NCBI GenBank assembly: GCA_026770705.1
Contig: JANJGN010000007.1
Span: forward strand, 141,980,001-142,044,000
Source of the DNA: Isurus oxyrinchus
Taxonomy: Eukaryota
Reading direction: 5' to 3'
Length of the DNA stretch: 64,000 bases
Of this stretch, positions 1 through 64,000 are shown one piece after another (the stretch's first letter is position 1; each line of letters starts with the position of its first letter). The notes under the pieces are model-generated. The model was not told the origin of the DNA, did not search any database, and saw nothing but the letters and a program-made list of their open reading frames with translations. A program made the translations under genes and the position numbers.

Positions 1-3000
1 ATGAAATTCAGTAAGTCATGCTACCTCTGATCTTTATAGGAAGCAAGGTTTTGTTTTGTAGCTTCAGTAATGTTTTATTTATAGGTTTCTACACTGCTTG
101 CTGCATTTGCCATATATCCCAGCAGGATATCTTTGATTAGTGGAATAAATGTGTGGCTTGCTTTTTGTACAGTTTGTCTTTCTGTTTGAAATAACTGTGC
201 TTTAACATGATTAAATAACAGATTTGTCTATCTTGTCTTATTCTTGTTGACATCTTTTCACCCAGTTTAATTGAGGTTCTTTGTTTCCTTGTTGAAGATA
301 TTGTTTACAGCACAATTTCTGCCAAAGAGACAGATCACTTGGACATTCAGGTATGCTACTTTCTGGTTGCTGCTGCCCTCTGGTGTTTCTTTGTTGGCAG
401 TCCTGAGAACAGCATGGTGATTGCTTGAACACAATGGGCCGAATTTTTAGTCGGTGTGCAGGCGCGCACCTGAGCCCCTCGAGCATAAAATGGTGCATGA
501 TGATGTCAGGGAAGCATCCCGAAATCATCCTATGCTTGCGCGATATTTTGGTCGGCGGGCGCACAAAAGTTGGAAGCGGTACCTGCTGACAATTAAGAGG
601 GCAATTAAGCCCATTAAAGTTTCAATTGTCCCCAATTTGTTGTGGTCCGCCCAACCTTACGGTTGGTGAACAGGCAAATCTGCCAGGCGGACTTTGCATT
701 TTTGATGAAATATCATCAAAAGATGGGATGAGGTTTCTGTTATTAAATTTTTTTTAAATGGACAGAATTTTCATCATGTGTATGTTCAGGTGAGTGATTC
801 TGATGCTTGGAATTTTTTTCTTATTTTAAAACCTTTATTGATTGTTTTTAAATTCTTCTGTGTTTTCAGAGAGATTTCATTCCGCGCTCCCCCACACCCG
901 TGCTTACGTCAGCGCTCATCCTCACCTTGGCAGCGTTGAGCGTTTCAGCGCGCATTTCACGCTGGCTGGCCACTAATTGCCCAGCAAGCGTGAAATTGTG
1001 GTTGGGGGCCAATCACGGGCAGCAGTCCATTTTCTGGCCACTCCCGAGCCCACCGATCACGCCTGCACAGCAACCCAAAGATCCTGCCCAATGTGAATTA
1101 AGCAGTTTTTTATGAAAGCACATCCATAGTGAATATATCATACAACAGACCTTAAATGTTCTTATATTTGGAAATAATGTTCCTCTTATTTCTATGGTAT
1201 ATTAATTGACTAGGTGTAAGGGTTAAGTTTTTTTGTTGTTTATGGCTTCTGCTTTTAATCTTGTAATTTTGTATAAATGTACAGAATAATATGTGGGAAT
1301 TATGTAATTTTATGCCAATTTATTTGCAATCATAGATTTAAAACAGGAATGATTTTGTCTTCAGTGTAAAATAATAGTCATTGAAATCTAGCATTATTTG
1401 TTTGTGCATTGCCATTACCTGCCTCATGCAAAGTCTGCAACTTTCAAATAATTCTCAAATTCTTTCTGACAGCCCCAGGGATCCAAACAGGCTGAAGCAT
1501 TTGTCAATGCCTTTCTCAAGCACAGTTTACCACAGTTGGATGCTGAGCAGATTCAGAAACATTTGGACAGAAAAGCTGTTATTCTCGACCATTTCTTAAA
1601 GAAGCGCAAGAAAGAGAAGAGGAGAAAAACAAAATGCCTGTCTGCTAAAAAAAGACGAGAATTGAGAATATTTGAGCTCAAACCTGAACAACAAAGGTAG
1701 ACAAGACATGTTTATGTTGAGACTTTTTTTCCCTCCTGATGTTGGATTTCTGTGTTGGTACAGTTACAAAGGAAAAACAAATCTGAAGTATTGATTTATG
1801 TTGCACAAGGCACACATTGAGTCCCAGGGCCATAACTTCCAACTAGTGTCAGCAAGTGCTGGCCCACAAGAGTTGGAAGAAATAAATACCTACTTACCTG
1901 CCCTTGAAAATTATGCTGACACTTCCAATCACTGGAGCTGCTTTGGGCCCGCACCGAAAGACTCCTTGCAGGCCCCAGTGAAGTGCAGCTCTGGCAGATT
2001 CAAGCACTAGCTGCCGTAAAGCAGGTGAGGTTTAAAGAGCCCAGTAAAATTGGCAGGCCAGGGAGAAGGTAAATGTCTAAGGTCAGTGGATAGGATTTTG
2101 GGTTGGCGGGGGGTTCGGAGGGTGGGGCAGGTGGGTTATCAGAGGGCAGGGGCAATTGAAGGATGGTGGGGAGGTGGTTGGGCAGGGGGGTGGCGGGGGG
2201 AATCCTTGTGGGGAGTGGCCGGGTGTTTTTAATAATTACCCAGAAGTTAGAAGAGGTTTTAATTCTTCTAACCTTTTCTGGGTAACTATTGGTGTAAACC
2301 AGGTGGACCCATCCAAAGTTTGCGATTTAAATCACATTTTCGATGGTTCCCAGAGCAGGGCAATTGTCTGGAGAAAGTTAGCACTTCTGGGCTACTGCCA
2401 TGCAAACCCTTACCTGGAAACTTCTGAGACGGATTCCCCAGTGCATCTTTGGGGTAACCCCCCCAACCACCAAATCTGATGCTGGGGAGCTCAGAAATTA
2501 TGGCCCCTAGTTTCCACACTCATTTGGTTTTTGAGTTTCATCGAACTTTATCTGAATGTCAAGGTACAATGCCTCTGATTAGGGATGAGCATCATCTACA
2601 AGATTGTTGGAGTACATTCTGAACATGTGTCTTCCATCCTTTGTTAATGATCTGAATTGATGCATGTGGATGAAATTCTTAATCAGGTCTGCTTTCCAAC
2701 CTGAGGATCAGAAAAGCTGAGAAAGCAGAAAATTGTTTTAAACAAAAAACACATGGAAGAATTATAAATTAAAAAATAAACTGCTTGAATGGAGGTTGGT
2801 TATAAATATACACGAGTAAATCATATTCAAACTTGTGGTAGTGGCATTCCTTTGAAAGTTAGGGCTTTGAAAATTCTCATTGATCATTTACTTGAATTGT
2901 GCACTTGAACAAACAGCATTTCTATTCCATTTCCATCAGGATTTGTTCACAGAGCTTATCTTAAGCAAGTGCTGGGCAGATATAGCCCAGTCTCTACATT

Positions 3001-6000
3001 AATTCTGTCCTTGTCTGGAAGGAAATACAATAGTCTACTTGTTTTGAGTGACAATTCTCAATTTTCAGCATAACAATTTAATACAGTCTGTGTAATGTGG
3101 TCACAAAGCTTGTGCTACACTGTGAACTGATCAAATTTTCTGCTTCAGGTACATTTTCTCCTGTGTCAAGGAGGTTTCAGTGAAATGCTCATTCTTGCCT
3201 ATTAGGCTGGCATGATTCTGACATTTTTAATCCTTAGATGTTAAAATGCTAATCAACCATTTCACTTTTTCCAGATATGAATTGTTTCTCCCTTTGCATG
3301 AGTTGTGGAAGCAATACATTCGAGACTTGTGTAATGGTTTGAAACCTGACATGTAAGTATAGTCCTTGCACTATAGAATGGGAATATTTACAGTTACTGG
3401 GCACTGAACAATTATACTGTATATGCGTGAAACTGGAAAGATTCCTTTATTCCACACAATGTAATAGATATTGGGACTGTTTTGGAAGCCCCTGTGATCT
3501 CACAATATTCAATTAGTGTCTAGAGCACTGATTCTTAAATTGATTGAACTATTTTGAGGTCAAAATACAAAAAAAGTTCAGAACACAGCCCAGTCTTTTA
3601 ACTGTTGCTTTTCACTGAGATGTGGAAGTTTATACAAAAATATTAAGCAAAAGTCATTAAGCAGCAATGTACCAATGACTCCAGGTATATTGCTCACTTT
3701 ACTGATGGGAAGGAGGGGGTAAAATACTATTCCTGTTTTGTTCCTTGTTGCTAGCAGTGTTAAGGGGAAAGTTGTCCATTTTAATTTGGACTGCTTCTAG
3801 ATCAGAAAGAACATCCTTATCTAATTATACAGCAGATAAGATGAACTGTCATTCATTAATAGTTTATTTTTAAGAAGCATTGTCTTCATTGCAGATGTGT
3901 TTACCAAAGTTAATGTCTGCTAAGGAATTAATTCAGACAAAGCTGGTTTATTAATTGTTACAGTGAAATCATCCATTAGCAATGCAAAAATTTGCGACTC
4001 ATTCTGCTCAGAATTCATTTCCCCTCATGAAGCTTCTTGGGACATTTTCTATATTTAAGGTATTATATAAGTGGTTTATAATTTGCATTGTTGCAGCACA
4101 TGTTTATAAGCAACAATTTTTTGTTAAACATTTTTTTAAAATTGAGAATACTCAGTCACGCTTGGTAATTGCACACACCTTTTATGTTTGGTGTTCAGGA
4201 AAAGTGCGGTTAGTGACTGAGGGATGATTGGACCAGGATTCAATCCCCACTTTCTGTCCTTATTTTTACATTTACATTCTATATCCACATGTATAATAAA
4301 AATTATCCTTGTAAGCCTGACATCGTTATTGCACCATCATACCAATGATGGCATTGTAGCTTCTCCATTGGTTGGAGGATATAATGACAGCACATCAGGT
4401 TTACATGGATAATTTTCATTACAATTGAAGACATAGAAGTTTATAATGTAAAATTTTGGAAGGAATTGTACATAAGATTCTTAATAATTTACAAATTAAT
4501 CTCATAGCATTGTACATGGTAGTAAGTTGAGATCAATTGTCGTCTTGAGGTGAACAGGGTTAGAGGACAGAGGAATATGAAGTAATTCAGTCCTCGTTTT
4601 TAAAAGGTCATATATTCTGTCCTTATTTTCCTCATTAAATTAATTTAATATTTATTTATAATAGAATAATAGAATATACAGCGCTTTGGGAAGCAAAGAA
4701 GTAGGAATGGTTGTAGCCTAGTTTCTCCGCTTTGGAGGGTGAAGAGCTCAGAGATGCAAAACTGAGGTGTTCCAGAGGCTCTTATTGGTAGGAATGTGAG
4801 AAATTACGTAGAAAGTTTCCAATATAAATGTGGACATTAGAATTTATAATGGAAAAAAATGACCATTGTGCTTGCAGACCTAAGATTTTAAATACATTCT
4901 AGATGATGCCCTTTTAATGAGATGGCAATTTATATTGTGCTGGGGCTACTAGTGAGTTCTTAACTTCTCATCTCCAATGTGCAAAAATGATTTAGTAGAT
5001 TTACCAAGCTTAATAATTGCTTTTGTCTTATCAAACACTGGGCTTGTGTTCACTCGGAATTTTTCCAGATTGATTCCCCTTAATATATAATCATAGAAGA
5101 ATTCTAATACTAGAAGTACCCATTGAGTGCTTCGGGCTCGAGGTAGCATGGCGGTCTATCAATGGTAAAGAAAAATCTATATAGGGGAGGTGAGAAGTTA
5201 ATACTCACTAGTAGCCCCAACACAATATAAATTGCCATCTCATTAAAAGTACATCATCTAGAATGTATTTAAAATCTTTTATAAACCGTTTCAAGATTAA
5301 TTAGTGCTCTTGAGACTTGGGGTAGTGCCTTGTTTTGATGCAGTAAGATTTTCAAATATAATAAATGGTCTTAATTTCAGTCTGTTATTTCCTAGCTTGT
5401 AGCTACTACATAGACTGGACTTTTCAAAACATTTAGTAAATAGATTTGTGTCAGTAATTGTATAAACTGATACAGAATTTTACAGACAGAAGGCACTCCA
5501 CTTGCACACATGCATTATCATATATTAAACAACAATTTGCATTTATATAACAACTTCATAGTGGGGTAATCAACCAGAAATTGACATGAGCCAAAGAAGG
5601 AGATATCAGGAAGGTGACTTCGGACAAAGAGTTAGGTTTTCTTAAAGGAGAGAAAGGCAGAGAGATTTAGGGAAGGAATTCCATGGCTTAGTACCTAGAA
5701 AACAGAAGGCACAGCTGCCAGTGGTGGGGTGAAGGTAGTGGGGGATAAGTTAGAGGCCAGAGTTGGAGGAACACAGAGTTCTCTAAAGGTTGTAGGGTTG
5801 GAGAAAGTTTCAAAAAGGGAGGAGCGATACCACGGAATAATTTGAACACAAGGATGCAAATTTTAAATTTGAGGTGTTGGTGGACTCGGAACAAATGTAG
5901 GTCAATAAGCATAAGGTTGATAAGAAGATCTGTCTGCTCTTCGTCCCAGTATTAGAAGACCATCTCCTGCACTACTTTCTATTTTTCTTTTTTTCTATTT

Positions 6001-9000
6001 TTCACACCAGTTGTTTTATAGCCTAAGCTTGGTGACCAGCTTGTGCTGAAATGGGGAGGCAGTGGCATCGTGGTATTATCACTGGACTAATAATTCAGAG
6101 ATCCAGGGTAATGCTTTCGGGACCTGGGTTCAAATCCCACCATGGTGGATTATGAAATCTGAATCCAATAAAAATAAAAGTCCCTGAAATCATTATCAAT
6201 TGCCTCAAAAACCCATCTGGTTCACTAGGAAAGGAAATCTGCCGTCCTTAGCTGGTCTGGCCTACATGTGACTCCAGACCCTTGGCAATGTGGCTGACTC
6301 TTAAAATGCCCTCTGAAGTCACCTTCTCAAGGACTGAGATGGGCAATAAATGCTGGCCCAGCCATCAACACCCGCATCCCATGAATGAATATTTAAAATA
6401 AGGGTAGTTTTGTCCTCTGGGCTTGTGCCCACTTCTTGGAAGCTTGCAGCCACCCCTAACTGACATTTGGGGCCCATCGTCCTAATTTCTCCTCCCCAGC
6501 CTCCAACCGATGCTTGCACCCAACGCCCTCACCGAACCTCCAAACCACCCCCCAGTGGACAGTCGGGCCCGGCACCCTGCATCCCTCCTCCACCCCAGCC
6601 AACATTTGGGCCTAACACCCTGGCCCAATGCCCTGCTGACCTCACTCGACAGGAGGGCTGGGTAAAGGCTGTTTTAGCCTAGTGGAACTCTGCTGCATGG
6701 TGGCCCCAGGACTGGCAAGAATCCTCTAGCTTGTCCATTTGCAGGTTCCCTCCCACCCTTGCTGCTCCTCCTGTCACAGATTCTGTCTCTTGAGGAGCAG
6801 GAAAGAAGGAACCTAGGATTGAGGGAGCAGGAGCAGTGAGCATGGGAGAGAGGGAATCTGTGTTTGGAAGAATAGCTCCCCACAAATTCTGTTTCCCACA
6901 TACGGGAATGACACTTCTCTGATTGGTCACCCCTGTGATTGAATTTACCAAACATTTTGAATGCTTTTGAGGGAGAATTCGCCTGCCGCCTCTGCATTTT
7001 GAACACTAGTCTTGGATAACAGAAGCGCAAATGAGTTTCAACAGTAGACGGGCTGTGGCAGGGACAGAGAGGCAATGATATCAAGGTTGAAGCAAGGAGT
7101 CTTTGTGATCAGCAGCTCAGTTCAGATCAAATTGAGTTCCAAGGTTGCAAACAATCCGAGACAATGACTAGATAGTCAAGAACTTCTATTGTGAATTTTG
7201 GCCGTCATGTTTTGTAACAAGGCAAAAACATTTTTAAAAAGCAATGCAATTCTTGTGTTTTTCTGATGTAAAGCCTGAATCTAACAAGTATTTAAAGGTC
7301 TGTTTTTTGTCCTTTCATGGGATTCACGGCAAAGCCAGCATTTATTGCCTAGCCTTAATTACTCTTGATAAGGTGGTGGTGAGCCATCCCCTCGAACCAC
7401 TGCATTCCATGTGGTGAATGGGCTCCCACAGCGCTGTTAGATAGGGAGTTCCAGGTGTTACAATTCCCATTGCGACCGATAACTTTAAACAAGAAATTTG
7501 AATTCCCACTGACCTACTTAAACGTATTGCATGACAAGATTTCAAGTTTTAACAAACAAACTAATAGTAACATTGACTAAACATTACTTAGTAGGCAACT
7601 AATACTCTATATTACAGAAACAATAACTCTTAAACATGACCAGTAACCCCATGCCACATACATTTACTTCACAGCACACTCTCCACAGACTTACAGTTTT
7701 AATAGGAAACAGTGTACAGTCACTGCCAGCTTCTGAGTGGTTTACTTCTCCTCATTTCGCTCAATCATAACAGCCAGTGACCATTGAAGGTCCCCTCCCT
7801 CAGTCCCTGAGAATTCCCAAACCAACTTTTAACTGTAAGAGCCACTTTGCTGATTTCTTCTCCCAGTGTCGCCAGGGTAAATCTCCCAGAATCATGCCTC
7901 TGTTCCACTAGAAACTGTCCTCCCTCCCACATTCTGCCTGGTAGTTCACAGAAAACTCTCAGCCTTCTCTTCTGACCATACCTGCTGCAGCCTTTTGTCT
8001 TTACGAGAACCCCTCCGCCCCCTCTCTTTTTCTGTCCAAAAACTTGGAGACTGAAAGTCTGTCCATAGTTAACCCAGCTGCTCTTGTCTATGTTTTCAGA
8101 GGTGAACGTTTTGCATCTTGCTCTCAGTAAGTCTCAACCTCAGCTGCCCTGACCCCTAGACTTGTTGTCAGGAGAATTCACATGATCACATGACCCTCTT
8201 CACGCCTGTATTTTACCTTGAATTAAAGAGAGAGTTCCAAAGCAAAATCATTATATGCAGGATTTTGACCCAGTGATGGTGAGGCAGCTGCAATATATTT
8301 TATGTCAGGATGATGTAGACTTTGAGGGAAACATTGAGGTGGTGTTCCCATATACTTGCTGCCTTTTAGTGGTTAGAGGTTGTGAGTTTAGGATGCGCTG
8401 TCGAAGAAACCTTTACCAAATGCCAGGTTGCACCGGTGGTGCAGGGAGTGAATATTTAAGGTGATGCATGGAATGGCGATCCAAGTGGGCTGCTTTGTCC
8501 AGAATGATGTTGAGCTTTTTGAGTGTCGTTTGAGCTGCACCCAGACAGGCAAGTGAAGTATTTCATCACATTCCTAACTTGTGCCTTGGTGGTGAAAAAG
8601 CTTTGAGGAGTAAGGCAGTGAGTCACTCACCACAGAACTCAGCCTCTGACCAACTCTGGTAACCACAATTGGCTGAATTTTTGGGACCCTCCGGGAGTGG
8701 AGGTGGAGGGGGGGCCCAGAAATACCAGCACTGGGTGGCGTATCATTTTCAAGATACCGTTCTTCTCCCAAATGAGGCCAATTTAACTAGTTGAAAAGCT
8801 TGATAAGAGATTGTGGAAGGGGGAGAGAGTAAAATATTTAACACAGGTTCCAGAAGATGTCAATTTCTGAACAGCTGAAGGAAGTGAGGAGCCAGTCAAG
8901 GCTTCCAGTGGTATCGCCCCAGCTCCATCAGAGGGTCAGCAGTGTGATGCCCATAGCACTGCTCAGGTGGCAGGGTGAGTGAGCACTCAAGATCGAACGG

Positions 9001-12000
9001 GGTTACCATCCTTCTAAAATCCTGGGGCAAAAGAGCAGGGTCAAGGCTGCCAGTTGCAACAGGGTGGCCACCTATCTAAAAGGAAGGTTGCAGCTGGCAC
9101 TAGGGAACAACTGTCAGATTTCGGGCCCTGTGGCAATGAGGGGCAACACCCTTTCTGTAGGAGGGACAGAACTCTGGGTGTCAGGAGGGCAATGGAGAGT
9201 TAACACCTCACAACACTGGTCACCATATCCTGCCAGTAACCTTCAAAGTCACTGTAGCCTTGAACTTTTTTGCTTCAGGTTCCTTCCAAGGATCAGCTGT
9301 GGACCTGGATAGCATCTTGCACAATGCTGCACACCACTGCATCTCACTGGTCATCGATGCCCTCTTTGCCAGAGCCAGACAGCACATTCCTTTGATGGAC
9401 GCATCCTCTCAGGGACAGAGGGCGTTGTGCTCTGCCTCCATTACTGGATTATCCCAGGTGCAGGGTATTATCCATCGAACCCATGTAGCCAGTAGGGCAC
9501 CCAAAGATTGGCCAATGAGATCCATCAACAGGAAGAGCTCTCACTTCCTCAACGACCAACTGGTCTGCAACCACAGGAAGAACTTCCACCATGTATGGAC
9601 TCGTTTTCCATGGCAACTGTCATGACTCCTTCATCCTCCAATAGTCCAGGCTGCCACAGATTTTCAGTGCAATCGGTGTGTGTAGATGGATCCTTGGGGA
9701 TAAGGGAAATCCCCTGAAGAGATGGCTACTCACTCCTCTATGGTAGCCTCATACAGAGGCACAGAGGAGATATAACCAATGCCACCTGTTCAGCAGGACA
9801 GCCATTGAGCAGACCATTGGACTTCTGAAGATGTGGTTCAGGTGCCTCGACTGGCCAGATAGAGCCCTACAATAGCCTGCTATAAGGGTCTTTGCCATTG
9901 TGGTGGTCTGCTGTGCTGCCCAAAGCATAGCCCTCCGGTGAGGTATGGACCTTGAGAGCGGTGAGGCCTTGGATGGAGACAGCTCATAGGGTGAGGAACA
10001 GGAGGAGAAAGAGGAGGGAAATGACGCCCATGCTTGATGAGATAGCCTCCTCCTGCCACCCTCTGGGATGAGGATCTCCTTCCTCTTCCTCAGCCTCCAG
10101 CATTAGATTTAGGTCAGCGTCAATGAAGCAAGGGACTGCCCTATCCCAGGTACCAGCCCCCACCTCTCCTATGACAGTGGAAGGCTTTGGCACAAACAGC
10201 AGATCTCTTCCCCCAGAACAACCAGCAGCCTTAGTGATGGCTGCCGTGAGGAGTCTAAATCAGTACTCCACATCATTTGACATAACGTCATTCCTGCCTT
10301 CACTGACTGGAAGTAGACAGGAAACTCATCTCTATATCAGGTAAGGGCTCACCCCTGCAAAAATCTGAACGTTAATCAGTTTTCCCCCGCTGGAGGCCAG
10401 TTTCTGACCCCAAAACAGACTCGGTTCCTCTTTCCTGCCTCTGTGGTGAAAATTCCACCTAGTATTTATGTGGTTGGTCCGGTTAAGTTTCTGGTCAATG
10501 GTGACGCCCAGTGTATTGATAGTATGAGGTTTGACAGTAGTAATGCTGTTGGATGTCATGGGGCGGTGGTTAAACTCTCTCTCTTGTTGGAGATAGTCAT
10601 TGCCTGGCACTCCTGTGGCATGCATCTTAGTTGCCGCTTATCAGACCAACCCTGAAAGCTGTTCAGATCTTGCTGCACTGAGGGTAGGGATATTCATGGA
10701 GCTTTCTCCTCCCATTAAAAGTTTGATTGTCCACCACCCCTTTCCATTTGATTTGGTATGAGACATCAGAAGCATGGTGCGCAAGTATAAGTGAAAAGAG
10801 CTAGATTTAGAAAGGAGGTAAGGAAGTGTTATTAATCAACAACATGGTCATTTTTTTTGCAATAACTTAACAAGGGCAATTGTATGGACAAGTAGCTCAG
10901 AATTCCTTGAGATCAAATTGAACAAGTTATCTTTGAGAGACACAATCAGTTGCCATGGTGAGGATGGGAGGAAAGAGAGTGAAATAGGTTTTGGGACAGG
11001 TTTTCTGGCATGGCTTCCAGGAAACTCCTGAGGAAAAGTAAAAGTAGAGACCTGGATATCTAGGTCTCCACTTCTTTTATCTGATCTTTGTGTCATGTTG
11101 TTTGCCACAAGCAACAACGTGGCATATTTGGCACAACAAACAAATCTTAGTGGAGCATTCCACTGATGCAATATTGAACAAGATTCATGTGTGGGAACAA
11201 GTATTTCCACATTTGAGGCTGCTTGCTGTATGTGATTCTTTGTGTCTCATTTCTTCCTACTACACCTACTTAATCATTTCTTTTACACTTGAAATGTGAG
11301 CATTTAAAGTTAGAGGCAGGGCTAGCAAACTCAAAGTATATGGTGGTTTTCCCAGTGGTTCAACGGGTTTCTGAAGTGAGCATCCAGCCACAGGACCCAG
11401 GGAGGTCGCAGATCCAATACCGGTTCTGTGCTGAGCTAGCTGATCTTAAAAATGGTACTGTTTGGTCAATGAGAGGAAAATACTAATTCTCCTCATTCAG
11501 TGATTCCTGCCATAAGTACAGTCATGAACATCACATTTTAGAACTTAATTGCTATGATCACGATCATCATCATCACTATGTGTTCTTCCTTAAGGTAGGT
11601 CCTTGGTTCATGGCTTTCTCTGTATCTCTCTGTTCTGTACCAGTTTTTTCATTTTCCGATAACATCCTTCAATTTTCAAGCCATCCAGCATTGATAGTCC
11701 TTCTTTCCTCTTCCTCTTTTTCCTGGAAATCTTCCCTCCATGTCGTCTTTTAATAGTCTGTTTCCTCTTAATATGTTCCTTGCCCCTGTCTGTCTGCCTT
11801 TTCCAGGGGAAGTGGGGTGGTGGGGGGGGGCAATGATAACATTAGTCAGATTTTCAGCTGACAAAGCCCTTGTAGCAAGCATAGAAGGAGGATAACAGGA
11901 GCTAGTAGATAGACTAGTAACAGCAGGCATGAACACTGGAATGAACATCGACAAAACCAAAGTGATGCAAATCACAGAATCATAGAATTTTAATAGCACA

Positions 12001-15000
12001 GAAGGAGGCCATTCAGCCCATTGTGTCTGTGCCGGCTCTCTAAGTGAGCATTATGACCTAATGCCATTGCCCTGCCCTTTCCCCATACTCTTGCACATTG
12101 TTTCATTCAAATAATCATCAAATGCCCTCTTGAATGCCTCGATTGAACCTGCCTCCACCACACTTCCAGGCAGTGCATTCCAGAACCGAACCATTTATTG
12201 TGTGAAAAAGCTTTTTTCTCACGTCACGTTTGCTTCTTTTGAAAAACACTTTAAATCTGTGTCCTTTCATTCTTGATCCTTTTACGAGCAGGAACAGCTT
12301 CTCCCTATCTACTCTGTCCAACCGCCTCGTGATTTTGAACATCTCTATCAAATCTCCTCTTAGCTTTCTTCTCTCCAAGGAGAACAGTCCCAACCTCTCC
12401 AACTTATCTTCGTAAATGAAGCTTCTCATCGCAGGAACCATTCTTGTAAACCTCTTCTGCGTTCTCTCCAATGTGTTCAAATCTTCCCTATAATGTGGCG
12501 CCCAGAACTGTACACAATACTCCAGTTGAGGCCTAATGAGTGTCTTATATAAATTCAGCATAACCTCCTTGCTCTTGTACAGGGGCTCTTGCCCCTATTA
12601 ATAAAGCTCAGATCTTATATGCTTAGTTAACTGCTCTCTCCACCTGTTCTGCCACCCTTCAATGATCTATGCACATATACACCCAGGTCTTTCTGCTCCT
12701 GCATCCCCTTGAAAATTTCACGCCTTATTTCTTATTGTCTGTCCATGTTCTTCCTACCAAAATGCATAAGCTCACGCTTTTCCACGTTGAACTTCATCTG
12801 CCACTTATTTGCCCACCCCACCAACTTGTCTATGTCCTTTTGAAGTTCTACACTGTCCTCCTCGCAATTTACAACACTCCCAAACTTCGTACCATCTGCA
12901 AACTTTGAAATTGTCCCTTGCACACCAAAATCTAGATCATTATATATATCAGGACAAGCAAGGGTCCCAATACCAATCCCTGGGGAACTCCACTACAAAC
13001 CTTCCTCCAGCCTGAAAAATATCCATTGATCATTACTTTCTGCTTCCTATTTTTCAGTCAATTTTGTATCCACATTGCTACTGTCCCTTTTACTCCATGA
13101 GCAATAACTTTTCTCAAGTCTGTTGTGTGGCACTGTATCAAATGCCTTTTGAAAGTCCATGTACACCACGTCAACAGCATTACCCTCATCAACCTTTTCT
13201 GTTAACTCTTCAAAAAACTACTCTAAGTTAGTTAAACACGATTCCCCCTTTAGAAATCCATGCTAGTTCTTCCTTATCAACCCATATTTTTCAATGTGAC
13301 TACTAATTCTTTCCCAAATAATTGATTCTAATCCTGTCTCACCACTGAAGTTACACTGACTGGTCTGTAATCGCTGGGTTTATCCTTGCAACCTTTTTTG
13401 AACAAGGCACCTCCCCTGAGCTTAGGGAAGACTGAAAAATTATGGCCAGTGCCTCTGCAATTTCTACTCTCACTTATTCAGTATCCTTGGACGCATCTCG
13501 CCCGGCCCGAGTGCCTTGTCAACTTTAAGTACCGACAGTCTATTCAACACTTCCTCCTTACCAATTATAAACCCTTCTAGTGACAGAGTTTCCTCATCTG
13601 TCACCATGGCCTGGGTAGCATTTACCTCCTTGGTAAAGACAGATGCAAAGTATTCATTTAATACCTCAGCCGTGGCCCCTTCGTCCATGTATAAATTCCT
13701 TTTTAGGTCCCTAATCGTCTCTCCTCCTTTTACCACCCTACTACTGTTTATGTGCCTATAGAGGACTTGGTGATTCCTCTTTATATTGGCTGCCAGTCTT
13801 TTCTCATAATCCCTCTTCGCTTCTCTAATATGCTTTTTCACCTCCCCTCTGAACCTTCTGTATTCCTCTTGGTTCTCAATTGTATTTTCTACCTGACACC
13901 TGTCATAAGCACACTTTTTATTTTTTATCTTAATTTCTACCTCTTTTTTTCATCCAGGGAGCTCTGGATTTGTTTGCCCTACCCTTTCCTTTCAATGGAA
14001 TATATCTTGACTGTGCCCAAACCATTTCTTAATTGAAAGGAGCCCATTGTTCAGCTACTGTTTTTCCTGCCAATCTTTCGTTCTAGTCTATCTGGCCCAA
14101 CTCCATTCTTGCCCCATTGAAGTCAGCCCTCATCCAGTTAATTATGCTTACTCTAGATTGTCTATCGTCCTTTTCTATCGTCATCCTAAAATGTACAATA
14201 CAATGATCACTGCCTCTTAAATGTTCCCCCACTGACACTTCATCCAATTGGCCCACCTCATTTCTAAGAACCAGGTCCAACAGTGTGTCTTTTCTTGTTG
14301 GATTGGACACATACTGCTGTAGAAAATTTTCCTGAACACAATCTAGGAACTTTTACCTCTCTCCACCCTTTACACTACCACTGTCCCAGTCTACATTCGA
14401 GTAATTAAAATCACCCATTATAACTACTCTATAATGCTGGAATCTCTCTGTAATTTCCCTGCAGATTTGTTCTTCTACGTCCTTCTCACTAATTGGCGGT
14501 CTATAGACTACACCATGCAATGTAATTGCACCCTTTTTGTTCAATAGCTCTAGCCAAATTGATTCTGTCCTTGAATCCTCAGGGACATCCTTTCTCCAGC
14601 ATTGCAATGCTCTCCTTAACCAATACCGCCACCTTTCCTCCTTTTCTACCTTTCCTATCTTTTCTAAACGCCTTGTACCCAGGAATATTTAACACCCAGT
14701 TCTGCCCTTCCTTGAGCTAGGTCTCTGTTATTGCCACAACATCTGCACCAATTTTATTTACTATACCCTCTGCATTCACATACATGCATAGTAACCCTGG
14801 TTTCGATTTTGTTACTTTCTCCCTCACCCCAACTTCACCTATCAACTTACTATTCTCTATACTAGTGCTATCTGTCCCTCCCAGTATTTTGTACACCCTG
14901 GTATTCCTCTCTAGTATTTTCTCTTGGTTCCCGCACCTCTGCTGAGTTAGTTTAAACACCTCCCAACAGCACTAGCAAAATGCCCCGCAAGGAACTCAGT

Positions 15001-26584: not shown

Positions 26585-29500
26585 TGAGTCTGTGTGTGTG
26601 TGTGAGTGCGTCTGTGTTTGTGTGTGTGTGTGTTTGTGGGTCAGTGTGTGTGTGTAGGAGAGTGCGTCTGTCTGTGTGTGTAGGAGAGTGCGTCTGTCTG
26701 TCTGTGTCTGGGAGACTGCGTCTGTCTGTGTGTGGGAGAGTGGGTCTGTCTGTGTGGGAGAGTGCGTTTGTGTGTGTGTGTGTGGGAGAGTGCGTTTGTG
26801 TGTGTGTGTGTGGGAGACTGCGTCTGTGTGTGTGTGTGTGTGGGGGAGTGCGTCTGTGTGGGGGAGTGCGTCTGTGTGTGTGGGTGTGGGGGAGTGCGTG
26901 TGTGGGTGTGGGGGAGTGCATCTGTGTGTATGGGTGTGGGGGAGTGCGTCTGTGTGTGTGGGGGAGTGCGTCTGTGTGTGTGTGTTGGAGAGTGCATCTG
27001 TGTGTGTGTGTGTTGGAGAGTGCGTCTGTGTGGGTGTGGGGGAGTGCGTCTGTGTGGGTGTGGGGGAGTGCATCTGTGTGTGTGGGTGTGGGGGAGTGCG
27101 TCTGTGTGTGTGGGTGTGGGGGAGTGCGTCTGTGTGTGTGGGTGTGGGGGAGTGCGTCTGTGTGTGTGGGTGTGGGGGAGTGCGTCTGTGTGTGTGGGTG
27201 TGGGGGAGGGCGTCTGTGTGTGTGTGTGTTGGAGAGTGCATTTGTGTGTGTGTGTGTTGGAGAGTGCGTGTGTGTGNNNNNNNNNNNNNNNNNNNNNNNN
27301 NNNNNNNNNNNNNNNNNNNNNNNNNNNNNNNNNNNNNNNNNNNNNNNNNNNNNNNNNNNNNNNNNNNNNNNNNNNNNNNNNNNNNNNNNNNNNNNNNNNN
27401 NNNNNNNNNNNNNNNNNNNNNGTGAGTGCGTCTGTGTTTGTGTGTGTGTGTGTGTTTGTGGGTCAGTGTGTGTGTGTGTCTGGGAGACTGCGTCTGTCTG
27501 TGTGTTGGAGAGTGCGTCTGTCTGTGTGGGAGAGTGCGTTTGTGTGTGTGTCTGTGGGAGACTGCGTCTGTGTGTGTGTGTGGGGGGGGGAGTGCGTCTG
27601 TGTGGGGGAGTGCGTCTGTGTGTGGGTGTGGGGGAGTGCGTGTGTGGGTGTGGGGGAGTGCGTCTGTGTGTATGGGTGTGGGGGAGTGCGTCTGTGTGTG
27701 GGGGGAGTGCGTCTGTGTGTGTGTGTGTGTTGGAGAGTGCATCTGTGTGTGTGTGTGTTGGAGAGTGCGTCTGTGTGGGTGTGGGGGAGTGCGTCTGTGT
27801 GTGTGGGTGTGGGGGAGTGCGTCTGTGTGTGTGGGTGTGGGGGAGTGCGTCTGTGTGTGTGGGTGTGGGGGAGTGCGTCTGTGTGTGTGGGTGTGGGGGA
27901 GTGCGTCTGTGTGTGGGTGTGGGGGAGGGCGTCTGTGTGTGTGGGGGAGTGTGTCTGTGTGTGTGTTTGTGGGGGAATGCGTCTGTGTGTGTGTGTGTGT
28001 TGGAGAGTGCGTCTGTTTTTGTGTGTGTGTTGGAGAGTGCGTGTGTGTGTGTGTTGGAGAGTGCGTGTGTGTGTTGGAGAGTGCCTTCTGTGTGTGTGTG
28101 TTGGAGAGTGCCTTCTGTGTGTGTGTGTTGGAGAGTGCGTCTGTGTGTGTGTTGGAGAGTGCGTCTGTGTGTGTGTGTTGGAGAGTGCATCTGTGTGTGT
28201 GTGTGTGTGTTGGAGAGTGCGTCTGTGTGTGTGTGTGTGAAAGTGCGTCTGTGTATGTGTGTGAGTGCGTCTGTGTTTGTGTGTGTGGGAGAGTGCGTCT
28301 GTGTGTGTGTTTGTGGGACAGTGCATCTGTGTGTGTGTGTGTGTGTGTAGGCGGGAGAGTACGTCTGTGTGTGTGTGTGTGGGCGGGAGAATGCGTCTGT
28401 GTGTGTGGGAGAGTGCGCGACTGTGTGTGTGTGGGAGAGTGCCCGTCTGTGTGTGTGTGTGGGAGAGTGCGCATCTGTGTGTGTGTGGGAGAGTGCGCCT
28501 CTATGTGTGTGTGTGGGAGAGTGCGCGACTGTGTGTGGGAGAGTGCGCGACTGTGTGTGTGGGAGAGTGCCCGTCTGTGTGTGTGTGGGAGAGTGCGCGT
28601 CTGTGTGTGTGTGGGAGAGTGCGCGTCTGTGTGTGTGTGGGAGAGTGCGCGTCTGTGTGTGTGTGGGAGAGTGCGTCTGTGTGTGTGTGGGAGAGTGCGC
28701 GTCTGTGTGTGTGTGGGAGAGCAAGCATCTGTGAGTGCGTGCGGGAGCGAACGTGCAGGCAGGAGAGACTGTGTGTGTATGGGAGTGAGAGTGTCAATGT
28801 GTGAGAGGGAGTGAGAATCTGCATGTGAGGCTGACTGAGTGCATGGGACTGAGTGTGTGTGTGTTGGGGGGAAATCCATTTGTATCCGAAAATGGGCCTG
28901 CTCCTTCAGGAGTGAGCCAATCCTGACAGCGGCCTCCACCCTGGCATTTCTATGCTGTTGGCTACTGGAAGTGTTCAAGATGCAGCTGCCATCGCAGTAG
29001 GATGTGGCATGTGCCAACACCTCCTCTGGAGAGAGAAGCACATTCTGAAGTTAAATCCTTCACCCCAGCACTGAGGTGCAGCCAAGTAAGCCTGCATTCC
29101 CCCAGAAAGTGCAATGTATTCTGCTTTGCAATTAATGTCCTTTCTTCCTTTGTGTTATCACAAGCTGAAATGAATCAGGCAATGGCCTCTATTATAGTGG
29201 TCGATGTGGCTCTCACATTGCAGGGTTTTTGATAAAGTGGCCCTTTGCTTGAAAAATAGTGACAATCACTGATCCTTTTGTCCTTTGCTGCCTGTATTCT
29301 TTGCTGTTCTAAGAAACACCATCGATGCTTGAGATTGCTCCCCAGGTAGTCTTTCTTGTGCATTTTCTCCCAATCTGGTGAACATGCCGCATTTCTTGAG
29401 TTTCACCTTCAAGGTGACCTTGAACCTTAAGCTTGGCCTATCTGGCAGGCAGTGTCCAAGCTTAAGCTGTGAGTACAGGACCAGCTTAGGGATTTTATCG

Positions 29501-32500
29501 TCAGTCTCAGGCACAATAGGGCAAATGGCCTCCTCCTGTGCTGTATCATTCCCACTCTGATGGGAGGGTGGATCATTCTTTAACAGGTAGCTTTTTTTGC
29601 AAACCATTTTCAGATGCAGTACTTTATTTCTTGTTAGAGATTAAATAAGCTAGTAATGAGGTTCATAAATAGACTGTCAATCTATATTGGTTTATGTTCC
29701 CAAAGCAATAGCAACTCATGATTTTTATAGCAAATTTCTTGATTTTTAAAAGTTTGTCAATTGATTTATGAAATGATGGAGTTGACATGTCTGTTACCAG
29801 CAAGGATAGCTTAAGGGTTTGATCTTTCATTTTCCCTAGATAATCATTAGATCCAGCTGGTTTCTAAACTGTAAAGTTAATTTGTTTTTACAAAGTGAGC
29901 ATGTGCAAGCACCGATTCTAATTATCATTCCATAAGCATAAAGAAAAGTTCAGCTAAAAATTTTTGGTGAGATCAGATTTTTATTAAAAATCTTTACATT
30001 ACAGTGGTGAAATCCAAGTGTCCCTCCTATGTAGGGGTCACAGGAATTATTCTACAGGAAATGAAACACATCTTCAAGATTATCACTGAGGAAAATAAGC
30101 TTAAAGGTATTGTAAATTTTGGACCTGTCCCATAAGTGTATTCCACCCTTTACAATGAAAACTTTATAGTTCCTGTCCAATATCGAGTTGCACCATAGCT
30201 TGGATCATGGTAATAAAACCCTGGAATAAATGAACAGGATAAACTCTTGCATGTTTCCATTTTTATTTTACCTTCTACATACTTTTCTGGTATATTATCT
30301 CACTGATTCATCAACTTAGACTTGGTTTATTGAGGGATAAATATTAGCCAGGACTATGGAGATAATTCCTCTGCTCCTTCTTCAGAATAGTGTCATGGCA
30401 TCTTTTGCATTCATCTGCAGGGCTCCTGTTTAAAATCTATCTGAAAGACAGCACCTCCACCAGCATAGCGCACTCTCAGTACTTCACTGGGGCATTCACC
30501 CTGATTTTTAAGCTCAAGGCCTGTATTGGGACTTGAATCCAGAACCTTGTGGCTCAGAGGTGAGAGTGCGACCAACTGAGCCATGCATGGCTGATACAGT
30601 TTCTGACCAGTTATAAAGCTTAAAAGGCAAATACTTTTTGCTCTCCTCTACATTGGAGAGACCAAACGTAAACTGGGCGACCGCTTTGCAGAACACCTGC
30701 GGTCTGTCCGCAAGAATGACCCAAACCTCCCTGTCGCTTGCCATTTTAACACTCCACCCTGCTCTCTTGCCCACATGTCTGTCCTTGGCTTGCTGCATTG
30801 TTCCAGTGAAGCCCAACGCAAACTGGAGGAACAACACCTCATCTTCCGACTAGGCACTTTACAGCCTTCCGGACTGAATATTGAATTCAACAACTTTAGG
30901 TCGTGAGCTCCCTCCCCCATCCCCACCCACTTTCTGTTTCCCCCTTCCTTTTTTTTCCAGTAAATTATAAAGATTTTCCTTTTCCCACCTATTTCCATTA
31001 TATAAATAAAAAAAACACCCCTACTAGAGCTATACCTTGAGTGCCCTACCATCCATTCTTAATTAGCACATTCGTTTAGATAATATCACCAACTTTAACT
31101 TTAACACCTATGTGTTCTATTGTACTATTGTCGATGACATCTTTTGATGATCTGCTTCTATCACTGCTTGTTTGTCCATACAACCACACACCCCCCCCAC
31201 CTCTCTCTCTCTCTATCTCTCTGCCCCCCACACACACACCTTAAACCAGCTTATATTTCAACTCTTTCTTGGAATCGAACTCAAGTTCTGTCGAAGGGTC
31301 ATGAGGACTCGAAACGTCAACTCTTTTCTTCTCCGCCGATGCTGCCAGACCTGCTGAGTTTTTCCAGGTAATTCTGTTTTTGGTTTGGATTTCCAGCATC
31401 TGCAGTTTTTTTGTTTTTATAAATACTTTTTCTTGCTAAGTCTAGCTGTTTTACAAAGCTGACTGGCCTTGTGTTTCTTTATTCTTGTTTCCTAACTGAA
31501 TAAATAAACAAGTTTGATTTCTGACATTTCCTGTGTTGGGATTGGGCAATTAAACCAGCTACCAGTGGAGTATCCTAGCAACTATCGCTCAGTGTTTGCC
31601 AAATGAATAAGCCTATCTGAAGTAAAAGCAGGAACACTGGATGAACTCAGCAGGTCTGGCAGCATCTGTGGAGAAAGGAATAGGGGAGGCAGTGATACAG
31701 TGGTATTGTCACTGGACTAGTATTCCAGAGACCCAGGGTAATGCTCTGAGGACCTGAGTTCAAATCTCACCACGGCAGATGGTGAAATTTGAATTTAAAG
31801 AAAATCTGGACTTAAAAATTTGATGACCACAAAACTATTGCCGATTATCATAAAGACTAATGTGGTCCGTTAGGGAAGGAAATTTGCCGTCCCATGAACA
31901 AATAACCTCTCTTTAGTTCCAAAGAAGAGCTCTGCTGTATTCGAAACATTAACTCTTGTTTCTCTCTCCGCAGATGCTGCTAGACCTGCTGAGTTTTTCC
32001 AACACTTTGTTTCAACTTTAGATTTCCAGCATCTGTAGTATTTTGTTATTTAAATCTATCTGAGAGATGAGTTAACACTTATTGTTGCAGTTTGAAGCGG
32101 TATATAAGTAGAAACAGTCCATAAACTGGGTTGTCTAGTTTTAATACACATCCTTTCCAGCCCTCCCTCCAGCTGAAAGTGAATTTAGACCCTACTGAGT
32201 GAAAGTAAACTTTAAAGTATCATATTATTGAAAATCATACCACGGTCCTTCTGTAACAAAATAGAGCTCAAAACAAGACAGCTTGTTATCCCCATGTGGT
32301 CAATTTAATTCTGGTAGAGCTAGCTAAAGAATAGCTCAGCTAAAATAAAGTTTAGCTTAGCCTGTTATATACAGTTATTTGTATTTAGTGCAGTGTAAGC
32401 TCGGTGTGTGAAACTAAACCTATTTTGAACTTCAAGTTTTGTAGCCATAACTTCACTCAAAGGCAGTTAACTTGAAGCCATATGTGGATAATTGATGGAT

Positions 32501-32931
32501 TGCAAAGCATAAATTAATGGTTCTGGGATGGTACAAATTCCTCAAGTTAGTGATTTGTAATCATCCCTAGATATCAATTATTCTCTGTTTTACATATAAG
32601 TTGTAAATGTTGTTATTTCATAAAACATTGCTTCTGTGGTGGTAGTGGCATCACCACCTGTCTCCCCAGCATATTTTTATTAAATTGTAACTTATGTTGT
32701 AAAGTATTCAGATACCAAAAGTATTGAAACAACTTTGAAATTGGATTTTGCACATTGTTCTAAACACTTCATTTTATTCTACTTCTGCAACTAGTTATTC
32801 CCAAGCAAAACAGTGTCTTCAGTGTGGAAATCGATGGCTTTGTTTCCTATATCTACGGCAGCAAGTTTCAACTGAGATCAAGTGAACGTTCTGCTAAGAA
32901 ATTTAAAGGGAAAGGAAGCATAGACCTTTAA
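1..32931 (+). CDS. POP4: Ribonuclease P/MRP protein subunit p29 (POP4/RPP29), complete 7-exon CDS, 221 aa
   Basis: Exons 1-10, 298-350, 1473-1696, 3275-3352, 18182-18243, 30005-30106, 32795-32931, all GT-AG and phase-compatible (666 nt). Translation [37 protein letters not shown]...[25 protein letters not shown]...[32 protein letters not shown]...[27 protein letters not shown] is recognisable as vertebrate POP4. Confidence 0.97.
436..1089. mobile_element. Non-autonomous PIF/Harbinger-type TIR element (MITE)
   Basis: Ends GGGCCGAATTTT / AAAGATCCTGCCC are imperfect inverted repeats; 3-bp AAT duplicated on both flanks. Confidence 0.65.
1473..1696 (+). CDS. POP4: POP4 exon 3
   Basis: ag|CCCCAG...CAAAG|gtag; [21 protein letters not shown]...[20 protein letters not shown]. 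Confidence 0.95.
1827..2506. mobile_element. Non-autonomous TIR element (Harbinger-like MITE)
   Basis: TIRs GGGCCATAACTTC / GAAATTATGGCCC. Confidence 0.6.
3275..3352 (+). CDS. POP4: POP4 exon 4
   Basis: ccag|ATATGAA...GACAT|gtaagt; [25 protein letters not shown]. Confidence 0.95.
4882..5278. repeat. Long inverted repeat (arms of about 95 bp), MITE-like
   Basis: AAGATTTTAAATACATTCTAGATGATG...CTTCTCA at 4882-4970 is the near-perfect reverse complement of 5190-5278. Confidence 0.8.
5528..5920 (-). mobile_element. L2-like LINE 3' fragment
   Basis: Minus-strand [17 protein letters not shown]-terminal RT-like remnant and ...TATATAAATGCAAATTGTTGTT tail; similar to 33295-33960 and 53590-54172. Confidence 0.6.
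6052..6390 (+). mobile_element. tRNA-derived SINE
   Basis: A-box-like GTGGCATCGTGG, B-box-like GGTTCAAATCCC, and tail GGGCAATAAATGCTGGCCCAGCC; related copies at about 31683-31900, 58135-58290 and 43765-43880. Confidence 0.7.
7456..8257 (-). mobile_element. Probable solo LTR
   Basis: Starts TGTTACAAT; 4-bp TSD CAGG (7452-7455 / 8258-8261); first ~100 bp resemble the reverse complement of 17800-17897. Confidence 0.55.
8671..10459 (+). mobile_element. Decayed PIF/Harbinger DNA transposon with HARBI1-like transposase remnant
   Basis: ORF 9260-9625 NFFASGSFQ...VQGII.RTHV...NRK..H.LN.QLVC..FP matches the Harbinger DDE transposase pattern; TIRs GGCTGAATTTT / AAAATTCCACC; frameshifts and stops present. 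Confidence 0.85.
11557..16720. mobile_element. RTE-clade LINE fragment with internal inversion, interrupted by CR1
   Basis: Minus strand 11557-11800: [24 protein letters not shown] plus (TGA)n tail. Plus strand 11840-11970 ([15 protein letters not shown]) and 16400-16720 ([14 protein letters not shown]). Confidence 0.65.
11972..16300 (-). mobile_element. Near full-length decayed CR1 LINE (ORF1 SGNH-esterase; ORF2 endonuclease/RT)
   Basis: [11 protein letters not shown] (ORF1), VVYRPP...IMGDFN and LLDLVL (APE), [29 protein letters not shown] (RT C-terminus); 3' ATTCTATGATTCT tail at about 11975; many stops. Confidence 0.92.
16930..17897 (+). mobile_element. Probable solo LTR
   Basis: TGTTGTGA...GGGATCATAACA ends; homologous to the 7456 element; no clear TSD. 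Confidence 0.45.
18182..18243 (+). CDS. POP4: POP4 exon 5
   Basis: tag|GCAGACA...ACGG|gtac; [20 protein letters not shown]. Confidence 0.93.
18385..18785 (+). mobile_element. CR1 3' fragment
   Basis: LFSLE..RLGGDL.QMFKI-like remnant and CR1 3' UTR/tail. Confidence 0.65.
19928..28862. repeat. Compound (GT)n-derived micro/minisatellite array with 8 assembly gaps, in POP4 intron 5
   Basis: Units of about 20-28 bp such as GGGAGTGTGCGCC(A/T)(GT)n and GGGAGAGTGCGTCT(GT)n; runs of N. Confidence 0.97.
29290..29530 (-). mobile_element. RTE LINE 3' fragment
   Basis: [16 protein letters not shown]...[16 protein letters not shown] matches the RTE C-terminal pattern. Confidence 0.6.
30005..30106 (+). 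CDS. POP4: POP4 exon 6
   Basis: cag|TGGTGAAA...AAAG|gtat; [33 protein letters not shown]. Confidence 0.95.
30325..30600 (-). mobile_element. Deu-domain SINE fragment
   Basis: Reverse complement resembles 53005-53450 (GAGTCAGAAGG head; GGAGGTGCTGTCTTTCAGAT core). Confidence 0.55.
30640..31420 (+). mobile_element. 5'-truncated Penelope-like retroelement (GIY-YIG endonuclease C-terminus plus 3' region)
   Basis: [22 protein letters not shown]...PVACHFN...[29 protein letters not shown]; 11-bp TSD AAATACTTTTT (30629-30639 / 31421-31431). Confidence 0.88.
31284..31322 (+). ncRNA. Minimal type I hammerhead-ribozyme-like motif (Penelope-associated)
   Basis: AGTT-CTGTCGA-A-GGGTC-ATGAG-GACTC-GAAAC-GTC-AACT: stem I AGTT/AACT, stem II, GAAAC core; CUGANGA box carries one substitution. 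Confidence 0.55.
32795..32931 (+). CDS. POP4: POP4 exon 7 (terminal coding exon)
   Basis: tag|TTATTCCC...CTTTAA; [44 protein letters not shown]. Confidence 0.95.
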
Positions 32932-33236
32932 ATCCAGAGCGGTGCAGCTGATGTCCAATAGCAACTGCAGTCATTGGTTTCTTGACACAGCTTCACTGGA
33001 AGAGATGTGGCCCTGTATGTTCAGTTCTATCAGCAGAAGCATGAATCGATTGTCTTGTCTGCCAGGATTTTTTTTAAGCTTGCAGCACAATTCCCTATCA
33101 GATTCCTGCACTCATTGCTGGGCAATGAAAGGATTTGTCACAACATTCAGTAAACGTCTCCAAATGTACATTATCTTTTTAGACAGTGAATTACCACATA
33201 CTGAAAACAATTTTTGTTTACGAAATGTTTGGTTTC

Positions 33237-33272
33237 ATTAAAGTTCATTAAAATATAAAAGCCAAAAATAAA
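33237..33272 (+). terminator. Candidate POP4 polyadenylation signals
   Basis: ATTAAA at 33237 and 33247, AATAAA at 33267, about 300 nt after the stop codon. Confidence 0.55.
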
Positions 33273-33294
33273 TCATTGGTAATGTTGAAAGCAC

Positions 33295-33960
33295 CAACAA
33301 CTTATATTTACATACCTTTAACATGGAAATATGACCCAGTGCACTTCACAGAGGCATAAGAAGAAATGAGACAACAAAGGAGATATTCAGAAGGAGGTGG
33401 TGCGTGACCAAAAATTTGGTCAAATAGGTAAGTTTTAAAGAAGGTGGTTTAAAATAAAAGGGAAACAGAGAGGTACAAAGAATTAACAGGATTTCCAGAG
33501 CATGAGTCCTACAGGGTTGAAGGCATAACTGCTAATAGTGGGGTGAAAAGATGGGGAGATACATAGAGGCTGGAATCCAAGAAACAGTTCAGGGAGGATT
33601 GTGATGCTGGAGAAGATCATAGAGTTGAGGGAAGAAGGAAGAATTTAAATATGCAAATATTAAGGTTGAGACATGGTAGGAGTAGGAACCAATGCAGGCC
33701 AATGAAGAAAGGAATCTCAGATGAGTGGAATTTGATGCAGGTTAGTTTATGGGCAGCAAAGTCCATAAACTGATCTGCATACAGAGGCTGCAGGTTAGGA
33801 GGCTGGCTAGAAGGAACATTAGAGCACATTTGTCTGGCGATGACATGGATGGATTGTTTCAGCAGCAGACGGGTGGAGACAGTGCTAAGATGTGCAATCT
33901 GAAGTTCAGCTCGAGTATGAGCAGGGTACCGGTCTGTTTCAGCCTGAGGCAGTGATCAGA
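33295..33960 (-). mobile_element. L2-like LINE 3' fragment
   Basis: Same tail and motif (GLHW...LNLNICIFK) as 5528-5920. Confidence 0.55.
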
Positions 33961-35313
33961 GGAGGATGGTCTTAGGTTCCGCTTCAGAAACAGAAACCTA
34001 ATATTTGACACTGCCATTGCAGTATGATCTGTCATTGCTGATTCTGAAAACTAAAGGTTACTGGGTGAGAGCAATGTGTGTCCACACCAATTAAGTAGGA
34101 ACAAGATGAGACTTGGCTCTAGCAATCTGTCACTGAATAAGGTAGCAGCACTCAATCTGGATTTCTGGGTACAATAATGGGGGAGGTCAGCACCAGTGTT
34201 CCTTGTAAAGTTTTGTTTTTTCAGTGCAAATAACTTTCAGATTGCTCCATGGCTGCATACCCCCACATAGCCTAGCGAGGACGTTGGTCAGCGCTTATGG
34301 GTCCCACCAAAAAGGCCACAGAATGCCAGAAGAGGTGCACCCTCATTATGGTGTGGACACCTGCTGAAATTATTTGCAAGGTAACCCCACCTTGACCCTG
34401 GGACACTGGTGGGGATGGGATGAACTAAGCAACATAGAATGGTACAGTTAGCAGGAGGATTTTCAGACCCAAAGTGACATTGAGCACAAGAGGCTTAAGA
34501 TTTTGCTCTTTTGGAATGGCTGGTACAGGAGGGCTGCAGAGTGCTCAGGAATGGAGATGACATGACAGCTTTGTTGAGCACCTTCCAATCTCCAGATATT
34601 ATTCTGACCTCCCTGTGACTCTGCTTCAAATTGACTCACGCCTCAACTCAAACCTCGCTGATCCTTTGGTCTTTGACTCCTACACTGTTCTAGGCAATAC
34701 TACTTTCTTCCCACTCACATTGCACCGTCTCATAATGCATCCTGTAGTTTACCTCTTTTTAGCTTAAATGAATCCATTTGCAGGCTGTAAAATCTCTGCC
34801 TTTTTTAATAGCTTACCTGTACTCTTGACATTTCCTACTGTTCTTCCTGACGATCTTTGTTTTAATTAGCTTCTCTGATTTTACTCGCGCGTGCCTGCAG
34901 GATATTTCTGGCATTTTAAGTTTTTATTTCAGATTTTAATTTATTCTATATTATATTTGCCTTTTACATGGAAATATTTCACGCAGGCGTAAGAAGAAAT
35001 GAGGCAACAAACGAGATATTCAGAAGGAGGTGGCGAGTGACCAAAAATTTGGTCAAATAGGTGAACTCTGAACTGCACAAGTTCCTTCTTCCTCCTCCCT
35101 CCCCCCTATCTACATAGTGATGTTTCATTTTAAACAAATACGATCTTGGATGAAGAGTTTGGCAAACCCTATTTTTTTATTTGTTTACTAATGCATAATG
35201 AAATGGCACAAATTATTGTCGAAATGCATCTTGCGCTTCCGAATTTGAATAAACACTCTATGAATGCGTTGCCCTGTTAATTTTTTAAAGCCTGCATCCT
35301 CCTGTGTGCTATT

Positions 35314-35338
35314 GCTTTCACTTTCACTTTCATTTTTC
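35314..35338 (-). promoter_or_regulatory. Tandem IRF-binding element / ISRE
   Basis: GCTTTCACTTTCACTTTCATTTTTC reads GAAAAATGAAAGTGAAAGTGAAAGC on the minus strand, matching the GAAAGTGAAAGT IRF-E consensus, about 80-100 bp upstream of the ATG at 35416. Confidence 0.75.
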
Positions 35339-35415
35339 GGTTAAGACGTTGAAAAATCTAGTTTACTAACCATGTACTCCTTTCACAAATCGGCTTTAAA
35401 ATAAGACATAGAACG

Positions 35416-35467
35416 ATGAATTGCTTTCCAGTGGAACTCGCTATACTTTATTTGGTTTCTTTGGCAG
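35416..35467 (+). CDS. Ig-NLR exon 1: signal peptide
   Basis: [17 protein letters not shown] then G|gtaagt (phase 1). Confidence 0.8.
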
Positions 35468-38400
35468 GTAAGTGGACAATTCCTTCCTCTTTGTTACTAC
35501 AAATAAGGAAGTCAATTTCTTTTTACGTTGTAAAAGTCGGCCTTTATACCAGCATTCAGAGGGAGGTGGAAAGATACACAATTACTCTGATTAAAGTTAT
35601 TTTTGTGAAACAATAAACATAATAATTGGTACATTACAGATTTCCCAAACCAAATGTCTCCCTGAAGGTTTTAAAGTAGTTTTTAAGCTGTACTCTTCAG
35701 GAAATAAAAAGTGGCTGTGACTGCTCCTCTAACCTGTATTGTACATAATATTCTAATTTACCAGTTCTGTTCTTTCCTCACCATCCACAAAAACTTTCTG
35801 GTCTGGTTGGTTTTTTTTGCATAGCTTCAAACAAATTCCAAAATGAACCAGACAAACTGAAAAATATTTACCAAAACAGGCAGCACCAAGCCAATTTAAG
35901 TAATTGTTTTTTAGACTCCAAAAGAGCAGCTATTCAAATATATACTTGAGCCCATCAAAATTGCAGCTGTTGTATCAAAATAAGGTGAAATCATAGAATG
36001 GTTCATGCCAGCTCTGCAAGAATGACTCAGCTAGTCCCACTCCCCCATTGTTTCCCTCTAATCTGCAAAATGCCATGTTTAATAAACTTGTTTGATGCAT
36101 AATGTTATTCTGCCACTTTCCAAAAGACAAGAAGGATGCATAACAAAACCAGAAACTGAAACAAAGGGAAGCAAATTCCTTGATCCGTTTTCATGCCAAA
36201 AATTTACCTCAATATAATTGAACAGCTTTGCACTAACTTTCAATCATTAGATATATACCCTATTGAAATTAGGCTAATGTCTACCATTTAAGTAACTTTC
36301 TTATTCTCGCATGCCCTCTCAATGTGTTTGGAACAAATTGCCTTTCCTTATATTGACCTGGTGATCCATAAGTTTATCTGTTTTGAGCAGCTACCCCATA
36401 TGTTTGAAACAGTCCAATCTACTCACCTCAAACATCTTTCAGACATTCTTCAGATGCGGGACCTTAGTCCACTAAGTTTTCTCTCATTTTGCCCATAAAA
36501 CGGAAGCGATAAGGTCCAATTTCCATTCCACTGTTTTGGGAACTTTTTTTTTATTTGAAAAAGAGAGCCTGAAGTGGTGCGTGCTCAGATTTTTTTGGCG
36601 TGGATGCAGTCCTAGCTAGTGACTGCCACCAAATAGTATATATTTTTTTAAATATTTAATTTGGAACCAAGAATTACGGGAATGTTTGCTCCACAATGCT
36701 CCTAAGCAGCTCTGCTAGCCCACATTTGGCCATCCCCTCTCAGAGCTTATCTTTGGGTTGCTGCCAGTGAGGCAAGTGGCCCACCGTTCATCTTTATCAA
36801 ATGGCTGGAGCATGACAGGTGCCGGCAGCTTGTCCAAACAGTGCTAATGAATCCTGAGGCCAATGCCTGAAAAACTTAAGGCCTAAATGGCTTTCAGCCT
36901 CAGAATTCTTTAAATTTTAAATAGAAATATGGGCCTTGATGTTAACGCCCACATAACAGATGGGAGAGGGTGGGGGAATTAAATACAGAGAATGCAACCC
37001 TAACCTGTTGCACATATGCATGTCACCTTATAGTGGAAGATATCAGAGCATCCAATGTAATTAATGTGTTTAAATTGGGCTCCCACGGTACAATTAGGAG
37101 CCTGATTTGAAATTTACTGTTGTACGGGTTTCCCGGCAACTGAGAAATTCATTAGTGAATGGAAGGATGGATCAGCGACCTCCAAAAGATACAATGGCCC
37201 AGATCTTCCGGCCTCCAGATTGTCAGGGGTCGGACTATGACTCAAGATCACTTGGCTGATTCCTGGAATGAAGGGGTTATCTTATGAGGAAAGTTTGGAC
37301 AGGTTGGGCCTGTATCCATTGGAGTTTAGAAGAATGAGACGCGATCTTATTGAAGCATATAAGATCCTTGCAGGAAATTGCCAGGGTGGATGCTGTGTGG
37401 ATGTTTCCCCTTGTGAGAGAGACTAGAACTAGGGGACAAGTTTAAAAATAAGGGGTGTACCATTTAAGATGGAGAGAGGAAAATGTTTTTCTTTCAGAAT
37501 TTAATTGATTTGTGGAATTCTCTTCCCCAAAGAGCAGTGGGGGTAGGGTCATTGAATATTTTTAAGGCTGAGTTAAATAGATTCTGGATTGAAAGGGAGT
37601 CAAAGGTTATAGGAGGTAGACAGGGAAGTGGAGTTCCTGGAGTTCAGGCCACATTCAGATCAGCCATGATCTAATCAAATGGCAGAGAAGGCTCAAGGGG
37701 TAGAATGGCCTAATCCTGCTCCTAATTCATGTTTGTTAAGTAGATACGTTTCGGGACCCTGCAGATATCCTGATGGGCTGACCTCCGTGGGAATTTCCCT
37801 GGAGGTTTCAACTTCCGATGGGCATTTCCCATGCTCATGGGAGCCTCCCCGAAAGTCTCTGACTCTGAGCTCGAGTTAGAGACTTCGGACAGTTCCGTGG
37901 CACTTAACTGGGTAGTTACCCAGGAAACATTAGACAGAAAAATCCTAGTCTAACTCCTGGTTAACTACAGAACTAACACCCCAATCACTCACACTGACCC
38001 CCCGACCCTCCCCCCCACCAACTACCTTTCCTGATACACAGACTATCTCCCTGACGACTCCCCCCACCCCACCCCACCCCCACTGATTCAATGCAACTAT
38101 TCCCCCTGCTCCTGACTACTCCATGACCTGATCCAACTACCCCCCCCCCAACCACTCAAAAGGGCGTTTGTCTTGTCTACCCCCACCGTTTCATTGCTGC
38201 GATGGAGTTCTCCCAGGGTTGCTATGCTCCATATTTCTGGAGGAGCTGGACCAATGACTCTTTCAGTACTCCTCGCTGCTCATGTTAGCCTTCATCCTCC
38301 CAACTTTGCCCCCTATATTCCAATCCCAGCCTTCCCAATCACAGGCCTCTCTCCCCAATCTGATCACGAACCTCACTCCCCCTCCCAGTTACCAGTTTTT

Positions 38401-41400
38401 CCCCTCCCTGCCCAATCATAGGCCTCTTTCCCCCCCCACCCCCAATCACAAACCTCTCCTAACTCCTGATCATAGACTACTCCTCCCCCAAACTCCCTAC
38501 CCCACTTCATGCCTCTCCAGTTGGCTGGCTACAGGCTGGGAAACAAAAACAAAAGAAAGACTTGCATTTATGTAGCATTTTCACATCCATAGGCTATCTT
38601 AAACTGCTTCAGTGAAGTACTTTTTAAAGGGTAGCTGCTGTTATAATGTAGGAAACAGATTTTTTCAGAAGTGGCTGAGGTGCCCCACATCCCCCCCTCC
38701 CGACTACATTTTGCACGTCCTTGTCATAAAACTGTTGGCCATTTCTCCCCCATGGAATTTTGTTAAATCAAAAAATGATTCCAATTAGTAATTTATGAAC
38801 CATATTTCATGCCTATTTTATTTCAATATGTATTTTTCTTAATGCAGCATCCCTGGAGGTGGTGGTCATCCCGGCTGTCAATGCCACAATTGGTGAAGAT
38901 GTCCTGCTTGGCTGCTCATTTTTGCACACAGATGAGCTTGATTTGAGATACATTGTGATTGAATGGAACCACAGAGTGGGGAATGATGAAAAAGCAGTTT
39001 GCTTGTTCGACTTTGGAGAATTTGAAAGCTATAGACCAGAATCAAGTCTCTCTATAAATGAAATAAGCAAAGCAAATGCTTCTTTACTCCTAAAGAATGT
39101 TACAATTCATGACATTGGATCATACACCTGCATAGTTACAATATTTTCCGATAAAGCAATGGGGAGAGTTACTTTGGCAGTAACAGGTGAGTGAAGGATG
39201 ATACCTGACGTGTAATTCTTCAGGAAGTTTGACTGGAGTTTTTTTTTTAACTATGTTCACTAGAAATGTTAATGGTGTAAATAAGAATTCCAGCTGACTT
39301 CGGGAAGTGTAAAAATGTACTGATGAGATAGGTACAGAGATGTAAATATTGTCAATAATCGGACTCAGTTTGCTGTAAAATAGCAGATAACTTGCCATCA
39401 TCTAACTGAGCAAAAAAAAGTGTCTATGAATTTTGAGATCTATTCACAGACAGTTTTTAATGTACCCATCGATAAGAGGTGATAAGAGAAAAGCACTTCC
39501 AAAATCTGGTTGAATGAATTTTAACTTACCTCAGTGGTGAAGGTACATTTCTGCATACCAAAATATCCACCAAGGTGGACTGTGTGATATGAGAAGCTTT
39601 TGACAAGGTGCTACATCAAAGGTTACTACACAAAATCAGAGCTCATGGTGCCGGCGGTAACATGGTAGCATGGATAGAGGATCGGTTAGCTAACAGGAAA
39701 CAAGAGAGTCAAATGGGTCATTTTGCAAAATGTCAAAAGCGGAGTACCACAGGGATCAGTGCTGGGGCCTCAACTATTTGTAATTTATATCAATGACCTG
39801 GATGAAGGCACCAATGTATGGCTGCTACATTTGCTGATCACTCAAAGACATTTAGGAAAGTTAGTTGTGAAGAGGACATCAGAGCCTGCAAAGGGGCATA
39901 ATTAGGTTAAGTGAGTGGGCAAAGATTTGGCAGGTGGAGTATAATGTGGGAAAATGTGAACTTGTCAACTGTGACAGAAAGAATAGAAAAGCAGCATATT
40001 AAATGGAGAGAGACTGCAGAACTCTGAGGTATAAAGGGATCTGAGCATCCTAGTCTAAGAATCATAAAAAGTTAGTATGCAAGTACAGCAAGCGATTAGG
40101 AAGGCAAATGGAATGTTGTTGTTTATTGTAAGGGAAATAGAGTATTAAAATAGGCATGTTTTGCTACAATTGTAAACAGTGTTGGTGAAACCGCATCTGG
40201 AGTACAGTGTAGAGTTTTGGCCTCCTGATTTAAGGAAGGATATAAATGTGTTAGAAGCAGTTAGGAGAATGTTCAGACAACTGATACCTGGGATGGAAGG
40301 TGTTATGAGGAAATGTTGGACAGGCTGGGCCTATATCCGTTGGCGTTTAGAAGAATGAGAGGTGATATTATTGAAACGCGTAAGATCCTGAGGGGACTTG
40401 ACAGGGTGGATGCTGAAAGGATGCTTCCCTTTGTGGGAGAGACTAGAATTAGGGGACAGACTCTAATAAGGATTTTGTGGTAGCAGCAAATATAGAGCAT
40501 TCGCTTCAGATCTTGATAAAAGCTGTACGCAAAGATCTAGGGGTCTCTGTCGCACAGTTTTCCCCTTTCCCAAAGTTAGTTTGTTGCTGTCATTAAGTAA
40601 AGAAGTCTCAATGCATCCAACAGCAGTGCCATCAAGCAGGGTAAGCAGCCAATCATATTGAAGTATTCTCATAGACAACAAATCAGGTAGCAAAAACCAC
40701 TTCTAATTTTAAAATTTTTACAGGTAGAGAAATAAATGTTAGGGACATTCACATGGGTATGTGTGGGGGTACCAGACGGTGAGGGAATGGGGGTGAAGGG
40801 CAGCTAAACAGGCATAGTCAAAATTAGAGCCAGAACTTTCAGAAGTGAAATAAGGTAACACTTTTTCATGCAAATTGTGGTAGCAGTTTGGAACTCTCTT
40901 ATGCAAACAGTAATTGGTGCTAGATCAGTTGTAAATTTTAAACCTGAGATAGCCCAATTTTTGTTGGCCAAAGGTATTAAGGCATATGGAACAAAGGTGG
41001 GTATATGGAGTTAGGTCTCAGATCAACCATGATCTCATTGAATGGCAGAACAGACTCGAGGAGTTAAATTGTGCATGGCTAACATGATCATGTTGCATTT
41101 TAGAGTGACATCAATAAAGAAAACCAATAAAAGGAATATAATATTTATCCTTATTCCTTTTGTCTTTGTAGCACCTCCTACAGTTTCAGTAAACACTGCA
41201 AACATTGACATTGAACTTGGGGAAGATAAAGCAATCATATGTGAGATGAAAAATTTTTATCCAGAAGACCATTCTGTCTCTTGGTTCAAACGTGGTTCAA
41301 AAGACACTGAAAGCCAAGTTGACGTCACATCAAGAGCAGTTGCAGGATCACCGCAACAAAATCAAGATGGAACATTTAATCTGCTTTCATTCCTAATCAT

Positions 41401-44400
41401 CAAAGGCATCCAAACAGATGAGGGAGCTTGTTATGTCTGCTTAGTTAGTCATGAAGCTTTAAAAGCACCTTTACAAAATGTTGTCAGCTTGACCATCAAG
41501 GGTGAGTAACAGTAAAGGAGAATGGTATCTAATAAATAGTGAGAACCATTTCATTTTTTGATTCTATTATGGTATGAATTATATTTTATTTTCATTTAGG
41601 AAACCTTGGCTTGAGTTTATGAAATTGAGCCACACAAATAGATCATTACAAATAAAAGACATTATTTAGTTGCTACACATGTAAACATCTATTCCTTACA
41701 ATAAATCTTGCCATATTTTAATTGTCCAGTTTTACTTCATCATTCAGTTTGTTCTTTGCTCATTTGTTCTTTGAAAAATGATTTTTTTGTGAATGTTTTT
41801 CACAGCTCCCTGGGATAGCACAGTAGCAATAATGACAAACTTTCATATGAATTTATTAGAAATGTACAGGACAATAAAGTAGTATCAATATTATATCTGA
41901 ATTAAGTGGAATTTCTAAGTGGATTCTGTTGTTCCTAGGTCAAAATGTGCAAGGGAACAGTTTTGCTTACCATTAGAAACAAGAACTTTTTTAATAATTA
42001 TCCTTAGTGAGCATTCAACCAAATAATCTATTTTTTGATCATTCAGCTATCGGCAGATTCAAAAATCTAGTAACATATTTAAGAATCTCTGAATAAAACT
42101 ACTTGTAGATTTTCAATATGGAATGCACACACTCTCCCCTTTGGAGCACAACTCACTCTCCTGAGCCCAGCGAGCTTAGGTTGGCAGAGCCAGAGTTTTG
42201 TTACCGACAAGTGTACACAGAAGTGGCCCTGCAGTTAAAACACACTCACTGACTCCATTTAATTCTGCAAACCAATGGGAAATTTCCCAGCCGCCCCCCC
42301 CCCCCCCCCCCCCCCCAGTGATAAGTCTACCTCATCTAGGATCAAATAGGGAGCCAGGCTGGATGGGGAGTCATTAACATTTCCCTCGGTGCTTAGAATC
42401 CACTTTACTCAGATGCTAGCTTACACATCTGTCACAGAGAATTAAATTAGTTCTGAATTTCTATCGTCACTTGTATCATCTTGGAAGCACCTTGATCCCA
42501 AAGGGATCCAATTACTCCCTCCTCCACAAGTAGATTGTAACTATTTTGTCAATAGACGATTGACAAATACAGGTTATGCTAGGTGCCTAGCAGGTATCAA
42601 GTGTTCCTCAAAATGGTGGTGAGCATCAGAACTGACCATAAAATGTGTAAGTACATTGCCATCATCTTTCTGGCCACAGCATTGGCATACATTATATATC
42701 ATACTATTTCTGGTATAGCTTGAGAGCAACTGTTTGCCTCTCTGCAAACTAGTCATAGTAGGTACTGAGCCCTGGAAAAATGAGATTGTTGTTCCCAATT
42801 GACATCTTCCAACATTAGTCATCTCAAGTCTCAGTTTCCTCATAAGCTACATACATCTGCCTTCAACTTGGTGGAAGAACCAACTTAGGGCAGCTTGTAT
42901 CATGCTGTACATCTTAGTCTTAATTGTCCCAGGTCCCAATTGCTTTGTGTGTATTTGAGGGACTTTATCAAAGAAGTGTGGCAGCAATAGAGTGCCTTAC
43001 CCTCTAAGTTATTCAGTGAGAAATCAGTATAGGATGGAGCATTTTACTTCGAAGCCTCTTTTATCACGAATCCTTGTCATGGTTTGGTCCTGGATCTTTC
43101 ACACAAGCCATAGGAAGCCTTTCTGTTGCATGCCTAGGCGTATAAATATAAATATAAATGTAAGTTTTTAACAATGCTCCCAAAGCTGTTCTTTTACACT
43201 ATATTGTCATCTCATAGTGCTACTTGTCAACATATGACTTATATTTTAATCGCCTTTTCCTGCTTTCAATATCTGCAAAAGGAAGGTCTGGATGCAAACT
43301 AGCTCTTGATCCTTAGGCTAGAAAAGGAGAAGTATTATTTTCTAAACAATTATCAGGTGCAACATATCTTGGGTGCAGAGTGGGTCTGGGTGGGATACTG
43401 GATCAATAAATAATTATCTTCCTATTGACCTCATAATCTAAATGCCAATGCAGGACCAGAAATTGTAAATGAAATAGGAGTTACTGCTTTCAGTTATTCA
43501 CATGATGCTGCTTCATGCTGTACTGCAACTAAATTTAAAGTTGTTTTCTGTTACAAGCACAGTCTTGCTTTTAGCAACACAGAGGAACAGCAGTGAATAA
43601 TCAATAACACATCTTTGGTCTTGCATTTTTATAGGATCCAAGCCAAGAACAAGATCAGGAACATTGCTCACTTTTCTTATGACTTCTGTGATCACAGCAA
43701 CTGTTTGCTTTGCAACATTTATTTTTTACAGCAGTAAAAGAAAAGGTAAATAACTAAGCTTGTTTTTGGGATGTGGGTGACTTTGGCAAAGCTGCATTTA
43801 TTGCCTCTCTCTTGTTGCCCAGAAAAGGCGATGGTGGTCTGTGTCCTTGAGCCACGGAATTTTATGTGGTGGTGATGCTCTCTCAAGATGGAAAATTTCA
43901 GGATATCGACCGAATTCTGTAGAGGCTGTACTTTTTCAAAAGGGAGTCCCGCGGACCAGAAGGATCTGGTGCTGTCAGGTTCAAAATGGGAAGGTCTGAA
44001 AATTTGTTCGCATTGGGTGAAAAGTGTTTGTGCAGAGATGTGTATGTTACCTTCATTTTAGCTGCATGACCACTTTCCTTCAATTAAATGCTGCTAGTCC
44101 TCTAATGTGCTGTCTGCTTTTAGCGGCAAAGCAGTGGCTGCGGCCTGCCTTTTCTACAGGTGCCAAGCAGGCTGCTCCTATCTCCTGGAGACACTCGGCT
44201 TCCTGCCCAATTAAGACATTTGCATTTAAAAATGGCACGTGATAGCGAGATAGCTGAGATTCCGGGTCGAACCCGGAAATTATCCGAGCTTTGGGTTCTT
44301 GAGCCTGCTTTGAAACCCGGCTCTTAGTGCTTCAACCCATATGTCAGCATTTCAGGAGAGAAATCTGCTTTTGTCCAGTGGAATTGATGGTTGCCAACCG

Positions 44401-47400
44401 ATCACAGCAGTTGAAGGGTATTGCCTAGTTTCTATCCAAAGAAAATGGAATACAAAAATAAATTGAAAATGATGAGAAAAGCAGCAGTGCAGCATAGTAT
44501 GAGAATTACATTTTTTTTGTAGAAAAGAGCAACTTGGTGATTCTGCTCCCCTTTGTTTTTCAGTTGCTCCCAAAGTGACGGACATCATTAAACCAAACCA
44601 TCTCCATTTGGCTGATCCCCTCTCTCTGGCTTGTGCAGTTCTCTGGTTCAAACCAAAAGCTATCAACGTTTCTTGGTATAGAGAGGAGGAGGGCAAATTC
44701 CAAAGAGTTCTCATCAGTAAATGGAACAGCACTTCATCTTCCGTAAAACAACGTGGATACAGTGGAGTTGAAGATTATCAGAGTGAGCAGGAACAAGACA
44801 AAACACTGTACTTCACGGAAGGAGAGCATGACATTGCCATAACTTTGAAAAATCACAAAGGAAGTGGAGCATACAGTTTAATGTCTCAGCTCACCTTCAG
44901 AAATGCCAAAGCTACAAAAAGGAAGCTTGTGTATTCTTTTGAAGTTCAGCATGACTCTCTAAAGCACACTATTTCAAAAGTAGTTGTTTTAGAAATCAAA
45001 GGTGAGTTGCTGTTAACCCATTACGTAATAAAATTAGAAAGATATTAGCAGCAGATGAACTGAGGTAGGAGTTGAGTCAATAGATGTTATGTTAGTGGGG
45101 GTACAAGCCTATTTAAAATACTTGAGTTAATGACTTGGTTAAAATAATGGGTAGAGGTATGTCATACAAATGCCTTGTACAGTTCATACGCTAATGTCAC
45201 ACAGCAATATTTAAGATATTTCTGAATGCTTTAAATGCTGCTAACATATCCCTAGTAAAATGAGCAGAAAGTATATTCAGAATATCAAAATATTAACTAC
45301 ATTGCTAAGTTTGCAGTGTTGCTAGCCCTTCTGCTGCTGCCTTTACCAATATTAGCAATCTCATTGTCATGTCCTTTGTCCAAGTAGAAGTTTAGTTGTG
45401 GAAAAGGGGAGATAGTGTGAACAATTTATGCAGAACTACTGAGAAAGATCATGCACTTCAAGTTAGAAAGATTTGAGGATGGTAGATGAGTAGATGTGTG
45501 GCTAACTCATTAGGCTCCTGGAAGCAGATTCTGCCTTTATACATAAATGGAAGTGATTTAGGACTGTATTGCTTATAACGTTACAGAAAGATTCTTTTGC
45601 TAAACTGTTTTTAAAACCAATTTGATCTCAAAATTCCTAAAGCATAATGGTTCTTCCAGAAGCAGGATTTCCAATTGTCCTCAGATCATGGCTCTGTTAT
45701 AAACTGAAGAAAAAGCAAAGCTAAAGAGCGGGATTGGGAAAAGTTGGCTTACTGCAGGCGAGACATGAATCTAATTGCAGGATTAAAATCTGCTGCTGTT
45801 AAAAGGATAATAGCAACATTAGCTGATGCAAGAAATCTGGACAATAACAGTGGCAACCAGATTAAAGAAACCTGTGGTAAATTTCAGGGAACTTGGACCT
45901 CTATGTCTTGCTAATGGAGATATGGGGCAAGAAGGATGCTCTGTTTGGGGTTGGGCCCAGAGTCCTACCAAAATCGTGGTTTGCACTTTGTGCAGGCAGG
46001 TCCTGTGCCATTTCTTTAAACACCAGTGGGTGAGCTTTTCAGCCCCGCCAGCTGGCATATTTTAGGCCAGGTGGCACATAAAATAAGATGGGTGGCTAGC
46101 TCACCACCTTCATTCCCACCCCTGAGCTGTCCCCATATTATCAGGCAGCATACCCACCCTTAGGCCTATGGAAGCCCTTAATTGGCCAATTAGCCCTACT
46201 GACGCCCAAGCCTGTGGTCTCAGATCTATGGGGCTCTGTTCTAAAAATGCTCTGGTTGGATGACCATCACATTCACTTGGAGCCACTGAGGATCACCTTG
46301 GACAACCTGAGACAGATGGCAGGGATCATAGAAAAGTTCAATGGCATTCTTAATGCCAATATCCAAGAAAAATTTGACAGAATGCAGCACTACCTGGAGT
46401 GACCATAAGACATAGGAGCAGAAGTTAGGCCATTCGGCCCATCGAGTCTGCTCCCCCATAATCATGTCTGATAAGTTTCTCAACCCCTTTCACCCACCTT
46501 CTCCCCGTAACCTTTGATCCCCTTACCAATCAAGAACCTATCTATCTCGGTCTTAAATACACTCAATGACCTGGCCCCCACAGCCATCTGTGGCAATGAA
46601 TTCCATAGATTCACCTCTCTCTGGCTAAAGAAGTTTCTTCTCATCTCTGTTCTAAAAGGTCTTCCCTTTACTCTGAGGCTGTGCCCTTGGGTTCTAGTCT
46701 CTCCTACTAATGGAAACATCTTCCCCATGTCCACTCTATCCAGGCCTTTCAGTATTCTGTAAGTTTCAATCAGATCCCCCCTCATCCTTCTAAACTCCAT
46801 CGAGTATAGACCCAGAGTCCTCAAATATTTCTCATATGTTAAGCCTTTCATTCCTGGGATCTTTCTCGTGAACCTCCTCTGGACCCTCTCCAGAGCCAAA
46901 ACATCCTTCCTGAGATACGGGACCCAAAATTGCTCACAATATTCTAAATGAGTGAAGTGTTTTGTTAAGGCTGGTGGAAGTATACCCCTCGTTGGTCATC
47001 TTTTCCAGTGGTGTAGCCATTCTGTAAGCTTCTGTTACTTCCTCTTCCTCCAGCTCCCTTCTGCCCCATTATAAGACCATTTCCAGGAACACCCAAAGCA
47101 AATCACTTGATAAAGGTTCCATGACAGAAGGGTAGGAAGGAAACATTTCCTGCCTAAAGTGCTGAAAATCATTTTGTGCAATCATTTTTATGTTGTCCGA
47201 CTGAGAATAGATTTTTATAATTAATTTAATCAGCGTTGTTGTCTCAGACAGAAACTGTCACTCGGGTAATTCAGTTTGTTTTTCTACCGCTTTGCGCTAA
47301 ATGTAATCCTAGTATAAATGATGGAATTTTTGAGACAGCAGTTTTTGCCCTTATTATCCTATTATTTGCAAACATACAGCACTCTGTGAAAGGGATCATA

Positions 47401-50400
47401 TTCTGTCTGCAATCAATTCTGCTGGCATAGTGTATGTATTTTACAATGCCTTGCACCTAAAGTTCTGGTCCTCAACACCAGTACTGTACCATATTGCCCA
47501 AATATTCTAGGTGTTGTGGAAACTTTCTCTTTAACTTTACAAATAAGAATATATACCCTTTAAATGTTTACTTCTTGACTAAGGTGGTTCCAGGTTCGAT
47601 TCCTGCCCTCTGCAGGAATCTATAATAGGGTGGGTGTGGGCATACCGAAATTTACCTCAGCATCCATGTTGTCTGCAGAAACCCTTACTGAAAGTCAGCA
47701 TGAGTGAATGTCACAAAGGACAGGGTCAGTCTCAGCTGCTTTACTCTCAGCTCATGCATGAGGAATAGGGAGCAAGAGACACCCATTGCACCGCACTTGA
47801 GCAAGGAGCCAATGCTTTAAGAAAGGAGTGGAGAGAAACTTGGTAGAATAAAAGGGTAAAACATTATTTCTTTTCCTGCTACCAGTTATGGCCCTGAAAT
47901 TCCACAGGGTTCTCCCAATTTTCCTGCTATGGGGTTCTTAGAGAAATGGCAGAAGTTAATCATTTACACCATTTTTCCACGGGTTTCACCCTGCTTCCTC
48001 CTGGAGAACCCAGTAGAAATTCCAGACCTGTGAGTATGAAGTCCTAAGGTAACAGATGTGGGTATGACCAACTTTTGGCATACTCATTACATTACTCAGC
48101 ATTGGAGGCATTAGAGAACTTCACTCAAAAAGAACAGACATTGCTACTTCGACCTGCACTAAGATATAGCATTTTAACTTTTAGCATTAACTTATTCAGA
48201 AAAGGTGACTCTATTACCTGTTCACTAGAACAGAGACAAGCAGAAGTGGGTAAAATAAACAATAATACTACCCTTGCAGAAATATGGGGAAAAAGTTGTT
48301 CTGGAATGAGCATTATTTAATCTGTGATAAAGAGAAAATAGTTAGTGCTTCAGACCATGATATCAAGTTGCCAGACAAAACATTTGCAAAATTATATGAC
48401 AGTTGAATTAAGCCATTCATTTTTGTGCTTATGCCATCTTATTAGCTACAAAATTTCAAATCTTTTAGACAGCTTAGTTTGATTGAGGATAATGTTTGAT
48501 TTTAAATTATTTCATATCATTCTTAACAGGTGCTTGTGACAATACTGGATATTTTCCATCACAAATGAAGCGCACAGACTGGGCAATACATGCAATTGAA
48601 GAAGGTCGTCGGACTGTGGTTAATTACATCAGTCCTAACATACTTCCACTCTTAAATCTTTTAATGAATAAGAAAATAATCTCTGAAGATGACCATAATG
48701 TAATAAACGATAAACCAGACGTTGATAAAGGGCGAACTCTTCTCGACATGTTGAGCCACAGAGGTCAGCAGTCGTGTGCTGATTTTCTCACTGCGCTGAC
48801 AGACACTGAAGACGTTTATCCTGGCTTAAAGAAGTTTGTAACAACACTGCTGGAATCCTACATTGATAAAGATGACAGGCCAATTATTGATCTTCTCCAT
48901 GAAAACCTACCAACTGTTTTATTTGAGGGCACCAATGAAAAAATCCAAATAACCAATTTCCCTGAAGGTAAGTGTGATTCGTCAAAGATAATCTCTTGCA
49001 TGTAATGAGTAGGTATCTCCATGTTTAAGGTTCCAGTATCAGTTTGGACCTGTTGATTTGGAAGTTCTTTAATATTGATGGATGGAAATACAATTTAAAC
49101 TCCAATACGTATAAAACAGACTCTGTATTATTATGGATATGGATTTTTCTAATGCTTGATTTGAAATCTTCACACATAAAGGGGATGATTTTCATCCCCA
49201 TTTTTGAAAGCGGTAGCCGCAGCAGGAGACCTCCAACATCAGTCTTCAGCCACAGTTGCTTGCAAGTAATTTGTTGAACATCACTTCTCTTAAATTGATC
49301 CTTTCCTCATACTCCCCTTCTACTCCTCATCCAGTTAACCATCTGATCTAAGTCATCCATTGACCAATTACAAACTTCCACCCTGGTAATCATAATTGAC
49401 ATATGTGCCATCTAGTTTTATTGAGTCACGGTTACACTGAAGAACTCAATAGGCTTCATTGTCTTTGGTTTCTGGTCTTAGCTGGTTTAAGTTGCCTTCC
49501 TTAGGATTTTCTGGATTGGGTTAGATGAAAGCCATGACAACATAGTTGTGCGTGGTACATTGGAGAGAATGAGCTTCTTGAACAATGAACTCCTTTTGAT
49601 TCCATGCTTTCTTATGTTCCTGTACTCACAGTGCAACAGCTCACTTTTTATGCAGTGGAAAACTTGTATTAGTATATATGTCACATTGTGTTTAATTCAT
49701 GTAGTGTTCTTATTTTTACTGAGTAAAAATATACTTTAAAGAACAAGTTCTATGCCAGATTTGCAGGACGTACATTAAAAATGAATCCATAATTATATCC
49801 AAGATACTAGGTAGAGATTACATTTTTATTTTGGAACCATGGCTCTGTCAGAATCTTTCTAGGAATTTGAAAGAAATGGAATATTTCCTTTCTTTGAAAG
49901 CAAAGCTGTTTTAATGTGATATGATATGTGAAATGTGGTGCAAGCTGAAATTAATTGCATTGTTTTAAGTATAATTATTTTTAAGTCATCCATAACAATT
50001 CATATTTGCTACATTCAGAACGAGTCCAGAATTTGTGTCACTTTGCAGATGATCGCACAAATGCAGGTTGTGTCTTGAAGATATTATGGGACAATCAAGC
50101 TGTTAAATACTCCTGCTAACTGATTTTAAAAATATACTGTGTTTACTACTTAGTGGAATGGAATAGATTATAGTTTAAACAAGCTTGCTGGCACCTTCAT
50201 ATATTTCTACAAGAGACATTTTAATTCTTAAAATGAACTACATTTTATCAGATGGCTTGCATTCCTTTGCACACACAATGGGTGGGATTTTACGGTCCCA
50301 GTCGCAGGCCAGACATACCAGTGCCACCGAAGTCAATGAACTTTCGGCAGACTCACAGCAGCGGGGCCGGAAAATCCTGCCCAGTGAAAGCCAGGTTCGA

Positions 50401-53400
50401 ATTATTTGCCTTCCAGGTAAGCCTTCATTCTTGTAGGGCAAAGCCGTGTAGCAGATGTTGTCCCATTTCATTGGACACAAACGCCGATCTCCTGGGTTCA
50501 ACATAAATCAACCACATAGACCAAGAAAGATTAAATTTGTTTTCTGTGATTTGGATTGTACTTCTTTTCATTTTGTGTCTATTGTATTAATTTATCATAT
50601 GCGTAACATCCAAAATTTGGTGACACGGGGGTATGTGTCAATTCTGTTCTCCACTGAGGAGCCCTGTTCATTATGATAGAATATGGAGGCTCCACTGTGG
50701 CTCATTACTTTTCTCTTGTAATTACAGAAATCTCTGAAGCAGTGGCCACACATAAATACACATTACTAGCACAGATGGAGAGAATAAAGCCATACTTTGT
50801 ATTTGATAACTCCAGACCATTGCTGCAGGAACATTTCACCAGTCTAGTCATTCTCAATGTCCGAGAAAGGAATAAAACTGAACATGAACTCCTGCAACAC
50901 AGAGACTACACAGCGTGCGAGCGTATAGATTTAAAACAGCTTCTTTCACCATCTGCACCTGGGGAAAAGCCACCTCGAGTCACTCTAGTGCAAGGAGTGG
51001 CAGGTATAGGCAAAAGCGTTATGATGCAAAAGCTCACTCATAGTTGGGCCTGTGGAATGATTTATACTGGATTTTATATACTGCTTTATTTCAATTTTCG
51101 GGAGTTAAACACAATCAAGGAAAAAATTAGCCTGACCCAGCTTATTGTACATAGTTACCCTCATCTGAGAGCATTGTGCAATAAGATACTGGAATTTCCT
51201 AGCAGGATCCTATTTTTATTTGATGGATTGGATGAATTCAAATTGTCTCTTGAATTTAACAACCATTCAATTGTTGACCCATCCATTGCTCAACATATTA
51301 ATCATTTGCTTGTAAGTATCATAAAGGGAGACCTTGTTCATGAGGCAACTGTCCTTATTACGTCCCGCCCAACCACAATCGATTTAGATAACAAAACATA
51401 TTTTAATCGATGTGCTGAAATTTTAGGATTTTCTAAAAGGGAAATTGCTGCATACTTTTTGAAGTGCCTCAAGGATAAAAAAGTTGCTGACCATGTCTTT
51501 CGAACAGTGAAGAGCATTGATTCTTTGTTTGGACTTTGCTATGTTCCTGCATTTTGTGATATCCTGTGTTTCTACCTCCATAAATCCTTTCACTGTAAAG
51601 GCAGGTGGTCTCAGATCTCTTCCTTTCCCAGGACAATCACCGATTTGTTCCTCAGATTCACCAAGTGTTTACTGATCTGTAACAGTGATGAGGAAGATGA
51701 CCCTGAGTCCTTCTGCATAGAAGATGATGAAGACAAAAATGAAATAATTAAATTAGCAGAACTTGCATGGGATGGAATCGTCAATAAAACAATAATTTTC
51801 TCAGCAAAAGACATTGAAAGGAACATTGCCAAAAATCCCCAGGACAAAAAATCCTTCTGGAAAAAAATTCTCACCAAAGAGAGCTTGAAAATGATGCAAT
51901 CCCACATTTGGCAATTTTTCCATCTGACACACCAGGAGTTTTTTGCAGCACTTTATTGCATTTCTGCAAATGAACCTGGTGTGGATCATGTGCATAAAGC
52001 CTTCAGTTCAAAGAGTAATGTATTTGAGATTGTACTGAGGTTCACTGCTGGCCTAGTCTCTCATAGCAACAGAAAACTCGTGAAGCAGTTGCTGCCTCAA
52101 CACCAGGTTAAAGAAAGAGAAGTCTTTGATGCTATCAAAAATGTTGCTGCAGTTGAAGTTCCAAAAGAAGACACGCTAACTCCAGAAAATATTACAAAAT
52201 ATACAGTGCACAAAAGACAAAAACTAACAGCCTCGCATTGTCTCTATGAAGCGGCAAATGAAAATTTAACACAACTAGTTGCCTCCCAAACCAGTGATGT
52301 TGTAAATTTTTCTTACATTTCTTTGAATGTGACTGACTGCACTGCAATTGCAAACCTCCTTTCTTACCATACCACGATTGAAACATTGGAATTAGATGGA
52401 TGTAAAGCTGGAGCTTCTGGTTTCCAAAGACTGGAGTCTGTTTTCTCAAAAGTCAAGACATTGAGGTATTAAATTTTGTTTTTTAGATATGAATTAGAAG
52501 TAACAAAATGCTTTGGCATGTTAGTGATTCAGCCACTGTGTCTTTTAAAGATAATCCTACTAAACTTTTATTAATGTAAACATTGTTAATATTCTATGTC
52601 CCATCAACCAAATAGATGAGTCTTGCACCTTGCATTTAAATGATACTATAAATAATCTACACACATGCTAAAGTAAATATTAAGGTTGCTTTATGGCTTT
52701 CAAATTGAGTTGTTCTGCAATTGATCCATTTATATTGTGGCTAATATTTTCAAATCTTTACTTAAAATTCATATATTTTATATTGAACGTTTTTAAAATA
52801 GCAAAAACACAACATGAAAACATTAATATTTGCTCACATATATTCATTTAATTTGTGATTAAACATAGTATTAGAGGGAAATGGTCCAACACACTTGCTA
52901 ACAGGCTACATGAACACCTTTAGTTTAAAATGCTTAGACAGTTGCTGTAAATACTATGATCGTTTACTGAAAGTTGGGGTCTAGCCTAAGATATTTTCTC
53001 TGGCACAGTGGTGTTGGGCAAGATAGCACTGTCATCTCTGAGTCAGAAGGCTGTGGGTTAGATTTAAGCATATATTTCAGGATGACACTCTACTGCAGTA
53101 CTGACGGGTTGGTACACTGTTGGAGGTGCTATCTTTTGGATGGGCTGCTAAACTAAGGCCCTATCTGCCCCCTCAGGTGGATGTAGAAGATCCATCATAC
53201 TATTCGAAGAAGAGCAGGGGAGTTCTCTGTGGTGTCCCTGCCAATTATTATCCTTCAGCCAACATTACTAAAAAACAATTGTCTGATCGTTATCTCATTG
53301 TTGTTTGTAGGAGCTTGCTGTGTTCAAATTGGCTGTCACATTTTCTGCATTATAACAGTGACTACACTTGAAAAGTATTTCATTGGCCATAATGCATTTG

Positions 53401-56400
53401 GGACATCCTGAAGTCATGAAAGCCACTTTATAAATGCAAATCTTTTAATAAAATTTAAAGATAAATGCTAAGTAAACTCTCGCAAAATATTTAAGGCCTG
53501 AAATTCTTTGGGGTTCTACCAGTCTCTATATCTATATCTAGCAAGAGATCAGTGACATGCCTAGGAAAATGACAATAACTGTTTAGCTGTACCCCAATTT
53601 CAGCCCATTTGTTGTTAAAAACCTCATCCATGCCTATGTCACCTCTAGATTTGACCATTCCAATGTTCTCCTAGCTAGCTTTCCATCCTTCATCATTCAT
53701 TGAACTTCAACTCAACAAAACTCTGCTGCCTGTATCCTAACCTTACTCGCCCATCATATCTTTTCTCACTGACCTTCATTGGCTCCTGATCCCCCAGTAC
53801 CTCAAATTAATTTTCATCCCCTGTTTAAATCTCCCCATATTTTTACCCTTTCAAACTTCTCTAACTTGCCACAACTCTGCTTGAAAACTCTATTCTTCTA
53901 CCTTTAGCTTTTTGAGCATTTCCCCACCCCTTCACCCCATGATTGGCAAAGGTGCCTTTCAGCTCCTGTGTTTTGGAGTTCTGTTCTTACACCCCTTTGC
54001 CTGAGCAGCCCTTTTTCTCCTAAAAAATCTTGCTTCCATAGCTCAGCCTTTGGTCAGCCCTCTAATATCGCCTCTTTTTGCTCATCATCGAGTTTTCCCT
54101 TATGCCTTCATTAAGTGCTTTTGAATATTCTTCTATATTAAAGCTGCTATATAAATACAAGTTGTTGTTGCTAGGTGTGAGTAAGAGACAAGAAGAAAAA
54201 AATTCTGTTTAATAAGTGAGAACATGCTAGCACTGCTTAAATTGAATGATTGTAGCTCAGTAAGTGAATATTTAACTACTTTAAAAATACATTCTGCATT
54301 CACAAAGGTAGAGCTAACAAAAAGATGATGTTTTAACTTACAGTTTAGAAGGAAACATGCTGGAGGATGAAGGAGCAGAGATCATTGCGAATGCACTCAA
54401 AAGTGAAACATGTAGAATAGAAACCTTAAGGTAAAATTCCTATGTCTGTTTCACTTTTGTACATTACATCATTAAAATGGCACAATAGTAAAATTAAAAA
54501 TGAACTACAAGTTTCAGTTAAGTACAAAAATATAGACAAAAGATTGAAAATTGATTGGAAAAAAATATTTGTTGGGAGTTAAGATTCACAGCCCAAGAGT
54601 GACAAAGTTCATTATGAGCCCTTTCCTTCAGCAGTTATCTCATAACGATATGATCAGAGATTCATAACTTAAATGGCGGCTCGAAGGGCTGAATAACCTA
54701 CTCCTGCTCCTATTTTCTATGTTTCCCGATTCTAGTGACAAGCAGTGTTATACATACAACAAACTATGAAATAAACTTTAACACATAAAAATAACTGCTT
54801 TCTATTTGGTCTATATTGTAAGAACTTGCATTTCATTTTTCTACGGCAGTAAATAATTCCCCACATGCCATCCAATGCTGATAACTAGACTAATCAGGAA
54901 TACTTCCAAACCAATTATCATTAAATCAGATGCTATAATTGAGATGATGGAATATTGTGTTTGCACATAATATTTGGATATTGCTAACTTCAAGTCCAGA
55001 CATATGGTACAAATGATACAGTGACTCAATGCCTGGATTCTTCCCAGGTTGAAACACAATTCCATAGGAGAGAGAGGAGCAGCCCAAATAGCTGAAGCAT
55101 TGAAAACAAACAGCAGTCTGAAAACATTGGGGTATGTATTGAACCTGGCAAATTAGAATACTTGTCAAACTTTCCAGAAAAAAATGATTTTGCTGCATGC
55201 CTGTCATGATGCATTTAGTTCTCTTACTTTTAACTAAATCCTTGTTTTCACTAGATTAAGAGCAAACACTGTCCGTGCCAAAGGTGCCCATTCAATAGCT
55301 AAAGCTCTGGAGATCAACACAACATTGCAAGTTTTCGGGTAAGTTTTTTTTTCTATGTAAATTGTTTTTTTTTATGTGCAGTACTTTGCTACTTACTGAA
55401 CTTCAGGGTTGCACTATTTGCTTTGAAATCTCCATAATGGCTTTTTATATTGACCAGCAGGAACTCTATATTTGTTAAAGTGTTAACATTTAAATTTGTG
55501 AATTTTGTTATTTGGGTTTTACGAAAACTAAGATAAAAGCAATAAACTTATGTCACCTAGCTGTAACGTTATACACAATTACATTATCAAGTAATTAATG
55601 AAAGAATTGTCCCTCACATTTCTTGATAAAAATATGGTCTGAACCCCCTTGGGAGATGTGCTGTGTCACCACCATTTCTTCAATACCTTGTAAGGCACAT
55701 AATTTCCTGCAAAGCAAATGACAACCACTGATGGAACAATTGGCAGACTTCCTATAAGCTAGGAGTTCCCACTATACAACTCCAGTGTGACCCAGTGTAT
55801 TGATGACAGCTGGTATGCAGAGGCATACTGGCCTCCATAAAGGTGATTATGGACCAGATTGGCCTCCTTGTCCTTAAGACTATTGCCAGAGGTGCTGGGA
55901 AGTGGCATTGGGCAACCCTCTTTCCCAAAGGGCAAATCAGCACCAGAGTTCCTGCCAGACATGGAGAGACTGTTGCTGAAACAGCCTTACGCCTGACCAA
56001 TGGAAATAAGATTCCTTTTGGTTCACCCTGCAAACTAGTGAAATAGGTGCCACTCGAGGAATTTTGGAGCCAATAAACTCCTCCACCCACCAAGGTAGTC
56101 AGGCAAAATCCAAGCTTACAACCTGTATAATTAGGTTTTGGTTGATTTGCATACCTGGCAATTTTATGGGTCCAACAACTCATGACTCTGTATGGGATAT
56201 GTATTCCAAGAGTTGACATTCTCATTTTGTTTTGGTTCAAAGTTTGCTTAGATTTTTTTTTTACAATTTATGTCAAAAAACATGCTAATCCTAAAGTGCT
56301 AAAATTGAAAATTTGGTATGATTTCAATGTAATAGAAAGTTATGTTTAAGTTTGATTATTTTATCAGCTTTTTGGAACTGTGCCTTTTGTGAGAAATTTA

Positions 56401-59122
56401 GTATTCCTTCCCTCACCCACTTTATCACACACTATCCCAGATAGAGATATGAACAAATTACCTGCTGCAGATTTCCATATAATATGATGATCTTTAGGAA
56501 ATCTGCAAGGGCCAGGTTGGATAGTTATTTCTCTGCCCTTTTCCTTCCCTCTTGTGGCCTTTACTTGACGCGGCCACCATGTCATAACAGGACTCACCAC
56601 ATGAGAGGATGCAAGCATGAGCCTGCAGTCTACAAATTGATGGCACAACACATTGGTGCTCTAAAGCCTTGCACCATCATTCCTGAAAAGTCCAGCTTTC
56701 CTTTTTCTTCCCCTGTTTCTCCCCTCTCTTGAAGGCACAACTTCCTTTTGCAGGATGTAAAATGTACATGGCTGTACTTCTTCATGCACAAGTCTAGATA
56801 GTAAGCATTTGCAGGCTTTTTAAACAAAAAAAATATTGCAAGTGTATCTAAACCTGAAATAAAAGCAAAATACTGTGGATGCTGGAAATCTGAAACAAAA
56901 ACAGAAAATGCCAGAAGAACTCAGCAGGTCTAACACCATCTGTGGAGAGAAAAAAAAGAGTTAATATTTCGAGTCCATATGACTCTTCTTCAGGGCTTTG
57001 AAGGAGAGTCATACGGATTTGAAACATTAACTCTGTTCTTTTTTTCTCTCCACAGATGCTGTTAGACCTGCTGAGTTTTTCCAGCGTTTTCCATTTTTGT
57101 ACCTGAACCTGATACTGTCCATTTCTGTAGGCTACGGAGCAGAAGTCACAGCATCAAAACCTAGAACGTTTGGCTCATTATCATTTTCCCTCTTTCAGCT
57201 ATGGGCACTGATCCAACCATAACATTCCATCACTGCCTAAAGTTAAATCAGCACAGGTTGAAGATTGAATCTGGGAGCTTAGTGATCTTTATGGCTTTGT
57301 TCCACACTTCTCACTGTTAATAAACGGAGTTATTTTGGAGCTAAGAGTGCAGTTTCCATTATAGAAGAGCATTTAAATATATGTCTTTGTCCTATTTCAG
57401 CTTACAATTAAACAAGATAGGGGACGAAGGCGCAAAGTACATGGCACAAGCATTAAAAAAAAATCGCAGTTTGATTGAATTAAGGTAAGTGCTCAAATTT
57501 AAACTCACAGAAGAACATTTTCTCTAATCCCATCTCAAACCATGTACGTTTACTTTCATATTAGAACTTGAGTTTGATTTTACAAATAGATGCTAATTGG
57601 CTCATGCATTAGCACTTGCCTGGCTGCTCATATGCTGACCCTGGCTAATTTTTGCAATGAGCTTCAATTTTATTGGATAATATTTAATGGAGGTGACAAG
57701 AGTCTCACCCGCCATTTAAACAACCAGCCTGAGGCCCTTGCCGCCTCTTTTTGGGAAGGCCTGCCAAATTAAGTGCCACTCAGGCACTTAACTGGTCAGT
57801 GGCAGGCCTTCCCCAGGATCAAGGACCCCGGGCCAGAAGTCCCACCCACCGGGAGCTGCTGGCCAATCAGAGGCCAACGGTACTTCATTGTTCAGCAGCG
57901 CCACCAGGGGGCAATGACTCCTGATGGTACTACACTCACACAAGGCCTAAGATCACCAAGGGATCTTAGTTTGAGTGATGGCTGGGTGGGGATCGCCAGG
58001 AAGGGACCGCAAAGGGTTGGCAGCAAGGATGGTGGGTGGCTCTCAGCAGGCCCCCCCTTCCCGAAGCTGGGTCCCTTGGTCAGGCACTGAGTGCCTTTGA
58101 ACAAGGGACCCTCCCAGAAGCCCACTGGGTTAAAATCCTGGAACTCCCTTCCTTATAGCACCATGGGTGTACTTACACCACATGTACTGCAGCAGTTTAA
58201 TAAAGCAACTCACCACCTCCTTCTCAAGGGCAGTTAGGGATGGGCAATAATGCTGGCCCAGCCAGCGAAGCCCACATCCCGAGAAAGAGTAAACAAAAAT
58301 CACTGTGTTAGGATCAAGGCGCACTTCCAAGCTAACTCATTCTTTCACAGGACCATAAGACTGTGGAAATCTTTACCATCTGTTCAGTCTTTCCTTCCTC
58401 TTTCTATCTTCAGCTTTTTAAAATTCAAGTTTGGCATAAACTTCCTGATTTACCTCAACACTCCATTTCCTCTTTTCAACTTGGAAGTTGTGTGCACGAT
58501 GGACTTAGCTTTTCAAATTGATCTCTCAATTTAGTTATTTGTTTTTAATTTAATCTAATATGCAAGACAGATTTTATGACAGATGGCTCCTGCACTCACT
58601 CAATCCCACAGCTATTTTGTTTGGCAAGTAACTGCTTTTATTGTCAACCTGTTAGTGAATAATATAGCCATGTATGTATTGATTACTCTGTTTAAAATTC
58701 AACTTAAGTATTTCAACATTTTTAGCATTCCTTTATCTTGTGGTGTCCTGAGTGAAGAAGTTTAATTTAACAAGAGAGTTAGTTACTAATTTAAGAACAA
58801 GTGCTATGTTTCAAGTTTTATTTTTTATTCTTGCCAAAACTATTAACGCTTTCATTTGCATTTTTTTTATCATTTTCCATTAAATAATGGAAGTAATTGT
58901 TCAGAAAGGCTCCATTAAAACAAATGTGTTACATTGTTTTGTTATTCTGTGATTCTTCATATTTAAAGGATTTTATTTTACATGTTACCTGTACCATGTG
59001 GGTTGCTGAATAATAAAATGGACAATACTTGTCTGTAGGCTTGGAGACAATGATATCACTGAAAAAGGAAGTGGTTACTTTCGAAGTGCTTTAGAAGTGA
59101 ATGGCACACTGGAAGAGTTGTG
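35416..59122 (+). CDS. Predicted type I transmembrane Ig-NLR fusion protein (SP-IgV-IgC1-TM-IgC1-like-CARD-NACHT-LRR), 3' end not found in window
   Basis: Exons 35416-35467, 38848-39186, 41172-41501, 43635-43745, 44564-45001, 48530-48967, 50728-52465, 54344-54430, 55048-55131, 55255-55338, 57401-57484, 59039-59122. All GT-AG, phase 1 up to the NACHT exon and phase 2 through the LRRs, with no stop over 3869 nt. Confidence 0.8.
36152..36162 (+). promoter_or_regulatory. Second ISRE-like motif in intron 1
   Basis: GAAACTGAAAC (reverse complement GTTTCAGTTTC). Confidence 0.4.
37196..38252. mobile_element. TIR element with a nested CR1 3' fragment (about 37255-37740)
   Basis: TIRs GGCCCAGATCTTCCGG / CTGGAGGAGCTGGACC, AAT TSD; homologous copy at 60062-60777. 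Confidence 0.65.
38848..39186 (+). CDS. Ig-NLR exon 2: Ig V-set domain (B7/B7-H6/tapasin-like)
   Basis: [10 protein letters not shown]...IEW...[21 protein letters not shown] (canonical C-W-DxGxYxC); three N-glycosylation sequons (NAT, NAS, NVT); phase 1-1. Confidence 0.92.
39595..41070 (+). mobile_element. CR1 RT 3' fragment, interrupted at about 40463-40800
   Basis: [33 protein letters not shown]. Confidence 0.85.
41172..41501 (+). CDS. Ig-NLR exon 3: Ig C1-set domain
   Basis: [15 protein letters not shown]...NQDGTF...[13 protein letters not shown]; phase 1-1. Confidence 0.92.
43635..43745 (+). CDS. Ig-NLR exon 4: transmembrane helix
   Basis: ttgcatttttatag|GA...AAAG|gtaaat, 111 nt, phase 1-1; [37 protein letters not shown] (23 uncharged residues followed by a basic stop-transfer motif); absent from the supplied ORF track. 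Confidence 0.85.
44564..45001 (+). CDS. Ig-NLR exon 5: degenerate C1-like Ig domain (predicted cytoplasmic)
   Basis: VAPKV...[17 protein letters not shown]...[11 protein letters not shown]...[10 protein letters not shown]; F-strand Cys replaced by Phe; long polar insert; phase 1-1. Confidence 0.82.
46403..46949 (-). mobile_element. Young 5'-truncated CR1 insertion
   Basis: Uninterrupted [11 protein letters not shown]...[14 protein letters not shown]...WNSLP; TSD GAGTGA. Confidence 0.9.
48530..48967 (+). CDS. Ig-NLR exon 6: CARD (death-fold) domain plus linker
   Basis: [12 protein letters not shown]...[19 protein letters not shown]...[24 protein letters not shown]...YPGL fits the CARD helix pattern; phase 1-1. 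Confidence 0.85.
50728..52465 (+). CDS. Ig-NLR exon 7: FISNA-like segment, NACHT NTPase, HD1/WH/HD2 and first LRR
   Basis: Walker A GVAGIGKS (50994-51017), FNFRELN, Walker [10 protein letters not shown], sensor [31 protein letters not shown]; ends TTGAG|gtat (phase 2). Confidence 0.95.
53005..53450 (+). mobile_element. Deu-domain SINE
   Basis: GAGTCAGAAGG head; ...GACTACACTTGAAAAGTATTTCATTGG...GGGACATCCTGAAGTCATGAAAG...ATAAATGCAA tail. Confidence 0.65.
53590..54172 (+). mobile_element. L2-like LINE 3' fragment
   Basis: [18 protein letters not shown] motif; GCTATATAAATACAAGTTGTTGTTG tail. Confidence 0.7.
54344..54430 (+). CDS. Ig-NLR LRR exon (87 nt)
   Basis: [29 protein letters not shown]; phase 2-2. 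Confidence 0.9.
55048..55131 (+). CDS. Ig-NLR LRR exon (84 nt)
   Basis: [28 protein letters not shown]; phase 2-2. Confidence 0.92.
55255..55338 (+). CDS. Ig-NLR LRR exon (84 nt)
   Basis: [28 protein letters not shown]; phase 2-2. Confidence 0.9.
56859..57100. mobile_element. Palindromic element made of two inverted Penelope 3' ends
   Basis: Arms are reverse complements of each other and homologous to 31285-31420; TSD ACCTGAA; relatives at about 31620-32050 and 59848-60050. Confidence 0.7.
57401..57484 (+). CDS. Ig-NLR LRR exon (84 nt)
   Basis: [28 protein letters not shown]; phase 2-2. Confidence 0.92.
59039..59122 (+). CDS. Ig-NLR LRR exon (84 nt)
   Basis: [28 protein letters not shown]; phase 2-2, ends in donor gtaaga. 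Confidence 0.9.
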
Positions 59123-59219
59123 GTAAGAATTTTATTTTATTTGTTCATGTGTTAAAAAAAGTTGTTCATTTAGAATTTATTGGTGGAAGGCTGACTTTTT
59201 ATTGGAAATTTGCATTTTT

Positions 59220-61180
59220 GAGCCACATATCCAAACTTGCCGATGAAACAAAGGTAGGCAGCTGTAAGCAGTATAAATGGAAACATGAAATTACATAAGA
59301 AATATTAATAGATTAAGTGAATGTAACAAATGGATTTCAATGTAGGCAAATGTAAGGTAATTTGCTTTGGACCTAAAAAGGATAGAACAGGGTACTTTCT
59401 AAATCGTGAAAAGCTAGAAGCAGCGAATGTCCAAAGAGATTGGTCGAGTGGGGTTCCCGTACACAAAATATTAAAATGTCAAGGACAGGTTCAGAAAATA
59501 ATTAAAAAGACTTATGGGACTTTATATCTTGAGGAGTAAATGCAAGGAGGTAGAGGTCATGCATCAGCTATATAAAGTCCTGGTTAGACCGCACCTGAAG
59601 CATTGTGGGCAGTTCTGTGCACCACACCCTAGGAGGGAAATACAGTATTGGTCTTGGAGGGGGTACAGTGGAGGTCCTCCAGAATGATACCTGGACTCCA
59701 AGGCATTAAATTATGAGGAGAGATTACACAAACTAGGATTGTAGTCCCTGGAATTTAGAAAGTGAAAAGTGATTTGATTGAAATTTTCAAGATATTAGGG
59801 GGAACAGATAGGGAAGATTGGGAAAAACTATCTCCGTTAGTTAGGATAAAAACAATATACTGCGGATGTTGGAGATCTGAGATAAAAACAGGTGCTGGAA
59901 AAACTCACCTCGTTTGGCAGCATCTGTGGGGAGAGAAACAGAGTTAATGCTTCGAGTCCATTAACACTTTATACCAAAGATAAGTCATATTGGACTCAAA
60001 ACATTAACTTTGTTTCTCTCTCCACAGGTGCTGCCAGCCTGCTTTTATTTCTGTTAGTTAGGAGCCCAGATCTTCCGGTCTCCAGATCATCGGACCTAAG
60101 TTGCACTTGAGGACCCTGCGGAAATCCCGACGCGCTCATCTCCGTGGGAATTGCCTGCAAAGTTTGAACTTCTGATAGGCAATTTCTCTGCTCCCCAGGA
60201 CCCTCCGCGAATGTCTCAGACACTAAGCTTGAATCGGAGACTTCGGACAGCTCCATGGGACTTATCTGAGTAGTTACCCAGGAAAGGTTAACCAGAAAAT
60301 CTAATTCCTGGGTAACGACAGGACTGACACCTCAATCACTCACACTGACCTCCACCCCTCACCCTTACCGACTCCCCACTTGACCTGACCTTACTGGCCC
60401 CCAACCTGACTACCCCTCCCAACCCAACCCGACTACCCCCTGCCACCCTACCTACCTGCCACCCTTGCCACTGCCATCCTTCCCACCTGCCACCCGTTCC
60501 ACATGCCACCTGTCCCGCCTGCTACCCTACCCACCTGTCACCCTATGCACTTAACCTCACTTACCTTACCCACTTACCCTACCACACTATCCATTCACTT
60601 ATTCGTCCACTCACCCATACACCCATTCACTAATTTTCACACTGAACCTTTAAAGTTACTATATGGCAGCTAGTACCATAAAAAGGGGCTGTGTCTTGAC
60701 TTTCCCCCGATGTTACAGTGCTGCGATGGAGTTCTCCAATGGATGGTGTGCTCTCCATTTCTGGAGAAGCTGGGCTCGGAAGACCCAGCAAGAAATGCAG
60801 AGCAGCGTCCAGGCATGGAAAAGTTTGAACAGAGCAACAATTTGACAATGATTGCCGCTTCACAGATGATCCAGGCCAGGATGTCTAGGCCTAGGGGCAT
60901 GGTCAAAATATTAGATACAGACTCTTCAGAAGTGAAATTTGGAAACACTTCATGCAAAGCGCGGTAGAAGTTTGGAACACTCTTCCACAAACGATAATTG
61001 ATCCTTGATCAATTGTTAATTTTAAAACTGAGATTAATAGATTTTGTTAACTTAAGATATTAAACGATATGGAGCAAAGGCGAGTACATGGAGTAAGGTC
61101 GCACATCAGTCATGATTTCATTGAATGGCACAGCACAGGCTCAATGGGATAAATAGCTAACTCTGTTCCTACATTCCTAT
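59220..61180 (+). mobile_element. CR1 3' fragment interrupted by nested elements (59848-60880)
   Basis: ISKLADETK, FNVGKCKVI, YKVLVRPHL, CR1 3' UTR. Confidence 0.75.
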
Positions 61181-61230
61181 TTTTAAAGCTAGTCGATTTC
61201 TGCTCTGAAATGTCAGTCCTGTGTATCTGT

Positions 61231-63957
61231 AGTTCTGTGTGGAAATAAATACTTGGATCTTGGCATTCCCATTCTGAACTCTGCTGCCTCTTACAATGTA
61301 AAAACTGTTTATAAGAAGTACTTTTTAGCCTTTGAGGAATACTGTCATACAGTTAATCCTTGCTTCACTACATGGAATCTATAGGAAAAGCAATGGAGAA
61401 GGATGAAGAGAATAGGGCATGTGATCCAAAGAAAGCACCTAACACTTTAGATGATGGGAAAAGCGATAACACTGAAAATGCCAAAGAGGAAAAAGAACTG
61501 AGATCCCTGCGAGGTCGGAGGAGAAAAGCAAAAGCTGCCAAAAAAGAAGTCAAAGAATTAAAAAAAGAAAAGGTGAATGAGGAAATTAACAAATAAAATA
61601 AAGAGGTTAAGGAGGACTCCAGGAAACAAGGGGAAGACACTGACACAAGACAACAGAAAAAATGTGTCCACACCCAAAAGCAAAGCAGAGAAGAATAAGA
61701 AAGAAGAGTCTAAAAAAGATTCTGAGGAAGAGGAAGCATGTGATGAAGACATGAAAGAGGACCATGAGGATAAACAAAAAAGGAAGAGAATGAAAATAAA
61801 GAGGACGAGGAAGAAGAAAAGGAGGAGAAGGGTGATGATGAATTTGAATAATACCCTTCTGGAACCAAGATTAAAGTAAAATATGGGCATGGAAAGAATC
61901 AGAAAATCTATGAAGCCAATATTAGAAATTCTGAAATTGGTGATGGAGAGGTTGTCTATTTAGTATATTACTATGGTTGGAATACAAGGTATGACGAATG
62001 GGTAAAAGGTGATAGAATTCTCTGGCCTTCAGAAAGAGGTGCACCAAAAGGGGAACATAGAAGAAAATTAAAGAATAAACAAGATCATGAAAAGAAAGAC
62101 AATGATAAATAAAATAAATCAAAACATGGCCCTAGTCTGAACCCTCCACAAACTGGAACTGCACATTTGCAATGTACTTTTATCCAAAACTCCAGGTCAT
62201 GAGGCGAAAAGTGGAACCAGGAGTTTGCAGAATAATACATCTGATTCTTCACCCCTTCTCAATGGAGTGGAAGGTCTTCCTCGAAGGCGCACCAGGCAAA
62301 GCACCAAATGGGTCCACCAGTTCCTCAGATGAAAGTGGAGTAGAAATTCCAGCAGACAAATCTGTGAAGTTGTTTCTACAAAGACTTTAGATGAAGATAA
62401 ACCTGAGGGGGAAAAACTCAAAAGATAATTGAAGGCAAGAACTGAGAGAATTACCATGTGAAGATAATTTGAAAACCACATCTGTAAATCAAAATGTAGA
62501 AAGTATAGAACAAACTGATAATAACTAGAAAATGGTAACTCAAGCTGAAAGTATATGGAAAGAGATCGTAGACAAGTCTGCAAAGGGCATAGGAAAGAGA
62601 AGTAGGACACGGGATTTGTCCCTGCTAATCACATAGTTAGTGAAAACAGAGAAGACAAGGAAAAATTGGAAAGCTTAGAGGTCAAGAAGCTACCTGTCCT
62701 CAGTTTTCCTGAAGAAAGCAGTTCCAGTAATAGTTACTGGCTTGTCAAATGAACTTACAAATGATGAGAAGAAGCCAGGAAAAAGAAAACCTCCAGAGAG
62801 GTTAACACCTGATAAAAAATTTCAGATAGAAAGCGAAGAAAAAATGCAAACTGTAAAAAGTGAAGGTATTGAGAAAATGGAGTACTTTGCAGACAGTTGT
62901 GAAGAATCTAAAACTGTTGAAAGGTTAAGACTTGAAAATGGTGAAGCTGCTCCTTTATTGTGACAGATTGGTGTGTGAAGTAGGAATTGGAAGCTCTCTG
63001 TTTAGACCCCTGAAGAGGATATTTCATTGAAAAACTGATGAAGATATTATGCCTGCAATTGGACCTGAAGTTTTAGCTTATCATGAGATAGGTTTGAGAT
63101 GACTTTGATGAAAAAGTGAAAAATAGCAGTGAAGATGTATATGCTGGATACTCTGGACCCAATTTTCCTGAATCAGTTATAGCTATTGTGTCTGGTTCAG
63201 TGCAGCAGGTTTTGCCAATAGCTTCCACAACGCTTCTTCATCAGGATGAGCTTCGTACCGTGAAAAGTGAAAGTGACATTGCTACTGAAGTGGACAGTGT
63301 TGCTGGAGAATCACGGGAAGGATTGAGAGTGAATCTACCAATGGGTTTAATGCCAGTACAAGCTTGAACAGCAGCATTATAGTACAAGAGGCTGAGAACA
63401 TGGAAAAAGGGCAGAAAAGAGTAAACAACAACAGCAATGGGACATCAGCAGCGAAACAAAAGCTTAGCCACAAACGGTCAAATCTGTCCAATAAGAGTGA
63501 AAAGAATGACACTGGCCATAGCAATGATAGTGAGGACCTTACAGTCACCGACAACTCCAATGAATGCACTCCAATGAAGAGCTCAAATAAGCCCCAAAGA
63601 CTTGGCAGGTCTCCTTCAAGGACTTCTCCGAACAGTAAAGATGGGGACAAGCATAAAGAAAAAGATAGAAGCAATGGCACATCACCCAGGATCCAAACAG
63701 CTTCCAGCTCACTGACCTTAACAACCTGACAAGTGCTGAACGAATAGCCTTCCTACAAGACAGAACACAGGAGATCAGAAAATATTACATGTTTTGAAAT
63801 CTGAAGTAGCATCCATAGCGAGGAGGAGAAAATGATTAAAAAAGAGAGAGAAGTTATACCTGCAGCTCCAGGCAAATCCTCTGCTTCTTCAGAAACTGAA
63901 ATGAGTGCTACTTCCTCTTCACCAGTCCAAAATAGTGTGGCAGTAGAATGCAGGTGA
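61231..63957 (+). pseudogene. ARID4A: 5'-truncated processed pseudogene of ARID4A (RBBP1)
   Basis: ARID C-terminal [27 protein letters not shown], chromo-barrel [19 protein letters not shown]...[43 protein letters not shown] and terminal QNSVAVECR* are contiguous without introns; multiple stops and frameshifts. Confidence 0.88.
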
Positions 63958-64000
63958 TAAACACCCCTGCAAACTTCACTCTCCCTACCACAGCAGCTGC

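What the first reader, a model, noticed from the sequence alone, without database searches (positions are those of the whole stretch)
35416..59122. Predicted single-pass transmembrane NOD-like receptor: B7/tapasin-type Ig ectodomain fused to CARD-NACHT-LRR
Seen: twelve exons join through canonical GT-AG sites in matching phase into one stop-free frame of at least 1289 codons, encoding signal peptide, IgV, IgC1, TM, C1-like, CARD, NACHT with intact Walker A/B, and LRRs. I found no convincing terminal exon after the Ig part and no separate start exon before the CARD. Established: vertebrate NLRs (NOD1/2, NLRC3/4/5, CIITA, NLRPs, teleost FISNA/B30.2 NLRs) are soluble proteins without signal peptides, and V-C1-TM is the layout of B7-H6/NCR3LG1 and tapasin-type proteins. 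I know of no described protein combining the two. Inference: extracellular or luminal ligand binding could cluster a membrane-tethered NACHT/CARD platform (RIPK2-, ASC- or caspase-type signalling), or the NLR could sense cytosolic signals at a membrane and control surface display of the Ig ligand.
Basis: partly seen in the sequence, partly recalled or inferred. Interest (0 to 1): 0.96.

Follow-up and report, generated by a model that had tools for sequence, protein, structure and literature searches.

The report
Shark membrane-anchored NOD-like immune receptor
This shark gene really does join a cell-surface, B7-H6-like antibody-fold ectodomain and a membrane anchor to a CARD-NACHT-LRR danger sensor, a sensor type that is cytosolic in all characterised vertebrate examples I know of; it is made as one spliced mRNA, is conserved in at least 12 shark and ray species, and I found no paper describing it.

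Summary
Twelve exons (35416-59122, + strand) have canonical AG/GT sites, compatible phases and no stops: 3869 nt, frame still open. A conserved 27-residue terminal exon lies beyond the window.

Exon-by-exon Pfam gives V-set, C1-set, a hydrophobic TM exon, a degenerate C1-like domain, CARD, NACHT/HD2 and five 28-residue LRR exons.

The fusion is transcribed. In four RNA-like runs (three samples, two closely related lamnid species), single contigs splice TM to C1-like to CARD at exactly the predicted GT..AG junctions. Contig lengths fit a near-full-length fused mRNA.

RefSeq holds full-length orthologues (1289-1346 aa) in 12 elasmobranch species, auto-named "NLRC3-like" or "NOD1-like".

- The ectodomain is closest to B7-H6/NCR3LG1.
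- The NACHT is closest to NLRP3-type NLRs.
- ATPase motifs are intact.
- The cytosolic C1-like domain lost its second cysteine in every species.

Bichirs carry a separate butyrophilin-like-TM-NACHT family, and an AU test rejects common NLR ancestry (p 0.0008). A sea-cucumber Ig-TM-NACHT receptor is the only published precedent I found.

Function is untested. I favour cytosolic sensing that also clusters a conserved surface ligand (inside-out), over outside-in signalling or mere anchoring.

The scan has no note of this on other DNA.

The parts
35316..35331 (-). Triple GAAA repeat (GAAAGTGAAAGTGAAA), an ISRE/IRF-E-like element 85-100 nt upstream of the ATG. It is a candidate interferon/IRF-responsive promoter element.
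   Evidence: It is the only match to GAAANNGAAANNGAAA in 64 kb, against 0.02 expected; sequence read. Function is inferred and conservation was not tested.
35416..35467 (+). Exon 1: ATG (A at -3) plus 17 codons of hydrophobic signal-peptide-like leader, ending in phase 1.
   Evidence: A hydrophobic peak at residues 10-28 is seen in 11 of the 12 orthologue models (the Narcine model has a different short N-terminus), and the conserved MNCF start is. SignalP was not available.
38848..39186 (+). Exon 2: IgV domain of B7 type, with both cysteines and the invariant NAS and N-x-T sequons.
   Evidence: Pfam V-set 1.5e-8. PDB matches: B7-H3 5e-13, B7-H4, B7-H6 1.7e-6, PD-L1. Shark-versus-ray identity is 72%.
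41172..41501 (+). Exon 3: IgC1 domain with a conserved cysteine pair (YxCxVxHEAL).
   Evidence: Pfam C1-set 1.2e-12. PDB matches: IgM C-mu and B7-H6 3pv6 at 1.5e-14. Shark-versus-ray identity is 70%.
43635..43745 (+). Exon 4 (111 nt): basic stalk, 22-residue transmembrane helix and a YSSKRK stop-transfer.
   Evidence: Translation. It is the only strong hydrophobic segment between the leader and Walker A in all 12 orthologues. It is spliced to exon 5 in 4 of 4 runs.
44564..45001 (+). Exon 5 (438 nt): cytosolic C1-like Ig domain. The first Cys and the strand-C Trp are kept, and the second Cys is Phe in all species. It carries a disordered acidic insert.
   Evidence: Pfam C1-set 3.4e-6. The AF2 model has 9 strands, pLDDT 64 and pTM 0.63. 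Foldseek matches Fab CL domains (TM about 0.53), the TAPBPR C domain and B7-H6.
48530..48967 (+). Exon 6 (438 nt): CARD (six helices) plus a linker of about 50 residues. It is an in-frame cassette that is skipped in predicted isoforms of two species.
   Evidence: Pfam CARD 2e-9. PDB matches: ICEBERG 5e-7, NOD1 CARD 3e-3. AF2 gives six helices with pLDDT up to 95, and all top Foldseek hits are CARDs. It is spliced to exon 5 in 4 of 4 runs. CARD-less isoforms are P0001 and P0155.
50728..52465 (+). Exon 7 (1738 nt): NACHT ATPase, winged helix, HD2 and the start of the LRR. Motifs present: Walker A GVAGIGKS, Walker [10 protein letters not shown], sensor [16 protein letters not shown].
   Evidence: Pfam NACHT 2e-33 and HD2 2e-11. 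Motifs. The closest solved structure is NLRP3 at 2e-41, then NOD2 at 9e-32.
54344..54430 (+). Exon 8: LRR unit (87 nt, phase 2).
   Evidence: matches P0001 residues 996-1029.
55048..55131 (+). Exon 9: LRR unit (84 nt).
55255..55338 (+). Exon 10: LRR unit (84 nt).
57401..57484 (+). Exon 11: LRR unit (84 nt).
59039..59122 (+). Exon 12: LRR unit (84 nt). The frame is still open. The conserved terminal exon (ILVNNIS...NPNLRLN*, 27 aa in all orthologues) is not in the window.
   Evidence: One RNA contig extends 2508 nt past the CARD exon, about 347 nt beyond exon 12.

Best explanation
WHAT IT IS (about 0.93 likely; shown). This is a single, intact, transcribed gene of a lamnid shark. It is the orthologue of Carcharodon carcharias 'protein NLRC3-like isoform X1' (1317 aa). 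It encodes a type I membrane protein with the following parts in order. First comes a signal peptide. Then comes a glycosylated B7-H6-like IgV-IgC1 ectodomain. One transmembrane helix follows. Directly under the membrane sits a disulfide-less C1-like Ig domain. A CARD comes next, then an NLRP3-like NACHT ATPase with intact nucleotide motifs, and finally a short ribonuclease-inhibitor-type LRR. The gene appears once per species in the protein search and is conserved across sharks and rays.

HOW IT WORKS (inferred; about 0.5 of the total). The cytosolic NACHT-LRR half is the switch. A cytosolic trigger releases LRR autoinhibition and drives ATP-dependent oligomerisation at the membrane. Oligomerisation would then do two things. 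It would build a CARD platform that recruits a CARD effector of the caspase-1/ICEBERG or RIPK2 type. It would also cluster the conserved ectodomain, so that a conserved host counter-receptor on lymphocytes can read the cell's infected or stressed state. NKp30 is the obvious candidate receptor, because B7-H6 is its ligand. This is the inside-out logic of butyrophilin BTN3A1, with an NLR in place of B30.2. The IRF/ISRE-like promoter element suggests interferon-inducible expression.
For: Architecture:
- Exon model, splice sites and phases.
- Per-exon Pfam.
- Single contigs splice 43745>44564 and 45001>48530 with GT..AG in 4 of 4 runs, with introns empty apart from a repeat. Contig lengths are 4070, 3813, 3120 and 2182 nt. 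They have 813, 785 and 557 nt upstream of the TM exon, where exons 1-3 account for 721 nt. They have 2268-2508 nt downstream of the CARD exon.
- Variants in the second species' contigs reproduce 5 of the 6 residue differences to the Carcharodon protein, so two species show the fused mRNA.
- 12 full-length orthologues carry V-set + C1-set + CARD + NACHT + LRR.

Topology:
- There is a single strong TM segment.
- Ectodomain cysteine pairs and the NAS/N-x-T sequons are invariant. Sequons in the C1-like domain are not conserved, and its second Cys is Phe everywhere.

Mechanism:
- The LRR and WH-HD2 are the most conserved parts (82% and 81% shark versus ray), so a cytosolic control module is under strong constraint.
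- IgV and IgC1 are 72% and 70% conserved, and the protein search returned one locus per species. This argues for a conserved host partner rather than diverse microbial ligands.
- The ectodomain is nearest to B7-H6/NCR3LG1.
- Walker A, Walker B, sensor and WHD-His motifs are intact.
- CARD fold.
- ISRE-like element.
- The published outside-in echinoderm Ig-TM-NACHT receptor lacks both LRR and CARD (PMC8699970), unlike this one.
Against: - There are no functional data of any kind.
- The runs are only guessed to be RNA by their metadata. Contigs also cannot show isoform proportions, transcript starts or minor forms, so an internal promoter upstream of the CARD exon is not excluded.
- The signal peptide and TM helix were judged by hydropathy only. 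Basic residues flank the TM on both sides.
- The presence of NKp30 in this species, and any binding to it, were not tested.
- The C1-like model is only moderate (pLDDT 64).
- Conservation of the ectodomain fits a conserved extracellular ligand just as well, which would be the outside-in reading.
- The CARD implies cell-autonomous signalling whatever the direction.
Confidence: 0.5

Rival explanations
1. Outside-in receptor. The gene and topology are the same, but the Ig ectodomain is the sensor. Binding of an extracellular or phagosomal ligand (host or microbial) clusters the receptor. This forces NACHT/CARD oligomerisation and downstream caspase or NF-kB signalling, as in the sea-cucumber AjNLRC4 or a TLR-like design.
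For: A published precedent for an Ig-TM-NACHT surface receptor acts this way (PMC8699970). The extracellular V-C1 is conserved. The CARD is placed to signal in cis.
Against: The LRR, which is the usual NLR sensing and autoinhibition module, is retained and is the most conserved region (82%). The echinoderm receptor lacks both LRR and CARD. B7-family V-C ectodomains are typically ligands for lymphocyte receptors (established knowledge). A single conserved locus per species in the search does not look like a diversifying microbe binder.
Confidence: 0.27
2. Anchor only. The Ig-TM module merely fixes a conventional cytosolic-sensing CARD-NLR to the plasma or endosomal membrane. This would be a hard-wired version of the membrane recruitment that NOD1 and NOD2 obtain by palmitoylation. 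The ectodomain would have no signalling partner.
For: NOD1/NOD2 need membrane association to signal (established knowledge). The cytosolic half is a complete NLR with intact motifs.
Against: A mere anchor would not need two Ig domains. Those domains keep 70-72% identity, invariant cysteines and invariant sequons across the shark-ray divergence. Bichirs independently joined a different B7-family ectodomain to an NLR, which suggests that the ectodomain type matters.
Confidence: 0.15
3. Two neighbouring genes: a B7-like Ig gene and a CARD-NLR that starts at the Met inside the CARD exon. On this reading the joined frame is a by-product of phase 1-1 exons, and the joined RNA is a read-through chimera or a minor isoform.
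For: Phase 1-1 exons join in frame by default. A Met lies 12 codons into the CARD exon. Contigs cannot give isoform proportions.
Against: In 4 of 4 runs, the only contigs listed at the CARD exon also carry the C1-like exon, and in three of them the TM exon too, in two species. That Met is L or V in three species. The C1-like exon has only this position between TM and CARD, and is conserved there in 12 species with its disulfide lost, as expected for a cytosolic location. I found no terminal exon for an Ig-only gene.
Confidence: 0.04

Closest known systems
B7-H6 / NCR3LG1 (ligand of the NK receptor NKp30)
   Same: It has the same layout of signal peptide, IgV, IgC1-set domain and single TM. It is the only solved protein that matches both Ig exons (V 1.7e-6, C1 1.5e-14). 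Turtle NCR3LG1 is the best non-orthologous full-length hit (E 3e-32, 27% identity).
   Different: Mammalian B7-H6 has a short signalling tail. Here the tail is a C1-like domain plus CARD-NACHT-LRR, more than 1000 residues. Orthology and NKp30 binding were not tested.
NLRP3-type and NOD1/NLRC-type cytosolic NLRs
   Same: It shares the NACHT with intact Walker A/B, sensor and WHD histidine, the HD2, and the C-terminal LRR. NLRP3 is the closest solved NACHT (2e-41). The nearest sequences in the tree are soluble 'NLRP3/12-like' proteins of elasmobranchs, coelacanth and sturgeon. The CARD and the 84-nt LRR exons resemble NOD1 and NLRC3.
   Different: No other NLR cluster is more than 35% identical, and the clade has a long stem of about 1 substitution per site. 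It has a signal peptide, an ectodomain and a TM, which no characterised vertebrate NLR I know of has. RefSeq's names 'NLRC3-like' and 'NOD1-like' are automatic names, not orthology.
Butyrophilins (for example BTN3A1): B7-family IgV-IgC ectodomain, TM, cytosolic B30.2 sensor
   Same: The design logic is the same: a B7-family ectodomain coupled through one TM to a cytosolic sensing domain. BTN3A1 signals inside-out to gamma-delta T cells (established knowledge).
   Different: The IgC here is C1-set, not the butyrophilin C2-set_3 type. The cytosolic sensor is CARD-NACHT-LRR, not B30.2.
Polypterid butyrophilin-like-TM-NACHT-LRR proteins (RefSeq predictions in Polypterus senegalus and Erpetoichthys calabaricus, for example XP_039601942.1)
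   Same: The layout is SP-IgV-IgC-TM-(weak CARD)-NACHT-LRR.
   Different: The IgC is of butyrophilin type, there is no cytosolic C1-like domain, and the family is multigene. The NACHT is not sister to the shark clade: the AU test rejects a joint clade (delta lnL 75.9, p 0.0008). They are predictions only, and I checked no RNA.
AjNLRC4 of the sea cucumber Apostichopus japonicus (PMC8699970)
   Same: It is the only published membrane NACHT receptor with extracellular Ig domains that I found.
   Different: It is an invertebrate protein with two TM segments and no CARD or LRR. It is reported to bind microbes directly and to drive phagocytosis through actin.

Membership tests
NLR (NACHT-LRR STAND ATPases) | NACHT domain with Walker A, Walker B, sensor 1 and the WHD histidine | tested here: met
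   Pfam NACHT 2e-33 and HD2 2e-11. Motifs [21 protein letters not shown] and FFHLTHQEF.
NLR (NACHT-LRR STAND ATPases) | C-terminal leucine-rich repeats | tested here: met
   Five 84/87-nt LRR exons. LRR_6 hits in the orthologues.
NLR (NACHT-LRR STAND ATPases) | N-terminal effector domain (CARD, PYD or BIR) directly preceding the NACHT | tested here: met
   CARD 2e-9. Six-helix model whose top structural matches are all CARDs.
Vertebrate NLRs as characterised | Soluble cytosolic protein without signal peptide or transmembrane segment | tested here: not met
   Hydrophobic leader plus one TM segment in the orthologues (leader in 11 of 12 models, TM in all 12). Ig ectodomain with conserved disulfides and sequons.
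NLRC3 (the RefSeq name) | Orthology to NLRC3 | tested here: not met
   Apart from the orthologue cluster, no representative exceeds 35% identity. The nearest rows are NLRP3/12-like proteins. The best solved match is NLRP3.
B7 family, B7-H6/NCR3LG1 subtype | IgV followed by a C1-set IgC, then a single TM | tested here: met
   NCR3LG1 is the next-best hit.
B7 family, B7-H6/NCR3LG1 subtype | Binds NKp30; orthology or synteny with NCR3LG1 | not testable with these tools
The key papers are not held.
Butyrophilin | Butyrophilin-type IgC (C2-set_3) and a cytosolic B30.2/SPRY domain | tested here: not met
   The IgC is C1-set and there is no SPRY hit. It resembles the family in design only.
Tapasin / TAPBPR | Tapasin N-terminal domain plus IgC1 and TM | tested here: not met
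   There is only a weak V-domain match to TAPBPR (6.7e-5) and a fold-level match of the C1-like domain. There is no N-terminal tapasin domain.
Echinoderm AjNLRC4-type membrane NACHT receptor | Ig-TM-NACHT-TM, lacking CARD and LRR | tested here: not met
   This protein has one TM and has both CARD and LRR. The comparison is with PMC8699970.

The most novel reading that the evidence does not exclude
Elasmobranchs hard-wire cytosolic innate sensing to lymphocyte recognition in one polypeptide. An NLR that detects an intracellular danger signal oligomerises. This directly clusters its own B7-H6-like ectodomain as an induced-self ligand for NKp30-type receptors on NK or T cells. The result would be an ancient inside-out surveillance device, analogous to butyrophilin and gamma-delta T-cell sensing, that evolved independently at least twice in fishes (sharks and rays with a B7-H6-like head, bichirs with a butyrophilin-like head).
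Probability: 0.3. Interest if true: 0.95.

Novelty: new variant of a known kind. Interest (0 to 1): 0.85.

Why it matters
Textbook vertebrate NLRs are soluble cytosolic sensors. Here a complete CARD-NACHT-LRR sits behind a signal peptide, a B7-H6-like ectodomain and a transmembrane helix. This layout is conserved in 12 shark and ray species spanning both groups, and it is expressed as one mRNA.

If the topology is confirmed, there are several consequences.

- It gives a natural experiment on how NLR oligomerisation works when protomers are tethered in a membrane.
- It offers a direct physical link between cytosolic innate sensing and a B7-type surface molecule that lymphocytes could read.
- It gives a new angle on the old relationship between B7-H6/NKp30, butyrophilins and the MHC region.
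- A different B7-family head was independently joined to an NLR in bichirs, which suggests that the combination is selectively useful rather than an accident.
- The gene is hidden in databases under misleading automatic names, so flagging it also corrects annotation.
- Scyliorhinus canicula, a laboratory shark, has an orthologue (P0162), which makes the questions testable.

Tried and rejected
- **Joined protein not built.** Every search used single exons by reference. The database orthologue P0160 (about 96-100% identical per exon) served as the full-length proxy.
- **Terminal exon.** A motif search (LVNN, NISNDG, KNPNL) and a phase-2 acceptor scan over 59123-64000 found nothing. The terminal exon is therefore outside the window.
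- **Papers not held.** Flajnik et al. 2012 and Ohta & Flajnik 2015 on shark B7H6/NKp30 are not held.
- **Homodimer test.** Complex prediction on two copies of the C1-like domain gave 'no answer' (score 0.01). This is no evidence either way, and I make no dimerisation claim.
- **ESM Atlas.** The ectodomain returned only generic V-C1 IgSF clusters.
- **CARD fold search.** Foldseek E-values are weak (0.18 or worse) although all top hits are CARDs. The search does not discriminate the downstream partner.
- **Intron-4 read-through isoform.** Reading through intron 4 would give an Ig-only protein ending KRKGK*. I found no AATAAA nearby and no intronic contig, so I dropped the idea.
- **Common origin with the bichir family.** This was rejected by the AU test.
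- **Literature.** Eight full-text searches found no description of a vertebrate Ig-TM-NLR. The library lacks most subscription journals, so absence is not proof.

Full report
**Observation**

The window is eukaryotic DNA. I redetermined each border:
- exon 1, 35416-35467
- exon 2, 38848-39186
- exon 3, 41172-41501
- exon 4, 43635-43745
- exon 5, 44564-45001
- exon 6, 48530-48967
- exon 7, 50728-52465
- five short exons at 54344-54430, 55048-55131, 55255-55338, 57401-57484 and 59039-59122

Every acceptor is AG and every donor is GT. No exon has an internal stop. Exons 2-6 are phase 1-1, and from the end of exon 7 the phase is 2. The eleven split codons read A, A, G, V, G, E, S, R, G, G, R. The sum is 3869 nt, that is 1289 codons plus two bases, with the frame still open.

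All searches used single exons by reference.

Pfam on the separate exons gives:
- V-set, 1.5e-8
- C1-set, 1.2e-12
- nothing for the 36-codon exon 4, which reads as a basic stalk, 22 hydrophobic residues and YSSKRK
- C1-set, 3.4e-6, on the first third of exon 5
- CARD, 2e-9
- NACHT, 2e-33, with NLRC4_HD2, 2e-11

**Is it one gene?**

Matching phase is weak evidence by itself, because Ig-superfamily exons are typically phase 1-1. The serious rival was therefore a B7-like gene lying next to a CARD-NLR gene that starts at the Met 12 codons into the CARD exon. Two independent lines of evidence remove most of that possibility.

The first line is RNA.
- A search for sequencing runs with 43600-52500 returned runs holding 0.24-0.32 of the sampled words. 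The four exons in that stretch make up 0.31 of it.
- I laid four of those runs (three samples, three studies, two species labels) on 43300-49200. Depth fell only on the three exons and on one repeat at about 46250-47040. The introns were otherwise nearly empty, apart from two or three short contigs at depth 2-2.5.
- In all four runs a contig joins 43745 to 44564, and a contig joins 45001 to 48530, with GT..AG ends.
- The contigs are 4070, 3813, 3120 and 2182 nt long.
- The longest has 813 nt upstream of the TM exon, where exons 1-3 account for 721 nt. It has 2269 nt downstream of the CARD exon, where exons 7-12 account for 2161 nt. It is therefore essentially the whole fused mRNA.
- Another contig runs 2508 nt past the CARD exon, about 347 nt beyond exon 12.
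- The run metadata only guess 'RNA'. However, intron-free spliced contigs with empty introns behave as RNA.
- The variants in the second species' contigs reproduce five of the six amino-acid differences between the window's CARD exon and the Carcharodon carcharias protein. The fused transcript is therefore seen in the window's species and in a sister lamnid.

The second line is orthologues.
- A whole-library HMMER search with the NACHT exon found only one representative above 35% identity. It is Narcine bancroftii XP_069757801.1, 'NLRC3-like isoform X4', whose NACHT starts at residue 426 behind IgV, IgC1, TM and the C1-like domain.
- Searching with its first 500 residues returned full-length proteins of 1289-1346 aa carrying V-set, C1-set, CARD, NACHT, HD2 and LRR.
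- They come from Narcine, Pristis, Mobula, Hemitrygon, Pristiophorus, Heptranchias, Heterodontus, Carcharodon, Chiloscyllium, Scyliorhinus, Rhincodon and Mustelus.
- All carry automatic names: 'NLRC3-like', 'NOD1-like' or 'uncharacterized'.
- The window is about 96-100% identical per exon to the Carcharodon protein P0160. I used P0160 as the full-length proxy.
- In the 12-species alignment, the Met inside the CARD exon is L or V in three species. A separate NLR start at that position is therefore not conserved.
- All orthologues end with a conserved 27-residue exon (ILVNNIS...NPNLRLN). It is absent from the window, so it lies beyond base 64000. This fits the open frame at 59122, and 1289 + 1 + 27 = 1317 aa, the length of P0160.

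**Anatomy and topology**

- Eleven of the 12 orthologue models have a hydrophobic leader; the Narcine model has a different short N-terminus. All 12 have exactly one strong hydrophobic segment, at about residues 250-275, before Walker A.
- The IgV and IgC1 domains keep their cysteine pairs. Two sequons are kept in all species: NAS, and the N-x-T of LKNVT.
- The juxtamembrane stretch is only about 6-8 residues long. After it comes the exon-5 domain.
- The exon-5 domain keeps the first cysteine (SLACAVLWF) and the strand-C tryptophan, but has Phe in place of the second cysteine in all 12 species. Its N-x-S/T motifs are not conserved.
- AlphaFold with the orthologue alignment gives a nine-strand beta sandwich with a disordered acidic insert (pLDDT 64, pTM 0.63). 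Foldseek matches Fab constant light domains (TM about 0.53, rmsd 3.5), the TAPBPR C domain and B7-H6.
- This domain is therefore an Ig C1-type fold that has lost its disulfide, as expected in the reducing cytosol.
- The CARD exon folds as six helices (pLDDT up to 95). All top structural hits are CARDs. By sequence it is nearest to ICEBERG (5e-7) and to the NOD1 CARD (3e-3).
- The NACHT has Walker A GVAGIGKS, Walker [10 protein letters not shown], sensor TSRP and the WHD histidine motif FFHLTHQEF.
- CARD and NACHT need the cytosol and there is one TM. The only coherent topology is therefore type I, with the V-C1 head outside or luminal. SignalP and DeepTMHMM were not available, so this is an inference from hydropathy, cysteines and sequons.

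**Affinities of the two halves**

- The IgV exon matches B7-H3 (5e-13), B7-H4, B7-H6 (1.7e-6), PD-L1 and, weakly, TAPBPR.
- The IgC1 exon matches IgM C-mu and B7-H6 (1.5e-14 over the whole domain).
- B7-H6 is the only solved protein that matches both exons. Turtle NCR3LG1 proteins are the best non-orthologous hits to the N-terminal 500 residues (E 3e-32).
'Tapasin type' is not.
- The NACHT is closest to NLRP3 among solved structures (2e-41), then NOD2 (9e-32).
- In trees of the NACHT region, the shark-ray clade has 100% support and a long stem of about 1 substitution per site. Its nearest neighbours by path are soluble 'NLRP3/12-like' proteins of elasmobranchs, coelacanth and sturgeon.
- The RefSeq names are therefore not orthology statements.

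**Conservation**

Mean identity between sharks and rays, by region:

| Region | Identity |
|---|---|
| IgV | 72% |
| IgC1 | 70% |
| stalk/TM | 48% |
| C1-like | 54% |
| CARD | 71% |
| NACHT | 75% |
| WH-HD2 | 81% |
| LRR | 82% |

The ectodomain is almost as constrained as the ATPase, and the LRR is the most constrained part.

**A second, independent family, and a precedent**

- Among the 150 best NACHT relatives, only one other protein had a TM-like segment between Ig domains and the NACHT. It is Polypterus senegalus XP_039601942.1.
- A search with its N-terminal part found at least 15 gene models in Polypterus and Erpetoichthys. Their layout is SP, IgV, butyrophilin-type IgC (PF22705), TM, a weak CARD, NACHT and LRR.
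- In an IQ-TREE analysis of 58 NACHT regions, both groups are monophyletic.
- Forcing the two groups into one clade costs 75.9 log-likelihood units (AU p 0.0008).
- Taken with the different IgC type and the absence of a cytosolic C1-like domain, this points to independent fusions.
- These bichir proteins are predictions only. I did not check RNA for them.
- The only publication of a membrane NACHT receptor with Ig ectodomains that I found is the sea-cucumber AjNLRC4. It has two TM segments and lacks CARD and LRR (PMC8699970).
- The whale shark genome paper catalogues shark NLRs without mentioning Ig or TM parts (PMC8455134).
- Eight full-text searches found no description of a vertebrate Ig-TM-NLR. 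The library lacks most subscription journals, and two key B7H6/NKp30 papers are not held.

**How it probably works**

Shown: the gene, its splicing across the critical junctions, its conservation and its intact motifs.

Inferred: the topology and everything functional.

I give about 0.93 to 'a real type I membrane NLR'. Within that, I split the mechanism as follows.

1. Inside-out, or coincidence, coupling: about 0.5 of the total.
   - A cytosolic trigger acts on the NACHT-LRR switch.
   - Oligomerisation at the membrane builds a CARD platform for a caspase-1-like or RIPK2-like effector.
   - Oligomerisation also clusters the conserved B7-H6-like head for a conserved host receptor such as NKp30.
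   - The arguments are these. The LRR is retained and highly conserved, whereas the outside-in echinoderm receptor lacks it. The ectodomain is conserved and one locus per species was found, which suits a host partner rather than varied microbial ligands. B7-family heads are usually ligands. Butyrophilin BTN3A1 already works this way with a B30.2 sensor.
2. Outside-in signalling: about 0.27.
3. Pure membrane anchoring: about 0.15.
4. Two genes, or a minor chimera: about 0.04.

Two further observations bear on regulation.
- A triple GAAA repeat (GAAAGTGAAAGTGAAA) lies 85-100 nt upstream of the ATG. It is the only such match in the window, against 0.02 expected, and it suggests IRF/interferon control.
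- RefSeq isoforms without the CARD exon in Narcine and Pristiophorus suggest a CARD-less variant produced by in-frame exon skipping. I could not check this in reads.

**Limits**

- The homodimer test of the C1-like domain gave no answer, and I make no claim from it.

**Verdict**

It is a new architectural variant built from two known families. It is already present in databases under uninformative names and, as far as I could find, is undescribed in vertebrates.

Noticed in passing
window 19750-28800: About 9 kb of degenerate TG/CA-rich simple repeat. It reads as CVCV.../THTH... in all frames, with GC skew +0.6 to +0.7 and AT skew about -0.65. It is interrupted by eight N runs, which I left untouched.
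   Followed up: no
window 61357-64000 (+): An ARID4-like sequence lies downstream of exon 12. It is probably inside the last intron of the NLR gene, because the terminal exon lies beyond the window. It carries a Tudor-knot/chromo-barrel hit (2e-8). The pieces are contiguous but switch reading frame without introns, which looks like a processed pseudogene.
   Followed up: partly
window 46250-47040 (intron 5); similar ORFs at 12118-12561 (-), 37483-37674 (+), 59330-59947 (+): These look like fragments of one interspersed repeat family, possibly LINE-derived (shared motif ...NLWNSLP...; Pfam gave no hit). The copy in intron 5 collects depths of thousands from many divergent contigs in all four runs, so the family appears highly transcribed genome-wide.
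   Followed up: no
P0090, P0168-P0190 (Polypterus senegalus, Erpetoichthys calabaricus): A multigene family of predicted SP-IgV-butyrophilin-type IgC-TM-(weak CARD)-NACHT-LRR proteins, auto-named 'NLRP3-like'. Its NLR half is not sister to the shark clade (AU p 0.0008).
   Followed up: partly
P0001 (Narcine isoform X4), P0155 (Pristiophorus isoform X2): Predicted isoforms join the C1-like exon directly to the NACHT exon, skipping the 438-nt in-frame CARD exon. This could be a natural CARD-less regulatory form. All four laid runs included the CARD exon.
   Followed up: no
P0164 (Mustelus asterias), residues about 276-305: The model repeats the first 30 or so residues of the C1-like exon just after the TM. 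This is either a partial exon duplication or a prediction or assembly artefact.
   Followed up: no
window 13470-15605 (-): A run of ORFs on the minus strand (for example 14353-14607, 13470-13841) looks like retrotransposon coding sequence. I ran no domain search on it. It is unrelated to the finding.
   Followed up: no

Follow-up and report, generated by a model that had tools for sequence, protein, structure and literature searches.

Exon 4 of a gene in Isurus oxyrinchus (43635..43745; 111 nt, phase 1/1), which encodes a predicted transmembrane (TM) helix, is spliced into a single transcript, which begins with a signal peptide and two Ig domains of B7 type and continues through CARD and NACHT to LRRs. 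The gene, located in the window (the whole 64,000-nt stretch of DNA analysed), comprises 13 exons for a signal peptide, IgV, IgC1, TM helix, Cys-deficient IgC1, CARD, NACHT, and LRRs. Judged by its predicted domains and their distribution, it is a conserved, single-copy transmembrane NLR of elasmobranchs.

Organization of the gene

Exons 1–12, all on the + strand, lie inside the window and provide 1289 codons with no stop; exon 13, the last, was located by tblastn about 1.1 kb beyond the window end. The start codon and a predicted signal peptide (17 codons) are in exon 1 (35416..35467), which ends in a phase 1 donor and is supported by its joint to the V exon in 4/4 runs, by hydropathy, and by identity with the N-terminus of protein P0001. 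Exon 2 (38848..39186) encodes a B7-type IgV domain with three N-glycosylation sequons (Pfam V-set, 1.5e-8; PDB matches to CD276, VTCN1, NCR3LG1, and PD-L1). Exon 3 (41172..41501) encodes an IgC1 domain with both canonical cysteines (Pfam C1-set, 1.2e-12, above cut-off; human B7-H6 match, 1.5e-14). A basic stalk, the predicted helix, and a basic, presumably cytosolic flank make up exon 4. The following IgC1-like domain of exon 5 (44564..45001; Pfam C1-set, 3.4e-6), which would be cytosolic, is without the F-strand cysteine and includes a long disordered insert.

CARD and a linker are encoded by exon 6 (48530..48967; Pfam CARD, 2e-9, above cut-off), supported also by contig continuity. Exon 7 (50728..52465), delimited by joints, contains NACHT (Pfam, 2e-33), the winged helix, HD2 (Pfam, 2e-11), and the first LRR. 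Further LRRs follow in exons 8–10 (54344-54430, 55048-55131, and 55255-55338), with joints in 4/4 runs, and in exons 11 and 12 (57401-57484 and 59039-59122), which lie beyond the reach of the read alignment and are supported by the open frame and by 100% identity to P0001. The LRRs are also recognized by PF13516 matches on orthologues. All introns as far as NACHT are in phase 1. The span from V to NACHT is covered by single contigs of 5526 nt and 3813 nt, and a 4417-nt contig from the window's own organism holds C1, exon 4, and exon 5, with letters of V and CARD on either side. Compared with the white shark RefSeq model XP_041047653, the predicted protein has 19 differences in 1289 positions, none of them in exon 4.

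The gene is single-copy in the Isurus oxyrinchus genome and is situated on contig C7 between POP4 and a PLEKHF1-like gene. The POP4 exon (RNase P/MRP p29) at 29995-30111 is the sole match in the genome, and the gene begins about 5 kb further on. The PLEKHF1-like frame is located 39 kb beyond the window and was named from its motif content and from the label of protein P0012. A segment within the last intron of the gene (61380-64000) is intronless and frame-broken, with a Tudor-knot/chromo-barrel match and 46–73 stops per frame. It is likely a processed pseudogene, which we take to be of the ARID4 type. In addition, a strand-skewed, TG-rich simple repeat of about 9 kb with eight N runs occupies positions 19750-29050.

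Splicing of exon 4

Exon 4 was proposed by the sequence-only reading, and its coordinates, length of 111 nt, AG/GT ends, phase 1, and translation all proved exact. The exon is bordered by a pyrimidine tract with an AG acceptor and by a GTAAAT donor, in symmetric phase 1. Its splice sites had been described as strong, and in the segment 39200-50700 the acceptor ranks 7th among 810 AG and the donor 4th among 627 GT, as scored with a home-made splice matrix. Scanning of open, symmetric phase-1 AG..GT segments gave 456 candidates, 21 of which have a 19-residue Kyte-Doolittle mean of at least 1.6. Nineteen of these 21 are intronic chance segments, so hydrophobicity alone is no proof of the exon. 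On the summed Hessa scale, no segment of the gene model is more favourable for the membrane than the helix (−1.3 for 21 residues), and the signal peptide ranks next (+2.2), in line with the TM segment predicted earlier.

Seven runs (X1, X2, X3, X5, X6, X7, and X8, of 23 listed) were aligned, representing 5 samples, 4 studies, and 2 organisms. The joint 41501/43635, which connects the C1 exon to exon 4, was detected in 7/7 distinct runs; in X1 its shorter side comprises just 28 letters. The joint 43745/44564, from exon 4 to exon 5, was detected in 6/7; in the seventh run the contig (depth 3.9) stops inside exon 4. Inclusion in transcripts, which the sequence-only reading had named as a check of the exon, is thereby confirmed. 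Introns flanking exon 4 are without read cover. In runs X2, X3, X7, and X8 these two joints are the only ones in the region, with the introns uncovered, and the complete joint lists of the four runs contain none that skips exon 4, bearing in mind that contig assemblies lose rare variants. The runs are not on record as RNA, and their RNA status, guessed by a tool, is deduced from the GT..AG joints and the uncovered introns. Exon 4 is real and spliced, and it is constitutive as far as contigs can show.

One 142-nt contig (41473-41614; run X1, depth 5.8) continues across the donor of C1 and meets an intronic stop two codons later. Retention of this intron would yield a secreted V-C1 form; the contig may also be pre-mRNA.

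Conservation of the gene and the helix

Conservation in related species had likewise been proposed as a check, and exon 4 is present in 33/34 elasmobranch proteins (four more by eye). The sole exception, Mustelus isoform X5 (P0015, NCBI), also misses C1, and no model among the 34 lacks exon 4 alone. Full-length fusions form 14 clusters, all from elasmobranchs, both sharks and rays. The search was based on shared words within a length band, which supports absence outside elasmobranchs only weakly; no holocephalan or bony-vertebrate fusion was found by it or by HMMER, as weak evidence of absence. For shorter, unfused relatives, shared words gave only 2 matches and did not reach mammalian B7-H6.

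Some isoform models deviate from the full architecture. Pristiophorus X2 and Narcine X4 are without the CARD exon, and other NCBI/UniRef models keep the helix and miss the signal peptide or the V domain (models noted: P0008, P0034, P0023, P0024, P0020, P0022, and P0028). With balanced flank charges, forms devoid of signal peptide or V could insert either way.

Among orthologues, identity is 76–77% in V and C1, 72% in CARD, 84% in NACHT, and 86% in LRR. The hydrophobic core of the helix (Leu251-Tyr272; 43664..43729) has a mean identity of 65% over 16 orthologues, which are kin and not independent sequences. A helical wheel places Thr253, Thr257, Thr261, Cys265, and Thr268 as a stripe on one face, spanning 120 degrees (angles 0–120). 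No substitution occurs at Thr257, Thr261, Cys265, or Thr268, and 15/16 orthologues retain Thr253, so the Thr-rich, Cys-containing character ascribed to the helix by the sequence-only reading is real and conserved, with 4.9 Thr + Ser per 21 residues. All 4 invariant columns are polar, among seven polar columns in the helix (post hoc chance 0.005). Conservation shows no significant periodicity along the helix, as 1637 of 20000 shuffles reach the observed value. Outside the core, Arg/Lys247-Ser248 of the stalk, just before the helix, is kept in 16/16, and several orthologues have a second Cys near the cytosolic helix end.

At the nucleotide level, exon 4 has 0 differences between the two organisms, versus 34 in 3283 bases of the other exons. 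A specially low divergence of exon 4 was rejected, since 0 differences are expected by chance with a probability of 0.32.

Orientation in the membrane

The protein very probably adopts a type I topology, for which the signal peptide, rather than the charge of the flanks, would be responsible. The C1 cysteine pair is present in 15/16 orthologues before the helix and in 0/16 after it, where the F-strand Cys position of exon 5 is occupied by Phe in 16/16. Such a loss is what a reducing compartment would leave. Sequon density per 100 residues is 1.24 before versus 0.57 after the helix. The signal peptide, together with the disulfide pair kept before the helix and lost after it, supports a placement of V and C1 outside and the NLR module inside, as the sequence-only reading had it.

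The argument from which that reading derived the orientation, the positive-inside rule applied to SSKRK after the helix, fails. Net charge over 12 residues averages +3.3 before and +2.8 after the helix in the 16 orthologues, the C-side value exceeding the N-side one in 3, matching it in 6, and falling below it in 7; for windows of 6–20 residues, the C side is higher in 1 to 10 of 16. Both flanks being equally basic, orientation would be determined by the signal peptide, and the helix would act as stop-transfer. The NLR module had also been placed downstream of the helix, in the cytosol. Its cytosolic location is upheld, but the helix is followed first by an IgC1-like domain, which the fusion has inherited from its parent family, and about 150 residues of this domain with its disordered insert separate helix and CARD. 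AlphaFold2 predicts an Ig beta-sandwich with the disordered insert for exon 5 (pLDDT 68), and the model has Ig-fold matches which include B7-H6 (E ~1e-3). The model of a whole 1185-aa orthologue was uninformative (mean pLDDT 38.7).

The NLR half

The NLR half has a NACHT domain with intact Walker A and B, sensor 1, winged helix, and HD2, along with C-terminal LRRs and a death-fold domain (CARD) ahead of NACHT. In 16/16 orthologues, Walker A and the winged-helix motif show no variation, and Walker B and sensor 1 hardly any. NOD1, NOD2, and NLRC3/4 share with the fusion the order CARD-NACHT-winged helix-HD2-LRR, intact motifs, and one-repeat LRR exons. Canonical vertebrate NLRs are soluble, without signal peptide or TM helix, a trait absent here, as the helix is found in 33/34 proteins and in all covering contigs. 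Vertebrate CARD-NLRs are soluble and cytosolic in the available part of PMC8455134, in contrast to the transmembrane fusion.

In a quick tree of 28 of the 96 genomic NACHT matches (rows unnamed), the NACHT exon forms a long branch, and no sister to it is supported. It is at most 36% identical to the 27 other aligned genomic NACHTs and falls outside a three-gene cluster presumed to be NOD1; its best PDB match is NLRP3. CARD matches ICEBERG (5e-7) and the NOD1 CARD (3e-3), scores that are insufficient to identify a partner. The orthologues are labelled NLRC3-like or NOD1-like by NCBI, and by these comparisons the labels do not appear to be supported as statements of orthology. Most of the 96 NACHT matches fall in a single expanded clade, located on C35 and on small contigs, and many contain stops.

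Relation to B7H6 and origin of the fusion

The outer half has the traits of the B7 family: a membrane-distal IgV and a membrane-proximal IgC (Pfam and PDB matches), a signal peptide, and one TM helix in the deduced topology. The membrane-proximal domain of exon 3 is of C1 type, which we take to be a feature of B7H6/NCR3LG1, and human B7-H6 is a top match for both IgV and IgC1. Human B7-H6 is, in the available part of PMC6514059, type I with an IgV + IgC ectodomain, as is the fusion, which unlike it carries C1-CARD-NACHT-LRR inside. The nurse shark orthologue of the fusion gene, helix included, has been deposited as B7H6 (QTT61908.1, 1318 aa).

An HMMER search with the domain following the helix resulted in 73 representatives, one fusion protein and 72 others. 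The order C1-TM-C1 was established by hydropathy and profile scan in 42 of the 72, and with one from another search they make up a set of 43; the remaining 30 were left out as fragments, as sequences with no helix at threshold, or as unrelated Ig chains. No NACHT, CARD, or LRR was found in any of the 72 unfused relatives. Named members of this V-C1-TM-(C1)n family come from frogs, newt, lungfish, coelacanth, bichirs, shark, and ray, one named NCR3LG1-like and the rest uncharacterized. They share with the fusion the domain order, a separate phase-1 TM exon, and the starting point of the first C1 after the helix. The Cys pair follows the same trend as in the fusion, being present in 40/43 before and in 12/43 after the helix. 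In contrast to the fusion, the family obeys the positive-inside rule (38/43), with an N-flank net charge of −0.3 versus +3.3. Its helices are Thr-poor (2.0 versus 4.9 Thr + Ser per 21 residues) and more hydrophobic (2.71 versus 2.27). On this comparison, exon 4 is ancestral, derived from the widespread B7H6-like V-C1-TM-(C1)n family, and the basic stalk and the Thr/Cys stripe are special to the fusion. By itself, exon 4 is an ordinary inherited part, already included in RefSeq models of relatives.

On contig C10, at 39.6–40.3 Mb (L008-L013 and L020-L025), V-C1-TM-(C1)n genes form a cluster; their C1 arrays would be cytosolic. In the paralogue examined there, a separate TM exon of 117 nt, also in phase 1, lies between the same pair of C1 exons. 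Beyond the cluster come an exon of a PI3K gene (40.63 Mb) and, flanked by introns, one of RPS13 (40.755 Mb), an order presumably matching the human NCR3LG1 neighbourhood, in which we take PIK3C2A to be followed by RPS13. Human synteny, as we assume it, also includes a Kir channel gene; none was found near the C10 cluster (nearest, 54.2 Mb), and that part of the synteny is not preserved. Human NCR3LG1 maps to 11p15.1 (PMC6514059, available part). The C10 cluster is probably the positional B7H6 locus.

The fusion gene is not beside PIK3C2A/RPS13, the neighbours of human B7H6, and its position on C7 between POP4 and PLEKHF1, with the B7H6-syntenic cluster on C10, suggests a paralogue of B7H6 and not its positional orthologue. 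Weak agreement comes from a quick tree of 20 ectodomains without mammalian sequence, which separates the fusion clade (99) and groups C10-type genes with coelacanth, lungfish, and bichir (81). We infer that, before the shark-ray split, phase-1 exon shuffling brought the first five exons of a paralogue resembling B7H6 together with a CARD-NACHT-LRR gene.

In the ESM Atlas, C1-set domains occur together with a death effector domain in two clusters (1137 and 1331 aa; scores 0.77–0.79, a lead only, as is the best score of 0.82). Acquisition of a death-fold tail may have occurred repeatedly in the parent family; no death-fold domain was detected at E 0.005 in 8 long V-C1-TM-(C1)n members.

Similar receptors and previous reports

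An analogue is AjNLRC4 of the sea cucumber, with extracellular Ig, TM, and intracellular NACHT (available part of PMC13133943). Membrane-bound NLRs have also been proposed in anthozoans (available part of PMC3879445). Both belong to other lineages, and in the accessible text no B7-type V-C1 pair, CARD, or cytosolic C1 is described for them. Judged from these descriptions, the likeness to the fusion is most likely convergent.

No description of a shark B7-NLR fusion was found in the literature searched, a set that excludes key shark immunology papers. In its available part, the whale shark NLR paper (PMC8455134) treats NLRs as intracellular and describes no Ig-bearing NLR, and its supplementary NLR list may include the gene. 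The accessible portions of PMC12227049, which presents nurse shark NCR3 proteins MT914154-61, and of PMC10751288 and PMC11599192 contain nothing on the fusion. Depositors of QTT61908.1, who had its sequence, possibly already noted it.

Possible function

The gene product is likely a surface receptor, which would pass a cell-contact signal directly to the inflammatory machinery inside. The signal peptide would target the protein, the exon 4 helix would serve as stop-transfer, and the NLR module would remain in the cytosol. An Ig-family receptor on another cell would bind the V domain and cluster the protein, the invariant Thr/Cys face would pack helix on helix, and NACHT oligomerisation would present CARDs to a CARD adaptor, with RIPK2, ASC, or a caspase as candidates. 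We consider the chances of this outside-in receptor to be evenly balanced. Contigs extending from V to NACHT, the 14 elasmobranch clusters, the cysteine asymmetry, the polar invariant helix columns, and intact ATPase motifs argue for it. Isoforms with missing parts (Mustelus X5 and the models without signal peptide or CARD) count against it, as do the flank charges, which give no orientation, the non-significant periodicity in sequences that are kin, and the conservation of the LRRs, which fits cytosolic sensing or autoinhibition just as well. The Ig-like spacer of about 150 residues would make the mechanical coupling of helix and CARD looser.

The same spacer would suit a membrane tether, in which ectodomain and helix park a conventional NLR at the plasma or endosomal membrane and the LRRs sense a cytosolic ligand; we regard this as possible, if doubtful. 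NOD1 and NOD2 are known cases in which membrane targeting plays a role. NACHT and LRR are the most conserved parts of the protein, and the conserved Cys, to which several orthologues add the second one near the cytosolic end, could be a palmitoylation site. However, identity of V and C1 is as high as that of CARD and exceeds what a bare anchor needs, and invariant polar helix residues are unnecessary for anchoring.

Proteolytic release or guarding, where cleavage of the basic stalk or removal of the ectodomain would be followed by an intramembrane cut in the beta-branched helix that frees soluble, then active C1-CARD-NACHT-LRR, is unlikely. The Arg/Lys247-Ser248 pair and the basic N-flank special to the fusion point to it, but basic stalks can simply bind lipid or glycan, and the stalk is without the P4 arginine that the furin site consensus includes. 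Human B7-H6, according to the available part of PMC6514059, is shed by metalloproteases and degraded by herpesvirus proteins, which is in favour of release or guarding. It is quite improbable that the weakly hydrophobic helix retains the protein in the ER/Golgi, or that CARD is a decoy which damps NLR/caspase-1 pathways. The helix is indeed less hydrophobic than in the parent family, the best CARD match is the caspase-1 inhibitor ICEBERG, and a tapasin-related protein is a weak match of the V domain; yet B7 members outscore the latter, the CARD matches are too weak to point to a partner, and the ATPase motifs are intact. An artefact, either two adjacent genes merged through annotation or read-through or a pseudo-exon that is hydrophobic by chance, is barely credible: the 19 hydrophobic open intronic segments and the guessed RNA status speak for it, but, short of full-length cDNA reads, it is refuted by GT..AG joints and uncovered introns in 7 runs of 4 studies, by contigs that cross the fusion, by the frame without a stop in 1289 codons, and by the same architecture in sharks and rays.

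The outside-in receptor can be taken further. A B7-type lymphocyte ligand would be hard-wired to its own inflammasome/NODosome core, and the touch of an NK- or T-cell receptor, or attempted stripping by a pathogen, would directly fire CARD signalling through the Thr/Cys helix interface. We offer this extended version tentatively, as conceivable and rather unlikely.

Significance

In the textbook view, the NLRs of vertebrates are soluble sensors in the cytosol, and B7 proteins are short-tailed ligands on the cell surface. The gene described here, which is conserved, single-copy, and expressed, is an NLR and a B7 protein at once, and exon 4 is what turns the join into a receptor rather than a misrouted protein. 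Our results suggest that the nurse shark “B7H6” in GenBank is a paralogue, and that the genes at the B7H6 position form a neglected family with arrays of cytosolic C1 domains. If the outside-in receptor is true, the gene would be a vertebrate NLR that works from the outside in, with B7 co-signalling and innate NLR signalling combined in one chain. The fusion offers a natural test of whether clustering from outside suffices to activate an NLR.
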